Of a stretch of 64,000 nucleotides of DNA, positions 1 to 64,000 are shown piece by piece. The notes under the pieces are model-generated. The model saw only the letters and a program-made list of their open reading frames with translations, had not been told where the DNA came from and did no database searches. A program made the position numbers and the translations under genes. Source of the stretch: Acetofilamentum sp. (lineage in GTDB: Bacteria; Hydrothermota; 32-111); the NCBI GenBank assembly GCA_020721805.1, contig DYMB01000007.1, forward strand, positions 30,307 through 94,306, in the 5' to 3' direction. Every line of letters begins with the position of its first letter. Positions within the stretch are counted from its first letter, which is position 1.

Positions 1-351
1 TATCTCGATTTTACCGAATTCCTGTTCCCTTTTTTTAATATATGTTATAGATTGAGGATTATCGAGCGGTGGTTTTGTGTTGGGCATGATACCTATGGAT
101 GTGTAGCCACCACTGAGTGCTGCATGACAACCTGAGAAAATATCTTCTTTGAATTCTTCCCCGGGCTCTCTTAAATGTGAATGTAAATCAACAAAGGATG
201 GTAAAACATATTTTCCCTTTAAATCTATACCTTCCTCTTTTTTAGAATCATTTATAGATTTTATAATCCCATTTTCTATAACTATCGTTTTATCCTTCAT
301 TATCCTGTCATGGTTGACTATGGTGCAGTTTTTCAAAACGAGTCTATTCAT
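1..351 (-). CDS. pyrC: dihydroorotase, N-terminal part (gene runs off the left edge)
   Basis: My own reverse-complement translation from the ATG at 351..349 gives MNRLVLKNCTIVNHDRIMKDKTIVIENGIIKSI...YVLPSFVDLHSHLREPGEEFKEDI...GGYTSIGIMPNTKPP. DLHSHLREPG matches the HxH metal-binding motif of dihydroorotases. The ATG overlaps the pyrB stop (ATGAATAG). It is absent from the ORF track because there is no stop in the window. Confidence 0.8.
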   Translation of the reverse strand, partial: MNRLVLKNCTIVNHDRIMKDKTIVIENGIIKSINDSKKEEGIDLKGKYVLPSFVDLHSHLREPGEEFKEDIFSGCHAALSGGYTSIGIMPNTKPPLDNPQSITYIKKREQEFGKIEI

Positions 352-1270
352 TTGTTCCTCCATTGAGTAGATAGAGTATAGCCATCCTTACGGCAACTCC
401 ATTGGTAACCTGATCGAGTATTACAGATTTTTCGGAATCAGCAACAGTTCCATCAAGTTCAACACCTCTGTTTATTGGACCGGGATGCATTATTATGCTT
501 TTATTCTTTATTTTTAAATACCTTTCATATGTTAACGAATATTCTTTTATATATTCCCTCAAAGAAGGGAAAAGGGCTTTTTCCTGTCTTTCCATCTGCA
601 TTCTTAGAATATAAACCACATCCTTATTTTCTAAAGCTTTGTCTATATCGTATTCTACCTTTACATTAAAATCGTTTAGATATAAAGGCATAAGTGTTGG
701 GGGAGCACAGAGTGTTACCCAGGTACCATATTTCATAAATCCCCATATAAGAGATCGTGCAACCCTTGAATGTAAAATATCACCAAGAATTAAAATATTT
801 AAATTTTTCAGATCACCAAAAATTTCTTTTATTGTCATAAAATCGAGTAACGCCTGTGTTGGATGCTCATGCAGACCATCACCAGCATTTATAATGTTCG
901 ATTTTATTCTTTCAGCAAGAAATTTTGGAGCTCCGGAAGAACTGTGTCTGATGACAACCATATCCGTTTTCATCGATTCAATATTTTTTGCAGTATCCAG
1001 TAGTGATTCACCTTTCATCACGGAGGATGTTTTAGTGGAAACATTTATGGAATCAGCTGAAAGATGCTTTTCGGCAAGTGAGAAGGAAACGAGTGTTCTT
1101 GTACTTGGTTCAAAAAAAAGATTTACAACAGTTTTTCCCCTCAAAGCTGGAACTTTTTTTATGGGTCTTGAAAGGATTTCTTTGAATGAAAAAGCATTTT
1201 TCAAAATGAAATCTATCTCTTCTCTTGATAATTCTTCTATAGATAGGAGATGTTTTTTCGTCCAGTTCAA
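344..1270 (-). CDS. pyrB: aspartate carbamoyltransferase catalytic subunit
   Basis: 308 aa with the motifs EPSTRTLVSF, HEHPTQALLD, DILHSRVARS and MHPGPINRGVE. Sits between pyrR and pyrC. Confidence 0.95.
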   Translation of the reverse strand: MNWTKKHLLSIEELSREEIDFILKNAFSFKEILSRPIKKVPALRGKTVVNLFFEPSTRTLVSFSLAEKHLSADSINVSTKTSSVMKGESLLDTAKNIESMKTDMVVIRHSSSGAPKFLAERIKSNIINAGDGLHEHPTQALLDFMTIKEIFGDLKNLNILILGDILHSRVARSLIWGFMKYGTWVTLCAPPTLMPLYLNDFNVKVEYDIDKALENKDVVYILRMQMERQEKALFPSLREYIKEYSLTYERYLKIKNKSIIMHPGPINRGVELDGTVADSEKSVILDQVTNGVAVRMAILYLLNGGTNE

Positions 1271-1806
1271 ATTTCCTCCTTTTCAAGAAGATCCTTATTA
1301 TCGGTCTCTTTTAAAAAAAGATTTATGGTAAAATTTGGGGGCGTTTCAATTTCGACACCCGTAAAATCTGGTCTGATCGGTAATTCCCTTGCTTTTCTAT
1401 CAACAAGGACATATAGTAAAATTTTTTTTGGTCTTCCTATATCATGTATTTCGACAAGCGCGCTTCTTATGGTTCTTCCAGTGAAAAATATATCATCAAA
1501 AAGATAAACTATTTTATCATTGATATCGAACAGAATTTCCGTTGACCTTACAATTGGTTGGTGTGATATTAAGGAAAGATCATCCCTGTATAAGTTTATA
1601 TCGATCCTTCCTAAAGGAATCTCTATATTTTTTTTTTGAAGTATTTTATCTGAAACTCTTTTTGCTATTATGTCACCTCTTTTCAGTATCCCTATAAAAA
1701 CGACTTTTGACAGATCAGTCTCATCCTCTATAATTTGGTTTGCCATGTTATCTAAAATATTTTCTATATCTTTTTCTATAAGTAAAATCTCTTTTCGTTT
1801 TGTCAT
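1267..1806 (-). CDS. pyrR: bifunctional pyrimidine regulator / uracil phosphoribosyltransferase PyrR
   Basis: PRPP-binding motif VYLFDDIFFTGRTIRSAL and PyrR-like length. I prefer the start at ATG 1806 (MTKRKEILLIEKD...), which avoids overlap with the upstream ORF. The ORF-track start is 1833. There is a 4-nt overlap with pyrB. Confidence 0.85.
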   Translation of the reverse strand: MTKRKEILLIEKDIENILDNMANQIIEDETDLSKVVFIGILKRGDIIAKRVSDKILQKKNIEIPLGRIDINLYRDDLSLISHQPIVRSTEILFDINDKIVYLFDDIFFTGRTIRSALVEIHDIGRPKKILLYVLVDRKARELPIRPDFTGVEIETPPNFTINLFLKETDNKDLLEKEEI

Positions 1807-1813
1807 ATTCCGC

Positions 1814-2260
1814 CTACTTTTTAAAATTTTCATTTATGTATTTTATAGCTTCCGTTATATTATTCTCTTTTAAAAGTTTAACGACATTCTCAATTTTTTT
1901 ATCCCTATCGTTAGAATCCGTTGATGTGTCATCAAAAAAAAGATCCCTTGTTGAAGAATTGGTATCAAAACTAAAGTTATCACTTTCGATCCGTTCATCA
2001 ATATTTTTGAAAAGATCTTCCCGCATCATATCTTTTGATGGTATATCCTGCGGATCATCTTTTAGAGTATTATCGATCGGCTCTGTTTCTTTTGGTTTAT
2101 CTATTGTTGAACTCCCTAAATTTTGTATTCCATCCTCCTTGTTCTCTTTTGGAACATCTTTAAATAGTTTTTCAGTTTTTTCGTTAAATATTTTAGAAAA
2201 AGGATTATTTGGGTTTGAATCTTTTTTGGTTGAAATCTTTTTTAAAAAATCATCAGCCAT
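1814..2260 (-). CDS. hypothetical acidic, low-complexity (probably disordered) protein
   Basis: 148-aa ORF rich in D, E, K, N and S, with no TM segment or signal peptide. It is tightly coupled to its neighbours (8-nt overlap upstream, 7-nt gap to pyrR). No recognisable motif. Confidence 0.5.
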   Translation of the reverse strand: MADDFLKKISTKKDSNPNNPFSKIFNEKTEKLFKDVPKENKEDGIQNLGSSTIDKPKETEPIDNTLKDDPQDIPSKDMMREDLFKNIDERIESDNFSFDTNSSTRDLFFDDTSTDSNDRDKKIENVVKLLKENNITEAIKYINENFKK

Positions 2261-3296
2261 TGATTTCTCCTTCTTTCAAAAGTTTTAATTTTTCTTTTGC
2301 TTCCTGTAGGTATGGATTTATCTCAAGAGCTTTTGACCAATTTTTGATAGCATCGTCATATTTTTTCAGAGAATAGTATGCGTTACCAAGAGAAAGGTAT
2401 GCTTCAGAGAAATCCGGATTCAACTCTATAGCTTTTTTGAAATTTTCTGTGGCTATTTCAAAATTGTTGTTTGAAAGATACATCATTCCAAGGTTATTGT
2501 AAACTTCTGCAAAATCGGGAAATATTTCAAGTGCTTTTTTAAAAAACTCTTCAGCTTTTTGAGCGTTACCAAGTTTTTGATATGTTTGTGCAACATTGTT
2601 GTAAATTTCAGGTGAACTTGTGTCAAGTTCAAGAGCTTTTAAAAAGTAATTTAGTGCAGAGGAAAAAATACCCCTGTAAAATAAAATAAGCCCTCTTTCA
2701 TTGTATATCTTGGCTTGCATCAAGGAAAACTCTTTTTCTCTCTTTTTGTTTATCTCATCTTCAAATTGAACCACCTTTAGTATATTCTCTGATATATTCT
2801 CCATTTTGGCTGAAAAATTTTCAAGAAAATTTATTAAGGTTTGAGATTTTTGGTCCATCGAATTTAACATTTTTTTATTCTCTTCAAGATCCATTGTAAT
2901 GGATTCCATAATCTTTTCAAAACCACCAGAGATGTTTTCAGTTTTTGAAAGAATTTGGGAAAGATCCTCTTTAAGGTTTTCAGAAAAAACCTTTAACATT
3001 TCTTTAAATTCAGGGAGTATCGATATTGTCTCATTTATAGCATCAAATCTTAAAATCGTTTCGTTTAAATTGTTTGTTATGTTTTCTTTTGACTCTTGGT
3101 TTTCCTCAACGATCTTTTTCAATTCATTCAGGATATCGTGATAAAATTTGTTATCATTCTCTTTTGCGACTGGATTATCGGAAGTACTTTTAACCTGATC
3201 TTTTTCTGACTCTACTTTATTTTCGGATTCATCATTTTTATCTTCTACAGGATTTTGAGTATCAGGATTTTGAGTGTTTTGAACATTTTCTTCCAT
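2253..3296 (-). CDS. coiled-coil / TPR repeat protein
   Basis: 347 aa. It has an acidic N-terminus and a long heptad-like middle. The C-terminal part has about four canonical TPR units (ALNYFLKALELD..., AEEFFKKALEIFPDFAEVYNNLG, ATENFKKAIELNPDFSEAYLSLGNAY, AIKNWSKALEINP). Confidence 0.75.
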   Translation of the reverse strand: MEENVQNTQNPDTQNPVEDKNDESENKVESEKDQVKSTSDNPVAKENDNKFYHDILNELKKIVEENQESKENITNNLNETILRFDAINETISILPEFKEMLKVFSENLKEDLSQILSKTENISGGFEKIMESITMDLEENKKMLNSMDQKSQTLINFLENFSAKMENISENILKVVQFEDEINKKREKEFSLMQAKIYNERGLILFYRGIFSSALNYFLKALELDTSSPEIYNNVAQTYQKLGNAQKAEEFFKKALEIFPDFAEVYNNLGMMYLSNNNFEIATENFKKAIELNPDFSEAYLSLGNAYYSLKKYDDAIKNWSKALEINPYLQEAKEKLKLLKEGEING

Positions 3297-3308
3297 ATAT
3301 ACTCCTTT

Positions 3309-6300
3309 TTATATTATTATTCTATAATCGGAGAAAAGGTTTCTATAATATTTTGTTTTCATAAATTCCGAAGAGAAACTTTCATCCATTTTTTTTGCTT
3401 TTAACATACCCTCTATTTCACCATAATATCCAAGTTTTTTCATTAAGTTTATAAGGTGATTTATATGTTTTTTCGAAGAAGAATTTCTTAACTTTGATGC
3501 TATTTCAAGTGCAAAGGTGATGTTTCCAACTTTCTCATATGATAAAGATAACAAATATATTCTTTCGAATTCTAGATTTTCGTCGTTGAGTTTTGTGTTT
3601 AAAATATTTATGGATTCATAATATCTCTGTTGTTTTATTAGCATCAAAGCATATTCTATCAAAAGATTTTCATCCTTTTCTTTTTTCTCGTTAAACATTT
3701 TTTCCATGTTCGCACTTTTTTTACTCTTCTCTTCCTCATACATTTGATAAACTATATCGTAGTAAAGATCCGAATCGACATTTTTTATCGTGTTTAAAAT
3801 TTCGTTTCTTTTTTCCTCTTTGTTTAAGAATTTATATGCCTCGGCGAGCAAGATTCCGTATCTGATCTTTTCATCATCTTTCGTTGTTTTTTCATATATT
3901 TCGGAAGTGAGTCGAATCAATTTATCATACTCTTTGAGATCAAAATATATATGTGAGAGTAAAAAGACTATTTTTGAATTTCTCGGATCACGCGTCAAAA
4001 TAAGATTGGCTTTTTCGATAATCTTTGTAAAAGTTGTGATATCTGATGTGAGATAAAGGAAATTTAACCAGTTGGAAGCATTTTCATAATCATCCTTTTC
4101 AAAATAGAGGTCAACGAGAAATAACTGTAAATCAACATCTTTGTTTTCAAGATCGATTATTCTGTCTATTATTTCATCTATATATTTTTTGTTCTTCTTG
4201 ACTATTTTAGAATAGAGTTCAACAGCCTCTTTGAATTTACCGATTTTCATATTTGAATCAGCAAGAGAAATTAGAAGAAAAGTGTTGTTCGGTTCATTTA
4301 CAAGCATTTCATTATAAAAATTTATCACATTTTCAGTTTCACCTGGATTTATAAGTTCTATCTGTCTTAGAAGTGCTATAGCCTGCATATAATTATGCAT
4401 ATCCTTGTATACTTGAGCGAGTGAAAATCTGGCATCTATTTCTTCCGGTTGCTGGTTAATTATAAATTGCAATTGGGTGATCACTTTTCCCCTAAGTTCG
4501 GTTTCTATAGACATCGCATTGTAAAGATAATCTGAAGCGAGTTTGTATAAACCTTTTTTTGAATAGAAAATACCCGTTGCAAAAAGTATCTCTCCGTTTT
4601 CACTCTCCTTTTCTATGTATCCTGTAAGCATATTTATAATCCTATCGAGATAGGAAGAATCCATTTCAAAAGTTTCATAAAGTTTAGAGATACCTTTTTG
4701 ATATTCTCCCTTTTCAAGATATAATGTTCCAACCGAAAATGTGAGGAGAGGATTGTTTTTTATATTTTCATTCCATTTTTCTAACTCGTTTATAACTATT
4801 TCAGTTTGATTTTGATCTATTCTAACTATTTCCATCATTTCTTTAACTGCATCATCTATTTGTTTTAATAAAAAATAACCTAAAGAAAGAGTATAATGTA
4901 TCCTGAGTGAAAAAGGGTCATATTTTAAGAGTTCATTTAAAATATTTAGGGAATTTTCTATAACGGATTTATCAAGAATTATAGCCTGATAGAGAACTGT
5001 AGCTGCATCGTTTACCATACCTTTGTTTGAATATGCTTTTCCAAGATAGAATTTTATTTTGCCTGTTTTTTGTTGGTCAAGGTTTGTCGTCAACTGTTCA
5101 TATTCCTTGATTATTTTTTCATAGAAGCCCATTTCAACAAGGATCGAAAAAAGTTCCTCAACCAATTGAATATTTTCTGGAGAGAGTTTGTTCAAAGTAT
5201 ACAGATTATCAAGTAGATGTCCAAGTTTCGTCTTATCATTTCTAAAAACCATGAGAGATTCAAAAGCTCTTTGATATTCTTTCTTTTCTAAAAAGAAATT
5301 GAATTCAAATTCATATATGATTTCATTTTCCGGATAAGACTTTTTAATTCTATCGAGAAGTTCTAAAAGTTCATTTTCCTTTTCTGGAAATTTCTGAAAC
5401 ATCTCTTTTAAAATTCCAATAGAAAATTCAATTTCCGATGCAAGGTATGACATTTCACATAAAGAAAAGTTATAAAGGAAAGGATCGATTTTGCTTTTGT
5501 CTATATTCCTTAAAATTTTTAAAACCAGTTGCGCGACCTCTTTATCTTTTTGGGCTGGATTATAAAAATTTGGAATTATGATATAAAAAGTTTCAGGTTT
5601 TATTTTTAAAGTTTCAATTATCATTATTTCGGATTCTTTTATTTTTCCAGTTTTTAACATCGCAAGACTCAGATTTAACTTTACATCGATATCATCGGGG
5701 TTTTTGTTGTAAAGGATTTCGAGATATTTTTTGCTTAAGTTCAGATATTCATCTTTTTCTTTTGATAAAATATACTCACAAAGTTGTTTCAATTTTTCAT
5801 CTTCCTTTTTATCAAGATAGATCTGGCAGATGGTTTCAAGTGAATTTAAATTATCTGGATTTTTATCAAGTATTCTATTAACAAGTTTCTCTGTATCGAA
5901 TGTAAACGAATTATTTTTAAAGTATACGGATTTCGCTATCAAAGAGGATGCATCTATCTCATCTTTATCGAAAAGTATGTTAGCTTTGAAAATGAGTATC
6001 TCCTCGTTTGTTAAATTTTCTTTTTCAAGTTTATCTATCATATCGAGTATAAAAGTATTTTCATCCCTGTTTAACTCATAAATTTTTTCCAGTTGTGTTA
6101 AAATATTCTTCAAATCTTTTTTTATAAAGAAGATTTTACTTAAAACCTTGTATCCCTCAATAAGTTCTGGAGCATTTTGTATTATCTGATAGGCTTTTCT
6201 TGTCAACTCATCTTCTATCTGATTCTTATCTTTAATTATTTCCTCAATCAGATCTATGGCTTTAATGTAATCTTTTTTTTCAAGAGCAAAATCTATTATT

Positions 6301-7097
6301 GAATATTTACTTGATTCGGATATCTCTGTGGTATCGGATATATGTTCCTCAATTCTTGTTGAAATATCACTTTTTATCTTAGGATCGATGGTTAATGCTT
6401 TTTGGAAATATGTGATAGCCTTGTCTTTATCGTTTATTATCAAATACAGATCACCTATTGCCATAAATGGTGCAGGATTTACATAAGTTATTTTTGAAAT
6501 ATTCAGGTATTCGTTCAAAATGTAATCTCTTTCTTTCACCTGTGTTCTAAATACGATTTCAAGTATCGGTTTTGCTTCATTGAAATTTTTGTTATAAAGA
6601 TACAATATGCCTGTTATAAGATATGTTTCAATATCTTTTTTTGTCAGTTGTTCAACCGTTTTTGTGGATTTTATATTTTTAAACTGTTTGTCAAAATTTG
6701 ATATTAAGTTTTTTATCTCATCCTGCGATAAAGTATCAAAGATTTTTTTTAAAGCTTCAAAATTTCTTTTTTTAATATAGAGTTCAAAAAGTAGTGCTGC
6801 TGTTAGATCCTTTTGTGAATTTGAACGGTAATGTAAATCTTCACAAACATTCAAAATTTTATTCATCTCCTCGGGTGAAATAAGATATGAATTTTTTAAA
6901 GAAGTAACAGATTCGGATATTTTCCCCATTTCAAACTGTGTTTTTGCGAGTTCAAGTAAAATAATAAAATCTGATTTTGAGTTTTTAATACTCTTTTTTA
7001 ACAATTGTTCAGCCTTATCATGTTTTCCCTCTACTCTTAGTTTAGTGCTCTTTTCTACTATCTTCAAAGGATCGTTTGAGGAAAATATATCTAACAT
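3309..7097 (-). CDS. very large all-helical TPR-like repeat protein (1262 aa), no signal peptide
   Basis: Uninterrupted 3.8-kb ORF with a GGAGGA Shine-Dalgarno 4 nt before ATG 7097. Repeated TPR-like units occur throughout (e.g. AITYFQKALTIDPK, GDLYLIINDKDKA, AQVYKDMHNYMQAIALLRQIELINP). No hydrophobic N-terminus. Confidence 0.75.
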   Translation of the reverse strand: MLDIFSSNDPLKIVEKSTKLRVEGKHDKAEQLLKKSIKNSKSDFIILLELAKTQFEMGKISESVTSLKNSYLISPEEMNKILNVCEDLHYRSNSQKDLTAALLFELYIKKRNFEALKKIFDTLSQDEIKNLISNFDKQFKNIKSTKTVEQLTKKDIETYLITGILYLYNKNFNEAKPILEIVFRTQVKERDYILNEYLNISKITYVNPAPFMAIGDLYLIINDKDKAITYFQKALTIDPKIKSDISTRIEEHISDTTEISESSKYSIIDFALEKKDYIKAIDLIEEIIKDKNQIEDELTRKAYQIIQNAPELIEGYKVLSKIFFIKKDLKNILTQLEKIYELNRDENTFILDMIDKLEKENLTNEEILIFKANILFDKDEIDASSLIAKSVYFKNNSFTFDTEKLVNRILDKNPDNLNSLETICQIYLDKKEDEKLKQLCEYILSKEKDEYLNLSKKYLEILYNKNPDDIDVKLNLSLAMLKTGKIKESEIMIIETLKIKPETFYIIIPNFYNPAQKDKEVAQLVLKILRNIDKSKIDPFLYNFSLCEMSYLASEIEFSIGILKEMFQKFPEKENELLELLDRIKKSYPENEIIYEFEFNFFLEKKEYQRAFESLMVFRNDKTKLGHLLDNLYTLNKLSPENIQLVEELFSILVEMGFYEKIIKEYEQLTTNLDQQKTGKIKFYLGKAYSNKGMVNDAATVLYQAIILDKSVIENSLNILNELLKYDPFSLRIHYTLSLGYFLLKQIDDAVKEMMEIVRIDQNQTEIVINELEKWNENIKNNPLLTFSVGTLYLEKGEYQKGISKLYETFEMDSSYLDRIINMLTGYIEKESENGEILFATGIFYSKKGLYKLASDYLYNAMSIETELRGKVITQLQFIINQQPEEIDARFSLAQVYKDMHNYMQAIALLRQIELINPGETENVINFYNEMLVNEPNNTFLLISLADSNMKIGKFKEAVELYSKIVKKNKKYIDEIIDRIIDLENKDVDLQLFLVDLYFEKDDYENASNWLNFLYLTSDITTFTKIIEKANLILTRDPRNSKIVFLLSHIYFDLKEYDKLIRLTSEIYEKTTKDDEKIRYGILLAEAYKFLNKEEKRNEILNTIKNVDSDLYYDIVYQMYEEEKSKKSANMEKMFNEKKEKDENLLIEYALMLIKQQRYYESINILNTKLNDENLEFERIYLLSLSYEKVGNITFALEIASKLRNSSSKKHINHLINLMKKLGYYGEIEGMLKAKKMDESFSSEFMKTKYYRNLFSDYRIII

Positions 7098-7122
7098 TTA
7101 TCCTCCTTAAAAACTTTTTACT

Positions 7123-7151
7123 ATTTTACCAATTTACTTTACCATTGTCAA
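7123..7151 (-). promoter_or_regulatory. sigma70-type promoter for the TPR/pyr gene string (TTGACA-17-TAAAAT)
   Basis: The minus strand reads TTGACA ATGGTAAAGTAAATTGG TAAAAT. A 25-nt stretch follows that contains GGAGGA before ATG 7097. Confidence 0.5.
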
Positions 7152-7218
7152 TTATTATATTTAATTTTTATCTTGTAATTTTTTAAATTTTTTATAAAAT
7201 AATAGCCATAGATATAAT

Positions 7219-8265
7219 ATGAAAATAAAAAAATTTTTATTTTTACAATTTTTCTTGCTCTTTTTTATACATATTTTTTCTACTGAGAAATATTTCAGAT
7301 TTTTAAATGTTGATTTTTCAGGTATGGTTGAGGGAAATGAAAAAATAACAAAATCTGAGTATGAAAAGATCGAAGCATATAAAGTGGTTTACAATTCCAC
7401 ACGGCGGATCTGTTCTGTTGAACCGACTTTTTTGGGAAAGAATTTCCAAAAGGATATTTTTAACACAGGTGATTTTATAGGGAAAATAGAGGTATCATAC
7501 TTTGATACTTTTTTCTATTTTGAAGAAGAAAAAATTAAGGCAGAGAAAATGGTTTATTCATTTTACAACATAAATGGTGAAAAAATCGATTTAAAAGGTG
7601 ATATAGAAAAGATGATATTTTTAAAATATAAAATGAACAGTCAGAAGAATATACTCGTTTATTTTGAAAATCGATATAAAGAAAAAGTTTTAAATTTTGA
7701 CAAAGCGAAGATTACCAACATTAGAGTGAAAGATGAAAAGTTTAAAAAAATAATGGAAAAAACTTTTTATATTCAAGATGGTGATAGACTAACATCATAT
7801 CCAAACGAAAAAGGTTTTGAAAAAATTATAAGGGTTGAATACCCTGATTCATCTATGGATTCTTTTAAGTTATGGAGAGAAGAGAAATTTAACATAAAAA
7901 AAGTTGAAAAATTATATGAGGAACCTTATACGATTTTGAAAATTAAAGGTTGGGTTGAAGAAAAAAGTGTGGGGATACTCTATAAATGTATATATTTTGA
8001 TGAACTTGGTTATGTAAACAGGATAGTTTTTCTTGATTCTTTACAAAAGCCGATGGATGGTGATTCTGGTTATTCTATGAAATTGATAAAAAGAAATAAA
8101 AATTTTTCTATTGCTTCCATAGAATATTTTTCCTCGGATAATAAATATAAATCAATTATGCCACCCACTTCAAAACATAATGGAACTCCTCTTTACAGAT
8201 ATTTGCTGGAAAGATACATATACGATGATGAAAACAACCTTTTGGGGATTGAAAGGATAGAATGA
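7219..8265 (+). CDS. hypothetical secreted protein (signal peptide; possible YD-like beta-hairpin motifs)
   Basis: The N-terminus MKIKKFLFLQFFLLFFIHIFS looks like a signal peptide. It is the first gene of the envelope island. Motifs such as IYFDELGYVNRIVF and RYIYDDENNLLGIERIE resemble YD-type repeats only weakly. Confidence 0.55.
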   Translation: MKIKKFLFLQFFLLFFIHIFSTEKYFRFLNVDFSGMVEGNEKITKSEYEKIEAYKVVYNSTRRICSVEPTFLGKNFQKDIFNTGDFIGKIEVSYFDTFFYFEEEKIKAEKMVYSFYNINGEKIDLKGDIEKMIFLKYKMNSQKNILVYFENRYKEKVLNFDKAKITNIRVKDEKFKKIMEKTFYIQDGDRLTSYPNEKGFEKIIRVEYPDSSMDSFKLWREEKFNIKKVEKLYEEPYTILKIKGWVEEKSVGILYKCIYFDELGYVNRIVFLDSLQKPMDGDSGYSMKLIKRNKNFSIASIEYFSSDNKYKSIMPPTSKHNGTPLYRYLLERYIYDDENNLLGIERIE

Positions 8266-9386
8266 AGAAAAGTAAAAATATTCTTATTGTTAACTGGAGA
8301 GAGTTAAAAAATCCACTTTATGGTGGAGCTGAGATTCATATTACAAAGATTGCAGAATTCCTTGCAAAGGATCATAATGTTTTCTTTCTTTCTTCCTCTT
8401 ATGTTGGTTGCACCGATTACGAAAAAAATGGTGTTAAATATATTCATTTTGGAAAAGAGTATCTGTTTAACTTCTCGGTAATTTTTAACTTAAAAAGGAT
8501 TTTGAAAAATTATAGTATAGACCTTATCATTGAAGATATCAACAAATTGCCATTCTTTACTCCCCTGTTTACAAAAATTCCTGTATTTGTTATAGTTCCA
8601 CACATTTTTGGAAAAACTATTTTTAAACAGACCAATTTTGTTTTTGGTTTCTATATTTATATTTTCGAGAAATTTATACCCTTTGTATATAAGAATACAA
8701 TTTTTGAAGTCATTTCGAACTCTACAAAAGATGATCTGGTTAAAAGAGGTATAAAGCCAGACAAAATTTTTGTTATAGAATGCGGTATAGATGAGAAATT
8801 TTTTACAGATAGATATACAAAAAACGAGTTTCCTCAGATATGTTATGTTGGAAGATTAAAGAAATATAAATCAATAGATCATCTCATACTTGCTTTTCGA
8901 AAGGTAAAAGAAAAGATTAGAAATGTGAAACTATACATAGTTGGAACAGGTGATTATGAAATTAAATTAAAAAGACTTGTTGAAAATCTTAAACTTCATG
9001 ATGATGTAATTTTTACAGGTTATGTTTCCGAGGAAGAAAAAATAAAAATTTTACAGGAGAGTTGGATATCTGTTTATCCTTCCTTTATCGAGGGATGGGG
9101 TATAGTAAACATAGAATCCAATGCGCTTTCCACTCCTGTAATTTCTTCTAATGTTATGGGGCTAAAGGATTCTGTTAAAGATAATTTTTCTGGCTTATTA
9201 TATGAATATGGAAATATAGAAGAACTTTCTGAAAAAATTTTATTTCTTCTTAACAACAAAAAAATTCTTAAAAATTTTGAAAAAAATTCTGTTGAATGGG
9301 CAAAAAATTTTACATGGGAAAAGACTGGAAGAGAATCCCAAATCCTTATAGAGAACTTTTTAGGTATTGGACCTATTGACTTTTAA
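8262..9386 (+). CDS. glycosyltransferase family 4 (GT-B, Glycos_transf_1 type)
   Basis: N-terminal GGAEIH nucleotide-sugar GT4 signature. C-terminal EGWGIVNIE matches the E-x7-E motif, and GLKDSVKDNFSGLL is also present. ATGA overlap with the upstream gene. Confidence 0.85.
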   Translation: MKKSKNILIVNWRELKNPLYGGAEIHITKIAEFLAKDHNVFFLSSSYVGCTDYEKNGVKYIHFGKEYLFNFSVIFNLKRILKNYSIDLIIEDINKLPFFTPLFTKIPVFVIVPHIFGKTIFKQTNFVFGFYIYIFEKFIPFVYKNTIFEVISNSTKDDLVKRGIKPDKIFVIECGIDEKFFTDRYTKNEFPQICYVGRLKKYKSIDHLILAFRKVKEKIRNVKLYIVGTGDYEIKLKRLVENLKLHDDVIFTGYVSEEEKIKILQESWISVYPSFIEGWGIVNIESNALSTPVISSNVMGLKDSVKDNFSGLLYEYGNIEELSEKILFLLNNKKILKNFEKNSVEWAKNFTWEKTGRESQILIENFLGIGPIDF

Positions 9387-9404
9387 TATAATAAAATTTA
9401 AAAT
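9376..9404 (+). promoter_or_regulatory. sigma70-type promoter, predicted leaderless start at ATG 9412 (TTGACT-17-TAAAAT-7-ATG)
   Basis: TTGACT at 9376-9381 and TAAAAT at 9399-9404. Only 7 nt (TTATTTA) lie before the ATG and there is no Shine-Dalgarno. It lies across the 3' end of the GT4 gene. Confidence 0.5.
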
Positions 9405-9411
9405 TTATTTA

Positions 9412-10830
9412 ATGGTAAAAAAAATTATATTATCATTTATATTTTACACCTCAATCAAAATTTTGATTTTTTCACAATGGTCAAACCAGATAAAAATATG
9501 GGAATGGGGAGTTGCATATTTCCAACCTAACGCATCTCATCTTTTTGTTTCCGATACTCTTGGGAATTTGCATCTTGGTTGGTATGATACTTCAGGTGAT
9601 GTTTATTATTGTATAAGAAAGCAAAAATTCAATGGAAGCGAATGGGTTTATGATGGGACAAGATATGATCAACCAGAATCAGGTTCCAACTATTATCGTT
9701 TTTCCTGGATGCCAACATTATCTATGGATGAAGATGGAAGGTTTTTATTTATTTGGGAAAGTCGACAGGATGGGAATTTTAACCTGTTCGGTCGTTATTT
9801 TGATGGTTCTCTACTCTCTTCGATTTTTCAGATAACCGCTACATCTTCAAACACCTGGTTTCCAAAATCTTTTTATAGAAACCATAAACATCATTTTATA
9901 TTTTTAGATGATTCAACGGGGGTATTTAATATATACTATTCTTTTTTTAATTCAACTGTAAATACATTCGAACGTTTAACCAACTCCAATGTAAATTGTG
10001 TAAATACAGATTTTTTTGTTTATCCCAACGATGATATTTCAATAATATATACAAAGGAAAGGGATGGTTACCAGAATCTTTACAATTTGAGAAGAATCAA
10101 CAATGAATGGCAAAATGAAAATCTTGTATTCGGTATCTCTTCAGATGTTTATTATCCCAATTTGATCTCTGATGGTTTTAACGAGTTTATCCTTTTTACA
10201 CTTTTTACAAATGGTTTAAACCAACTTTATATAACAAGGTATCTAAATGGAAACTGGACAACACCGAAATTGTTATCCGATGGCAATGCGAATATTTATT
10301 ATCCAACCGGGGTAATAAAGAATGGTAAAATTCATATTCTTTATGTTTCGGATACATATTTTTTTGGTGATCTCTATCATCTTATATATGATTTTAATAA
10401 CGAAAAGATTGAAGAAAAAAATTTAATAGCACATCATGACACATCTTTTATAATGACCCCACAGGTAACTCTTGATAAAAATGGAAATGTTCATGTTATC
10501 TATATTTTAAATGATGAAACTCCACAATCCTCCAATTGGCCAAACAACATATACTGGTTATATTACACAGCTTCTAAAGATGAATTTAATTTTTCAAAAG
10601 AGAAGCCCTATTCCATTTTAAAGGATTCTAAAAATGTAACGATAAATTTTAAAAAAGCCCAGGAATATACGGTCAGCGTTTATAATATTTCTGGAACATT
10701 GTTAAAAAAATTTAAGGTAAATTCCCCGACCTTTATTTTTGAATTTTCAAAGCATCATTCTGGTATCTATTTTATCACTGTAGGAAATGACGAATACATA
10801 TGGAAAGAAAAGATTGTGGTTATAAAATAG
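9412..10830 (+). CDS. secreted beta-propeller-like repeat protein with T9SS C-terminal sorting domain
   Basis: Signal peptide MVKKIILSFIFYTSIKILIFSQ. About 6-7 blade-like repeats each end in aromatic runs (GNLHLGWYD..VYYC, FNIYYSF, QNLYNL, NQLYITRY, GKIHILYVSD, GNVHVIYIL). The C-terminus has a Por-tail pattern (see 10609..10827). The start is moved from ORF-track 9367 (TTG) to ATG 9412. Confidence 0.7.
   Translation: MVKKIILSFIFYTSIKILIFSQWSNQIKIWEWGVAYFQPNASHLFVSDTLGNLHLGWYDTSGDVYYCIRKQKFNGSEWVYDGTRYDQPESGSNYYRFSWMPTLSMDEDGRFLFIWESRQDGNFNLFGRYFDGSLLSSIFQITATSSNTWFPKSFYRNHKHHFIFLDDSTGVFNIYYSFFNSTVNTFERLTNSNVNCVNTDFFVYPNDDISIIYTKERDGYQNLYNLRRINNEWQNENLVFGISSDVYYPNLISDGFNEFILFTLFTNGLNQLYITRYLNGNWTTPKLLSDGNANIYYPTGVIKNGKIHILYVSDTYFFGDLYHLIYDFNNEKIEEKNLIAHHDTSFIMTPQVTLDKNGNVHVIYILNDETPQSSNWPNNIYWLYYTASKDEFNFSKEKPYSILKDSKNVTINFKKAQEYTVSVYNISGTLLKKFKVNSPTFIFEFSKHHSGIYFITVGNDEYIWKEKIVVIK
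10609..10827 (+). other. T9SS C-terminal sorting domain (CTD) coding segment
   Basis: YSILKDSKNVTINFKKAQEYTVSVYNISGTLLKKFKVNSPTFIFEFSKHHSGIYFITVGNDEYIWKEKIVVIK. It shows the typical pattern of V.VYN..G.LL, a ...SGIYF..V segment and a ...K.VV.K terminal strand. Confidence 0.65.
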
Positions 10831-13800
10831 TTTTATTACTATTTTTGATACTATTCGGTTTCAACCTTTTTTCTAAATTTATAACAAATGAAGAGAAAGG
10901 GAAGATCATAGTTAAGTATTTCCCTGAAGAGAATGATACAACGAAAATATTAATTTTGCCACCATCCGATATAAATGTTAAGGTTAACCCTTCAGGTTTC
11001 GAAAAGTTAGTAATGGGAACACCTTTCTATTTTAAAGATTTTCATATTCTACCTTTAAAACCTTTTAAAGAAAAATATGAAGTTTTAATAACATATAATC
11101 CTGTTAAATATAAAGGAAGGATCGTTAAGCCAGACGAAACCACTCTTAAAATTTTGAGAGGGATAACCATAAATGAAGCAGACCTTTTGAAAAATATCAA
11201 GCCAAGAAGTGTAAATGAAAAAAAGTTTGAATATGATGGAACACCTTTGTTTAAGATAAAAATTTCAAAATCCGGATTATACAGAGTCTTCTATGATGAT
11301 ATAGTGAATAAAACTGGAATAGTTCTTTCTTCTTATGATCCAAACTGTTTTAAACTCTATAACAAAAATGTCGAAATCCCATTAAATTTTTATGGAACCG
11401 GAGATGGGATTTTCGGAAATGGAGATTTTTTTGAATTTTATGGTGAAAGAAAGAGCGGAGAAAATACCTATTATGATAAATACCAGTTAGATAATGTATA
11501 TGTTTTTGTAGTGGGTGGGAAGAATGGAATAAGGTATGTTTTTGATGGAGAGTTTTTTTATGACACTTTGTTGGATTCAACCATATCATCGTTTCAAAAA
11601 ACTACTCATATCGAAGAGGATTCTTTCTACTCTCCTCTTGGAGGACGAACTACCATAGATACATCCGATCTTTGGTTTATGTCAACCATCAATTCATCGG
11701 ATCCTTACTCATTTGATCTTTCATTTTTAAATAGAGATACAACCTATAATAAATTTTATTTTTCATCACTTTTTCATGGTTTTTCATATAACCTTCTTAT
11801 AAATCCAGATCATGTTGTAGGGCTTTATATAAACGATTCTTTATACGATACCATAAGATGGGATGATCTTTCATCATATTTGTATATAAATGATACTATA
11901 GATCTGTTCCTGGATACAATAAACATAAAATTAAAAGTAATAGGAGGGGATTCACTCAGTCTCGGTTTAAACTTTATTGAATATGGCTATTTTGAACAAC
12001 TTATAATGGAAAATGGAAAACTGGATTTTGATATTTCCAATATAAGTTTTGGAAAATATAAATTTCATATAAAAGGTTTACATTCTTCCGATGTGAAAAT
12101 TTACAGAAAGGATTTGAAACTCTTAACAAATTTTGTAACGGTATTTAATTCTCTTGAAGGAAACTATGATCTTTATTTTACAGATGAGATTTTTACCACA
12201 CCTGTGCATTATTCTGTTTATCAAAACTCAAATTTTCTTGTTCCGGATACGATGGAGACTTTTAAAAATGTACTTCTGCAAAATTCTTCAAATGAGGGGA
12301 ACTACATAATTATAGTTGATCAAAAATTGAAGGATAAAGCTTCTCAACTTGCTACTCTTTTTTCCAGTAAAAATAAGGTTTTTGTCGCTGGGACCGAAGA
12401 AATTTATGATGAATTCAATTATGGTTTCAGAGGAGTTAAACCTATCAAAGATTTTATCGTTGCAGCATACAACAACTGGCAGGTTCCGCCTTCACATATT
12501 CTTCTTTTAGGGGATGGAACGCCGGATAACAACAACCATTTAAAACTTTTCGATTACGGTATACCTGCACCTTACTATTATGAAAATTCAGCCTATTCAC
12601 CCGCACTCATTGCATCCGACAATTATTATGCAGCGATAGTTGGGGATGATCCGGTTGAAGATGTATCGATTTCAAGATTTCCCATAAGAAGTGAGTTTGA
12701 GATCGATATCGCAATAAACAAGGTGAAACATTTTATTGATTGGAAAAATTCTGGCATTTTTAATCTGAAATTTATTTTTGGATACGATACGACTCCCCCT
12801 GGTTTAGGATTACCCTCTTATGTTGATGCTAAATACCAATCCTTAAAACTCGCAAATATGTTGCCCGAATATATCGGGGTTGATTTTATGGCAAATCTTT
12901 ATGATAATAATGGCGATTTTATAAATCAACTCGATTATGGCGCATCGATTTTGAACATCTATGCACATGGTGCTTCCCAATCTATAGGAAGTGGAGTCTA
13001 TCTTAGAAAAACTGATATATTAAGGATGAACAACATCAATAGACTACCGTTTGTAAAAGTTTACTCTTGTGATACTGGCTATTACGATGAAATTTACAGA
13101 GAAGAACAATCAATTGGGGAAACCTTTGTTCTTGCACCTTTTGGAGGTTCTATAGCGTATTATGGTTCTGCAACGGCAAGTACCGATAATCTTAATAATG
13201 CTTTAGGCGAATCAAATTTCAGGCAATTGGCGTATAATGGCATAAAGAATATAGGCGAGATGATACTTTATGGAGAATTGATGTTCTTTGTTAATTCCAG
13301 TGTTTTTGGAACAGGAAATGTTGACGATCCGAATGTATACGAGATAAAAAATTATGGGCTTCTTGGAGTAAATTTTATAGATTTAAAAATACCGGATATT
13401 TCATACTCAAATTCATGTTCTCTATCAACATATACCATATCCCCAAAAGATACTTTAACCATATTCTGTTCTGATTCCAATTTAAAGGATGGTTTTCTAC
13501 AAACGGTAATGCTCGATGATGAAAGAAGGATGCTTTCCTTTGATAACTCAAATTTAACTAACGGTTTTGGAGAAAATACACTTATTATACCCGATACTCT
13601 TAAAAACTCTTCCGTTGTGATCTCTACAGTTGCATATACTCAGGATACATCCCTACTTTATCTTTCATATCCATCAGTTAACAGTGATGGGATCAAAAAT
13701 TTTTACATCCTTCCATCTTTACCCGATACTTTAGAGAGTTTTAAAATTTACGCGAAAAAGGGTGGGAAAAACATTAAAAATATAACAGCATATTATAAAT

Positions 13801-15299
13801 ATCCCAATTCAACAAGTTACAATAGTTTTGTAATGTTAAAAGATACTGTTGATACAACATTATACTATACCGCTTCGCTTGCACCTATAAAAGCAAAAAA
13901 ATCTTTTTATGATTATTTCAGTTACTACATATATTATACAGATACACTTGAAACTTTTTCATTTACAACTCCAGTTAAGAAAATTTTAATTCCACCGTAT
14001 CCTGATGTAAGAATATATCAGAATCCATATCTTTCATTTAAAGATGATGCTCCAGCACTTACGGTCAAAATTTCAAATGCTGGAGAAAGAAAAAGCACTG
14101 ATCTTTTGGTCAGTTTTTTTGTTATAGACGAAAACGATGATACCCTTTTGATAGGTGTTGATACTGTCGATCTTGAAAGTGGAGAAACTAAGGAATCCAA
14201 AATTAAGATAGATAAAAATTATTTTCAAAAAAAGATTTTTATCTATGCTGCAAAAGATACTTTGAATTTCCCTGATAGAAATTTTTCAAACAACAAGATT
14301 TTCGATACTTCATTTGATAATATATATTCTTATATTTATGGTTCGCCCATGGTCGATTCGCTTTTAACCTATTATAATTTTAATATTGTTAACGAAGGAC
14401 AGCAAAATCAAGATACAAATCTTATGATTCTATCCAGAGAGGAATCTGTTATAACATCGCAATCGCTCGAGATTTTAAGTGAAGATGAAAATAATCTACT
14501 TTACAGAATCCGAGTTTTAAAACCTGAACTTAACAGCAGGGTTAAACTTTTCCCTGATCCCGATTTTCATCCCTCATTTATTTTGAGATATGATTCACTT
14601 TCAAACAACTATATTTTTGTTTCAAACGAGAAGAGTGATACCGTCTATTATACTCTTAACAACTATTCTGACAGATTTATTATAGGTAGATGGAACGACA
14701 CGATTCCCCCTGAAATCAAGATCTTTGTTGAAAACAAAGAAATATTTTCAAAAACGATTTTGTTAAATTCAATAGATTTTGGAATCACCATCGAAGACGA
14801 TGAGGGAATTGATATAGGTAGTATAAAAATAGTTGTTGATGGTGATACTCTTTCAAAAGATGAATATAAAACAAGTGATCAGACAGTTTTAAAAACTATT
14901 CCGATAAAATTGAACAGATATCTTGACAACGGTGATCATAAACTGGAGGTTTTCTGTAACGATATATATGCCAATTCATCAAGTCAGATTTACGAATTTC
15001 AAGTTTCAAATCAATTCAGAATAATAAATCTTGCTAATTTTCCAAACCCTGTGACAGGTGGAAGAACAAAAATAGTTTGTGAATTTTCGAAAGATCCAGA
15101 AAATTCTATTGTGAAAATTTACACTTCAAGTGGAAAATTGTTTAAAGAATATGAACTGACCTATTTAAAGGATAGATTCTATTCTATAGATCTCCAAATG
15201 TCCGATTTTCAAAATGGAACCTATTTTTATGTGGTTGAAGCCATTAAAGATAATGAAAGGATCAGATCAAAGGTTCAAAAGATGAGTCTTTTAAAATGA
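10800..15299 (+). CDS. C25-family (gingipain/PorU-like) cysteine peptidase, 1499 aa, with CARDB-like domain and T9SS CTD
   Basis: Hydrophobic N-terminus KIVLLLFLILFGFNLFS. Candidate catalytic His is in ILNIYAHGASQS (codon 723, nt 12966-12968). Candidate catalytic Cys is in VKVYSCDTGYYD (codon 757, nt 13068-13070). A CARDB-like segment reads ALTVKISNAGERKSTDLLVSFFVIDEN...LESGETKESKIKI. A C-terminal Por-tail is present. Confidence 0.75.
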   Translation: MERKDCGYKIVLLLFLILFGFNLFSKFITNEEKGKIIVKYFPEENDTTKILILPPSDINVKVNPSGFEKLVMGTPFYFKDFHILPLKPFKEKYEVLITYNPVKYKGRIVKPDETTLKILRGITINEADLLKNIKPRSVNEKKFEYDGTPLFKIKISKSGLYRVFYDDIVNKTGIVLSSYDPNCFKLYNKNVEIPLNFYGTGDGIFGNGDFFEFYGERKSGENTYYDKYQLDNVYVFVVGGKNGIRYVFDGEFFYDTLLDSTISSFQKTTHIEEDSFYSPLGGRTTIDTSDLWFMSTINSSDPYSFDLSFLNRDTTYNKFYFSSLFHGFSYNLLINPDHVVGLYINDSLYDTIRWDDLSSYLYINDTIDLFLDTINIKLKVIGGDSLSLGLNFIEYGYFEQLIMENGKLDFDISNISFGKYKFHIKGLHSSDVKIYRKDLKLLTNFVTVFNSLEGNYDLYFTDEIFTTPVHYSVYQNSNFLVPDTMETFKNVLLQNSSNEGNYIIIVDQKLKDKASQLATLFSSKNKVFVAGTEEIYDEFNYGFRGVKPIKDFIVAAYNNWQVPPSHILLLGDGTPDNNNHLKLFDYGIPAPYYYENSAYSPALIASDNYYAAIVGDDPVEDVSISRFPIRSEFEIDIAINKVKHFIDWKNSGIFNLKFIFGYDTTPPGLGLPSYVDAKYQSLKLANMLPEYIGVDFMANLYDNNGDFINQLDYGASILNIYAHGASQSIGSGVYLRKTDILRMNNINRLPFVKVYSCDTGYYDEIYREEQSIGETFVLAPFGGSIAYYGSATASTDNLNNALGESNFRQLAYNGIKNIGEMILYGELMFFVNSSVFGTGNVDDPNVYEIKNYGLLGVNFIDLKIPDISYSNSCSLSTYTISPKDTLTIFCSDSNLKDGFLQTVMLDDERRMLSFDNSNLTNGFGENTLIIPDTLKNSSVVISTVAYTQDTSLLYLSYPSVNSDGIKNFYILPSLPDTLESFKIYAKKGGKNIKNITAYYKYPNSTSYNSFVMLKDTVDTTLYYTASLAPIKAKKSFYDYFSYYIYYTDTLETFSFTTPVKKILIPPYPDVRIYQNPYLSFKDDAPALTVKISNAGERKSTDLLVSFFVIDENDDTLLIGVDTVDLESGETKESKIKIDKNYFQKKIFIYAAKDTLNFPDRNFSNNKIFDTSFDNIYSYIYGSPMVDSLLTYYNFNIVNEGQQNQDTNLMILSREESVITSQSLEILSEDENNLLYRIRVLKPELNSRVKLFPDPDFHPSFILRYDSLSNNYIFVSNEKSDTVYYTLNNYSDRFIIGRWNDTIPPEIKIFVENKEIFSKTILLNSIDFGITIEDDEGIDIGSIKIVVDGDTLSKDEYKTSDQTVLKTIPIKLNRYLDNGDHKLEVFCNDIYANSSSQIYEFQVSNQFRIINLANFPNPVTGGRTKIVCEFSKDPENSIVKIYTSSGKLFKEYELTYLKDRFYSIDLQMSDFQNGTYFYVVEAIKDNERIRSKVQKMSLLK
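15015..15296 (+). other. T9SS C-terminal sorting domain (type A / FlgD-Ig-like) coding segment
   Basis: FRIINLANFPNPVTGGRTKIVCEFSKDPENSIVKIYTSSGKLFKEYEL...FQNGTYFYVVEAIKDNERIRSKVQKMSLLK. NFPNPV, VKIYTSSGKL and GTYFYVV are hallmark CTD motifs. Confidence 0.75.
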
Positions 15300-16264
15300 A
15301 AAAATTTTTACTTTTTTTTATAATATTTTTTATTTCAAATATTTTTATATTGCCATTTGAAATACTTTCAATAAACTTCTCTCCTTTTGGCGAAGCCACA
15401 AAGGGTGCAATATTAACCTATCATTCTCAAAACATACCTCTATTTTTTTATAACCCTTCAAACTCTTCAAGCGATTATTATTCTGAAAGAAGTGATTTTA
15501 CAGTTTTTTACGAACATAAATTTTTGTTTATGGATTTATCCAGTTACAACAGTTTTGTTTTAAACTTTCCCGAGATCAAAAATATGAATATTGGAATTCA
15601 GATCATAAATCAAAGCATAAATACTATACCCATATATCCAGAATATGAGGATTCAATCTCTTTTGTTCCTGAAGGATATTTTTCAGATGACTGTTATGTC
15701 GGTTTACTCAATTTCTCATATCAAATAAAACAGAGTGGAGAAAAAAGGTTATATGAAATGTTCTTTGGAGGAAACATAAAAACCATCCTACACAGAATTT
15801 ACACAAAGAGGGGAACGGGGATAGGTATGGATCTGGGAACAACTTTTAGATTATCTCTTGATAATTATAAACTACCCGGAATTTTTTTAATCTCTTTTGT
15901 GTACAAAGATGTTGGGAAAACAAAGGTTATCTGGGATACTGATTCGAACACGGTTTTTTCAAAAGATGCCAGCTTTATTCCATCTCTTGGTTACGAAATA
16001 AAATTTGATAGAATAAAATCCAAATTTTTTACAGAGATTAGTTATAATGTTTACGAAAGAACTATTCCGGTTTCCATTATATATTCTTACTCAAATCTTT
16101 TTGGAATATTCACTGGATACGAATATCAGCCAGGCATGGATATTGATTTAAAACAAGCAGGTGTTGGAGTCTATTTGAATCTGTTAAAATTTTCCGTGTC
16201 CTATTCTTTTACACTTTATGATATTGGATACACAAATTCTTTAGGATTATCATATATATTTTGA
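15296..16264 (+). CDS. outer-membrane beta-barrel protein, PorV/PorQ-family-like
   Basis: It has a signal peptide, alternating beta-strand-like sequence, and a C-terminal ...LGLSYIF ending in Phe. The N-terminal GEATKGAILTYHSQNIPLFFYNPS resembles the GAR..AMGGA......NPAG motif of PorV/PorQ proteins. ATGA overlap with the C25 gene. Confidence 0.45.
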   Translation: MKKFLLFFIIFFISNIFILPFEILSINFSPFGEATKGAILTYHSQNIPLFFYNPSNSSSDYYSERSDFTVFYEHKFLFMDLSSYNSFVLNFPEIKNMNIGIQIINQSINTIPIYPEYEDSISFVPEGYFSDDCYVGLLNFSYQIKQSGEKRLYEMFFGGNIKTILHRIYTKRGTGIGMDLGTTFRLSLDNYKLPGIFLISFVYKDVGKTKVIWDTDSNTVFSKDASFIPSLGYEIKFDRIKSKFFTEISYNVYERTIPVSIIYSYSNLFGIFTGYEYQPGMDIDLKQAGVGVYLNLLKFSVSYSFTLYDIGYTNSLGLSYIF

Positions 16265-16266
16265 TT

Positions 16267-17202
16267 ATGGAAACAAAAAACATTTTAAGTCTTTCAGAAA
16301 ATAATAAATTGTTTGTAATATCTGGAAATTTTCTGGGGGATATAAAGGAGAATATAAAACTCATAAAGGAAAGATATGTATTAAAGGGCTTTGAAGATTT
16401 TGATTATACTGAAATTTATATAGATGAAATCGATGAACAAGAAATTTATAATAAAATTTTAACACCACCTTTTGTATCGGGGAAGAAAATAATAGTAATT
16501 AAAGATGGTTTAAAAATTTCAAAAAAACTTGCAGAGGAAATTGAAAATTTACTCGAAGATACTTTTTTAAAAACCCTGTTGATAATTCTTTGTATAGACG
16601 AGGAAAGTTTTACTCCATATGAGATCAAAAAGAATGTAGAACAAAAATTTAAAAAGGCTATCCATTTTTATAGCGAAGCTGACCCAAAATATCTTAAAAA
16701 CATAACTTTTCAAAGGATAAAAAATTATGCACAGGGAAGAGAGATGTTTCTGGATGATAATATTATAAAGCGGTTGATAGATTTTACAGATGGCAATATA
16801 TATTCTATATACAATTTGATAAATATGTACTATATGGAAGGGAAACCACTTAAACTGCAAAACAGCGAAAATTTTAAAAATAATGTTGAATTTTACGATG
16901 CTTATATTTTTGATTTTCTTGAAAGTTTTTCCAACAGGGATCTTAAAAAAGCGTTAAATTCTTATAGAAAATGCCTTGAATGGAAAATCATTACCAACGA
17001 TGGTTTGATCCTTTTGCTTCTAAAACAGATCTCTGAACAGAGGGAAGATTATAAAAATAGATTTAAACATTGGGATCGGATGATGTTAAAAAAGAGTTTT
17101 GAAACACTCTATAATCTTTTAAAGGATATTAGAAAATATAACGCAATATTTGCAAAAATATTAGTTGAGGAATCAATAATAAAAATAATAAAGGGGGAAT
17201 AA
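16267..17202 (+). CDS. holA: DNA polymerase III delta subunit-like (HolA-like)
   Basis: The N-terminal layout is typical of HolA: LFVISGNFLGDIKENI...DFDYTEIYIDEID.QEIYNKILTPPFVSGKKIIVIKDG...LENLLED....TLLIILC. The length is about 310 aa. The ATG at 16267 is preferred over the TTG at 16261. Confidence 0.55.
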   Translation: METKNILSLSENNKLFVISGNFLGDIKENIKLIKERYVLKGFEDFDYTEIYIDEIDEQEIYNKILTPPFVSGKKIIVIKDGLKISKKLAEEIENLLEDTFLKTLLIILCIDEESFTPYEIKKNVEQKFKKAIHFYSEADPKYLKNITFQRIKNYAQGREMFLDDNIIKRLIDFTDGNIYSIYNLINMYYMEGKPLKLQNSENFKNNVEFYDAYIFDFLESFSNRDLKKALNSYRKCLEWKIITNDGLILLLLKQISEQREDYKNRFKHWDRMMLKKSFETLYNLLKDIRKYNAIFAKILVEESIIKIIKGE

Positions 17203-18035
17203 TGGATTTAAAGAATCTCATGGAACAAAAGGAAGAGATAGAAAAAAAACTTGTTAAACTGGAAGAGATTAAAATTCAGATAAAACCTCAAATTTATGAG
17301 AAGATAAAAAGAGAGTACCAGGAAAAAATAGACGATATTTTAGAGGCGTTAAAAAAGGATCAGGCTTATTTAAAAGAGCAACTTGAATCGATAAAGATAA
17401 CTAAATCTCAGTTTCTTTCTGAACTTGAAAAGTTGGATTTAGAACTTGAAGAATTAAATGTAAGAAAGTTATTATCTGATATCTCTGAACAGGATTATTA
17501 TGCTAAAAATAATGATCTGGAAGAAAAAAGATCTCATATTATGGAAAATATAAAATCACTTGAAGAGAAGGAAAATGAAATATCCCGGTTTGTAGTTGTT
17601 GATAATGAAACTAAGGAATTTAAAGAAAAGATAATATATGAGAATAATCTTGTTTACCCTGAAAGTAGGATAGAACAAAATCAACCCCAGCAAGAAGAAA
17701 CGATGAAAGAAAGATTCTATGGTGAGATTCAAACTCCTGTGGAAAATAAGCCGAATCCTCTTGATAATATTATTCAACCCGATATAGTAAAAGAGCAGGA
17801 TTTTGATTTAGGTAAAGATCTTCCCCAAAATGAAAAACTTGTTAAGAACAGCCCTCTTGAAACAAATAATAATAAAGCACAAAACGAAAACGAAGAAATT
17901 TTTGAAAAAGATTTTGATATGGATCTGAGAGGAGAGAATGTGGAGACCATAGAGGGACTGGTCTGCCCGAAATGCGGGCATATCAACAGATCCGATCTTT
18001 TTAACTGTGAAAAGTGTGGCGCTGAATTGTTATAA
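17202..18035 (+). CDS. coiled-coil protein with C-terminal zinc-ribbon
   Basis: Heptad-rich N-terminal half, an acidic/polar middle, and a C-terminal CPKCGHINRSDLFNCEKCGAEL (CxxC...CxxC). Coupled to its neighbours (TAATG at both ends). Confidence 0.55.
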   Translation: MDLKNLMEQKEEIEKKLVKLEEIKIQIKPQIYEKIKREYQEKIDDILEALKKDQAYLKEQLESIKITKSQFLSELEKLDLELEELNVRKLLSDISEQDYYAKNNDLEEKRSHIMENIKSLEEKENEISRFVVVDNETKEFKEKIIYENNLVYPESRIEQNQPQQEETMKERFYGEIQTPVENKPNPLDNIIQPDIVKEQDFDLGKDLPQNEKLVKNSPLETNNNKAQNENEEIFEKDFDMDLRGENVETIEGLVCPKCGHINRSDLFNCEKCGAELL

Positions 18036-19390
18036 TGGGTTTTAAAACTCTCACTTTTTATACATTCTCAAATTATTTAAACATTTTTTTATCCCTGGTT
18101 CAGGGTTTCTTTTTATTAAAAATTCTTTCCGTTGAAGAGATGGGTTCTTTCAGTCAATTCAAAATAATTCTAAACTATCTTATGCTTTTTAATCTTGGCA
18201 CATTAAATTCCTTTATGATACTTATCCCTTCTTCTTCAGATCAGCAAAAAAATGTTTATAAAAATAAGGTGTTTACAGTAAACTTTTTTATTTATCTTAT
18301 AGTTTCTTTATCGATTTTATCTTTTTTTTTCTATAAAAAGGATCAGATGATTCTTTTTTTATCCCCAGCCATATTTTTTTATGCTATAAAAGATTTTCCA
18401 TCATATTTTTTAAAATCTGATGGTAGATTTAAAAAGTATTCTTTAAATCTTTTATTTTCTCAAACCATATTTCTTTTTTTGATCATTATCTTATCCTTAA
18501 GATTGAAACTTGTCGGTGTATATCTTTCCGTTATCATATTTTCACTGGTTTCTCTATTTTTTGGTATTTTTTTGATAGGGGGAATAAAGTTTGATTTTCC
18601 ACTTCCCGTTGAAACGATATTTTTTATAAAAAAAGGTTTCAACATTTATTTCGTTGGATTTTTAAATCAGATTTTTGCTAATTTTGAAAGATTGTTTTTG
18701 AGTTTTATTCTGATAAAGGAAAGATTTGCCGTCTATGCCACTTCAGTTTTTTTTCTATCCTTCATTCAGATGTTCCCCTCATCCATAGTACAATATTTTT
18801 TACCTGATTTTGTAAGAAACGCAAAAAAATATAATCAAATAAGAATAAGTTTAATATTCAGTTCCATAAGTGTTTTAACATTTTTTTTCATAATCTTCTC
18901 ATTTTTATTTTTAAAAATCATTACGGCTATTTATTTTAAAAATTATGTTGATTCGGTAAAAATTTTCGGTATCCTTTCAACTACAGTGTTCTTTGATATT
19001 TTTTTCTATCTTCTTTATAACAAACTTCTTTCGATCGAAAAATTAAAAATCTATATTTTTATACAGATCGTTGGATCTATAATGTTGGTTGTCGGAATAA
19101 TTTTTTATTCCATTCTTGTGGTTAACATCGATCTTGTAAAATTTTCTTATTTTTTTGTGATGCTGAAGGGTCTCCATTTTGTCTTCGTACTCTTTTTCTT
19201 AAACTTCTTTTTTAGAAAAATAAAAGTGGATACAGTTTTAACATCGATCGTATCCATTTTATTTTTTTTAGTTATGAAAATAGAGATGTTTACAAATAGG
19301 ATTATACTATCAGCGTTTATCGTGATATCTTTACTATTTTTAATCAATTTTAAAAAGATTCTATTATGGATGAAAAAAAATTTAAATTGA
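18035..19390 (+). CDS. polysaccharide flippase, Wzx/MOP-family-like multi-pass membrane protein
   Basis: 451 aa with about 12-14 hydrophobic segments and the typical flippase size. It sits in a glycosyltransferase/polymerase context. Confidence 0.65.
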   Translation: MGFKTLTFYTFSNYLNIFLSLVQGFFLLKILSVEEMGSFSQFKIILNYLMLFNLGTLNSFMILIPSSSDQQKNVYKNKVFTVNFFIYLIVSLSILSFFFYKKDQMILFLSPAIFFYAIKDFPSYFLKSDGRFKKYSLNLLFSQTIFLFLIIILSLRLKLVGVYLSVIIFSLVSLFFGIFLIGGIKFDFPLPVETIFFIKKGFNIYFVGFLNQIFANFERLFLSFILIKERFAVYATSVFFLSFIQMFPSSIVQYFLPDFVRNAKKYNQIRISLIFSSISVLTFFFIIFSFLFLKIITAIYFKNYVDSVKIFGILSTTVFFDIFFYLLYNKLLSIEKLKIYIFIQIVGSIMLVVGIIFYSILVVNIDLVKFSYFFVMLKGLHFVFVLFFLNFFFRKIKVDTVLTSIVSILFFLVMKIEMFTNRIILSAFIVISLLFLINFKKILLWMKKNLN

Positions 19391-20220
19391 ATCTGATAGT
19401 TGTTCTGTACGAAAAAAAGAAAGCGGAAAAGTTTTTTCATAACAATTATTTTATTTTCAAAAACAGCGGTGTTTCGTTATTGATAGTTGATAATGGTGAG
19501 AACAAGGAATATATACCAAAAGATTTAAACTTTTTTTATATAAAAACTTCTCAGAATACAGGATACGGAAAAGCGGTTAATCTGGCTTTTAAATATGTTG
19601 AGAGTGATTATTTCCTAATATCCAACGATGATATTATATTCGAAAAGAATTTTTTTTCAAAACTTTTAAAAAAATTGAACTTTTACAGGGAAAATGAATT
19701 CAAACTTGTCGGTTTCAATGTCTTTTCCAATAAAAGTTTTAAAAAGGGGATTCAACGAAAATATTATGATTATTTCGTCATACTATACCATTTTTCGTTT
19801 TTACCATTCTTCTTGTCGATCTTTGAAAAGAATAATAATGGTTATGTTGGAGTGTGGGAAGGTATACATTTTTATAAAAGTTCAAAAGAGGTATATGGAG
19901 TGAATGGGGCTTTAATGCTTGTTGAAAAGAAAAGTTTTGAAGGTGTGAAAATGTTTGATGAAAATTATTTCTTAACATATGAGGAAACGGATCTTTTCAT
20001 AAGATTTAAAAAAAGAAACTATAAAATATATTATGATTCATCGTTGAAAATTTTGCACGATCATTCGATATCCGCTTCAAAGGAATCTACCAGATACTCA
20101 TTTTCTTCTATGGATTATTTTTTGAAAAAAAATTATGGTAAAAAAATCGGTTTTCTTGTTAAAATTTATTTAAAAATTTTTTTATTTTTAAAGGGTTTGT
20201 TAAAATTAAAAACAGAATAA
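19366..20220 (+). CDS. glycosyltransferase family 2 (GT-A)
   Basis: LIVVLYEKK...LLIVDNGENKEY...QNTGYGKAVNLAF...LISNDDIIF, a GT2 DxD-type layout similar to rhamnosyltransferase-type GT2 enzymes. Confidence 0.8.
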   Translation: MDEKKFKLNLIVVLYEKKKAEKFFHNNYFIFKNSGVSLLIVDNGENKEYIPKDLNFFYIKTSQNTGYGKAVNLAFKYVESDYFLISNDDIIFEKNFFSKLLKKLNFYRENEFKLVGFNVFSNKSFKKGIQRKYYDYFVILYHFSFLPFFLSIFEKNNNGYVGVWEGIHFYKSSKEVYGVNGALMLVEKKSFEGVKMFDENYFLTYEETDLFIRFKKRNYKIYYDSSLKILHDHSISASKESTRYSFSSMDYFLKKNYGKKIGFLVKIYLKIFLFLKGLLKLKTE

Positions 20221-20228
20221 CTAAAAAA

Positions 20229-21521
20229 ATGAACAGTTTTAAAATTATAATTTTATTTTTTTCAGCGATCTTTTATCTCACTTTTGTTGTTTATTTAAAA
20301 AATTTTCTTTTCTTCTTTCCATTTTTACTTTTGATATTACTAATTCTACTCTATTTAAATTTTAAAAACCATAATTTTTTTATAACCTTTATGCTTTTTT
20401 ATGGTTCATTTTCAAGATTGTTTTATTTTCTATCACAGGGTTTTATCTATAATCTTGTTTTTACCATCCCAATTTTCTATACTTTAATTTTTTTTGATGA
20501 AATTTTCATCACTTTCAAAAGATTACCAAAAATTTTAAAAATTTACATTCTTGTCCACATATCTTTTATTTTAACAACAACGATCTACGCTAAAAATTTT
20601 GATCCTGTAAACATTCTTCTTATTTTGAATTATTATATTTTACCATTCTTTCTTTTTCTTTATATAAAAGATTTTACAAAAAATCTATACCTTGTTTTAA
20701 AATATACTTTCATATTTATTCTAATCTATTCGATATCGCAGTATTTTGGATTCTATACTTTTTTTGAAGATTATTATGTGAAAAATGTTTCATATCATCA
20801 GTATACTTCCTTGAAACTCGGTTCAATGAACAGACCATTTTCATCTTTTTCCTCTGTTGAAGAGTTTTCAATTTTTTTAGTTTTTTTACCTTTCTTCTTC
20901 TATGATTTTAAAAAGAAAATGTTTTATCTGTTTTCGATTATGGTGGTTTCTCTTTTAATTATTTTTTCTTACAGAACATCTATTTTTATTTTTATCCTTT
21001 TATACTTTTTTCAACTTCTTTTAGAAAAACGGATAAGACAACTTGTAATTTTTTCATTGCTTGTATTATCCCTGATAGTTATTTTTTATAATTTAAAAAT
21101 TGATACCACCATTTACAAAACTGATAATCGACTGAAAACGGTATTGAAACATAATATTGAGCCTTTGAGTAGTGGTTTTAATACATATTCTTTAAAAAAC
21201 AGATTTTTTAAAATTAAAGGGGATTTGTATAAACTTAAAAATAACCCATTTGGAACGGGACTGTTTTTTTCCAGCAGATCCATTTTTCAACATACCGAAG
21301 AGAACATATATGAAACATCTTTTTTCAATCTACTTTTTGCGGGTGGAGTGATAACTATACTTTATTTTGTCCTTTCATTTTATCTGCTATCGGTTTATAA
21401 AAAAACATTTTTTATGCTTATATTTTTTTTCTTTTTTTTATTTACAAATCTTTTTAATTTTCATTTTATCGCACCCGTAATTTTAAAAATGATAATGGAG
21501 AGAAACGATGAAAAGGGGTGA
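20229..21521 (+). CDS. O-antigen polymerase/ligase-like (Wzy/WaaL-type) membrane protein
   Basis: 430 aa, about 10-12 TM segments, one larger loop (KIDTTIYKTDNRLKTVLKHNIEPLSSG...), and a glycan-locus context. Confidence 0.6.
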   Translation: MNSFKIIILFFSAIFYLTFVVYLKNFLFFFPFLLLILLILLYLNFKNHNFFITFMLFYGSFSRLFYFLSQGFIYNLVFTIPIFYTLIFFDEIFITFKRLPKILKIYILVHISFILTTTIYAKNFDPVNILLILNYYILPFFLFLYIKDFTKNLYLVLKYTFIFILIYSISQYFGFYTFFEDYYVKNVSYHQYTSLKLGSMNRPFSSFSSVEEFSIFLVFLPFFFYDFKKKMFYLFSIMVVSLLIIFSYRTSIFIFILLYFFQLLLEKRIRQLVIFSLLVLSLIVIFYNLKIDTTIYKTDNRLKTVLKHNIEPLSSGFNTYSLKNRFFKIKGDLYKLKNNPFGTGLFFSSRSIFQHTEENIYETSFFNLLFAGGVITILYFVLSFYLLSVYKKTFFMLIFFFFFLFTNLFNFHFIAPVILKMIMERNDEKG

Positions 21522-22788
21522 ATTGAAAAAAAAACAGATTGAAAACTATGAATTGACAAAAAAGATGGTGAACGATTTCTTGAAAAAATATGACAGGTAC
21601 AATGCTCTCGAATACTCTTTTTTATGGGCAACCTATAATCTACTCTCAAACGGCAAAAAATATTTCCCCGGTAAGACGAATCCGTTTTCAACAAATGTAA
21701 AACTGAAAAAAAAACATGCAAAGTATTTTATAGTTTTTGGGAGTGTTCCAGAAAAGATAATCAAAAAATTTAGATTAAAAGGTTTTGAAGATGTGAGATT
21801 AGAAATATCAAATTTCCCTATCGGTTTACCGATTGAAAACAGGTTGATCTTTTCAAGAAAAGGGCGAGTATTCCATAACGATCCAGAGATTTCCAAAGAT
21901 GATGATCTTAAAATGTACAAAGAGATCATTGAAGATAATTATTTTGATTTAAAACGGTTTGAAAATACTCTTGATGATCATTTCGGTTCTTTCAAACCAT
22001 CTTTTGTTATCCTTGACGAAGATAGGACAAAATTCAAACGTGTGTGTGTGGAATATTTTAAGAAAAAGAATGTAAAAACATTTATCTTTCAACATGGTCT
22101 TACACCTATTGATAAAGATAACAAGATTCCACTTATGAACGAGTCTTTCGTTCCATTGATCGCCGATCATTTTATCTGTTGGGGGAAAAATTCATTTGAT
22201 TTTATGAAAAATTTTACCAGTGTAGATAATCTCATAATCGGTGGAAATCCAAGCTATGATTTTCATAGGAATTTTCAGGAAAAGGAAATAGATCTTCTTT
22301 TTATAGATCAACAATTTATTGGATTCGAAGAAGAGTTTTATACGGCTTACGAAGAAATATTAAGGTATCTGGAAAATAATGGATTGGATTATAAAATATA
22401 TTTAAGGGGTAAATATAATTTTAATTTTTTAAAACAAATCGTTAAAAAAGGAAAGATTATAAAGTGGAAAAAAAATGGATTATCATATTATCTACAAAAA
22501 AGTAAAATTTCTGCAGGTTTTTACTCTACGGGATTACTGGAATCTCTGATCAATTTTAGACCCATAATGGTTTACGATCACTTAGACAGGGGGAATTTTT
22601 TAGGATTCAAAAATGAGAATATTGCGAAACTTTTCAAAGATGAAGAAGAATTTATTCGTTTTTACAGGATGCTTGATGAGAGCAGATTCAACGATGAAGA
22701 GTTTATAGGTGAGGTGAAAAATTTTGTTGAATATTTTGGTGATGAGTCTGCAAAGATTATTTGTGAAAAGATATTGGAAAGGTTATGA
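21508..22788 (+). CDS. hypothetical cytoplasmic protein, possibly GT-B-like polysaccharide-modifying enzyme
   Basis: 426-aa intact ORF coupled on both sides to glycan genes. There is no TM segment. FIFQHGL and a Rossmann-like alternation hint at a GT-B or capsule-synthesis fold. No firm motif. Confidence 0.4.
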   Translation: MKRGELKKKQIENYELTKKMVNDFLKKYDRYNALEYSFLWATYNLLSNGKKYFPGKTNPFSTNVKLKKKHAKYFIVFGSVPEKIIKKFRLKGFEDVRLEISNFPIGLPIENRLIFSRKGRVFHNDPEISKDDDLKMYKEIIEDNYFDLKRFENTLDDHFGSFKPSFVILDEDRTKFKRVCVEYFKKKNVKTFIFQHGLTPIDKDNKIPLMNESFVPLIADHFICWGKNSFDFMKNFTSVDNLIIGGNPSYDFHRNFQEKEIDLLFIDQQFIGFEEEFYTAYEEILRYLENNGLDYKIYLRGKYNFNFLKQIVKKGKIIKWKKNGLSYYLQKSKISAGFYSTGLLESLINFRPIMVYDHLDRGNFLGFKNENIAKLFKDEEEFIRFYRMLDESRFNDEEFIGEVKNFVEYFGDESAKIICEKILERL

Positions 22789-23849
22789 AAAAGTTAACAT
22801 TCGTTGATCTTTCACCCTTTAGAGGTGGAGCCGAGATTTCACTTGAAAAGTTGATCAACGTTATACCAGAAAATTATGAGATTGAAATGATAGTATCAAG
22901 GGATGATATATGGCTTTTTAAAAGGCATGTTAAATTTTCAACTATAAAAATGGATGAACGATTTTTGCTTCTAAACAAAACTATTAAAAATTTAATATTA
23001 TTCTTTTTTCAGATCGTCAAAAATATCAACAATTTTAAAAGGAAGGATGAACTTTTCTTTACAAACACCTTTAAATCACATTTTGCGATTTTTATGATCA
23101 GCATCTTCTTTGGAAAAACAAGATGGATAGTAATCGAAAGAGATTTTTATGAGAACAGTTTAATAAAATTTTTCAAAAAACTTTTATATAAGAAAACCCT
23201 CGGTGTAATTTTCAATTCAAAGTTTTTAAAGAGAAAATATCATTTTTCAAATTCACAGGTGATATACAATATAGTTGAAAGTAAAACTCTGTCAAAAAAG
23301 GATTTTAAAACTTTTCTTTACATAGGTGATCCTACATATGAAAAAGGATACGACAGGATTTTTGAATTTTTCAGATATATTTACAGTATGAATCATAATT
23401 TCAGACTTACCATAGTTTTGAGGGAAAAAAATTTTTATGGAAAACGGGTTAAAGATATCACGAATATTTCTAAAACAGTGTTTGGCGATTATAATGATAT
23501 TGATAAAATTTTAAAGGAAAGTTCTTTTTTGCTTCTTTTCAATAGGAAAACTGAAACCTTCTCAAGGGTGGTGGCTGAAGGTATGTCATATGGATTGATT
23601 CCTTTTGTATTGAAAGGTAACGGAATGGATGATTATGTTTTCAATCTATACAATGGATTTGTTTTTGAAGAGTATGATCCTGAACTTATTGTAAAAAGTT
23701 TTATGGAAAATTATGATGAAGAAAAATTTCTATTGATGCAAAAAAGATCGTATGAAACGGTTATAAATTTTTTTTCTGAAAAGAATATAAAAATGAGATT
23801 TTTAAATTATTTGGAAGGGAAGTTTAACTTCCCTTCCCGGGGGAGGTAA
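22785..23849 (+). CDS. glycosyltransferase family 4 (GT-B)
   Basis: N-terminal FRGGAEISLEKL. C-terminal ETFSRVVAEGMSYGLIPF matches the E-x7-E motif, and DDYVFNLYNGFVFE is also present. Confidence 0.75.
   Translation: MKKLTFVDLSPFRGGAEISLEKLINVIPENYEIEMIVSRDDIWLFKRHVKFSTIKMDERFLLLNKTIKNLILFFFQIVKNINNFKRKDELFFTNTFKSHFAIFMISIFFGKTRWIVIERDFYENSLIKFFKKLLYKKTLGVIFNSKFLKRKYHFSNSQVIYNIVESKTLSKKDFKTFLYIGDPTYEKGYDRIFEFFRYIYSMNHNFRLTIVLREKNFYGKRVKDITNISKTVFGDYNDIDKILKESSFLLLFNRKTETFSRVVAEGMSYGLIPFVLKGNGMDDYVFNLYNGFVFEEYDPELIVKSFMENYDEEKFLLMQKRSYETVINFFSEKNIKMRFLNYLEGKFNFPSRGR
23813..23837. terminator. perfect GC-rich hairpin at the convergent junction of the envelope island and ftsZ (possible bidirectional terminator or RNA-stability element)
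   Basis: GGAAGGGAAGT-TTA-ACTTCCCTTCC: an 11-bp perfect stem with a 3-nt loop. It lies 12 nt before the GT4 stop and 18 nt beyond the ftsZ stop. No U-tract on either side. Confidence 0.4.
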
Positions 23850-23854
23850 AATTA

Positions 23855-24958
23855 TCAATCGCTTGCTCTTCTCATAAATGCAGGTTTTTCGATGTCCTCA
23901 TCCTTTGTATAGGTTCTTTTGAATGGAAATTTTTCTTCATATGAATTTTTGTTTTCGTTAAACAGTTCAAGTGTTTCAGCATTTTCTGTTTTCTGGACAA
24001 TATTGTTTATTCCTGTTGCAACTATTGTTACTCTGACTTCATCTTCAATATTATTATCAAAAACAACACCCCATGTAAGGTTAACATCATCGTTGTTTAC
24101 TCTTTTCTTTATTATATTTACCGCATCTTCCACATCACCCCACGCCAATCTTTCTGGACCCGTTATCGATAAAAGAATTGCGGATGCTTTGTCAATAGAG
24201 GCATCCTCGAGGATCGGGCAATCAAGAGCTATCTGTGCGGCGCTTGCTCCCTTATCATCTCCCTTGGCGCTTCCTATTCCAATGATAGCATCTCCACGAT
24301 GTGACATTATATTTTTAACATCGGCGAAATCTCTATTGATATATCCTGGCTTTGTTATCACATCTGAGATTCCTTTTGTGGCTTGGTACAGAACATTATC
24401 CGCCATTTCAAAAAGGCTTGTTATCGGAGTATTTCTTTCACAAATATTTTTCAACTTTTCATTTGGTATCACGATTATCGTATCAACGACTTCCTTTAAT
24501 TTTTTTATACCGAGTTCAGCGTTTGTAAGTCTCAATTTCCCTTCGAAATTGAAAGGTCTGGTTACTATCGCAACGGTTATTATCCCCATCTCTTTGGCAA
24601 GTTCCGCTACAATCGGACTTGCACCCGTTCCAGTTGCACCGCCCATTCCTGCATTGATAAATACCATATCACATCCTTCAAGTACCTTTTTTATCTCATC
24701 TTTATTTTCTTCGGCAGCTTTTTTCCCTACTTCGGGATCTCCTCCTCCTCCCAATCCCTTAGAAATTGATTTACCGATCTGGATCTTTGTAGGTGCCTTT
24801 GATAAACTTAAAATCTGTAGGTCGGTATTGATCGAAACGAAATCTACCCCGGTTAACTTATAACTTATCATTCTGTTAACAGCATTTCCACCAGCACCAC
24901 CTATGCCTACGACTTTTATTTTTGCTGGCTGAATCTGTTCGGTAATTGGCATAAACAT
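23855..24958 (-). CDS. ftsZ: cell division GTPase FtsZ
   Basis: VVGIGGAGGNAV, NAGMGGATGTGASPIVAE (tubulin signature), and a C-terminal DIEKPAFMRR peptide. Confidence 0.97.
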   Translation of the reverse strand: MFMPITEQIQPAKIKVVGIGGAGGNAVNRMISYKLTGVDFVSINTDLQILSLSKAPTKIQIGKSISKGLGGGGDPEVGKKAAEENKDEIKKVLEGCDMVFINAGMGGATGTGASPIVAELAKEMGIITVAIVTRPFNFEGKLRLTNAELGIKKLKEVVDTIIVIPNEKLKNICERNTPITSLFEMADNVLYQATKGISDVITKPGYINRDFADVKNIMSHRGDAIIGIGSAKGDDKGASAAQIALDCPILEDASIDKASAILLSITGPERLAWGDVEDAVNIIKKRVNNDDVNLTWGVVFDNNIEDEVRVTIVATGINNIVQKTENAETLELFNENKNSYEEKFPFKRTYTKDEDIEKPAFMRRASD

Positions 24959-24971
24959 TTTCTCCCCCTTT

Positions 24972-26195
24972 TTATAATTTAAAAAGATCTTTTATCGAAG
25001 ATAACATTTTAGAAAACTGTTTTATTTTAATACCTTTTCTTCCGATTCTCTCTTTGGTGGAAAAATTTGGTAATATGTATTCAAGTATTCCACATGAAAC
25101 GGCGAAGGATGGATCCTTTATCTGTTCGGACATACCCACATTCAATTTTGGATATCCAATTTTTGTTGGTAATTTTATTCTCTTTTCAAATCTTTCTTTT
25201 ATACCTGCTAAATTTGCAGTACCCCCTGTTAAAACGATACCAGCGTTCAATTTATCGAAAACCTGAGCGGATGAGAGAGAATTTTGTATATAATCCATCA
25301 ATTCATCAACCCTGGGTGCTATAATATCGTAAAGATTTAAAGATGAAATTTCTCGTTCCTCATTTTCGGTTAATCCTTGGACTTTAAATTTTTCTTCTGG
25401 ATTTATTTTCTCTTTTATGCAATTTCCATATTTCTTTTTGATCCTTTCAGATTCGTTTGTTGTCAACCTGAGTCCAATCGAAATATCTTTTGTAATCGTT
25501 GCGCCAGCGATTTCAATGGTATCTATTTCAGTTATTGCAGAATCTATATAAACGGTTATTTTTGTAGTTCCTCCACCTATATCTATTACAGCAACTCCGA
25601 GTTCCTTTTCTTCTTCTGATAAAACGGAATGAGCGGCAGCGATATGTTGTGAGATATATTCTTCTATTCTGAATCCTGCTCTTTCGATAACATTGTTGTA
25701 ATTCTGTAAAATCAGAGAAGGTATAGATATCACCATCGTTTCACAAAGAAGTTTCGAGCCAATAAGTCCGATCGGATTTTTAATATTCTCCTGTGTATCT
25801 ATGGTAAAATTTTTGGGTATAACATGTAATATTGGATTATCACCGATAGACATAACTTTACTTTGATTTATCGCTCTCAAAATATCCTGTTCGGTGATTA
25901 TCGAGTTCTGTTTGGGAAGTGCTATGGTGCCTTTACCTGTGATTCCTTTAGTTTCTGCACCACCTATCGATGCAAAAATGTTATTACTTTGAAATCCTGA
26001 CATCAATTCAGCCTTCATTATCGAATCTTTTATGGCACTTACCGTAGATTCAACATCGGTGATTTTTGATTTTGACATTTTGTGTTTTGAAGACTCACCA
26101 ACTCCTCTCAGATTGATAGTATTTCCTTCCTCTATGGTCGCGATAAGTGTTTTTATTGAAGAAGTGCCTATGTCCAAAACGGTTATAATCGTCAT
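24972..26195 (-). CDS. ftsA: cell division protein FtsA
   Basis: Actin-fold motifs VLDIGTSSIK and VIDIGGGTTKITV. Positioned between ftsQ and ftsZ. Confidence 0.93.
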   Translation of the reverse strand: MTIITVLDIGTSSIKTLIATIEEGNTINLRGVGESSKHKMSKSKITDVESTVSAIKDSIMKAELMSGFQSNNIFASIGGAETKGITGKGTIALPKQNSIITEQDILRAINQSKVMSIGDNPILHVIPKNFTIDTQENIKNPIGLIGSKLLCETMVISIPSLILQNYNNVIERAGFRIEEYISQHIAAAHSVLSEEEKELGVAVIDIGGGTTKITVYIDSAITEIDTIEIAGATITKDISIGLRLTTNESERIKKKYGNCIKEKINPEEKFKVQGLTENEEREISSLNLYDIIAPRVDELMDYIQNSLSSAQVFDKLNAGIVLTGGTANLAGIKERFEKRIKLPTKIGYPKLNVGMSEQIKDPSFAVSCGILEYILPNFSTKERIGRKGIKIKQFSKMLSSIKDLFKL

Positions 26196-26208
26196 ATATA
26201 CCTCACTT

Positions 26209-26961
26209 TTATCTTTTTACATAAATTCCATTTTTAAATCTGAAATCAAAAATTTTAAATTTAAAATCTATATATTTTGAAAAATCTGGTAACTTTTCTC
26301 CCTTATCTATTAAAAAGATCTTATTATTCTTTAAATAGATTTTTATATATTCTTCTTCAATTTTAATCTTCTTTATATTCTCTTTTTCTTTGATAATATT
26401 GGTAAAAATTGTTGGTAATCCAGATACATCATAGATCGAACCGATATGCTCAAGATCGGTTTCAAGTACGATATAATTTGCAGGTATATAATCCATTCTG
26501 TCAGAAATAGTTTTATCATTATATATGACAGTATTTTCGTTATGAAACAACAATGGAATCTTTCTATAACAAATGACGATAAGGGTTTTAGGTAAAATTC
26601 TCTTTATCGATTTTATCTCATATTCTGGAATTTTAGTATGAACGATATCCTTTAAAGTTTGATCTTTTACTTTAAAAATATTTACATTTTTTACTGTTTC
26701 GAAAATTGATTCATCAATATTAGTTTTTTCGTTGGATATTTTTATGACGACCTTTTTTACATAAAAGAAGGATGATCTTTTTATATAGTTTATGGTTAGA
26801 AATATTATCGATAAGAGAATACCTGTTAAAATTAGAATTTTAAATATTCTTATGGTAAAACCTTTTAACCTGTTTTTATCTTTTTTCCTTCTTGATAACT
26901 CTTTTCTATACAAAAGGTCAAATCTGTTGTTATACGATTTCAATTTCCAACTCCAATTCAA
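26209..26961 (-). CDS. ftsQ: cell division protein FtsQ/DivIB (POTRA)
   Basis: Basic N-terminus, a single TM (ILILTGILLSIIFLTINYI), then a POTRA-like FYVKKVVIKISNEK segment. The position is conserved. It overlaps the murB end by 32 nt. Confidence 0.7.
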   Translation of the reverse strand: MNWSWKLKSYNNRFDLLYRKELSRRKKDKNRLKGFTIRIFKILILTGILLSIIFLTINYIKRSSFFYVKKVVIKISNEKTNIDESIFETVKNVNIFKVKDQTLKDIVHTKIPEYEIKSIKRILPKTLIVICYRKIPLLFHNENTVIYNDKTISDRMDYIPANYIVLETDLEHIGSIYDVSGLPTIFTNIIKEKENIKKIKIEEEYIKIYLKNNKIFLIDKGEKLPDFSKYIDFKFKIFDFRFKNGIYVKR

Positions 26962-27751
26962 TTTTATATAATTTGAATACTTTATTTTTAATAAGTTTTA
27001 TCAATTTCATAAAATCACTGTTATTTCCATAACCCTTATTTATGATGAAATTGGTATGTTTTTTTGAAACACATATATCGTTTATGCAGTATCCTCTAAA
27101 ACCAGCATCATCTATCAATTTCCAAGCAAAAATATCCATAGAGGGATTTTTAAATGTTGAACCTAATGTTTTTGCATTTAATGGCTGTGAAGAACTTCTT
27201 TTTTTTACAAAATACTCTATCCTATTTTTTATAACTTCCCTTTTATCCTTTTCAACATTGAATATCGCAAATAGAATAGGTTTGTCGATGTTTGAGTATC
27301 TATAGGAGAAAGTGATATCCTTCTTAACAGTTTTACCTTCCACCGTAATAATTGAAAAAAGATTTTTTGATATATTGTTTCCAAAGGCACCTGCATTTAT
27401 TTTTATCATTCCACCAATTGTTCCGGGTATTCCCACAAGTTCTTCGAATCCAGTTATCCTTTCATCGATTAAAAATTTCAAGAATTTTGAAAATTTAACC
27501 CCACCTCCAACCATAATCCTGTTTGAAGATATTTTCTCTATCTTTCCATAGATACCATCGAGTCTATAAAAAATATTTTTATATCTTTTTTTTGCAAAAA
27601 ATATTTTAGAACAGTTTCCAACAATTTTACTTTTATCATTTTGAAAAACTTCTTTAAGATCATTTTCATCTTCAACGATTAAAAGTTTTCCCTTCGGTCC
27701 TATACCTAAATATGATATTTTAGAAAAATTAAAATCTTTATAGATTTTCAT
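26930..27751 (-). CDS. murB: UDP-N-acetylenolpyruvoylglucosamine reductase
   Basis: FAD-binding-type GGGVKFSKFL...GIPGTIGGMIKINAGAFG, and C-terminal SQPLNAKTLGSTFKNP...AGFRGY. Confidence 0.85.
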   Translation of the reverse strand: MKIYKDFNFSKISYLGIGPKGKLLIVEDENDLKEVFQNDKSKIVGNCSKIFFAKKRYKNIFYRLDGIYGKIEKISSNRIMVGGGVKFSKFLKFLIDERITGFEELVGIPGTIGGMIKINAGAFGNNISKNLFSIITVEGKTVKKDITFSYRYSNIDKPILFAIFNVEKDKREVIKNRIEYFVKKRSSSQPLNAKTLGSTFKNPSMDIFAWKLIDDAGFRGYCINDICVSKKHTNFIINKGYGNNSDFMKLIKLIKNKVFKLYKIELELEIEIV

Positions 27752-29126
27752 TCTTTATAACCTCTATAAATTCTGATGAATAATGATTGATGTCTCCAGC
27801 CCCTATGAAAAGAAATATGGTATTTTCTTTTATGAATTGTCGTAAAAAGTTTTTTATATCCTCTTTATTTTTTACATAGAAAACATTTTCTTCCTTTATT
27901 TTTTTTATCTCATCATAAAGAATTTCTCCTGTTACACCTTCTATCGGCAATTCTCTTGCAGGATAAATATCGGTTATTATCGTAATGTCAGATTTTGATA
28001 GGATCTGGGCAAACCGGTTTAAAAGTTTCATGGTTCTTGAGTAAAGATGGGGTTGGAATATGGTAACCGTTTTGTAATCACCCATATTTTTTGCCGAATC
28101 TATAACCGTAAAAATCTCCGTAGGATGATGGGCATAATCATCTATCACATAGATTTTCTTATCCTCGTTTCTGTATCCAATTTCAAATCTTCTCTTTACT
28201 CCAGTGAAATCTTTGATGCCTTCGAAGATAGTATTGTATGGGATCCCCATCTCGATCGCTACCGCAACGGCAGCAAGAGAATTTAAAATATTGTGTTTAC
28301 CCGGAATGTTGAGTTGGATTTCTCCAAGTGGCATATTTTTAAACACCATGGTATAGGATGAGGATAAGACTCCCATTTTTACATTTATAGCTTTCACATC
28401 AGCTTTTTTCATAAATCCATAGGTGATTATCTTCTTATCGATTTTGGTTATGATCTCATTATTGTTTAGATCATCAAGGCATATTACAACGGCTCCATAA
28501 AAGGGAACCGAATTGGCAAATTTTATAAAATGTTCTTTTATTTCGTTCAGATCCTTATAGTTGTCAAGATGATCCTCATCTATGTTTGTTATAACAGCTA
28601 TGGAAGGTAATAGTTTTAGAAATGATTTATCACTTTCATCAGCCTCGGCTATAAGATAATCTCCCTTACCCAGTGTTGCGTTAGAATCAGCAAAGATTTT
28701 TACCTGTCCACCGATTATGAGAGTCGGATCAAATTTTGCTCTTCTAAAAATACTGGCTATTATAGAAGTTGTTGTTGTCTTTCCATGGGTTCCAGCGACA
28801 CAGATTGAAAATTTCATCCTCATAAGTTCTGCAAGCATTTCTGCTCTTTGTATAACTGGTATTTTTTCCTTTACCGCATATTGGAGTTCAACATTATCCA
28901 TCTTTACCGCGGATGAATAAACAACAACATCCGCATAGGCAACATTTTCCCATTTATGACCTATATAGACTTTTATACCTATACTTTTTAAATGCTGGGT
29001 GATGGGGGTATCCTTTATATCCGAACCTGTTATTTTATAACCCATACAGTGTAAAACTTCAGCTATCCCACTCATTCCAATGCCACCGATACCAACAAAA
29101 TGAATGTTTTCAATATTTCTAAACAT
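27738..29126 (-). CDS. murC: UDP-N-acetylmuramate--L-alanine ligase
   Basis: HFVGIGGIGMSGIAEVL, AGTHGKTTTTS and DDYAHHPTEI. Confidence 0.93.
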   Translation of the reverse strand: MFRNIENIHFVGIGGIGMSGIAEVLHCMGYKITGSDIKDTPITQHLKSIGIKVYIGHKWENVAYADVVVYSSAVKMDNVELQYAVKEKIPVIQRAEMLAELMRMKFSICVAGTHGKTTTTSIIASIFRRAKFDPTLIIGGQVKIFADSNATLGKGDYLIAEADESDKSFLKLLPSIAVITNIDEDHLDNYKDLNEIKEHFIKFANSVPFYGAVVICLDDLNNNEIITKIDKKIITYGFMKKADVKAINVKMGVLSSSYTMVFKNMPLGEIQLNIPGKHNILNSLAAVAVAIEMGIPYNTIFEGIKDFTGVKRRFEIGYRNEDKKIYVIDDYAHHPTEIFTVIDSAKNMGDYKTVTIFQPHLYSRTMKLLNRFAQILSKSDITIITDIYPARELPIEGVTGEILYDEIKKIKEENVFYVKNKEDIKNFLRQFIKENTIFLFIGAGDINHYSSEFIEVIKNENL

Positions 29127-30138
29127 AGTTTAACACTTTTTTAACTTTTTCGTTTAAATCGTATTCTATTTTCTTATTTTTGTTTTCAGCACCCAAAAGT
29201 TTGTTTATTCCCTCTAAAATATTTTTTTCGTTTATTTTGTTTTCTCTTATAACGATAATATCATTTTTATCGAAATCCATTTTTTTAATATTTTTAAACT
29301 GTTCCTTATTTGATGCAGTTTCGTATGGGATGAATATAGCTTTCTTTTTCAAAATCTTAATCTCGGCTGTTGTCATAGCGCCACTCCTTGAAATGATAAG
29401 GTCTGATATATGATACAAAAAACCCATATTTTCATAAAATGGAAGAACGATAAACTCTTTATGATCTTTGAAATACTCAAAATGATTTCCGGCTATTATA
29501 ATTATGTTGAATCTATCTTTAACTTTGACAAGTATATTTGAAAGTTTCCTTGTTAGATATTTTGCGCCCTGACTACCACCTGATACGAGTATGGTATTTT
29601 TGCTTTTATCAATATGTATTTTTTCATCTGAAGAGAAATTGAAAATATTTTCTCTTAAAACATGACCTGTATATACTATTTTTCTGTTATCAACATATCT
29701 GAAGGGTGGATAGAAACCAGTGAAAATTTTATAAGCGAACCTTGAAAGAATCCGATTCGTTTTACCGATGACAGCATCCTGTTCGATTATTAGGATCTTT
29801 TTTGATTTTATGATGGCCGCTATTCCGACAGGTAGAGAAAGATAGTTTCCCGTTAGAACAACAGTCTGAGGTTTTATTTCATCTATTATCTTTATCGATT
29901 CGTAAAGCAGAGAAGGAAAAATAAAAATATATTTTACAGGATCAAAGTGTCCAACTTTCAAGATGAAAGGTTTGATGTTAAACTTTTCATAAATCATTTT
30001 TTCAATCTTTCTATTTCCGCATATAAAGTAAATTCCATAATTTTCCATTTTTTGAAATAAAGTGATAGCCGGTATTATATGTCCTCCAGTTCCTCCAGCA
30101 CAGATTAAAATCGTATAAGAGTTTTTAATATCTTTCAT
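29119..30138 (-). CDS. murG: undecaprenyldiphospho-muramoylpentapeptide beta-N-acetylglucosaminyltransferase
   Basis: CAGGTGGHIIPA and VSGGSQGA...SRSGAMTTAE. Confidence 0.9.
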   Translation of the reverse strand: MKDIKNSYTILICAGGTGGHIIPAITLFQKMENYGIYFICGNRKIEKMIYEKFNIKPFILKVGHFDPVKYIFIFPSLLYESIKIIDEIKPQTVVLTGNYLSLPVGIAAIIKSKKILIIEQDAVIGKTNRILSRFAYKIFTGFYPPFRYVDNRKIVYTGHVLRENIFNFSSDEKIHIDKSKNTILVSGGSQGAKYLTRKLSNILVKVKDRFNIIIIAGNHFEYFKDHKEFIVLPFYENMGFLYHISDLIISRSGAMTTAEIKILKKKAIFIPYETASNKEQFKNIKKMDFDKNDIIVIRENKINEKNILEGINKLLGAENKNKKIEYDLNEKVKKVLNYV

Positions 30139-31195
30139 TTTCCTTCTCGATATTTGCTAAAAACCCAAGAAGAACAAGCGTTATCAACATAGATGTCCCA
30201 CCGTAAGAGATAAGGGGCAAAGAAACTCCAGTTGAAGGTAAAACCTGTAAAGAGATGGCTATGTGAAACAACGCTTTTAAAAAGATTATAAAGGATATTG
30301 AAAAAGCAAGTATGTAGTAAAATCTGCTATAGCCATATGCTTTTGTGGAAACATTTTTTCCAAGGATGAAAAGGTATGAATAGAGAATTATAACAAGCAT
30401 ACTTCCAACAAAACCTGTTTCTTCCGCTATGGTTGTGAAAATATAATCACTTTGAATTTCAGGTATGAAAAGAAGTTTCATCTGGCCTGAACCTATTCCT
30501 CTTCCCAGCAAGCCCCCATTTGCTATGGCGAGAATCGAATTGCTAATCTGTGATTGTTCCGGGACTTTGTTAAAAAACATTTTTATTCTCATTAAAGCGT
30601 GAGGATATCGGATTATTATAAAAGGCATCATAATAAAGGATAGTAAAAGGATAGAAAGGGTATCCCCGGTGGGAAGATCGCTGTAAATCATTATCACCAA
30701 AAGCAATATCATGATCGTTAAGGCATAGGATATGTTTGGCTCTATGGCAATAAGAAAAATTATGATCAGGGATAGCAATATCGGAATAATAATATCAGTG
30801 TGATTTTTTATATTTGAAAACTTTTTTGCAAGATAAAGTATCATGGACATCTCGGCAAATTCTGAAGGCTGAATTGAGAAACCTGAGAATCTTAACCATC
30901 TTTTCGCTCCGTTAATAGGTTTTGTGAAAAGAACTATGATCAAAAGAATTATGGATAATATCATTAATGTTAAAAATGTTTTTTCTGATATCCTTCTTAT
31001 ATCAATATTACTTATCATAATAGCCAGGAGTATACTTATCATTATCCATATACTCTGTTTGATCAAAAAATAGTATGGATTATTTTTGAAATATTTACTC
31101 TGATAACCCAAAAATGTTGTTGCGGATGTTAGCATAACGATTCCAACTACAAGTAAAATGATTATGATGAAATAGATTCTATGAAGTTCTTTCAT
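30125..31195 (-). CDS. ftsW: SEDS-family peptidoglycan polymerase FtsW
   Basis: About 10 TM segments, RWLRFSGFSIQPSEFAE, PEIQSDYIFTTIAEE and LPLISYGGTSM. Confidence 0.9.
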   Translation of the reverse strand: MKELHRIYFIIIILLVVGIVMLTSATTFLGYQSKYFKNNPYYFLIKQSIWIMISILLAIMISNIDIRRISEKTFLTLMILSIILLIIVLFTKPINGAKRWLRFSGFSIQPSEFAEMSMILYLAKKFSNIKNHTDIIIPILLSLIIIFLIAIEPNISYALTIMILLLVIMIYSDLPTGDTLSILLLSFIMMPFIIIRYPHALMRIKMFFNKVPEQSQISNSILAIANGGLLGRGIGSGQMKLLFIPEIQSDYIFTTIAEETGFVGSMLVIILYSYLFILGKNVSTKAYGYSRFYYILAFSISFIIFLKALFHIAISLQVLPSTGVSLPLISYGGTSMLITLVLLGFLANIEKENERY

Positions 31196-32534
31196 ATTTT
31201 TTCAAGATCTCTTTAAATTTGTTTCCTCTATCCATAAAATTTTTAAACATATCGAAAGAACTGAAACCCGGGGAAAAATTGACGATTCCATTATCCTCTT
31301 TAACTTCTAAACTTTTCTTAATTGCATCCTCAAGGGAATCCGCAAGAAAAAATTTTTTATAACCATTCTTTAACAATTTTTCCTCTATCAAATTTTTAAC
31401 CTCTCCCAGTATTATGGCAAAACCTGCATATTCTATTATCGTTTGAATTATTTCATCTATGTTGATATTCTTATTCTTTCCTCCAAGTATGATAGTCTGA
31501 CCTTTGCCGAAAGTTTCAATCGATGTTTTAAACGCTTGTGGATTTGTGCACATTGAGTTGTTGTAAACTTTCTTGTTGTTAAAAGTTCCGACATATTCCA
31601 GTCTATGTTCCATACCTTTTAACATTGCAAAACTTTTTTCTGAAAAATTTATTTTAAAATCACATATCAAATATGTTGCCAGTAGTGCAAAGGTGAGATT
31701 TAAGAGATTATGTTTACCGGGAAGAACAAAATCTTTATAGTCAAAACTCTTTCTTTCTTTTCCATACTGCAGGATTATATTCTGATCTTTAACATAACCA
31801 CCATTAACCTCTTCTTTTAGAGAGACGAATAGGGTATTATCATCTTTATAATTCTTCATGTAAGGATTGTCATAGTTTAAAATCTTGAAACCATCGTTTT
31901 TTATGTTTTTAAGAAGTTTTAATTTTGTGTTGAGGTAGGATTCAAAATCATTATATCTATCAAGATGATCCTCTGAAATGGTTGTGATGATACCTATATT
32001 GGGAGAAAACTTACTGATATTTTCTATTTGAAAAGATGATATCTCCACAACGATTATTGAATCTTTTGGTGGTTCACTTATAACTATTTCACTAAGAGTC
32101 TTCCCCGGGCTTATGTTTCCTCCAAGTAAGGCATGTTTTCCATTGAGTTTTAGAAGTTGGTATGTTAGATACGCTGTTGTTGATTTACCGTTTGTCCCTG
32201 TAATAGCGATTATTTTGTTCTTTAAAAATCTTGAAGCGATTTCGATTTCAGATAACACTGGTATTTTTATTTTTTTTGCTTCCTGAACAATTTTCAGACT
32301 ACTATCAACACCCGGACTGATAACGATCACATCGTTTTGTAATAACCTGTCAGAGTGACCTATCTCATAATTTATGTTATAATCCGCTATAATTTTCAAC
32401 TGTTCTTTTGAAAGAGGTTTATCGTTGCTGATAAAAATTTTAGCACCTTTTGCCTTGAGCAGTTTCGAAATATTCTGTCCGCTTTTACCAAAACCGATTA
32501 TACCAATGTTTTTATAACTTATATCCATAATCAC
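31179..32534 (-). CDS. murD: UDP-N-acetylmuramoylalanine--D-glutamate ligase
   Basis: GIIGFGKSG, ITGTNGKSTT, and its position between mraY and ftsW. Confidence 0.9.
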   Translation of the reverse strand: MIMDISYKNIGIIGFGKSGQNISKLLKAKGAKIFISNDKPLSKEQLKIIADYNINYEIGHSDRLLQNDVIVISPGVDSSLKIVQEAKKIKIPVLSEIEIASRFLKNKIIAITGTNGKSTTAYLTYQLLKLNGKHALLGGNISPGKTLSEIVISEPPKDSIIVVEISSFQIENISKFSPNIGIITTISEDHLDRYNDFESYLNTKLKLLKNIKNDGFKILNYDNPYMKNYKDDNTLFVSLKEEVNGGYVKDQNIILQYGKERKSFDYKDFVLPGKHNLLNLTFALLATYLICDFKINFSEKSFAMLKGMEHRLEYVGTFNNKKVYNNSMCTNPQAFKTSIETFGKGQTIILGGKNKNINIDEIIQTIIEYAGFAIILGEVKNLIEEKLLKNGYKKFFLADSLEDAIKKSLEVKEDNGIVNFSPGFSSFDMFKNFMDRGNKFKEILKKYERTS

Positions 32535-33604
32535 CTTATCTTTAAAGTACTCAGGGCTATCAATACAAAAATGATCGTTACTATCCAGAATCTTATAACT
32601 ATCTTTGTCTCTGGAATTCCGCTTAACTCAAAATGATGATGTAATGGTGCCATTTTAAAAATTCTTTTTCCGTGTGTGATTCTGAAATAAAAAATCTGTA
32701 TCAAAGAAGATATTGCCTCTATGGCAAATAGCATTCCACCTATGAGTAAAAGAATTTCCTGTTTGGAGAGAATGGCAATGGTTGCGAGTATTCCTCCGAG
32801 TGTTATGGAACCTGAGTCTCCCATAAAAATTTCAGCAGGATGGGAATTAAACCAGAGAAAACCAAGACAGGATGCGGCTGTTGTTAGAGAGTAGATGGAT
32901 AGTTCACCGATCTCTTTTATATAGAGTATGTTTAAATAGTTGCTGAAAATTTTGTTTCCAGAAATGTATGTTATTACGGCAAAAAGTGAAAAGACTATGG
33001 CGAGCATTCCTGAAGCAAGGCCATCAAGTCCATCCGCAAGATTCACCGCATTCGATGTTCCAAAAATAACAAGTATTATGAACGGAAGATAGAAAAAGGA
33101 AAGATTTATCAGGATATTTTTTATAAAAAGGATATTGGTCATAGTTTTAAAATTTGAATAGACTTGATTCTTCGTTAAAAATATAAATACCAGGATCGCG
33201 ATTAAAAATTGAAAAAAGAGTTTATAACGAGGGATCAACCCTTTTTTGTTTTTTAATTTTAAAATATCATCGACAAAACCGAGTAGGAAAAATAAAAATG
33301 TTATCAGTAACATAAATGAAATAAAATCGTTTGAAAGATCCGCCCATAAAATGTTTCCAAGAATTATTGAAAAAAAGATTATGATTCCCCCCATAGTTGG
33401 TGTTCCGGCTTTTTTAAAGTGTTGTTGTGGTCCATCTTTTCTTATGTTTTCTGTTATGGAGTATTTTTTTAATAAATTGATCAGATTTTTGCCAAATGAT
33501 GAAATAAAAAGCAAAGATGTTATAGCCGACATCGCTGCTCTGAAAGTTATATATTTGAACAAAGAGATATCTGGAAAAACGACTGTTAAAATTTTATAGA
33601 TCAT
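32531..33604 (-). CDS. mraY: phospho-N-acetylmuramoyl-pentapeptide transferase
   Basis: KAGTPTMGG, NAVNLADGLDGLA, GDSGS and APLHHHFELSG. Confidence 0.95.
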   Translation of the reverse strand: MIYKILTVVFPDISLFKYITFRAAMSAITSLLFISSFGKNLINLLKKYSITENIRKDGPQQHFKKAGTPTMGGIIIFFSIILGNILWADLSNDFISFMLLITFLFFLLGFVDDILKLKNKKGLIPRYKLFFQFLIAILVFIFLTKNQVYSNFKTMTNILFIKNILINLSFFYLPFIILVIFGTSNAVNLADGLDGLASGMLAIVFSLFAVITYISGNKIFSNYLNILYIKEIGELSIYSLTTAASCLGFLWFNSHPAEIFMGDSGSITLGGILATIAILSKQEILLLIGGMLFAIEAISSLIQIFYFRITHGKRIFKMAPLHHHFELSGIPETKIVIRFWIVTIIFVLIALSTLKIR

Positions 33605-34937
33605 GGATCTCTTCCTTTAATTTTTTAGTTACAGTATCCATTCTAAACATATGTGAACCTTTTATGAGTATTGTATCTTTATCTTTTATTATGGTTTTCA
33701 AAAAATCTGTTAACTCTTCTTTATCTGTAAAATGGTATTTTTCCTTTTTAAAAATTTCATTCATAATTTTTGAAAATTCTCCAAGAGTTATCAATATATC
33801 TATATTTTTTTTATTCAAAAGATTACCTATCTGTAGATGATAATTTTCAGATTCTTTTCCAAGTTCCAGCATATCCGCAAGAACGGCTATTTTTCTTGTA
33901 TTGAATTTTGACAGGACTTCTATCGCATTTTCCATAGATGCTGGATTCGCGTTGTAGGAATCATCTATAATGGTTATATTACCATGAGTGAAAACATTCA
34001 TCCTGCTTTGAGTTATCGAAAAGTTTTCCAGTGCTTTGTTGGGATCGACCGGAATAGTTTGTCCAAAATATTTTTTTAATGTTATCAACGCCAGTAAAGA
34101 GTATATACCACCGATTCCCGGGATCTTTATTTTATATTCGATCCCATCGATCTTTAAAATCGAGTAAAAATTGTAAAGTTCAAATTTATCAGGATAAACA
34201 TCATTATGGTTATTCAACCCATAACTTATGTATTTAATATTGGAGGGTATTTTTGATAAAACATATGGATTGTCTCCATTTATCAAAATTGGATTTATAT
34301 TTTTATAACCTTTGAATATCTCAAATTTAGCTTCCACGAGTTGATCAAACGATTCGAAATTTCCTATATGGGATTGGTTTATTGAAGTTATTATGATTAT
34401 ATCGGGAGAAACCGTCTCGCTCAATATGGAAAGTTCATTCTTCTGGTTCATTCCAAGTTCAAGGACAAGATACTTTGTATTCTTTTCAACATTAAAAATG
34501 TTTATGGGGACACCTATCAGATTGTTCATATTTCCTTTTGTTGCAATGGTAATTTTTTTTTCAAGCGAAGAAAAAAGAAGATCCTTTGTTGTTGTTTTTC
34601 CATTTGAACCTGTTATTGCTATCTTTATTAGTTTAAATTTTTTCAAATATTCACGGGCTAGGGAATTCAACGCTGTTAGATTGTTTTTAACCATTACAGC
34701 TGGATATTTTATATCTTCCCTTTCGGTCAAGAAAAGGACTGCACCTTTTTTGAAACTTTCTTCAACAAAATCATATCCGTTAAAATGTTCACCCTTTAAA
34801 GGGACAAAAAGAGAATTCAATTTTATTTCTCTTGAATCTATAAAGATATTTTCTACCACGATCTCTTGATTACTTTCAATATTGATGATTCTTCCGGATG
34901 TTGATTTTACAATAAAATTTAAATTGATCCTTTCCAT
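33594..34937 (-). CDS. murF: UDP-N-acetylmuramoyl-tripeptide--D-alanyl-D-alanine ligase
   Basis: ITGSNGKTTTKD and DDSYNANPASM, in dcw order. Confidence 0.9.
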   Translation of the reverse strand: MERINLNFIVKSTSGRIINIESNQEIVVENIFIDSREIKLNSLFVPLKGEHFNGYDFVEESFKKGAVLFLTEREDIKYPAVMVKNNLTALNSLAREYLKKFKLIKIAITGSNGKTTTKDLLFSSLEKKITIATKGNMNNLIGVPINIFNVEKNTKYLVLELGMNQKNELSILSETVSPDIIIITSINQSHIGNFESFDQLVEAKFEIFKGYKNINPILINGDNPYVLSKIPSNIKYISYGLNNHNDVYPDKFELYNFYSILKIDGIEYKIKIPGIGGIYSLLALITLKKYFGQTIPVDPNKALENFSITQSRMNVFTHGNITIIDDSYNANPASMENAIEVLSKFNTRKIAVLADMLELGKESENYHLQIGNLLNKKNIDILITLGEFSKIMNEIFKKEKYHFTDKEELTDFLKTIIKDKDTILIKGSHMFRMDTVTKKLKEEIHDL

Positions 34938-34938
34938 A

Positions 34939-36387
34939 TTATTTTAACAAATTTTTAACCATTTCGGCATCATCGAAATGATATTTTTTATTTCCAATAA
35001 TTTGGTAGTCTTCATGTCCTTTGCCGGCTATTATTATAGAATCATTCTCTTTTGCAATGGAGAATGCTTTTTTTATCGCATTGCTTCTATTTATCTCAAC
35101 AATGTAGTTTCTTTCGCTTATTCCTTTAACGATCTCTTTAATTATCTCTAAAGGATCCTCTGTTCTGGGATTATCGGATGTTATTATTAGATTTTTTGAC
35201 AGATGGGAAGCGATTTTTCCCATAAGTGGTCTTTTGGCTTTATCCCTATCCCCACCACAACCAAAAACGGTTATAATTTTTCCAGTGGTAAGTCTTTTAA
35301 TTGTCTTTATCAATCTTTCAAGTGAATCGGGTGTGTGAGCGTAATCTACAATTACATTGAAACCTCTTTTATCATGATAGATCTCAAATCTTCCTTTTAT
35401 AGGATGAGTATTCTTTATCCCTCTGATTATATTCTCAACATTTATTTTTAAGGAGAGACAAACGAGAAATGCAGCTGTGATATTATAAATATTTTGTTCA
35501 CCGATCAGTTTTGTTTCGATATGATATTCATTCTTTTCCTGTCTATCCAATATTGTAAAAGAGGATCCCTTTAAAGATATTTTCTCTATTTTTACATTAA
35601 ATCTTGAATCTTTGTTTCTGATTCCAAAAGTATATATATTTCGTGTATTTGATTTTTCAACAAAAAATTTTGCATATTCATCGTCAAGATTGATTATACT
35701 GCTTCCATCTTCTTTAACGAGGGAAAAAAGTGCTAACTTTGAATCTCTATAATCTTCCATAGTTTTATGAAAATCGAGATGATCATGTGTTAAATTTGTA
35801 AAAACAACGGAATCGAAATCCATACCGTTTATTCTTTTAAGTTTTAAGCCGTGACTTGAGACCTCCATAATTGCGAAGTTTACATTTTTATCTACCATCT
35901 CTTTGAAAATTTTTAAAAGTAGGATAGTGTTTGGAGTTGTGTTTATAGATTGAAACTCTTTATCATCTATTATAGTTTTGATCGTTCCGATCAGGCCAGT
36001 TTTATAATCTATATCAAGAATGTTTTTTATCAAAAATGTTGTTGTTGTTTTTCCATTCGTACCGGTTACTCCGATTATTTTAACTTTTTTAAAAGGATCA
36101 TCGTAAAATCTTTTTCCGATTTCTAAGATATCATTTTTCGGATCGTGAGAGATTAAAATGGGAAGATTATTTTTTAATTTTAAGTTTTCTTCAGTTAAAA
36201 CTGCAACAGCACCTTTCTTTATCGCTTCATCTATAAAATTTTTTCCATCCACCCTGTTTCCTTTTAACGCGATAAAAAGGGAACCTTTTTTTACCTCTCT
36301 TGAATCATCGGTTAAATCAGTTATTTGAAGATTTTTAAAATTGACAATATCCATCTGTAAATTATTTATCAATTCTTTTAATTCCAT
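34939..36387 (-). CDS. murE: UDP-N-acetylmuramoyl-L-alanyl-D-glutamate--2,6-diaminopimelate (or lysine) ligase
   Basis: VTGTNGKTTTT, VDYAHTPDSL, GCGGDRDKAKRP and TSDNPRTEDP. Confidence 0.93.
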   Translation of the reverse strand: MELKELINNLQMDIVNFKNLQITDLTDDSREVKKGSLFIALKGNRVDGKNFIDEAIKKGAVAVLTEENLKLKNNLPILISHDPKNDILEIGKRFYDDPFKKVKIIGVTGTNGKTTTTFLIKNILDIDYKTGLIGTIKTIIDDKEFQSINTTPNTILLLKIFKEMVDKNVNFAIMEVSSHGLKLKRINGMDFDSVVFTNLTHDHLDFHKTMEDYRDSKLALFSLVKEDGSSIINLDDEYAKFFVEKSNTRNIYTFGIRNKDSRFNVKIEKISLKGSSFTILDRQEKNEYHIETKLIGEQNIYNITAAFLVCLSLKINVENIIRGIKNTHPIKGRFEIYHDKRGFNVIVDYAHTPDSLERLIKTIKRLTTGKIITVFGCGGDRDKAKRPLMGKIASHLSKNLIITSDNPRTEDPLEIIKEIVKGISERNYIVEINRSNAIKKAFSIAKENDSIIIAGKGHEDYQIIGNKKYHFDDAEMVKNLLK

Positions 36388-38096
36388 TTTTGAACCTTTT
36401 CCCCTTCTTTTTTAACGAAATATCTAAAGTCGTTAAAATTTACAATTCTTTTTACCATTTCGGCAAACATGGGAGCGGTAATTTCGCTTGCCCAGTATTG
36501 AGTCTTTGGCTCATCTATTAAGGTTAATATTGTAAATTTAGGATTTTCCACAGGGAAAAAACCAACAAAGGTTGATATGTAGTATCCTTTTACATATCCT
36601 TTATTTTCAATATATTTTTCTGCCGTTCCGGTCTTTCCAGCGATCTCTATTCCTTCAACTTTTGCTTTAACACCGGTTCCATTCTTCACTATATCCGCAA
36701 GAAGGATCTTTAACAGGTTGGCTATTTGTTCATCTGTAACTCTCTTTGAAATATTTTTGACATAGGGTTTATTGTTAACACTCTTTATTATTTTGGGATT
36801 TACATAGATTCCCTTGTTTGCGATGGAGTTGTATGCTGCTATCAAATGTAATGCTGTTATACTCAATCCCTGCCCAAAACAGATCGTTGAAAAATTTATC
36901 TCCCTGCATCTTTCAATTGGAGGTATCAATCCTTTTTGTTCACCCAGAAATCCCGATCCCGTTTTAGAATAAAAATTGAAATCTTTTATTTTATCAAAGA
37001 TTTTTTTTCTTCCTATCCTTTTACCTAACTTTACAAAACCGATGTTGCTTGATTTGAGAAAAGCATCTTTAAAACTCAACTTTCCGAAATCGTGGGAATC
37101 CGTTATTCTTTTTTTCGAAATTATCAGCGTGTCCTCATTTTCCTCCTTCACGATAAAAGATGTATCTATTTTTTCTTCAAGTGCAGATGTTGCAATGATA
37201 AGTTTAAAGACTGAACCCGGTTCAAAAAGTTTTGTTGCAGCATAATTGGAATATGTTGATAGATCGCCCATAGCGTGTAAGTTTGAATTATACGATGGAT
37301 ATTCGGATACCGAATACAACTCTCCGGTTTCAGTTTCCATAACTATCACCATCGCTTTTTTTGCATTAAATTTTTCACAAAATTCTTTAGCGATATTGTA
37401 TCCAGCCTCCTGAAATCTTTCATCTATGGTCAAAACGATATTTTTTCCATTTTTTGTTGGTTTATCCTTATTTAAAGGGTGTTTGTAAATTTTTCCGTTT
37501 GGTTTTTTTTGATAGGAAACATATCCGTTTTTACCCTTTAAAATTTTTTCGAATTTGTATTCGAGTCCTTCCAAACCTCTGTCATCAATACCTACAAAAC
37601 CAACAACATTTGAGACGATTTCAGGTTTGTTATAGAATCTTATCTTTTCCTTTTTAATGATTATCGAACTGTATCTATTCATCATCTTCAAAGCGATATC
37701 TTCGTTTATGTTATATGCTATCGGTATCCATTCAGATTTTGAATTCAATTTGTTAAGGATTGAACTGTAATCCAATATACCGTTATCAGCTATTATGTTC
37801 GCAACATCGTTTTTGTTTCTTATCATCTGTTTAGAAACATAAAGGTTGTAAGCATCTATGTTCGTTGCCATCGGGTTACCGTTCCTGTCTAAAAAATATC
37901 CTCTATCAGCTTTTACATAAAATTTAACGATACTTTTGTTTTCAAGTTTTTCGTAAAGTGAATAATGTTGAATTATCTGTTTATAAAAAAGGTTTATGGT
38001 TAAAAATATTACGAAGATCATGGTTGAATAACTTATCAAATTTTTAAAAAATCTGTTAAAACTTTTTTCTTTTTTATTTTTCATAAAACCATTCAT
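36378..38096 (-). CDS. ftsI: class B penicillin-binding protein / peptidoglycan D,D-transpeptidase FtsI
   Basis: N-terminal TM segment. SxxK (PGSVFK), SxN (KSSNIG) and KTG (AGKTGTAE) motifs. Confidence 0.9.
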   Translation of the reverse strand: MNGFMKNKKEKSFNRFFKNLISYSTMIFVIFLTINLFYKQIIQHYSLYEKLENKSIVKFYVKADRGYFLDRNGNPMATNIDAYNLYVSKQMIRNKNDVANIIADNGILDYSSILNKLNSKSEWIPIAYNINEDIALKMMNRYSSIIIKKEKIRFYNKPEIVSNVVGFVGIDDRGLEGLEYKFEKILKGKNGYVSYQKKPNGKIYKHPLNKDKPTKNGKNIVLTIDERFQEAGYNIAKEFCEKFNAKKAMVIVMETETGELYSVSEYPSYNSNLHAMGDLSTYSNYAATKLFEPGSVFKLIIATSALEEKIDTSFIVKEENEDTLIISKKRITDSHDFGKLSFKDAFLKSSNIGFVKLGKRIGRKKIFDKIKDFNFYSKTGSGFLGEQKGLIPPIERCREINFSTICFGQGLSITALHLIAAYNSIANKGIYVNPKIIKSVNNKPYVKNISKRVTDEQIANLLKILLADIVKNGTGVKAKVEGIEIAGKTGTAEKYIENKGYVKGYYISTFVGFFPVENPKFTILTLIDEPKTQYWASEITAPMFAEMVKRIVNFNDFRYFVKKEGEKVQKWN

Positions 38097-38331
38097 AATC
38101 TTTTCCGGAAGGGTATCTTAAATTTAAAGTTTCCTGTGCATATTTTTCCAGTCTGGTTATGGATTGAAGATTTTCGATTTTCAAACGGAGTAGTGTATTG
38201 TTTCTGTTTATTTTTTTAAGTTCCCCTTTCAACTTATCGTTTTTATTTGTCGTATCGAGGATCAGAAACCTTGAGATTGGAAAAAGAAGAAGAAAAACAA
38301 GTATGAATACGATTAACAAAATGTTTTTCAT
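38074..38331 (-). CDS. ftsL: cell division protein FtsL-like
   Basis: 85 aa with a single TM plus coiled coil (LLRLKIENLQSITRLEKYAQETLNL). Canonical slot between rsmH and ftsI. Confidence 0.65.
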   Translation of the reverse strand: MKNILLIVFILVFLLLFPISRFLILDTTNKNDKLKGELKKINRNNTLLRLKIENLQSITRLEKYAQETLNLRYPSGKDYEWFYEK

Positions 38332-39173
38332 ATTCTTTCAAAGACTCTCATTTTTGCGGATCTGGATCTTTTGTTTCTCTTTATTTCATCATATGATGGT
38401 TTGATAACTTTTTTGTTGATCGGATAAAAATCTTTTGTGGTTTTGATAAAGTTTTTTACGATCCTGTCTTCCAGAGAATGGTAAGAGATTACAACTATTC
38501 TGCAGCCTTTGTTTGTCATCGTGTGTAATCTTTCCAGAAGTGTTTGCAGTGAATTCAATTCATCGTTAACAAAAATTCTAAAAGCCATGAAAACTCTTTT
38601 CAAACTTCTTTGAACATCTTTTCCATTTTTTGCCTTTATTATCGAATCTTTTAAATCAAAAGTCGTTTTCATCTGATCATTTCTAAATCTTTTTATTATC
38701 TCTTTTGCAATATTATAAGAATCGTACTCTTCAGAATAGTTTTTGATTATACCGGAAAGTTCTTCCGCATTCATTTTCATCAATTGTAAAATTTTGTTTT
38801 CCTCATCCGTATCCATTCTAAAATCAAGTGGAGCGTTAAATCTGTAAGAGAATCCTCTCTCGGGTCGATCGAACTGTAAAGAGGAGACACCCAGATCGAC
38901 TAAAATACCATCCGCTTTTAAATCAAAAATAAAATCTTTAAAATTTATTTTATAGATCATAACATTTTTATAGTTTGAAAAACTTTGTTTTAAAAATTCT
39001 ACAGAGATCGGATCCCTATCAACAAGAATCAATTTTCCCTTTTCGGAAATCTTTTCTAAAATCTTTTTAGAATGTCCACCGAATCCCGCCGTAAGATCAA
39101 TGTAAACACCATCTTCCCGTATATTCAAGTATTTGATAACCTGGTCAACCATTACGGCAAGATGCATAATCAA
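38328..39173 (-). CDS. rsmH: 16S rRNA (cytosine1402-N4)-methyltransferase RsmH/MraW
   Basis: YIDLTAGFGGHS, VDLGVSSLQFD and ISYHSLEDRIVK. Confidence 0.93.
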   Translation of the reverse strand: MIMHLAVMVDQVIKYLNIREDGVYIDLTAGFGGHSKKILEKISEKGKLILVDRDPISVEFLKQSFSNYKNVMIYKINFKDFIFDLKADGILVDLGVSSLQFDRPERGFSYRFNAPLDFRMDTDEENKILQLMKMNAEELSGIIKNYSEEYDSYNIAKEIIKRFRNDQMKTTFDLKDSIIKAKNGKDVQRSLKRVFMAFRIFVNDELNSLQTLLERLHTMTNKGCRIVVISYHSLEDRIVKNFIKTTKDFYPINKKVIKPSYDEIKRNKRSRSAKMRVFERI

Positions 39174-39514
39174 ATTTTTAATTCTATGATATTTCTTGCT
39201 GAAATGAGATCCTTTGTTGTATCGTAAACTATATCATAATCAAAGAACGATATTATCGTTAATATGTATGGATCTTTACATACGATCTTTAAAGGTAGAC
39301 ATCTTTGAAGGAATAATCTCTTTATCCCTCTTAAGAGTAATCCAATTTTATAATGTGAATTTTTTAAATTTCTAAAATCTATGATCAAGGGCTTATCTTC
39401 GTTAGCAAGTGATTGGAGAACCTGTTTTAATTCTTTGATATCTTCAAAAGATACATTTCCGGAAACTTTTAAAAGAGCGTATGATGACTTCTTATCAACA
39501 TATATTTTCATCAT
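39170..39514 (-). CDS. STAS-domain-like protein (anti-sigma-factor-antagonist fold?) inserted in the dcw operon
   Basis: The 114-aa sequence follows the SpoIIAA/STAS layout. A beta-strand LLKVSGNVSFEDIKELKQVL is followed by PLIIDFRNLKNSHYKIGLLL, then LPLKIVCKDPYILTIISFF. ATGA-type 4-nt overlaps link it to both mraZ and rsmH. Confidence 0.45.
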   Translation of the reverse strand: MMKIYVDKKSSYALLKVSGNVSFEDIKELKQVLQSLANEDKPLIIDFRNLKNSHYKIGLLLRGIKRLFLQRCLPLKIVCKDPYILTIISFFDYDIVYDTTKDLISARNIIELKI

Positions 39515-39948
39515 AAACCTACCTTTTTAAAGAGATCTATTTTTTCGGTCAAAAGTTTTTTGTTGAACTCTTCATGTATTGAAGGATTCCAGAAGTCAAG
39601 TTTATCTTTTACACCGACTATTTTAACTTCATTTTTTAATTGTGCATGATCTAGTAGATTCTGTGGTATTGATATTCTCCATACTGAGTCTCTTGCTACC
39701 CTTCTTGAATTGGCAAAGATTGTGTTTATTATGATGCTTTTTTCTTCCTCTGATTCCAGTCTATCTATTTTTTCTTCAAGTTTTAAAAATGATGCTTCAG
39801 GGTAAATATGTAGAACTTTTTCCCTTCCGGGTATTATATAAAAAAATTTAGAGGTAAGATTCTCTCTAAATACTGCTGGAATGATGATTCTACCATTCTC
39901 TTCGATGTTAACCAGTTTTGAACCTATGAACCTGAACTTGGTATCCAT
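39511..39948 (-). CDS. mraZ: division/cell wall cluster transcriptional regulator MraZ
   Basis: FIGSKLVNIEENGRIIIPAVFRE plus a second SpoVT-AbrB half (WRISIPQNLLDHAQL). The start is set at ATG 39948 (MDTKF...), preceded by GGAG-4 nt. The ORF-track start 39978 abuts the predicted -10 box. Confidence 0.85.
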   Translation of the reverse strand: MDTKFRFIGSKLVNIEENGRIIIPAVFRENLTSKFFYIIPGREKVLHIYPEASFLKLEEKIDRLESEEEKSIIINTIFANSRRVARDSVWRISIPQNLLDHAQLKNEVKIVGVKDKLDFWNPSIHEEFNKKLLTEKIDLFKKVGL

Positions 39949-39986
39949 TGTTCTCCATTTTTTACCATTTTTTACCATATTTTACC
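39945..39986 (-). promoter_or_regulatory. 10-bp-periodic direct repeat array (candidate MraZ operator)
   Basis: The minus strand reads aaGGtaaaat ATGGtaaaaa ATGGtaaaaa ATGGagaaca ATGG. On the plus strand, CCAT falls at 39945, 39955, 39965 and 39975, and CC at 39985. The array spans the -10 box to the mraZ ATG. Confidence 0.45.
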
Positions 39987-40006
39987 TTTTAAATCCATTT
40001 TGTCAA
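39979..40006 (-). promoter_or_regulatory. sigma70-type promoter of the dcw operon (TTGACA-16-TAAAAT)
   Basis: The minus strand has TTGACA (40006-40001), a 16-nt spacer, and TAAAAT (39984-39979). Confidence 0.55.
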
Positions 40007-40028
40007 TAGGAAAAAAATATTTTTTTTG

Positions 40029-40056
40029 TTGACTTAATAAATATTTTTAATATAAT
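40029..40056 (+). promoter_or_regulatory. sigma70-type promoter, predicted leaderless start at ATG 40064 (TTGACT-16-TATAAT-7-ATG)
   Basis: TTGACT at 40029-40034 and TATAAT at 40051-40056. TTTTTGT follows, then the ATG. No Shine-Dalgarno. Confidence 0.55.
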
Positions 40057-40063
40057 TTTTTGT

Positions 40064-40987
40064 ATGAAAGAAAAGATAACTATAATAATAACAAATCCGT
40101 TTCTCTCATCAACAGATCCTTTCATACTTACCTTTAATGTTAAAGCGATAAAAATCTTTTTGTTTTCAACTTCTTTCTTTATTCTTCTTACAACAATTTT
40201 TTTGATATTTTCCTTTTTAAATAATCTTAATCCTGATTCTATTGAACATATTTTTGCTCAAAAAAATTTTTATCTTTCCTCATTGCGATCAAATTACAGA
40301 GTTTTAGAACAGGATGAAAAAATTTTAGAAAAATTTGTTGACTATGAAAAAAAATTAAGAATACTTTCCAACATGAATCCTTTATCTGAAGATATAAGAC
40401 AACTTGGTTTGGGAGGTTATAAAATTGAAGATAAAAGATTTGATGGTTTTGATAAAAATACAAAAGAATTTATAGAGGATATTGATTTTAATTTGTTGCA
40501 TACGAAAAATCTTGTTCAATTTGAAAAAAAGAATTTACATAATGTTAAAGAGGAATTACAGAAACAATACGATTTGATAAAAAGAACCCCATCGATCTTC
40601 CCTACAAAGGGAAAAATTATGAGTGGTTTTGGACCAAGAATTGATCCTTTTAAGAAAACTTCTGAATTTCATTACGGAGTTGATATCGCAAATCATCTCA
40701 ACACTCCCATCGAATCTCCAGCCGATGGTGAAGTTATTTTTGCAGATTATCTTCAAGGTTATGGAAAAACTTTAAAGATAGATCATGGATCTGGCTATAT
40801 AACAGTTTATGCTCATCTTAATAGTTTCAATGTAAGAGTTGGAGATAAGGTTAAGAGACATCAGGTTATAGCTTATATGGGTAGCACTGGAAGGTCAACC
40901 GGTTCCCATTTACATTATGAAGTAAGAATAGGTAATAACAAGATAAATCCCATAGATTATATCGATGCCGATACCATTATTGAATAG
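40064..40987 (+). CDS. M23-family (LytM-type) peptidoglycan endopeptidase with N-terminal TM and coiled coil
   Basis: HYGVDIA (HxxxD) and GSHLHYEV (HxH) zinc ligands. TM segment IFLFSTSFFILLTTIFLIFSF. Confidence 0.88.
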   Translation: MKEKITIIITNPFLSSTDPFILTFNVKAIKIFLFSTSFFILLTTIFLIFSFLNNLNPDSIEHIFAQKNFYLSSLRSNYRVLEQDEKILEKFVDYEKKLRILSNMNPLSEDIRQLGLGGYKIEDKRFDGFDKNTKEFIEDIDFNLLHTKNLVQFEKKNLHNVKEELQKQYDLIKRTPSIFPTKGKIMSGFGPRIDPFKKTSEFHYGVDIANHLNTPIESPADGEVIFADYLQGYGKTLKIDHGSGYITVYAHLNSFNVRVGDKVKRHQVIAYMGSTGRSTGSHLHYEVRIGNNKINPIDYIDADTIIE

Positions 40988-41926
40988 ATGGATATAACAG
41001 GGAAAATTTTTTTAGCACCACTTGCGGGTATTACTGATTCACCCTTCAGAATAATCTGTAAAAGATTTCTGGCTGATGTCACATACAGCGAATTGATTTC
41101 AGCTGACGGATTGTATAGAAATTCAAAAAAAACTTATCTGTTAACATATTTTACAGAAGAAGAAAGACCATTTGGCATACAGATTTTTGGTAAGGATCCT
41201 GAAATTCTTTCAAACGCCACTTTGAAGGTTCAAAGTTTAAATCCAGATTTTATTGATGTAAATCTTGGATGTCCAGTGAAAAAAGTTATCAGACAGGGTT
41301 ATGGATCTTCACTTTTAAAAAATTTTGCAAACTTAAAGGATGCTGTTATATCTGTGGTTTCTTCCACAAGATTACCTGTATCATGTAAAATTAGACTTGG
41401 ATTTAATGTAGATAATGGAATCAAGATATCACAGATATTACAGGATTGTGGAGTGAGTTTCATAACCGTTCATGGAAGAATAGCCTTAAATCTTTTTAAG
41501 AAAAAATCTGATTGGAATTCTATAAAGATGATAAAAAAAAATGTAAACATTCCAGTCATCGGTAACGGTGATATTTTTTCTCCGGAGGATGCTGAAAGAT
41601 TATGGAACGAATCGGGTGTTGACGGAATTATGGTAGGAAGAGGATCTCTTGGAAATCCATGGATTTTTAAACAGATAAAAGATTATATGAAAACTGGAAA
41701 GTATGAAAACCCTTCTTTGGAAGAAAAAATAGATACTTTAAAAGAACATTATAAACTTGCAACCGATGATGGCAAAAAACTCGAAACTATTTTTTCAATG
41801 AGAAAACATTTTCAGTGGTATCTTAAGGGAGTTAAAGGTTTGAAAAAGTACAAAGAGATTGTAAATTTAACCAGAGACTATTCCAAGATCATGGAGATTC
41901 TTGATCTTATAAAAAAAAATGGATGA
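40988..41926 (+). CDS. dusB: tRNA-dihydrouridine synthase
   Basis: LAPLAGITDSPFR, NLGCPVKKV, HGR...W and GNGDI...VDGIMVGRG. Confidence 0.9.
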   Translation: MDITGKIFLAPLAGITDSPFRIICKRFLADVTYSELISADGLYRNSKKTYLLTYFTEEERPFGIQIFGKDPEILSNATLKVQSLNPDFIDVNLGCPVKKVIRQGYGSSLLKNFANLKDAVISVVSSTRLPVSCKIRLGFNVDNGIKISQILQDCGVSFITVHGRIALNLFKKKSDWNSIKMIKKNVNIPVIGNGDIFSPEDAERLWNESGVDGIMVGRGSLGNPWIFKQIKDYMKTGKYENPSLEEKIDTLKEHYKLATDDGKKLETIFSMRKHFQWYLKGVKGLKKYKEIVNLTRDYSKIMEILDLIKKNG

Positions 41927-42650
41927 TCTTTTTTTCGATTATGATTCTATAGCAAATCTTTACGATTCTTTTATGCGGTTTGTTCCTTATAGAGACTGGG
42001 CTTTAAAGATATACAGGATTTATAAAAGTTTTAATTTAAAGGGAAACATGTTGCTCGATTTAGGATGTGGAACTGGAAATATTTCAAGATATCTTTCCGA
42101 ATATGGTTTCGAAATTGTTCTTCTGGATAAATCTTTTAAAATGTTACTCGAATCGCTAAAAAAAAATTTTAAGAATAAAAGATACATCGTATGCTCTGAT
42201 ATAACCCAGAATTGTCTTAAAACCAATTTCGATATTGCGATTTCGATTTATGATACTGTAAACCATCTTAATGATTTTCAGTTAAAACAATTTTTTTTAA
42301 ACACGCATAGCCTTTTAAAGAAAAATGGGATTTTAGTATTTGATTTCAACACCGAATATGGACTTGAAATTCTAACGAAACATTTACAGATAAGAAAAGG
42401 TGATGAATATATATCCTATTGGGGAACCGAATACGATAAAGAGAAAAAAATATGCACACTAAAACTTGAAATAAAATTTAATGGTAAAAGAGTTAAAAAT
42501 TACATTTTCAATGAAAGAGCATTGTTTCAAAAAGATATTGAAAACAAACTGAAAGAGATTGGTTTTAAACTTATAGAATTTTATGATTTTCATACTTTTG
42601 AATCTTTTGATAACTCTTCTGAAAGGGGGATTGTGGTTTGTCAAAAATGA
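41919..42650 (+). CDS. class I SAM-dependent methyltransferase (substrate unknown)
   Basis: Motif [16 protein letters not shown], a post-I acidic residue (VLLDKS), and [13 protein letters not shown]. Confidence 0.8.
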
Positions 42651-43768
42651 TCTTTCTTGATCTACATATCCATACTAAATATTCACTCGCATCATCAAAA
42701 GATGGCGATCTGATAAGTTATTCTAATATGGCTAAGATAAAGGGAATAAATGTTTTGGGAACGGGAGATATTCTACACCCGAAGATGTTTCAGGATGCGA
42801 AAAAAAAGTTGAAAGGGGAAGGGCGGGGAGTCTACTCTTATAACGGGGTAAAATTTCTTTTAACAACTGAAGTCTCTCTGGTTTACAATGATAATGGGAC
42901 AAAGAGGATACATCTTGTTTTAATATTTCCGGATTTTGAAAGCATAGAAAAAACGAAATTGATTTGTTCGTCATTTTCAAAATTTGATAATGATGGACGT
43001 TCTAGTATAAAAGTGAATTTAAAAGATTTTTTGAAAATTTTGAAAGATATTTCTTCTGATATCATCATAATTCCAGCACACATATGGACACCTCATTTTG
43101 GTTTATTCGGTTTAAAATCAGGTTATTCGGATCTCAATTTTGAGAGAGGATTTTTTTCCGGTTTTGAAACTGGACTCTCTTCGGATCCTTATATGTGTGT
43201 TAAAGTTAAAAAATTGAAAGGGTATTCTTTTCTCTCATTTTCCGATGCACATTCTCCAGAAAATATTGGTAGAGAGGCAACGATACTCGATAGATGGGAA
43301 GATGATATAAGATTTTTAAGAAATGTTTTTGAAAAGAATCTTATTTTTGGAACGGTTGAATTTTTCCCACAGGAAGGTAAGTATTATCTTTCCGGTCATA
43401 GAAATTGTAATTTTTTTACTTATGATAATATTACAATCTGTCCAGTATGTTCGAAAAAATTAACGGAGGGTGTTTATAACAGAATAAACAGTTTCGAAAC
43501 CAAAGAAAATATTCTTGACAAAAAAGTTTTTTATACTCTTCCCATAAGAGAATATTATAAAAGGTTTAAAAAAAATAAAAAAAGAATTAAATTTATGGAT
43601 TTTTTAAACATTTTTCCCGAGATGCTTATGAAAACTGTTTCGGATGAAAAAACACTTTTAAACTTTTACGACGAAGAGTTCGTTTCATTTGTAATTAAAG
43701 TTAGAGAGAAGAAGGTAAAATTTTCTTGTGGATATGATGGTCTTTATGGAAAAATAAAGGAGGAATGA
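42638..43768 (+). CDS. PHP-domain protein with zinc finger, endonuclease Q (EndoQ)-family-like
   Basis: N-terminal [15 protein letters not shown] (PHP metal site), [17 protein letters not shown], and [12 protein letters not shown] as a zinc-finger element. Length is about 370 aa. The start may be TTG 42638 (after AGGGGGA) or ATG 42647 (ATGA overlap). Confidence 0.5.
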
Positions 43769-44256
43769 TGGAAAAGTTGTATGCTCCATGGAGGATAAAA
43801 TACCTTAAAGACTTTAATAAAAAAAAAGATGATAAATGTATATTCTGTTTTCCAGACAAAAGATTTTTGATTCATGAAGATAAACATTTTTTGATTTTAC
43901 TAAATAAATATCCATACTCGAATGGACACATAATGGTTGCACCTTTTATACATGGTGTGGGAATTGAGGAACTCTCAAAAAAAGAATTATCACAACTTAT
44001 GCTTGGTGTTCAAATTGGAATAAAGATTGTTAAAAGAACATATAAACCTCAGGGATTGAACATCGGAATAAATGTGGGAAGGATCGCTGGTGCCGGTGTA
44101 GAGGATCACCTTCACATTCATATAGTCCCAAGGTGGTCGGGTGATACGAATTTTATGCCAGTTATTTTTGAAACGAAAGTTATAAGTGAGTCTTATAAAG
44201 ATGCCGTGAAAAATTTAAAAAAAAGTTTAGAGAGGATTTTAAATGGAAAAATTTGA
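43765..44256 (+). CDS. HIT-family nucleotide hydrolase/transferase
   Basis: Histidine triad [10 protein letters not shown]-terminal YAPWRIKY and [12 protein letters not shown] are typical of the Ap4A-phosphorylase-like HIT branch. Confidence 0.88.
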
Positions 44257-44644
44257 ATGGGTTAGTTTTCCCTTAAAAGATGAAAGTTTAACCAAGAATT
44301 TTATAGCTTTTCTTGCTTTTCTTTTAATGCTTTTCGTTGGATATGTTTACCTTGGTTTTGTCGGAGTCTTTATTTCCATAATAGCTGTATTGATAACTTT
44401 TTTACCCTATATTCTACCAACTAGATACACATTTGAAGATGGGAAACTTAAAGTTAGATTCTTTTTTTATGATAAGATTTATGAATTGGAAAAGTTTAAA
44501 TCCTATTATATAGATGATAAAGGAATACTACTCTCTCCGTTTAAACGACCTCACAGGCTTGAGAACTTTAGAGGTGTATATGTAAGGTTTGGTAAATATA
44601 AGGATGTGGTAAAAAATTTGATAGAGGATTACTATAAAAAATAA
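44243..44644 (+). CDS. small membrane protein, two TM helices plus possible bacterial PH-like domain
   Basis: FIAFLAFLLMLFVGYVYLGFVGVFISIIAVLITFLPYIL is followed by a beta-rich segment, YTFEDGKLKVRFFFYDKIYELEKFKSYYIDDKGILL. Confidence 0.4.
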   Translation: MEKFEWVSFPLKDESLTKNFIAFLAFLLMLFVGYVYLGFVGVFISIIAVLITFLPYILPTRYTFEDGKLKVRFFFYDKIYELEKFKSYYIDDKGILLSPFKRPHRLENFRGVYVRFGKYKDVVKNLIEDYYKK

Positions 44645-44655
44645 TTTTTCTTTGG

Positions 44656-44684
44656 TTGACTTTTTTCTTCTTTATAAATATAAT
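44656..44684 (+). promoter_or_regulatory. sigma70-type promoter, predicted leaderless start at ATG 44692 (TTGACT-17-TATAAT-7-ATG)
   Basis: TTGACT at 44656-44661 and TATAAT at 44679-44684. AAACCCT follows, then the ATG. No Shine-Dalgarno. Confidence 0.6.
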
Positions 44685-44691
44685 AAACCCT

Positions 44692-45798
44692 ATGCATGAT
44701 ATAAAATTAAAAGAGGATATTCAACAGATACATTCACTGTATGATGATTTAAAAAAACATGTTGATGTGAATGGATGGAAGAGGTATATAAAAGATTTGG
44801 AGGAAAAATTATCTGAACCCACAATATGGAATGATCAAAGAAAAGCTGCAAAAACAAATAAGGATTTAAAAATTCTTCAGAACAAGGTGAAAACTTTTAA
44901 TAAAATAGAAGAGCAGATAGAAAACATAGATGAATTTTTAAACATTCTTGATGATGATTCTTTTGAAGAACTTTCACAGATAGTTTTAGATTTGAAAACT
45001 AAAATTGAAAATTTTGAAATAGAATTACTTTTCAAGGATGAATTTGATAGTTTGAACGCAATACTTACAATACATCCGGGTTCCGGAGGAACCGAAAGCT
45101 GTGATTGGGCTGATATGCTTTTAAGAATGTATCTTAGGTTCTTTCAAAGAAAAAATTTTAAAAACACTATCATAGATTTTGAACCCGGTGAGATAGCGGG
45201 AATAAAATCTGTCACAGTTGAGGTTGAGGGAGAATTCGCTTATGGATTTTTAAAATCTGAAATAGGAGTTCATAGACTTGTAAGAATATCACCTTTTGAT
45301 GCTAACCAGAGAAGGCATACATCTTTTGCCGCTATATATCTTTTACCCGATATAGAAGAGAATATTGATTTTGAACTGAATGAAAATGATCTGAAGATAG
45401 AAGCTTTCAGAGCAGGTGGTCCTGGTGGACAGAATGTTAACAAAGTTTCCACCGCTATAAGAATAACGCATATTCCAACAGGCATTTTCGCCAAATCTCA
45501 AACTGAAAGATCCCAGATACAGAACAGGATGAATGCTATGAAAATTCTAAAAGCGAAAGTTTACCAATACTATAAAGAACAGGAGGATGAAAAAATAAAA
45601 GGTAAACTTGAAAAAAAGAGTTCCATAGAATTTGGTAATCAGATAAGATCCTATGTTCTTTATCCATATAAGTTGATAAAAGATCTAAGAACCAGATATG
45701 AAACATCAGATGTCGATAATGTTCTCGATGGTGATCTGGAAAGGTTTATAAAGGAATTTTTAATAATGAAGGCAAAAGAAGGAAGATCAGATGGATGA
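44692..45798 (+). CDS. prfB: peptide chain release factor 2 (single frame, no programmed frameshift)
   Basis: SPF tripeptide (RISPFDA), GGQ (GGPGGQNVNKV), and the conserved prfB-lysS neighbourhood. The start is set at ATG 44692. The ORF-track TTG at 44656 is the -35 box. Confidence 0.92.
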   Translation: MHDIKLKEDIQQIHSLYDDLKKHVDVNGWKRYIKDLEEKLSEPTIWNDQRKAAKTNKDLKILQNKVKTFNKIEEQIENIDEFLNILDDDSFEELSQIVLDLKTKIENFEIELLFKDEFDSLNAILTIHPGSGGTESCDWADMLLRMYLRFFQRKNFKNTIIDFEPGEIAGIKSVTVEVEGEFAYGFLKSEIGVHRLVRISPFDANQRRHTSFAAIYLLPDIEENIDFELNENDLKIEAFRAGGPGGQNVNKVSTAIRITHIPTGIFAKSQTERSQIQNRMNAMKILKAKVYQYYKEQEDEKIKGKLEKKSSIEFGNQIRSYVLYPYKLIKDLRTRYETSDVDNVLDGDLERFIKEFLIMKAKEGRSDG

Positions 45799-47242
45799 AA
45801 TTAATGTTCTTGAAAAACAGATGTATGAGAATTTAAAGAAACTTCAGGAAATGGGTGTCGAAGTTTACAAATACGGTTATGATTTCACACATACATTGAA
45901 AGATCTTATAGAACACAGTGAAGATTATCTTGAAAAGGATGTTGTGGTAAAAGTTGCCGGAAGAATAATATCTGAAAGAAAACATGGAAAAGTTGTATTC
46001 TGGGACATAAAGGATCAACTTGAAAAAATACAACTCTATATTAAAAAAGATATTGTTGGAGAAGAAAAGTATGATCAGATAAAATACTATGATATTGGGG
46101 ATATTGTTGGGGTCAGCGGAAAACTTTTCAAGACTCATACCGGTGAACTGACGATACTTGTTGAAAGTGTTGATATACTTGCAAAAGCCTTAAAACCTTT
46201 ACCTGAAAAGTTTCATGGGCTTAAGGATGTTGAGATAAGATACAGAAAAAGGTATCTTGACCTTATCACAAGCGATGAATCTAAAAGAGTTTTTTTAAAG
46301 AGAACGGAACTTATAAACAGAATAAGAGATTTTTTAAATTCAAATGGATTCGTTGAAGTTGAAACACCTATTTTACAGCCCGTCTACGGAGGTGCTTTCG
46401 CTCAACCTTTTATAACACATCACAACACGCATGATATGACTTTATATTTAAGGATAGCCAACGAACTCTATCTGAAAAGATTGATAGTTGGTGGAATGAA
46501 CAGAGTATACGAGTTCGCCAAGGATTTTAGAAACGAGGGAATAGATAGAACACATAATCCAGAGTTTACACAGGTTGAATTTTATCAATCTTATGCTGAC
46601 TACTATGATATGATGGAACTCGTTGAAAATATGTTTTTAACCCTTGTTCCTGAAAAAAGGATCACATATCAGGGAAGGGAGATAATATTTGAAAAGCCAT
46701 TTAAAAGAATAGATTTTTACGATTCCTTGAATGAGGCGGTTGGAAGAAATGTAAAAGGTTTAAATGTGGAAGAGTTGAAATCGATAGCCGAAAAGTTTAA
46801 TGTGGATCTTGAGGGTAAAAAAACATACGGTAAAATCCTTGATGAATTGTTTTCAGAAATTATTCAAAAAAAAATCGTTCAACCATCTTTTGTTGTAAAT
46901 CATCCCATCGAGATCTCTCCACTTGCAAGAAAACATAGGGAAAAGGATGGAGTTGTTGAAAGGTTTGAATTTGTTGTATGTGGAATGGAAATTGGTAATT
47001 CCTTTTCAGAATTGAATGATCCTTTAGATCAAAAAGAAAGATTTTTGAAACAACTTGAAGAAAGAAAAAAAGGGGATATTGAAGCTTTCGCTATGGATGA
47101 GGATTATGTTGAAGCTCTTATGTATGGAATGCCACCGACCGGAGGCGTAGGAATAGGGATAGATAGAACAGTGATGCTTTTAACCGATCAAAGTTCCATA
47201 AGGGATGTGATTCTATTTCCTTTGTTGAAAACAGAGAAATGA
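45791..47242 (+). CDS. lysS: lysine--tRNA ligase (class II)
   Basis: OB-fold N-terminus, RYLDLI, FRNEGIDRTHNPEFT and GGVGIGIDRTVMLL. Confidence 0.95.
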   Translation: MDEINVLEKQMYENLKKLQEMGVEVYKYGYDFTHTLKDLIEHSEDYLEKDVVVKVAGRIISERKHGKVVFWDIKDQLEKIQLYIKKDIVGEEKYDQIKYYDIGDIVGVSGKLFKTHTGELTILVESVDILAKALKPLPEKFHGLKDVEIRYRKRYLDLITSDESKRVFLKRTELINRIRDFLNSNGFVEVETPILQPVYGGAFAQPFITHHNTHDMTLYLRIANELYLKRLIVGGMNRVYEFAKDFRNEGIDRTHNPEFTQVEFYQSYADYYDMMELVENMFLTLVPEKRITYQGREIIFEKPFKRIDFYDSLNEAVGRNVKGLNVEELKSIAEKFNVDLEGKKTYGKILDELFSEIIQKKIVQPSFVVNHPIEISPLARKHREKDGVVERFEFVVCGMEIGNSFSELNDPLDQKERFLKQLEERKKGDIEAFAMDEDYVEALMYGMPPTGGVGIGIDRTVMLLTDQSSIRDVILFPLLKTEK

Positions 47243-48453
47243 ACCATTTTTTATACATATCTTTAAAACATCTTTTTGGTGCCAGAAAAACTTTTTTTGG
47301 TTACATAGTTACAGCGATTTCGATAGGTGGGATTTTTATAGGTGTCGCTGCTCTCATCGTGGTTCTTTCCGTAATGAACGGTTTTCAAAAGGATGTTAAA
47401 GATAGGATAGTTGATGTGAATTCCCATATTATAGTTTTAAAATATTTTAATGAACCGATAAAGGAATATCGCGAAATTATGGATTCTCTGAAAAATTTTA
47501 AAGATATAGTGAGTATGACACCTTTTATATATTCTAAAGGTTTGATACAGTTTGAAAATTTTACAAATGGCGTGATCATCAGGGGATTTTCGATTGATGA
47601 TAGTGTAACATATTCTATTATGAAGAGACACTTAAAATTTGGTAGATTCCCTGAAAATGAGAATGAAATACTTATTGGTCTTGATCTCGCTGAAGAGTTG
47701 AGAGCCCATACTTTTGACAATGTAAAAATCGCGACACCTTTTGGTTCCACGGAAACTTTTGGTTCACTGATTCCCAAAATTACCGAGTTCACCATATCTG
47801 GAATATTTGATGCCGGGATGTATCAGTATAACTCTGAATTGGTTTATATACCTTTGTCTAAAGCTTCCTCCATCTTTGGGTTAAGTGGAAAAGTCACAGG
47901 AATAGAGATAAGGATAAAGGATATCTATCAGGCTTCAAAAGTTGCAAAAATTATAGAAAAAAAACTTGGTTATCCATATAGAACCAATAACTGGATAGAA
48001 TTGAATGCTTCTCTTTTTACCGCTCTTGCTCTTGAAAAGAAAATAATGTTTCTTTTACTTTTACTTGTCATTATTGTTGCCGCTTTTAACATAGTGACAA
48101 CTCTGATAATGGTTGTTATGGAGAAGACTACACAGATAGGAGTTTTAAAAACACTTGGATTATCCGAAAAGGATATTTTAAAGGTTTACATCTATCAGGG
48201 ATTAATAATAAATATACTCGGAACATTGCTTGGACTTATCGTTGGATTGTTTCTCTGCTTTCTTTTATCAAAATATAAATTCATAGATCTTCCAGGTGGT
48301 GTTTATCTCCTTGAAAAACTTCCCGTTAATGTTCAATGGCTGGATATAATTCTTGTCTTAATACTTACAAACATTGTGTCACTTATTTCAACATTGTATC
48401 CTGCGTTTAAGGCTGCAAAAATGGATCCGGTAAAGGCGATCAGATATGAATAG
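47239..48453 (+). CDS. lipoprotein-releasing ABC transporter permease (LolC/E, FtsX-like)
   Basis: Four-TM FtsX/MacB topology with a large periplasmic loop. The N-terminus ISLKHLFGARK...VMNGFQKDVKDRI is typical of LolC/E. Followed by lolD. Confidence 0.85.
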   Translation: MNHFLYISLKHLFGARKTFFGYIVTAISIGGIFIGVAALIVVLSVMNGFQKDVKDRIVDVNSHIIVLKYFNEPIKEYREIMDSLKNFKDIVSMTPFIYSKGLIQFENFTNGVIIRGFSIDDSVTYSIMKRHLKFGRFPENENEILIGLDLAEELRAHTFDNVKIATPFGSTETFGSLIPKITEFTISGIFDAGMYQYNSELVYIPLSKASSIFGLSGKVTGIEIRIKDIYQASKVAKIIEKKLGYPYRTNNWIELNASLFTALALEKKIMFLLLLLVIIVAAFNIVTTLIMVVMEKTTQIGVLKTLGLSEKDILKVYIYQGLIINILGTLLGLIVGLFLCFLLSKYKFIDLPGGVYLLEKLPVNVQWLDIILVLILTNIVSLISTLYPAFKAAKMDPVKAIRYE

Positions 48454-49123
48454 TATATATAGAGTTGAGAATTTAAAAAAATCTTTTTCTATTAAAAATG
48501 AAAGGATAGATGTTTTAAAGGGTATCTCTTTTGATATAGAAGAGGGAAAGATAACTTTCATACTTGGTCCATCAGGTGCCGGAAAATCAACACTCCTGCA
48601 TATACTTGGAACACTTGATACTCCAACCGATGGAAAAATTTTTTTTAAAAATGTTGATCTTTTCTCTTTAAACGATAGGGAAAAATCAAAATTTAGAAAT
48701 CAAAAGATAGGTTTCATATTCCAATCACATTATCTTTTAAACGAATTTCTTGCGTATGAAAATGTTATGCTACCACATCTTTTTTTGACAAGCAATTTTC
48801 AACAAGCAAAAAGCAGATCTTTTGAGATTTTAAATTCTTTATCTCTTAAGGATAGAGCCTATCATAAACCCAACGAACTTTCAGGTGGAGAACAACAGAG
48901 GATAGCGATAGCAAGGGCATTGATAAACGATCCGGATCTTATTCTTGCTGATGAACCAACCGGAAATCTTGATTCAAAAAATTCTGAAAATGTTATGGAG
49001 ATTTTTAGAAAAATAAATTTAGAGAAAAATAAAACGATAATCATAATAACACATAACGAGGAACTCATCGGGTATGGTGATAGGGTTATAAAACTCATTG
49101 ATGGTCAGATCTATAATCTTTGA
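48446..49123 (+). CDS. lolD: lipoprotein-releasing ABC transporter ATP-binding protein
   Basis: Walker [10 protein letters not shown], signature LSGGEQQR and Walker B LILADEPT. Confidence 0.88.
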
Positions 49124-50459
49124 TAATTTTTGTTTCAAGAAAAGAAAGAATTTTTTCCTTATCCGTTATCGAGTTTTCAACAGCATAATAGTTTCCCTCT
49201 TTTATCAATTTTCCTATCAAAGGTCCAGGTTTTAAATTAAACTTTTCAAGTATATCTCTGCCTCTGATAAAACTTATTTTTTTTCTTGAAATTTCTTTTT
49301 CAAAATTTTTTAACTTTCTATAAAATTTTATATAGGAACTATCGTATACACCTTCACTTGAAAGTTTATCTGCCATCGAGAGAATAAAAAGACCTTCAAG
49401 TTCGTGTCCCAGATCTTTCAAAATCTTAAACATTCCCTTTTTACCAAAAGTTTTTGAATGAACAAGATAATGGGGTCTCATATGATTCTTTATGAGTTTT
49501 TCGATCCTTTCCGTTTCATCGTTTGAAAGTTTCAGATCATTTTTCACTCTATCCCTTATGTATATTGAAGAAAGAACTTCATGGTTGAAAAAGGTCTGTT
49601 TTTTGTTTAAGAGTTTATAAGTTTCAGGTTTTTTTATATCATGGAAGAGGGCACTTAGATATATTTCAAAAAAATATTTTTTAAAATAATCTTTCCATTT
49701 TCTTGGAACATTTGATGAAATTATTCTGTTAACCGCTTCAACCGTGTTCAACAGATGTTTCATTAGATATTTCGATTTAAATTTTCTGTGAGGGAACTTT
49801 TTTGTTGTGGTTAATTCGGGAAATATTATTTCAAGTATTCTGTAATCGTTTAAATCTTTAAAAATTTTGAACCCTTCCTTACAGGAAAGAGTTCTTTTTA
49901 TCTCATATACTATTCTTTCTCCCGGAACATTTTTCAAAAGATTTTTATTAGTTAAAATCTGATTTTTAAGATTTTTTGAAAACTTAAAATCAAGTTGATA
50001 CTTGAATCTGAAAGCTCTTAAAATTCTTAAAGGATCGTCGACAAAAGAGTTTTCGTTTGTTGTTCTTATTATCCTTTTATACAGATCTTTTGAAAAATTG
50101 AAAGGGTCAAAAAGTTTACCGTTACTATCTAATGCTATACAGTTTATGGTAAAATCTCTCCTTTTTAAATCTTCTAAAATGTTTTCCGAAAAGGTTAAAT
50201 CTATCTGTATTTTTTTTACGATGAATCTTAAAGTGTTAAACCTATCGTTTACCAGAACAGGTTTTAAATTTTTTGAAAAGAAAAAATTTTTTTGGTTTTT
50301 TGAAATCACTACTATATCAACATCAAAAAAATCTTTTTTCCCAAGTAAAATATCTCTAACCATACCTCCAACAAAATAGTATTGATGATCCTTAAAATTT
50401 TTAAGAAAAATTTTTATTCTTGAAGGATAATTAAAAATATCAGTAGTAGATTTCGTCAT
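49095..50459 (-). CDS. cca: CCA-adding tRNA nucleotidyltransferase / poly(A) polymerase family with HD domain
   Basis: Nucleotidyltransferase head [13 protein letters not shown]...DVDIV and [13 protein letters not shown] region LFHDIKKP. Confidence 0.8.
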
Positions 50460-50817
50460 ATTTTTCTTTTAAAATTTCAAATATTTCATCTTTGGTGAAT
50501 GAAAACTCTTTTGTTCTCAAGAGGTATTCTTCTGTGAGTTTCGCTAAAAAGTTTTTTCTTTCCTCATCTTTTGGTTTAGTGAATTCAACTATAATGCTAC
50601 CTCTTCTTCCATCAAGTTTCAAATAGCCTTCAACTTCAAGTTCATAATAAGCCCTTGCAACAGTGTTTATGGATACGCCGAGTATTTTCGATAAAGTTCT
50701 TATACTCAAAATCTTTGAACCTTTAGAAATCTCTCCGGATATTATTATTCCCTTCAATTGATTTTTTATCTGTTGATAAACAGGTATAGGTGATTCCGTA
50801 TCTATTATTATGTTCAT
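50440..50817 (-). CDS. GntR-family (YtrA-like short form) transcriptional regulator
   Basis: PIYQQIKNQLKGIIISGEISKGSKILSIRTLSKILGVSINTVARAYYELEVEGYL winged-HTH. Only 125 aa. 20-nt overlap with cca. Confidence 0.85.
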   Translation of the reverse strand: MNIIIDTESPIPVYQQIKNQLKGIIISGEISKGSKILSIRTLSKILGVSINTVARAYYELEVEGYLKLDGRRGSIIVEFTKPKDEERKNFLAKLTEEYLLRTKEFSFTKDEIFEILKEKYDEIYY

Positions 50818-50837
50818 ATGACCCCCATTTTGTATAC

Positions 50838-50866
50838 ATTATAAACACAAAAAAATTTTTTTTCAA
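50838..50866 (-). promoter_or_regulatory. sigma70-type promoter of the GntR-cca pair (TTGAAA-17-TATAAT), with adjacent palindrome TGTATACA (50831-50838)
   Basis: The minus strand reads TTGAAA aaaaatttttttgtgtt TATAAT gtatacaaaatGGGGGtcatATG. The 8-bp palindrome shares 1 nt with the -10 box and extends over the nucleotides just downstream of it. Confidence 0.5.
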
Positions 50867-50892
50867 TCTTTATTTATTTATAAATCTTTATA

Positions 50893-50920
50893 TTGACTTT
50901 TAAATCACATTGAATATAAT
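50893..50920 (+). promoter_or_regulatory. sigma70-type promoter, predicted leaderless start at ATG 50927 (TTGACT-16-TATAAT-6-ATG)
   Basis: TTGACT at 50893-50898 and TATAAT at 50915-50920. CTTTTG follows, then the ATG. No Shine-Dalgarno. Confidence 0.55.
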
Positions 50921-50926
50921 CTTTTG

Positions 50927-51604
50927 ATGAAATTTATAATCGCTATTGATGGTCCAGCAGCAAGTGGAAAGACTACAACAGCGAAAAATGTTGCGAAGAA
51001 GTTGAAAATTCTATATCTTGATACTGGAGCGATGTATCGTGCATTTGCTTATTTTGTTCTTTCAAATAATATAAATTTAGAAGATGAAAAAAAAATAGAT
51101 GGGATGATAAAACAGGTAAGGATAGATTTTAAAAATATCAATGGTGAGATAAGGATTTTTCTTAACGGAGAGGATGTTAGCGATAAGATAAGAAACGAAA
51201 AGATATCACAGGCAGCATCGAAAATTTCAACCTTACCTGTGGTCAGAGATCATCTTGTGAAACTCCAGAGAGAACTTGGAAAAAAATATTCTCTTGTTGC
51301 AGAGGGAAGAGATATCGGGACGGTTGTCTTTCCAAAAGCAGATTTGAAATTTTTTTTTGAATGTTCTGTTGATGAAAGAGCAAAAAGAAGATATAAAGAG
51401 TATCTCGAAAAGAATATTACAGGTATAGATTTAGAAAGTCTAAAAAAAGAAATAATAGAAAGAGATGATAGAGACAGGAATAGACTGATTGCACCTTTGA
51501 GAATGGCTGATGATGCCATTCTGATAGATACTACCAATCTGACCAAGGAGGAACAGATAGATCTTGTTATCAAAGAGGCGAAGAAGTTCAAGGATCGCTT
51601 ATAA
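50927..51604 (+). CDS. cmk: cytidylate kinase
   Basis: IAIDGPAASGKTT P-loop, LDTGAMYR and GRDIGTVVFP. Confidence 0.93.
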   Translation: MKFIIAIDGPAASGKTTTAKNVAKKLKILYLDTGAMYRAFAYFVLSNNINLEDEKKIDGMIKQVRIDFKNINGEIRIFLNGEDVSDKIRNEKISQAASKISTLPVVRDHLVKLQRELGKKYSLVAEGRDIGTVVFPKADLKFFFECSVDERAKRRYKEYLEKNITGIDLESLKKEIIERDDRDRNRLIAPLRMADDAILIDTTNLTKEEQIDLVIKEAKKFKDRL

Positions 51605-52214
51605 TTTCATATATTTTCTTGTAAATTTTTATTATTACTTTTTTCTTGGAGTAAAAGTAAAAGGAAAGATCGGATTAAGGGATAGTAAACTTATCCTCGT
51701 TGCGAATCACAGATCCTTTAACGATCCACCTCTGGTTGGAACTTTCGCTTATTCTTTCAGGAGATCTTTTGATGTTTACATTCTCGCAAAAAAAGAACTC
51801 TTTAACATCAATCCCCTTTTTACAAGGATTTTGAACATTCTACATGCTATACCACTTGATAGAACAGGTATGGATATTTATGCCATGAAAAAAGCTCTTG
51901 ATGCTCTTGAAAATAAAAATTATCTTGTCATTTTTCCAGAAGGTTCAAGGAACAAAACCGATACACTTCTTGAAGGAAAGAGCGGGGTTGGATATTTAGC
52001 TTTAAAAAGTAAAGCAAAGGTTATACCCATCTTTTTGAAAAATACTGAAAAACCTTTAATAAGACAGATTTTAAGATTGGATAGAATAGAGTTGAGGGTG
52101 GGTGATCCAATTGAATTACCAGATTTACCTGCAAACTCAAAGAATGCAAAATTGGTTACTAAAATAATAATGGATCGGATAGAAAAGTTATCTTATGAAA
52201 ATTATAGTTGCTAA
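51564..52214 (+). CDS. plsC: 1-acyl-sn-glycerol-3-phosphate acyltransferase
   Basis: NHRSFNDP (HX4D) and FPEGSRN motifs. The TTG start at 51564 is uncertain. Confidence 0.83.
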   Translation: MLSKRRRSSRIAYNFIYFLVNFYYYFFLGVKVKGKIGLRDSKLILVANHRSFNDPPLVGTFAYSFRRSFDVYILAKKELFNINPLFTRILNILHAIPLDRTGMDIYAMKKALDALENKNYLVIFPEGSRNKTDTLLEGKSGVGYLALKSKAKVIPIFLKNTEKPLIRQILRLDRIELRVGDPIELPDLPANSKNAKLVTKIIMDRIEKLSYENYSC

Positions 52215-53079
52215 AAATTCAGGTTTCTGCTTTGGTGTAAAAAGAGCTATGAATATTGTAAAAGAAGTGAAAAACAATTATTCCGATAAAAATATTTTTA
52301 CACTTGGTCCAATAATACACAATCCACAGGTAGTTAACAGTTTGGTAGAAGAGAAGGTTTTTCCTGTAGAGGATTTAAAGAGTCTGAAAAAAGATGATGT
52401 TTTGATTTTGAGGACGCATGGGATCGAAAAGGAAATGTTATCAACTATCAAAAAGAAAAGAATAAAATATATAGATGCGACCTGCCCCTTTGTATCGAAT
52501 GCTCATAAATATGTTAAAATGCTTTATAGAAAAGGTTATCAGGTTATCATTTTTGGAGAAAAGAATCATCCTGAAATTCTTTCAATAAACAGTCAGATAG
52601 ATCGAAAAGGAATAGTGATTGAAGATAAAGACCAGATCAAAGATCTTATCGGTTTAAAAAATAAAAAAATTGGAATAATCTCCCAGACAACACAGTCAAT
52701 TGAAAAATATAAAGAGATAGTAACAAGCCTTATGGATCTTTTTAAAGAGATATATGTGATTAACACCATATGCAATGCAACATCTCTAAGACAGAATTCT
52801 GCGCTCGCACTTGCAAAAAAAGTAGATCTGATGCTTGTTGTTGGTGGAAAAAATAGTGGTAACACGAAACGGTTGTTTCAGATATGCTCCGAATTAAACG
52901 AAAAAACATACCATATAGAAACAGCGAATGAAATCGATGATTTTAAAGATAAAATTTTAACCAACGAGGTTATAGGGATCGTTGCTGGGGCATCAACACC
53001 AAATTGGATAATAAAAGATGTGATAGAGAAATTAAAAAAAATAGATAAGGAGGAAAATAAAAATGGACGAAAAAATTAA
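52195..53079 (+). CDS. ispH: 4-hydroxy-3-methylbut-2-enyl diphosphate reductase
   Basis: GFCFGVKRA, ATCPFV, NTICNAT (three cluster cysteines) and VVGGKNSGNT. Confidence 0.93.
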   Translation: MKIIVAKNSGFCFGVKRAMNIVKEVKNNYSDKNIFTLGPIIHNPQVVNSLVEEKVFPVEDLKSLKKDDVLILRTHGIEKEMLSTIKKKRIKYIDATCPFVSNAHKYVKMLYRKGYQVIIFGEKNHPEILSINSQIDRKGIVIEDKDQIKDLIGLKNKKIGIISQTTQSIEKYKEIVTSLMDLFKEIYVINTICNATSLRQNSALALAKKVDLMLVVGGKNSGNTKRLFQICSELNEKTYHIETANEIDDFKDKILTNEVIGIVAGASTPNWIIKDVIEKLKKIDKEENKNGRKN

Positions 53080-54673
53080 AGAATCTCTTCAAATCAAAGA
53101 TTGTAATATGAATCAGGAAGAGTTGAAAAAACTTTATGAAAACTCTTTTAAAAGTTACGATCTTGATATAATTTCAAAGAAGGAAGAGGATGAGAGTTCA
53201 AGACTTGTCAACGGAAGGATTGTAAGAATTACCGATAAGGATGTTATAGTTGAAGTTGGTTTAAAATCGGAAGGGATCATCCCTCTTTCAGATTTCAGTG
53301 AACCAGAAAATGCTAAAGTTGGAGATGTTGTTTCAGTTTATCTGGAGGGTTTTGAGAATGAGGATGGTTTTGCGGATATATCTTTAAAAAAAGCTCAGTT
53401 TATAAATGTTTGGCCAAAGATCAACGATTCGTATGAGAATGGAACAAACATTACAGGAATCATCAAAAAACAGGTTAAAGGTGGAATGATAGTCGACCTT
53501 ATGGGAGTTGAAGCCTTTTTGCCTGGTTCCCAGATAGATCTACAACCTGTTGAGGATATGAACTCTCTGATAGGATTAAAAACTGAATTTAAAGTTATTA
53601 AATTGAATTATAAAAGAAGGAACATAGTTGTTTCAAGAAGACAGATTCTGGAAAACGAAAAGGAAAATAAGAAATTTGAATTTTTAAACAACCTGAAAGT
53701 TGGTGATATTGTTGAAGGTGTTGTTAAAAACATAACAGATTTTGGTGCTTTTATAGAGATAGATAAAGGTATCGATGGATTACTCTATATAACCGATATG
53801 TCATGGGGTAGAATAGTTCATCCTTCCGAGATGTTGAGTTTAAATGAAAAAGTAAAAGTTGTTATCACTGCAATAAACAAGGAAAAGGGAAGGATATCGC
53901 TCGGTATGAAACAGTTGACACCATACCCATGGGAAAATATTGAACAAAAGTTTCCAATAGGAAGCAGAGTCAAAGGAAAGGTGGTTTCCATAGAAGATTA
54001 TGGTGCTTTTGTTGAACTTGAAAAAGGTGTTGAAGGTTTGATACATATCTCTGAAATGTCATGGACACAGAATGTTAAAAAACCACAGGAGATTATGAAT
54101 GTTGGAGATGTTGTTGAATCTATAGTTTTAAGTATTGATAAAAAGAATGAAAGAATTTCTCTTGGCTTAAAACAGTTGAGCGATAATCCCTATGATAATA
54201 TAAATGTTGGTCAGAGAATAAAAGGTAAAATAACAAAAATTCAAAAATTTGGAGCTTTTGTTGAAATAGCACCTGGTATAGAAGGATTGCTTCATATTTC
54301 AAATATTTCCTGGGATAACAAAATTTCTAAAATAGAGGATCTTTTTAAAGTTGGTGATGTTGTTGAATGTCTTGTTATAAACATAGATAATAAAAAGAAA
54401 AGAATTTCTTTGGGTATCAAACAACTACAAAAGGATCCGATAGAACATTATAGCGAAGGGGATGTTGTTAAAGGAAAAGTCGTGGAAATAAAAGAGAAGA
54501 GTATATACATTTATGTTGAGGATGGAATTAAAGGTTTAATACCCCAGAGGTTGATCGCAAAACAATCTGATAATCTTACAAACGAATATAAAACTGATAT
54601 GGAACTTGAATTAAAAATTGTTGATATCGATAGGGATAAAAGAAGAATAATTTTCACAGATAGAGTAGAGTAG
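53063..54673 (+). CDS. rpsA: 30S ribosomal protein S1 (six S1 domains)
   Basis: Repeated S1 units (G.IV.G.V....FGAFVE...G.EGL.HISE.SW). AGGAGG lies 9 nt upstream of the ATG. Confidence 0.93.
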   Translation: MDEKIKESLQIKDCNMNQEELKKLYENSFKSYDLDIISKKEEDESSRLVNGRIVRITDKDVIVEVGLKSEGIIPLSDFSEPENAKVGDVVSVYLEGFENEDGFADISLKKAQFINVWPKINDSYENGTNITGIIKKQVKGGMIVDLMGVEAFLPGSQIDLQPVEDMNSLIGLKTEFKVIKLNYKRRNIVVSRRQILENEKENKKFEFLNNLKVGDIVEGVVKNITDFGAFIEIDKGIDGLLYITDMSWGRIVHPSEMLSLNEKVKVVITAINKEKGRISLGMKQLTPYPWENIEQKFPIGSRVKGKVVSIEDYGAFVELEKGVEGLIHISEMSWTQNVKKPQEIMNVGDVVESIVLSIDKKNERISLGLKQLSDNPYDNINVGQRIKGKITKIQKFGAFVEIAPGIEGLLHISNISWDNKISKIEDLFKVGDVVECLVINIDNKKKRISLGIKQLQKDPIEHYSEGDVVKGKVVEIKEKSIYIYVEDGIKGLIPQRLIAKQSDNLTNEYKTDMELELKIVDIDRDKRRIIFTDRVE

Positions 54674-54679
54674 GCTTTT

Positions 54680-56446
54680 ATGAAGAATAAAAATATTTTT
54701 CCAAAATATATAGTCGTGACAGGCGGTGTGATAAGCGGAGTTGGAAAAGGTATCGCTACAGCATCGATCGGTATGATACTTAAAAATTATGGTTATACTG
54801 TTACAACTATAAAGATAGATCCCTATATAAACTTTGATGCAGGGACTTTAAGGCCAACGGAACATGGTGAAGTATGGGTCACCGATGATGGTGGAGAAAT
54901 AGATCAGGATCTTGGAAATTATGAAAGGTTTCTAAATCAACATTTCAGTAAAAAAAATAATATTACAACCGGGCAGATCTACTCAAAAGTCATCGAGAAT
55001 GAAAGGGATGGAAAATTTTTAGGACAGACCGTTCAACTGATACCCCATATTTCAGATGAGATCAAAAGAAGGATAAAAGAAGTTGGGAAAAATTATGAAT
55101 TCGTATTGATAGAAATCGGTGGAACGATAGGGGATTATGAGAATATCCCCTATCTTTTTGCCGTTAAATCTCTTGAAAGAGAGATAGGTGAAGAAAGGGT
55201 AACATATGTTTTGATAACCTATCTTCCCACTCCCAGACATATTGGAGAGATGAAAACAAAACCGACGCAACAGGCTATAAAACTTCTTTCCGAACATGGG
55301 ATATTTCCCAATTTTATCTTATGCAGAGCAAAAGAACCACTCGATAGTGTAAGAAAAAAGAAAATTGAGATATATGCCAACATAGACTCAGAACATGTTA
55401 TTTCGGCTCCGGATATCGATACACTTTACAGGGTCCCACTCAATTTTGAAAAGGATAATCTTGGAAAGAAAATTTTAAAAGAGTTTTTTCTAAAACCAAA
55501 AAAGAAGGCTGATTGGAGTTTTCTTGAGAAGAGTGTAAAAATAATTGAGAATCCCAAAAATTATTTAACTGTTGCTATGGTTGGGAAATATATAGATATT
55601 GGTGAATTCTCTTTAAAGGATTCTTACATTTCTGTTTCACAGGCACTTGAACATGCTGGAGTAAAAAATAATTGTGGTGTAAAAATAGACTGGCTCTCAG
55701 CCCAAGATATAGAAAAAGGAATAATAGGTGAAAAAGAATTAAAAAAATATGATGGTATCATAGTTCCCGGTGGGTTTGGTAAAGAAGGTGTTGAAGGAAA
55801 ATTAAAGGTTATAAGATATTCAAGGGAAAACAATGTTCCATTTCTTGGTTTATGTTTTGGATTGCAACTCGCCATAGTTGAATTTGCAAGGAATGTTTGT
55901 AAACTCAAAAATGCCAATTCTGTTGAAATAGATCCTCAAACAGAATATCCTGTTATCAATTTTATTGAAAACCAGAGAAAATTTATTAAAGAATCAAGAT
56001 ATGGTGGAACGATGAGACTCGGTGTTTATGCCGCACATCTTTTTGAAGAGAGTCTCGTTTATAGATTGTATAGGGAATTGAACAGAATAGAGGAGGACAA
56101 AAAGATTATAGAAGAGTTAAAAAAGGATAAGGATAACTCTTTTAGACTTGGATACCTTGAGAAAGATAAACCTATAATAGTGGAAAGACACAGGCATAGA
56201 TATGAGGTGAATAACGATTTTGTAAAGTTAATTCAGGATAATGGTCTCTATTTTTCAGGTTATCACAATATAAATGAAAATGAAAGACTGATGGAATTCA
56301 TTGAAATAAAAAAGCATAGATTTTTTGTGGCAACTCAAGCACATCCAGAATTTCGTTCAACAATATTTTCTCCAGCGCCACTCTTCTATGGATTTATAAA
56401 AGCATCTTTGAAGTTTAAACTTGACAGATTAAAAAATGTTATATAA
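54680..56446 (+). CDS. pyrG: CTP synthase (588 aa, with a charged insertion of about 34 aa in the glutaminase domain)
   Basis: VTGGVISGVGKG, GLCFGLQ nucleophile elbow, ERHRHRYEVN and HPEF. Confidence 0.96.
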   Translation: MKNKNIFPKYIVVTGGVISGVGKGIATASIGMILKNYGYTVTTIKIDPYINFDAGTLRPTEHGEVWVTDDGGEIDQDLGNYERFLNQHFSKKNNITTGQIYSKVIENERDGKFLGQTVQLIPHISDEIKRRIKEVGKNYEFVLIEIGGTIGDYENIPYLFAVKSLEREIGEERVTYVLITYLPTPRHIGEMKTKPTQQAIKLLSEHGIFPNFILCRAKEPLDSVRKKKIEIYANIDSEHVISAPDIDTLYRVPLNFEKDNLGKKILKEFFLKPKKKADWSFLEKSVKIIENPKNYLTVAMVGKYIDIGEFSLKDSYISVSQALEHAGVKNNCGVKIDWLSAQDIEKGIIGEKELKKYDGIIVPGGFGKEGVEGKLKVIRYSRENNVPFLGLCFGLQLAIVEFARNVCKLKNANSVEIDPQTEYPVINFIENQRKFIKESRYGGTMRLGVYAAHLFEESLVYRLYRELNRIEEDKKIIEELKKDKDNSFRLGYLEKDKPIIVERHRHRYEVNNDFVKLIQDNGLYFSGYHNINENERLMEFIEIKKHRFFVATQAHPEFRSTIFSPAPLFYGFIKASLKFKLDRLKNVI

Positions 56447-56449
56447 ACT
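56421..56449 (+). promoter_or_regulatory. sigma70-type promoter, predicted leaderless start at ATG 56458 (TTGACA-17-TAAACT-8-ATG)
   Basis: TTGACA at 56421-56426 lies inside the pyrG 3' end. TAAACT at 56444-56449 overlaps the pyrG stop. AAATTATT follows, then the ATG. No Shine-Dalgarno. Confidence 0.45.
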
Positions 56450-56457
56450 AAATTATT

Positions 56458-58188
56458 ATGGCAGAGAAAATCGGTGAACTTTTAATCAATTCCGGTTTGA
56501 TAGATAGTCATCAGTTGAACGAAGCGTTGAGGATTCAAAAAAATACAAACAAAAAACTTGGAACGATTCTTGTTGAACTTGGTTATGTATCTGAAAATAA
56601 ATTAGTAGAATTTCTTTCAAAACAGTATAAGACACAGTCAGTAAAACTTGATGAGATAGAAGTTGATCAAACTTTACTTCAGGTGATACCAGCAAAACTC
56701 GCAAAACAGTATATAGTTTTTCCTGTAAGGAGAGAGGGAAAAAATCTCTATCTTGCGATGTCAAATCCTGCGGATGTTTTTGTCGTTGAAGATTTAAAAT
56801 TCACAACGGCACATAACATAATTCCTCTGATCTCTTCAGAAAAAAAGATACTTGAATTTATAGATAAATATTATAAACAGGACGATAATTTGGAAATAGA
56901 TCTGGAAGAAGATAATGAAATAAATTTGGATGATATAGTTGATGAGAACATAGAGGTTATTAAAAAGGATGAGAATGAAAAGGCTGATGAGGTTGTAAGT
57001 GATCTTGCAGCAAGCGTTGATAGTGGACCAATAGTTAAAATAGTTAACAACCTTATAACCAAAGCGGTTGAAGAAGGTTCATCCGATATACATATAGAAC
57101 CTTACGATCAATCTTTAAGGATAAGGTATAGAATAGATGGAGTGTTGAGACCGATAGATAATCCACCAAAATGGACATTCAGAAAATCTATCGTTTCAAG
57201 GATAAAAGTTATGGCACATATGAAACTACAGGAAGCAAGGTTGCCACAGGATGGAAGAATAAAAGTTAAGGTGCATGGAAAACCTATAGATATCCGAGTG
57301 GCAACGATTCCAACGATGTACGGTGAAAAGGTTGCAATGAGAATTCTTGATAGGGAAAAGGTTGAATTTGAGTTTGATAAACTTGGTTTCGATCCGGATC
57401 TTGAAAAAAAGTTGATAAAATCTTTAAGAAATCCAGTTGGTATAATTTTGATAACGGGTCCAACAGGTTCAGGTAAAACAACCACTCTCTATACCTGTCT
57501 TTCAAAGATAAATAGTCCTGAAATAAATATCACAACAGCGGAAGATCCAGTTGAGTTTTCTCTTGATGGGGTAAATCAACTTCAGGTTCAAGAATCTGTT
57601 GGATTAACCTTTGCATCAGCCTTAAGAGCTTATTTAAGGCAGGACCCGAATGTTATAATGGTTGGAGAAATAAGAGATAAGGAAACAGCAGAGATAGCCA
57701 TAAGGGCATCTTTAACAGGACACCTCGTTTTATCTTCGGTTCATACAAATTCAACTGCCGGAACCATAACGAGATTGATAAATATGGGTGTTGAACCTTT
57801 TTTAATCTCTTCAACCGTTAACTGCATAGTATCCCAGAGACTTTTAAGGAGAATATGTGATAACTGTAAGGTTCCGCATAAAATTTCAGAAGAAGAATTG
57901 AAACATCTTGGCTTTACTCCAGAAGAGATCGGTGGAGCACAACTTTATAAAGGAATGGGCTGTGAAAAGTGTGGGGGAACAGGATATAAAGGTATGGTTG
58001 GTATATTTGAAGTGATGGATATTACGCCAGAAATAAGGAAAGCCATTATGAAAAAGATGACCACCGATGATCTTGAAAAAGTGGCTGTTCAAAATGGACT
58101 AATTACAATGAGGGAAGTCGCTTTAAGAAAAATGAAACAGGGAATAACGGATGTTCTTGAAGTTGTCAAAGAAACGGCGTTGAGGTAA
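56458..58188 (+). CDS. pilB: type IV pilus assembly / GspE-family secretion ATPase, copy 1
   Basis: N-terminal T2SSE_N-type domain (LINSGLIDSHQLNEAL...LGYVSENKLVEFLSKQY). Walker A GPTGSGKTTT, GEIRD, a His box HLVLSSVHTN, and tetracysteine CDNCK...CEKCGGTGYKG. Confidence 0.88.
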   Translation: MAEKIGELLINSGLIDSHQLNEALRIQKNTNKKLGTILVELGYVSENKLVEFLSKQYKTQSVKLDEIEVDQTLLQVIPAKLAKQYIVFPVRREGKNLYLAMSNPADVFVVEDLKFTTAHNIIPLISSEKKILEFIDKYYKQDDNLEIDLEEDNEINLDDIVDENIEVIKKDENEKADEVVSDLAASVDSGPIVKIVNNLITKAVEEGSSDIHIEPYDQSLRIRYRIDGVLRPIDNPPKWTFRKSIVSRIKVMAHMKLQEARLPQDGRIKVKVHGKPIDIRVATIPTMYGEKVAMRILDREKVEFEFDKLGFDPDLEKKLIKSLRNPVGIILITGPTGSGKTTTLYTCLSKINSPEINITTAEDPVEFSLDGVNQLQVQESVGLTFASALRAYLRQDPNVIMVGEIRDKETAEIAIRASLTGHLVLSSVHTNSTAGTITRLINMGVEPFLISSTVNCIVSQRLLRRICDNCKVPHKISEEELKHLGFTPEEIGGAQLYKGMGCEKCGGTGYKGMVGIFEVMDITPEIRKAIMKKMTTDDLEKVAVQNGLITMREVALRKMKQGITDVLEVVKETALR

Positions 58189-58189
58189 T

Positions 58190-59953
58190 ATGCAGACACT
58201 TGCGAATCTTTTTACCGCTTCGGGTATTTTGACCAGAGAACAGATAAAAAATGTTTTTAAAAGACAGAAGGAGACTGGAGAATCTTTTATAAAGTCGATA
58301 GTGAGCCTTGGATTTTCAACTGAAGAAAAGATTGCAAAATTTCTTGCAAAATATTTTAAAACCGAATTTATACTTATAGATAGAGAAGAGATTCCAATTC
58401 AAATATTAAATCTTATAAATGAGGAACTTGCATATAAACATATGATGATACCATACAAAAAGACTGGTAACATGCTTTTTCTTGCGATGTTAAATCCTGC
58501 AAATTTAAACGCCATAGATGATGTGAAATTTAAAACGGGTCTCGATGTTATACCGATAGTAACAACCGAGACCTCATTACAAAAAGCTCTTGGGAAATAT
58601 AGGGAAGCTAAAACTCAGGTTAGTGAATTTTCTGAGGATGATGATATAGATATAGATATAGATGTTGATGAAAACATAGACATAGATATTGATGAAAATG
58701 ATATATCTTTTGACGATGATGTTGAGGTTGTTGGTGAGGGCGATTCAAAGGAGATGGTTATAGACGCAGCATCAGCCGCAGAAGACAAACCTGTTGTAAA
58801 AATAGTTAACTATATCTTCACAAAAGCTGTGGAATCAAAAGCATCTGATATACATATAGAACCTTTTGAAACTTATTTAAGAGTAAGGCTGAGGGTTGAT
58901 GGAGTATTGACTGAACTTATAAGACCACCAATTGAATTGAAAGCTGGAATAGTTTCAAGGATAAAATTGATGTCTGAACTTGATATCGCTGTTCACAATA
59001 TTCCTCAAGATGGAAGAATAAGATTGAAAGTTTATGATAAACAGTTGGATCTTAGAGTTTCAATAATACCTGTTTTGTTTGGAGAAAAAGTTGTTATGAG
59101 AATACTCGATAAATCTTCGCTGCAACTTGAAATGACAAAACTTGGTTTTGAACCAGATAATCTTGAAAAATTTCAATCTGCCATACATAAACCTTACGGT
59201 ATAGTTCTTGTAACAGGTCCAACCGGTTCTGGAAAATCTACTACCCTTTATTCTGCTCTTTCATTGTTGAATAAACCAGAGATACAAATAATGACAGCCG
59301 AAGATCCAATAGAATATAACCTATATGGTATAAATCAGATCCAGGTTAATCCTGATATCGGTTTCACATTTGCATCCGCATTAAGGGCTTTTTTAAGACA
59401 CTCTCCAAATGTTATTCTGGTCGGAGAAATAAGAGATACTGAAACTGCAGAGATAGCGATAAGAGCCGCTTTGACTGGACATCTTGTTGTTTCAACGATC
59501 CATACCAACGATTCTCCTTCAACCGTTAACAGATTGATAGATATGCAAATAGAACCCTTCCTTGTTTCGGCCGCTTTGAACCTTATTCAAGCACAGAGAC
59601 TTTTGAGAAAAGTTTGTGAAAAATGTAGAAAACCGGTCGTTTATGATGAGGAGACTTTAAGAAATTACGATATTGATCCTATTTACCTTAAAGGGTATCA
59701 GGTGTATGAAAAAGGTGATGGATGCGATTTTTGTGGTGGAAAAGGTTATAAGGGAAGGATCGCTGTAACCGAAGTTATGCCTATTTCCCCAAAGTTGAGG
59801 GAGATGATACTTTCAAGAGCATCTACCGCTGAATTAAGAGAACAGGCAAAAAAAGAGGGAATGAAAACTTTAAGAGAGGATGCGTTGATAAAAGTGAAAA
59901 ATGGTTTAACAACACTTGATGAAGTGATAAGAGAAACCGCTGTTATGGAATAG
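58190..59953 (+). CDS. pilB: type IV pilus assembly / GspE-family secretion ATPase, copy 2
   Basis: Same architecture as copy 1: N-terminal domain, GPTGSGKSTT, GEIRD, HLVVSTIHTN and CEKCRK...CDFCGGKGYKG. It has a distinct poly-acidic DID repeat linker. Confidence 0.88.
   Translation: MQTLANLFTASGILTREQIKNVFKRQKETGESFIKSIVSLGFSTEEKIAKFLAKYFKTEFILIDREEIPIQILNLINEELAYKHMMIPYKKTGNMLFLAMLNPANLNAIDDVKFKTGLDVIPIVTTETSLQKALGKYREAKTQVSEFSEDDDIDIDIDVDENIDIDIDENDISFDDDVEVVGEGDSKEMVIDAASAAEDKPVVKIVNYIFTKAVESKASDIHIEPFETYLRVRLRVDGVLTELIRPPIELKAGIVSRIKLMSELDIAVHNIPQDGRIRLKVYDKQLDLRVSIIPVLFGEKVVMRILDKSSLQLEMTKLGFEPDNLEKFQSAIHKPYGIVLVTGPTGSGKSTTLYSALSLLNKPEIQIMTAEDPIEYNLYGINQIQVNPDIGFTFASALRAFLRHSPNVILVGEIRDTETAEIAIRAALTGHLVVSTIHTNDSPSTVNRLIDMQIEPFLVSAALNLIQAQRLLRKVCEKCRKPVVYDEETLRNYDIDPIYLKGYQVYEKGDGCDFCGGKGYKGRIAVTEVMPISPKLREMILSRASTAELREQAKKEGMKTLREDALIKVKNGLTTLDEVIRETAVME
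58634..58726 (+). repeat. acidic low-complexity (D-I-D) coding repeat in the PilB copy 2 linker
   Basis: Encodes EDDDIDIDIDVDENIDIDIDENDISFDDDVE. The DNA shows reiterated GATATA/GACATA units. Confidence 0.8.
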
Positions 59954-59964
59954 GAGGTATTTAA

Positions 59965-61056
59965 ATGTCACCTTTACCTTCAATAGTTCAACTTTTAACT
60001 GAAATGGTCGAAAGGAAAGCATCTGATTTGCATATTACCGCAGGCTTACCCCCATGTATGAGGATAGATGGAGAAATCATTCAGACAAGTTATGATGTTC
60101 TGAAACCCCAGGATTGTGAACAACTCGCATATAGTGTATTAAACGATCAACAGAAAAAAACTTTTGAACAGAACTGGGAACTTGATCTATCAATTTCCGT
60201 TCCCAATCTTTCAAGATTCAGAGGAAATGTTTTCAGACAGAGAGGAAATGTTGCGATGGTTTTAAGACAGATTCCTTTTGAAATAAAAGGATACAAAGAA
60301 CTTGGATTACCTATGATAGTTTCAGAATTTGCTAAAAGACCAAAAGGCTTGATACTTGTAACTGGTCCAACAGGTTCTGGAAAATCCACAACTCTTGCTG
60401 CTATGATAGATCAGATAAATCAGGAAAGAAAATCACATATAATAACCGTTGAGGATCCAATAGAGTTTTTATTCAGACATAAAAAATGTATAGTTAATCA
60501 AAGACAGGTGGGTTCCGACACAAAATCTTTTGCTACCGCCTTAAAATACGCCTTAAGACAGGATCCCGATATAGTGATGATCGGTGAAATGAGAGATCTG
60601 GAAACGATACAGGCTGCATTGACTATTTCTGAAACAGGGCACCTTACATTTGCAACATTACATACCAACTCTGCTGCCGAATCGATAAACCGTATAATAG
60701 ATGTTTTTCCAGAATCACAACAGGGACAGGTCAGGGCGCAACTCGCTTTCGTTATAGTAGCCATAATGACACAAACACTTATTCCCAAAATAAAAGGTGG
60801 TAGAGCGATGGCTATGGAAATACTCGCTGGAACTCCTGCTATAAAGGCGCTTATAAGAGATGATAAGATACATCAAATTTATTCGATGATTCAGGCTGGA
60901 AGAAAATATGGAATGCAAACGATGAATCAGTCTTTGTTTGAACTTTATAGAACAGGTCAGATATCTCTCGATAATATGATGTCAGCATCCAAGGAGCCTG
61001 AAGAACTTGAAAAGATGCTCGCTGAATTCAGGAAGACTGGAAATGTTAATTTTTAA
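59965..61056 (+). CDS. pilT: type IV pilus retraction ATPase PilT
   Basis: About 360 aa without the GspE N-domain. ASDLHITAGLPP, GPTGSGKSTT, GEMRD and GHLTFATLHTNSA. AGGAGG Shine-Dalgarno. Confidence 0.92.
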   Translation: MSPLPSIVQLLTEMVERKASDLHITAGLPPCMRIDGEIIQTSYDVLKPQDCEQLAYSVLNDQQKKTFEQNWELDLSISVPNLSRFRGNVFRQRGNVAMVLRQIPFEIKGYKELGLPMIVSEFAKRPKGLILVTGPTGSGKSTTLAAMIDQINQERKSHIITVEDPIEFLFRHKKCIVNQRQVGSDTKSFATALKYALRQDPDIVMIGEMRDLETIQAALTISETGHLTFATLHTNSAAESINRIIDVFPESQQGQVRAQLAFVIVAIMTQTLIPKIKGGRAMAMEILAGTPAIKALIRDDKIHQIYSMIQAGRKYGMQTMNQSLFELYRTGQISLDNMMSASKEPEELEKMLAEFRKTGNVNF

Positions 61057-61068
61057 AAGGGGGAATTG

Positions 61069-62274
61069 ATGGCTAAATTTAAATACAAAGCGACAGGTAG
61101 GGATGGAAAAATAAAAGAGGATGTTATAGATGCTCCAAATAAGGCAAAAGCTGAACAGATTTTAAGATCTCTGGGTTATCAGGTTATTTCTTTAAACATG
61201 GATTGGGCATCATTTGAAATAAGTTTTGGTAGCGGAAAAATTCCAACAAAAGTGATATCAATATTTACAAGACAATTCTCAACGATGATAGCCGCTGGTC
61301 TGCCTCTTATGCAATGTTTAAGGATTTTACAGGAACAGACTGCAAATAAAAGTTTTAAAGGAATTTTAAAAGAGATGATAAATGATGTTGAAAGTGGAGC
61401 AACACTTGCCGATGCTATGAAAAAACATAAGAAGGCTTTCCCCGAACTTTATGTTAACATGGTTAAGGCTGGCGAGGAGGGAGGTGCCCTTGAAACTATA
61501 CTTGGTCGTCTTGCAACATATCTTGAAAAGAATGAAGCGTTAACAAGAAAAATTAAGGGTGCTATGATTTATCCTACAATAATAAGTATAGTTATGGTTA
61601 TAGCTGTTGCAGTTATGTTGATATTCGTTATACCGATCTTTGCTGGTATGTTTACAAGTTTTGGAGGAACACTTCCATTGCCTACTGCAATTCTTGTAGG
61701 ACTTTCAAATTTTTTAAGGCAGAATATAATCATTATCATCATAGCTTTGGGTGTTATCATATTTGCGGTAAAATCTTTCCAGAATACAGCACAGGGAAGA
61801 GTATTTTTTGATAAACTTGCTTTAGGTGCACCTGTATTTGGTGATCTTCAAAAAAAACAGGTTGTTGCAAGATTTTCGAGAACACTCGCTACACTTCTTT
61901 CATCTGGAGTTAATATAATTTCTGCACTTGAAACTACAGCAAAAACAGCAGGAAATGTTGTGGTCGAATCGGCGATTTTAAAAGCGAGAACAGCGATACA
62001 GGAAGGTGAATCTATATCTTTACCACTCTCAAAGGAAAAAGTTTTTCCAATAATGGTTGTTCAGATGATCAGAATTGGTGAAGAGACAGGTGGTCTTGAA
62101 TCTATGTTGATAAAGGTTGCTGATTTTTATGATGAGGAGGTTGATGCAGCTGTTGAGGCTTTGATGTCAGCACTTGAGCCTTTGATAATGGTTATTCTTG
62201 CTGTTGTTGTTGGTGGTATGATGGTTGCAATGTATTTGCCTATGTTCAAAATGATCACCCTTGTTTCCGGTTAA
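61069..62274 (+). CDS. pilC: type IV pilus platform protein PilC (GspF family)
   Basis: Two GspF-type repeats (FTRQFSTMIAAGLPL..., FSRTLATLLSSGVNI...) and three TM segments. The ATG at 61069 is preferred over the TTG at 61066. Confidence 0.9.
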   Translation: MAKFKYKATGRDGKIKEDVIDAPNKAKAEQILRSLGYQVISLNMDWASFEISFGSGKIPTKVISIFTRQFSTMIAAGLPLMQCLRILQEQTANKSFKGILKEMINDVESGATLADAMKKHKKAFPELYVNMVKAGEEGGALETILGRLATYLEKNEALTRKIKGAMIYPTIISIVMVIAVAVMLIFVIPIFAGMFTSFGGTLPLPTAILVGLSNFLRQNIIIIIIALGVIIFAVKSFQNTAQGRVFFDKLALGAPVFGDLQKKQVVARFSRTLATLLSSGVNIISALETTAKTAGNVVVESAILKARTAIQEGESISLPLSKEKVFPIMVVQMIRIGEETGGLESMLIKVADFYDEEVDAAVEALMSALEPLIMVILAVVVGGMMVAMYLPMFKMITLVSG

Positions 62275-62283
62275 AGATTTGTA

Positions 62284-63822
62284 ATGTTTAAAAATATAGA
62301 AAAAAAATATTTTTGGTATCTATCGATAAGATTTTTAATAGTTCTCACTCTCCCAATTCTTGGTATTTTTTCAACCGTCAGAGGTTTTAAGGTAAACCTT
62401 GTACCACATTTTGTAATACTTTTTTTAACAATCTCTTTCAGTCTTTTTTTAACTTTTCTTTTAAAAAATAAAAAATTTTATACCTTTTATAACTATGTTC
62501 AAATAATTTATGATAACCTTTTAATCTTCAGTTTAGTTTATTTTACAGGTGGTTCTAATAACTTTTTTGAAATCCTTTATTTTGTAAACATTATAGCTGC
62601 AAGTTTTTTTCTTCTTGCAAAAGGTAGTTTTTTATCGGCGGTTCTTTCAACCATAGCCTATTCAATATTCGTTTTTGGAGAACATTTTGAATTCATAATT
62701 TCTCCATACAGGGCTCTGCCACAACCATATGTTGATCTTGAAGTTGTTATAATTAAGGCATATATTTATACGCTTTCCTTCTTCCTTGTCGCTGCTTTGA
62801 GTGGGTTTCTTTCTGAAAAACTTCAGGCAAGAAAGTTGGAACTTTTTAAATACTCTGCCAAAATCAAAGATCTTTTAGATCATATCCCCAATATTATAAT
62901 TTTACTCGATCAAAATTTTAAGGTTACAGATTATAATAAAAATAGTTATAAACTATTTCCAATGATAAAAACCTACAGCAGTTTCAAAGATGTGGATAAA
63001 GAGATATTCAAGTATATAGAAAAAAATGAAAACACAACATTTAAAAGAAATGAAAGAGATTATCAGTTACAGGTTTACAAAATCTTTAACCAGCAGAGCA
63101 AAGAAAATTTTATTATGGTGGTTATAAACGATATAACGGAGATAGTTGAATATGAAAAAAAATTGAACATAAAGGAAAAACTGGAAACGATAGGTGAACT
63201 TTCAGCCTCACTCGCACATGAGATAAGAAATCCTTTATCAAATATAAAGGAAAGTTCAAAAATTTTATATGAGGAGTTGAAAGAAGGACACAAAGATCAT
63301 CCAATGTTTAATCTTCTTTTTGATGAAATAGACAGATTGAATAAACTTGTGAATAAATTTCTAAAATACGCTAAGATTGGAAATGCCAATTTCGAAACAA
63401 TAAAACTTAACGATTTTAAAGAAGAATTATACCTGATAGATCCTAAATATAAAAATGTTCTTTTTGACAATTTTGGCGGTGTAACCCTTGTTGCTGAAAA
63501 GAATAGTTTAAAGGAGATATTCATAAATCTAATTGAAAACAGTTTTGATGCTATAAAAAATAAAGAGGATGGAGTTGTCAGGGTTATATATGAAAGAGAT
63601 AAAAATTTTGATATACTAAGATTTATAGATAATGGAATAGGGATAGATGAAAAACTTAAAAATAGACTCTTTCAACCATTTACAACCAATAAAGAAAAAG
63701 GTATTGGCCTTGGTTTATCTATTGTTTATAGAATAATTAAAGATGAGTATAAAGGTGAGATTGATTTTGAGAGTAAAGAGGGTTTGACTGAGTTTGTTTT
63801 AAAATTCAGGAGGAATCTTTGA
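62284..63822 (+). CDS. sensor histidine kinase, PilS-like (multi-TM N-terminus, PAS-like, HisKA, HATPase)
   Basis: About 6 N-terminal TM helices, H-box SLAHEIRNPLS, N-box FINLIENSFDA and G-boxes DNGIGI / GIGLGLS. Confidence 0.8.
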   Translation: MFKNIEKKYFWYLSIRFLIVLTLPILGIFSTVRGFKVNLVPHFVILFLTISFSLFLTFLLKNKKFYTFYNYVQIIYDNLLIFSLVYFTGGSNNFFEILYFVNIIAASFFLLAKGSFLSAVLSTIAYSIFVFGEHFEFIISPYRALPQPYVDLEVVIIKAYIYTLSFFLVAALSGFLSEKLQARKLELFKYSAKIKDLLDHIPNIIILLDQNFKVTDYNKNSYKLFPMIKTYSSFKDVDKEIFKYIEKNENTTFKRNERDYQLQVYKIFNQQSKENFIMVVINDITEIVEYEKKLNIKEKLETIGELSASLAHEIRNPLSNIKESSKILYEELKEGHKDHPMFNLLFDEIDRLNKLVNKFLKYAKIGNANFETIKLNDFKEELYLIDPKYKNVLFDNFGGVTLVAEKNSLKEIFINLIENSFDAIKNKEDGVVRVIYERDKNFDILRFIDNGIGIDEKLKNRLFQPFTTNKEKGIGLGLSIVYRIIKDEYKGEIDFESKEGLTEFVLKFRRNL

Positions 63823-64000
63823 ACAGGTATCATATTCTGATAGTGGATGATGAATTGAACAGATGTAAAGTTCTTGATTACAGATTAAAGAAATCTGGAT
63901 ACAATACAACCTTTACAACATCTCCATCTGAAGCGATAAACATTTTTAGAAAGGAAAATATAGATATAGTGATTTCAGATATAAAGATGGGAGAAATGTC
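63819..64000 (+). CDS. response regulator receiver domain (PilR/NtrC-like?), runs off the right edge
   Basis: My own translation from TTG 63819 (AGGAGG 5 nt upstream, overlapping the kinase TGA) gives (M)NRYHILIVDDELNRCKVLDYRLKKSGYNTTFTTSPSEAINIFRKENIDIVISDIKMGEM. This is a REC domain with the DD pair and a phospho-acceptor Asp. Confidence 0.75.
   Translation, partial: MNRYHILIVDDELNRCKVLDYRLKKSGYNTTFTTSPSEAINIFRKENIDIVISDIKMGEM

Follow-up and report, generated by a model that had tools for sequence, protein, structure and literature searches.

Two genes that recall the cargo-attachment pair of T9SS, one for a PorU-like C25 peptidase and one for a PorV-like barrel, lie in the middle of a run of glycan synthesis genes in the 64-kb window analysed here (the whole stretch of DNA studied), which comes from a WOR-3/TA06 bacterium. 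Do the sorting enzyme and the sugars belong to one unit, or are they neighbors by chance in a compact genome? A search of the literature found no description of a PorU/PorV-like pair within a glycan locus. The reading to which we give somewhat better than an even chance is that of a conserved, operon-like string of a small-genome bacterium, joining a type-IX-style sorting pair to undecaprenyl-linked glycan assembly. The evidence as a whole favors a module that sorts and anchors proteins, without proving one.

Layout of the block

The block spans positions 7219-23849 of the plus strand and consists of twelve co-directional ORFs (Table 1), exactly as delimited in the first-pass annotation. That annotation also stressed overlapping or abutting boundaries; these are present (spacings of -31 to +8 nt at the 11 junctions) but not distinctive, as 28 of the 36 same-strand junctions outside the block are likewise of 10 nt or less. 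About 98% of the window is coding, and unrelated genes (M23 peptidase, Dus, release factor, LysS and Lol-type ABC genes) also abut at 40064-49123, so that tight packing is normal for such a genome and proves nothing about coupling. Co-transcription of the block is only implied, by a packing that is genome-wide.

Table 1. Coordinates and sequence matches of the genes in the block and of the gene that follows it
Feature	Position	Strand	Evidence
ORF 1, 348-aa protein	7219..8265	+	N-terminal signal peptide; no Pfam or NCBIfam family match
ORF 2, GT4 glycosyltransferase	8262..9386	+	Glycos_transf_1 147 bits, Glyco_transf_4 52.5 bits
ORF 3, propeller-like repeat protein with CTD	9412..10830	+	Signal peptide, T9SS type-A CTD
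ORF 4, PorU-like C25 cysteine peptidase, 1499 aa	10800..15299	+	Peptidase_C25, own CTD
ORF 5, PorV/PorQ-type outer-membrane beta-barrel, 322 aa	15296..16264	+	AF2, Foldseek and profile matches
ORF 6, holA-like (DNA polymerase III delta)	16261..17202	+	DNA_pol3_delta 39.7 bits; TIGR01128 69.9 bits (cut-off 80)
ORF 7, coiled-coil protein with C-terminal zinc ribbon	17202..18035	+	Zn_ribbon_3 19.9 bits, weak
ORF 8, Wzx-like multi-pass membrane protein, MOP flippase candidate	18035..19390	+	Polysacc_synt 24.3 bits, E 2.5e-5 (gathering cut-off 28.2 not reached)
ORF 9, GT2 glycosyltransferase	19366..20220	+	Glycos_transf_2 42.7 bits
ORF 10, Wzy_C-family multi-pass membrane protein	20229..21521	+	Wzy_C 16.4 bits, E 0.008 (far under gathering cut-off 31.7)
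ORF 11, 426-aa clade-restricted protein	21508..22788	+	No Pfam or NCBIfam match
ORF 12, second GT4 glycosyltransferase, last of block	22785..23849	+	Glycos_transf_1 52.9 bits
ftsZ, convergent	23855-24958	minus	5 nt past second GT4

None of the T9SS core genes (SprA/Sov, PorK/L/M/N) occurs in the window or in the next 10 kb, an absence that means little over 74 kb, or about 5% of the genome. The genome is taken to be small because one relative assembles into a single 1.39-Mb contig; all genomes used in the comparison are metagenome-assembled. T9SS components have been reported, as a possibility, from other FCB phyla (PMC11285876).

The PorU-like peptidase and the PorV-like barrel

The 1499-aa protein carries a Peptidase_C25 domain (PF01364, 157 bits by Pfam HMM, residues 502-856), in which His723 and Cys757 align to the gingipain R dyad and are invariant in 11 homologues. 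Its top NCBIfam match is PorU (NF033707; MEROPS C25), at 195.3 bits against a cut-off of 420, with model positions 7-705 aligned to residues 150-821, thus taking in the PorU-specific N-terminal region. Relatives in other phyla reach 243-390 bits with this model, likewise under 420, and in every case within the family PorU outscores PorU2 (NF052324; 100 bits for the window protein, cut-off 450). Against the PDB, the family profile matches Porphyromonas gingivalis PorU (6za2), the nearest relative of known structure, at E 1e-50 and 175 bits, versus 76 bits for gingipains, and aligns 6za2 residues 374-791 and 901-1154, covering the C-terminal 250 residues of PorU. The last 100 aa match Por_Secre_tail (26.2 bits), giving the protein a type-A CTD of its own. 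It exceeds P. gingivalis PorU by about 340 aa, has an N-terminal extension of about 150 aa and an insertion of about 400 aa, and contains extra Ig/CARDB-like parts. The profile match, the best NCBIfam match and the aligned N-terminal region bear out the original description of this peptidase as PorU-like, and we regard it as a putative CTD signal peptidase/transpeptidase whose score does not reach the curated cut-off. PorU joins cargo to A-LPS (PMC7468200, PMC12365241).

The porV-type gene adjoins the peptidase gene, the two sharing 4 nt at the peptidase stop codon. Its 322-aa product, which opens with a visible hydrophobic leader, is modeled by AF2 as an all-beta barrel (pLDDT 93.6, pTM 0.86). 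Foldseek returns PorV chains as the best matches of this model (8gl6_F and 6h3i_F, TM 0.65), followed by OmpG and FadL, and the family profile matches PorV 6h3i_F at E 6e-16; Flavobacterium johnsoniae PorV is the top match by both structure and profile. Among the NCBIfam models of the PorV/PorQ families (NF033709, NF033710, NF033711) and PorV2, the protein itself scores 19.5 bits with PorV_fam (E 6e-4, cut-off 90). Of 61 relatives, 52 match PorV2 (NF052325) and 50 match PorV_fam, the PorV2 scores lying far below that model's cut-off of 325 bits. The first-pass assignment to PorV/PorQ thus held, with homology to PorV indicated by the profiles only and not by a curated cut-off.

Candidate cargo, glycan genes and presumed passengers

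Which proteins might such a pair handle? The secreted 348-aa protein that opens the block has no T9SS CTD, and its orthologues are confined to the four closest loci (about 39% identity) and are missing from loci L005, L006 and L012; it is peripheral to the block. The 487-aa ORF upstream of the peptidase gene was called by program from a TTG at 9367, and its start is probably the ATG at 9412, where a signal peptide opens with MVKK. It had been described as a beta-propeller protein with a T9SS CTD, of which the CTD stands above cut-offs (Por_Secre_tail 27.5 bits, gathering cut-off 27; TIGR04183 31.5 bits, cut-off 23), whereas the propeller comes down to a profile match to designed beta-propellers. 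The same profile finds T9SS CTDs in the PDB, and PorZ (5m11) is matched through its CTD only, at E 0.055; the protein can accommodate one propeller only, and the single-sequence AF2 model is unusable (pLDDT 42.7). In the clade and at Edwardsbacteria loci L023, L013 and L086, this gene immediately precedes the PorU-like gene, and its product is a cargo candidate, or else might act as a PorZ-like accessory.

On the glycan side, the two GT4s and the GT2 all score over gathering cut-offs. The Wzx-like protein falls below its own, and its orthologue at locus L001 has a PF01943 match. The orthologues of the Wzy_C-like protein, which may act as either polymerase or ligase, give weak PF04932 matches. 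The "complete flippase/polymerase/GT set" first proposed is overstated: among the twelve products, no initiating phosphoglycosyltransferase (Bac_transf or WecA-type family, by Pfam and NCBIfam), Wzz, sugar-nucleotide enzyme or amino-sugar pathway gene was found, and in place of separate polymerase and ligase there is a single Wzy_C-like protein. The 426-aa protein is possibly a GT-B-like enzyme, judging from its hhalign match to the C-terminal half of a GT4 (probability 77%); it is found in this clade only, always in the order Wzy-like gene, 426-aa gene, GT4.

Two further genes, holA-like and zinc-ribbon, sit mid-block between the PorV-like and Wzx-like genes. The former, kept at the same position in all clade members, is probably a housekeeping passenger, while the latter is kept in the clade at 33-53% identity and is not related to the 250-aa gene ("mid250") found at comparable loci of other phyla.

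Conservation within the clade and in other phyla

An 11-gene core running from GT4 to GT4 is present in seven long relatives (L001, L005, L006, L009, L010, L011 and L012), save for L012, whose upstream flank is short and shows no first GT4; in the other six of the seven this GT4 is 56-73% identical. As far as each contig allows, the core also appears in metagenome loci L091-L094 and L096 and in L090, which is the scaffold of L010 under a second record. Over a range reaching down to 60% FtsZ identity and 38% identity of the PorU-like protein, the upstream flank was remodeled while the core block stayed. The gene order proposed from the one sequence is conserved, the glycan genes being syntenic with the pair in every clade relative found. 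The Wzx/Wzy form of the block is limited to this one clade.

Outside it, the PorU-like gene keeps different glycan company. In Cloacimonadota, Kryptonia and Calditrichota, a pair orthologous to that of the window (22-27% identity) is followed by the 250-aa gene, an SLBB gene and a Wzc-like gene; Marinimicrobia have the same module minus the 250-aa gene, and the Zixibacteria contig, which begins at the PorV-like gene, shows the module from there on. In Ignavibacteriaceae, the PorU-like gene directly follows genes for Wzy_C, GT4, GT2, DegT, a WbaP-type transferase and a Wzi-like capsule-anchoring barrel, the Wzi-like gene being its immediate neighbor, and no PorV-like gene comes after. At locus L025, the pair is preceded by GT2, GT4, UDP-sugar dehydrogenase, GT4, BNR propeller and PMT_2 genes. 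The Zixibacteria module is followed by a Wbp-like sugar-nucleotide gene set, whose five enzyme classes match those of the Wbp pathway. The Wbp pathway makes the T9SS linking sugar (PMC7468200).

Counted over loci with a long PorU-like gene, polysaccharide genes occur at 31 of the 47 with at least 3.5 kb downstream (by home-made, insensitive HMMs), and a PorV-like gene follows directly at 37 of the 52 with at least 1.2 kb downstream. PorU-like genes stand beside three different kinds of polysaccharide genes in at least six phylum-level groups, and on these gene neighborhoods the other FCB phyla lend new support to a coupling of the pair with glycan synthesis. Such recurrence hints at joint inheritance of the anchoring enzyme and the sugar it uses as anchor.

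At Edwardsbacteria locus L004, the PorV-like gene opens the contig and only housekeeping genes come after. L023 is another contig of the same assembly that ends just past the PorU-like gene, and the two contigs may join.

Do the pair and the glycan genes act together?

If they do, a translocon whose genes lie elsewhere would carry CTD proteins over the outer membrane, the PorV-like barrel would gather them, and the PorU-like enzyme would remove the CTD and join the new C-terminus to the sugar of a glycolipid or polysaccharide. This acceptor would be built by the neighboring transferases, flipped by the Wzx-like protein, and polymerized or ligated by the Wzy_C-like protein, leaving the protein anchored on the cell surface as in A-LPS anchoring in P. 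gingivalis. The upstream CTD protein may itself be the chief cargo, or may help, like PorZ, by presenting the glycan, with the holA and zinc-ribbon genes as presumed passengers.

Several observations were counted against such a module: PorU and PorV_fam scores below cut-off (195 against 420 and 19.5 against 90), sub-gathering Wzx and Wzy scores, the missing initiating transferase and amino-sugar genes in the block, holA in mid-block, unrelated housekeeping genes packed equally tightly, the neighbors of the PorV-like gene at L004, and no T9SS core gene in 74 kb.

Could the adjacency then be without functional meaning, the pair being used for secretion while the glycan genes make an O-antigen, capsule or S-layer glycan that has nothing to do with it, both held in place by rare rearrangement in a streamlined genome? 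The interruption by two passenger-like genes, the equally close junctions elsewhere in the window and the restriction of the exact Wzx/Wzy block to one clade are all consistent with this, as is the Cloacimonadota string, which passes straight into GHMP-kinase, SpoVG, PRPP-synthase, ribosomal protein L25 and peptidyl-tRNA hydrolase genes. Shared inertia is nevertheless an unlikely source of three kinds of polysaccharide genes beside PorU-like genes in so many phyla, and within the clade the block was retained while its upstream flank changed; we consider mere adjacency rather unlikely.

Another possibility is that the pair works without any SprA/PorKLMN machine, conjugating proteins to, or helping to assemble, a polymer of capsule or EPS type, much as PEP-CTERM/exosortase loci do. 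It would fit the commonest partners, which are SLBB and Wzc-type export genes and not LPS genes, the Wzi-like barrel of Ignavibacteriaceae with no PorV-like gene after the PorU-like one, the NCBIfam label "type IX sorting system" of the related PorU2/PorV2 pair, the small genome, and the 74 kb free of core genes. Yet an ordinary type-A CTD serves as the cargo signal, the barrel has its closest structural counterpart in the PorV of the SprA translocon complex, T9SS components may exist in other FCB phyla as cited above, and 5% of a genome carries little weight, which leaves a stand-alone system very unlikely.

That the 1499-aa protein is instead a secreted gingipain-like protease, thus cargo and not sortase, beside a generic porin, is extremely improbable: the C25 domain is common to gingipains, a CTD is present as in any cargo, and the protein has its extra length and Ig/CARDB-like parts, but the profile favors PorU over gingipains and covers the PorU C-terminal region, the NCBIfam alignment starts already at model position 7, ahead of the catalytic domain, a PorV-like gene usually follows directly, and PorU also keeps its CTD (PMC11285876).

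Returning to a pair coupled to its glycan genes, a bolder extension would make it an ancient, self-contained, FCB-wide protein-to-polysaccharide module, whose acceptor in many lineages would be a Wza/Wzc-exported capsule or EPS and not LPS, and which in 1.4-Mb genomes such as this one might dispense with SprA/PorKLMN. We think this decidedly unlikely; were it true, the 426-aa, zinc-ribbon and 250-aa genes would be undiscovered components.

Comparison with known systems

The closest parallel is the P. gingivalis attachment complex (PorU, PorV, PorZ and PorQ, with an A-LPS anchor), with which the window shares a C25 enzyme with a His/Cys dyad, PorU-like N- and C-terminal regions and a retained CTD, a PorV-type barrel gene beside the enzyme gene, a CTD repeat protein as possible PorZ counterpart, and, plausibly, reliance on a glycan built by Wzx, Wzy and GTs. 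It differs in its longer enzyme, its one barrel gene, its one single-propeller CTD protein that is PorZ-like in the CTD only, its scores under curated cut-offs, and its host, which is WOR-3/TA06 and not Bacteroidota. The glycan genes are also adjacent here, while the A-LPS genes of P. gingivalis are scattered according to the first-pass annotation; there, wzx (porS) does adjoin wbpE (porR) (PMC7468200).

The NCBIfam families PorU2 and PorV2, labeled "putative type IX sorting system" and for which no publication was found in the literature, similarly pair PorU-like and PorV-like genes outside the classical set, but all scores here are far under their cut-offs and the PorU model scores higher than PorU2. 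PEP-CTERM/exosortase systems in exopolysaccharide loci likewise combine a C-terminal sorting signal, a dedicated cleaving and transferring enzyme and co-located glycosyltransferases with Wzx/Wzy- or Wza/Wzc-type genes (PMC7468200); exosortase is, in contrast, an unrelated inner-membrane enzyme recognizing PEP plus a transmembrane helix, where the window has a secreted C25 peptidase predicted to act at the outer membrane. Finally, the SLBB/Wzc module of other phyla has as partners an SLBB protein, a Wzc-like tyrosine kinase (export/chain-length) and the 250-aa gene, in place of Wzx/Wzy/GT, holA and zinc-ribbon genes, and shares with the window an orthologous PorU/PorV-like pair placed directly beside polysaccharide genes.

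Organization of the locus and its genomic setting

Twelve forward-strand ORFs make up the locus, all exactly where the first-pass annotation had placed them, and most of the labels proposed there (the GT4s and GT2, the C25 peptidase, the T9SS C-terminal domain or CTD, the holA-like gene and the zinc ribbon) were borne out by family HMM searches, which returned no match for the 348-aa and 426-aa proteins. For the 487-aa ORF, the ATG at 9412, where a predicted signal peptide begins, is the most likely start.

Coordinates and family matches of the locus, its flanks and the homologous loci discussed in the text (L-numbers: loci from other genomes or metagenomes)
Feature	Position	Strand	Match or remark
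All-TPR protein, 1262 aa	3309-7097	-	divergent from locus across 121-nt gap
Whole locus, twelve ORFs	7219-23849	+	
First ORF, 348 aa	7219-8265	+	
GT4	8262-9386	+	147 bits
CTD protein, 487 aa	9412-10830	+	Por_Secre_tail 27.5 bits; TIGR04183 31.5 bits (type-A CTD)
PorU-like protein, 1499 aa	10800-15299	+	Peptidase_C25 157 bits
PorV-like barrel, 322 aa	15296-16264	+	PorV_fam 19.5 bits, barely a match
holA-like gene		+	TIGR01128 69.9 bits (cut-off 80)
Coiled-coil protein		+	C-terminal zinc ribbon
Wzx-like protein		+	Polysacc_synt 24.3 bits (gathering cut-off 28.2), weak
GT2		+	42.7 bits
Wzy_C-like protein		+	Wzy_C 16.4 bits (gathering cut-off 31.7), weak
426-aa protein	21508-22788	+	
Second GT4		+	52.9 bits
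dcw cluster, complete	23855-39978	-	convergent on locus
Type IV pilus cluster	56458-63822		
Second C25 peptidase, 1083 aa	L005:3075-6326	-	Peptidase_C25 47.6 bits
Second C25 peptidase, 1083 aa	L006:1640-4891	-	Peptidase_C25 47.6 bits
Paralogue-rich locus (one MAG)	L013:454-23421		
Five-gene module	L007:10001-19515		
Zixibacteria SM23_81 locus	L002:421-11446		
Ignavibacteriaceae locus	L077:1583-17042		

Close homologues carry the annotation candidate division WOR-3 or TA06. The DNA is about 30% GC, and the genome of one relative is a single 1.39-Mb contig. The TPR gene upstream, like the 348-aa gene (found in the four closest loci only), is confined to the closest relatives, and downstream the dcw cell-division/wall cluster (ftsZ, ftsA, murB through to mraW and mraZ) leaves 5 nt between the GT4 stop and the ftsZ stop, with no terminator-like hairpin between them. 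Elsewhere in the window, the pilus cluster encodes two tandem PilB-like ATPases (576 and 587 aa), PilT, PilC and a PilS-like kinase, and runs on beyond it (L088) with a sigma-54 activator, two N_methyl (prepilin-type) proteins and a prepilin peptidase. Nothing relevant came from scanning the window for Rfam families, tRNAs and tandem repeats, and an RF2 frameshift site at 44656 proved absent on checking.

Each junction between the twelve ORFs measures -31 to +8 nt. The overlapping or abutting boundaries remarked on at first are nothing special here: of the 36 same-strand junctions outside the locus, 28 do not exceed 10 nt either, coding sequence fills about 98% of the window, same-strand gaps have a median of -6 nt, and plainly unrelated genes abut as well (40064-49123). 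Since packing is this extreme throughout the window, overlaps between neighbouring genes say nothing about function in this genome. Scanning 6900-24100 for promoters and terminators tells little in DNA of 29% GC: promoter-like sites numbered 136 (96 expected), and no gene junction held a terminator.

A PorU-like peptidase and a PorV-like barrel

The best NCBIfam match of the 1499-aa C25 protein is the T9SS sortase PorU model (195 bits, under its cut-off of 420), positions 7-705 of which align with residues 150-821, a range that takes in sequence N-terminal to the catalytic domain, and the PorU2 model scores lower (100 bits). The gingipain catalytic dyad aligns with His723 and Cys757, both invariant in 11 homologues. 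When a profile of the homologues is used, the best solved relative is P. gingivalis PorU (6za2; E 1e-50, 175 bits), matched over the catalytic domain and, in a separate segment, over the last 250 residues of PorU with its CTD, against 76 bits for the gingipains; a direct phmmer search of the protein against the PDB missed PorU, which is found by the family profile only. The last 100 residues alone match Por_Secre_tail (26.2 bits), and PF18962 is present in the orthologues. Compared with P. gingivalis PorU, the window protein has an N-terminal extension of about 150 aa and an insertion of about 400 aa with a faint CARDB signal.

For the 322-aa protein, direct phmmer against the PDB gave no match, PorV being recovered by the family profile alone (E 6e-16). 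A profile search collected 97 relatives, and when the 61 full-length ones were scored with NCBIfam models, PorV2 was matched by 52, PorV_fam by 50, PorQ by 47 and PorV by 35. AlphaFold, supplied with the relatives' alignment, predicted a confident beta-barrel (pLDDT 93.6, pTM 0.86), which in structure comes closest to the PorV chains 8gl6_F and 6h3i_F of F. johnsoniae translocon complexes (TM 0.65), followed by OmpG and FadL. Both identities initially proposed, PorU-like and PorV/PorQ-like, are upheld by these results. The barrel is predicted to be PorV-like and may act as PorV or as PorQ does, and the identity of the two proteins as a sorting pair is well supported, with scores that fall short of the curated PorU and PorV families.

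Upstream of this pair, the 487-aa protein does carry the CTD first ascribed to it; a profile of its family picks up designed beta-propellers and several T9SS CTDs, and PorZ and PorU match this profile through their CTDs only. Throughout the clade of WOR-3/TA06 relatives, a gene of this family lies directly 5' of the PorU-like gene, as it does in some loci beyond the clade (Edwardsbacteria MAG, another WOR-3 lineage, L013). At most, a PorZ-like role can be suggested; a single-sequence AF2 model meant for comparison with PorZ was unusable (pLDDT 42.7). Around the PorU-like gene of L013 stand two flanking PorV-like genes and five propeller-plus-CTD paralogues.

Conservation of the gene block within the clade

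The glycan part of the locus had been labelled Wzx/Wzy-type, and the two matches behind this label are weak: they recur in the orthologues of both proteins, but both are below gathering cut-offs. A core block of 11 genes (GT4, CTD protein, PorU-like, PorV-like, holA, zinc ribbon, Wzx-like, GT2, Wzy_C-like, 426-aa protein, GT4) is kept in seven long relatives (L001, L005, L006, L009, L010, L011 and L012), the sole exception being the first GT4, not seen in L012, where the upstream flank is short. Six metagenome loci (L090-L094, L096) also have it, as far as the contigs extend, and of these L090 is L010's TA06 scaffold in another record; in L095, the 426-aa protein and GT4 are kept and followed by a further C25 gene (1225 aa).

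Divergence among these relatives goes down to 60% FtsZ identity and 38% PorU-like identity, and over the same range the upstream flank has been remodelled: a second, very divergent C25 gene (L005, L006), whose product has no NCBIfam match, replaces the 348-aa and TPR genes and occupies the position of the latter, and in L006 the first GT4 is followed by an insertion of three genes. That the core block was kept across this range while its flank changed argues for its retention, still within one clade. The main rival explanation, that the adjacency is conserved but functionally meaningless in a compact genome, is favoured by the genome-wide tight packing and by the holA gene embedded in the block; we consider it less likely than a functional coupling of the sorting pair with the glycan genes. 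Reverse synteny with the 426-aa protein against metagenome contigs returned seven loci only, all of the same clade and gene order, and hence adds no independent information.

Neighbourhoods of PorU-like genes in other phyla

A scan of species-representative genomes gave 79 loci with PorU-like genes, whose ORFs were called and then labelled by means of HMMs built iteratively, starting from the window and from annotated loci. A PorV-like gene lies directly 3' of the long PorU-like gene in 37 of the 52 loci with at least 1.2 kb downstream, and polysaccharide genes are carried by 31 of the 47 with at least 3.5 kb downstream, a raw count from our own insensitive HMMs. About 25 loci (L007, L014, L018, L021, L027, L035, L041, L044, L049, L071, L079 and others) share a module made of PorU-like (~1650-1700 aa), PorV-like (~337 aa), an unknown 250-aa gene, a small SLBB (Wza-type, ~162 aa) and a Wzc-like Wzz/GNVR/kinase gene (~760 aa), which then continues into housekeeping genes. 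Its carriers are mostly Cloacimonadota, plus Ca. Kryptonium (Kryptonia) and Calditrichota, and Marinimicrobia without the 250-aa gene. The latter has no family match, and hhalign comparison with every unknown of the window block revealed no relation.

In Zixibacteria SM23_81, the contig (L002) opens at the PorV-like gene, the PorU-like gene not being seen, and proceeds through the 250-aa gene, SLBB and Wzc to an RmlA-like transferase, an NDP-sugar dehydrogenase, a UDP-GlcNAc 3-dehydrogenase-like oxidoreductase, a hexapeptide acetyltransferase, WecB and a DegT aminotransferase. The last five fall into the enzyme classes that make up the Wbp pathway, one of whose members is the epimerase WbpI. 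WbpA, B, D and E are named as members of this pathway, which in P. gingivalis makes the sugar joining T9SS cargo to A-LPS (PMC7468200).

Ignavibacteriaceae loci (L077, likewise L047, L054, L057, L068 and L076) carry Wzy_C, methyltransferase, GT4, GT2, DegT, a WbaP-type transferase and a Wzi-like capsule-assembly barrel 5' of a PorU-like gene of 1900 aa, the barrel immediately so, with GlmS 3' and no PorV-like gene there. In L025, the 5' genes are GT2, GT4, a methyltransferase, a UDP-sugar dehydrogenase, GT4, a BNR propeller and a PMT_2 glycosyltransferase. There are counter-examples: Edwardsbacteria have housekeeping genes alone 3' of the PorV-like gene, and L019 has a Mur ligase downstream.

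Significance and comparison with known systems

The most likely reading, which we hold with moderate confidence, is that of a sort-and-anchor module, in which the PorV-like barrel would pass CTD proteins to the PorU-like enzyme, and the latter would exchange the CTD for a glycan built by the neighbouring genes. No T9SS core genes are found in the window or 10 kb beyond; a more novel and less probable variant would be a stand-alone system joining proteins to a capsule- or EPS-type polymer.

The adjacency of porU and porV is known in Bacteroidota, T9SS anchor genes have so far been found singly by genetics and, to our knowledge, the identity of the anchor is known in a few Bacteroidota only. A related pair is already covered by the NCBIfam models PorU2 and PorV2, for which a literature search on PorU2 found no paper; the searchable literature was silent both on T9SS components of WOR-3/TA06 and on PorU genes lying within polysaccharide loci, and reviews say merely that T9SS may occur in other FCB phyla (PMC11285876). 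PorU and PorV are themselves known, and what counts most in the present finding is the pattern of gene neighbourhoods across phyla. The sort-and-anchor reading, if true, would bring WOR-3/TA06 within the range of T9SS-type sorting. Should sortase and polysaccharide genes as a rule travel together in other FCB phyla, the neighbourhood of the sortase gene could by itself single out the pathway of the anchor glycan in lineages not yet cultured and indicate new accessory genes, and such linkage would suggest that glycan anchoring is ancestral to the system.

The proposed exchange of CTD for glycan would be analogous to A-LPS anchoring in Porphyromonas, where the T9SS sortase attaches secreted proteins to A-LPS (PMC7468200, PMC12365241), and a sorting pair within a glycan locus has its analogue in the exosortase genes found within EPS loci (PMC7468200, section 20).
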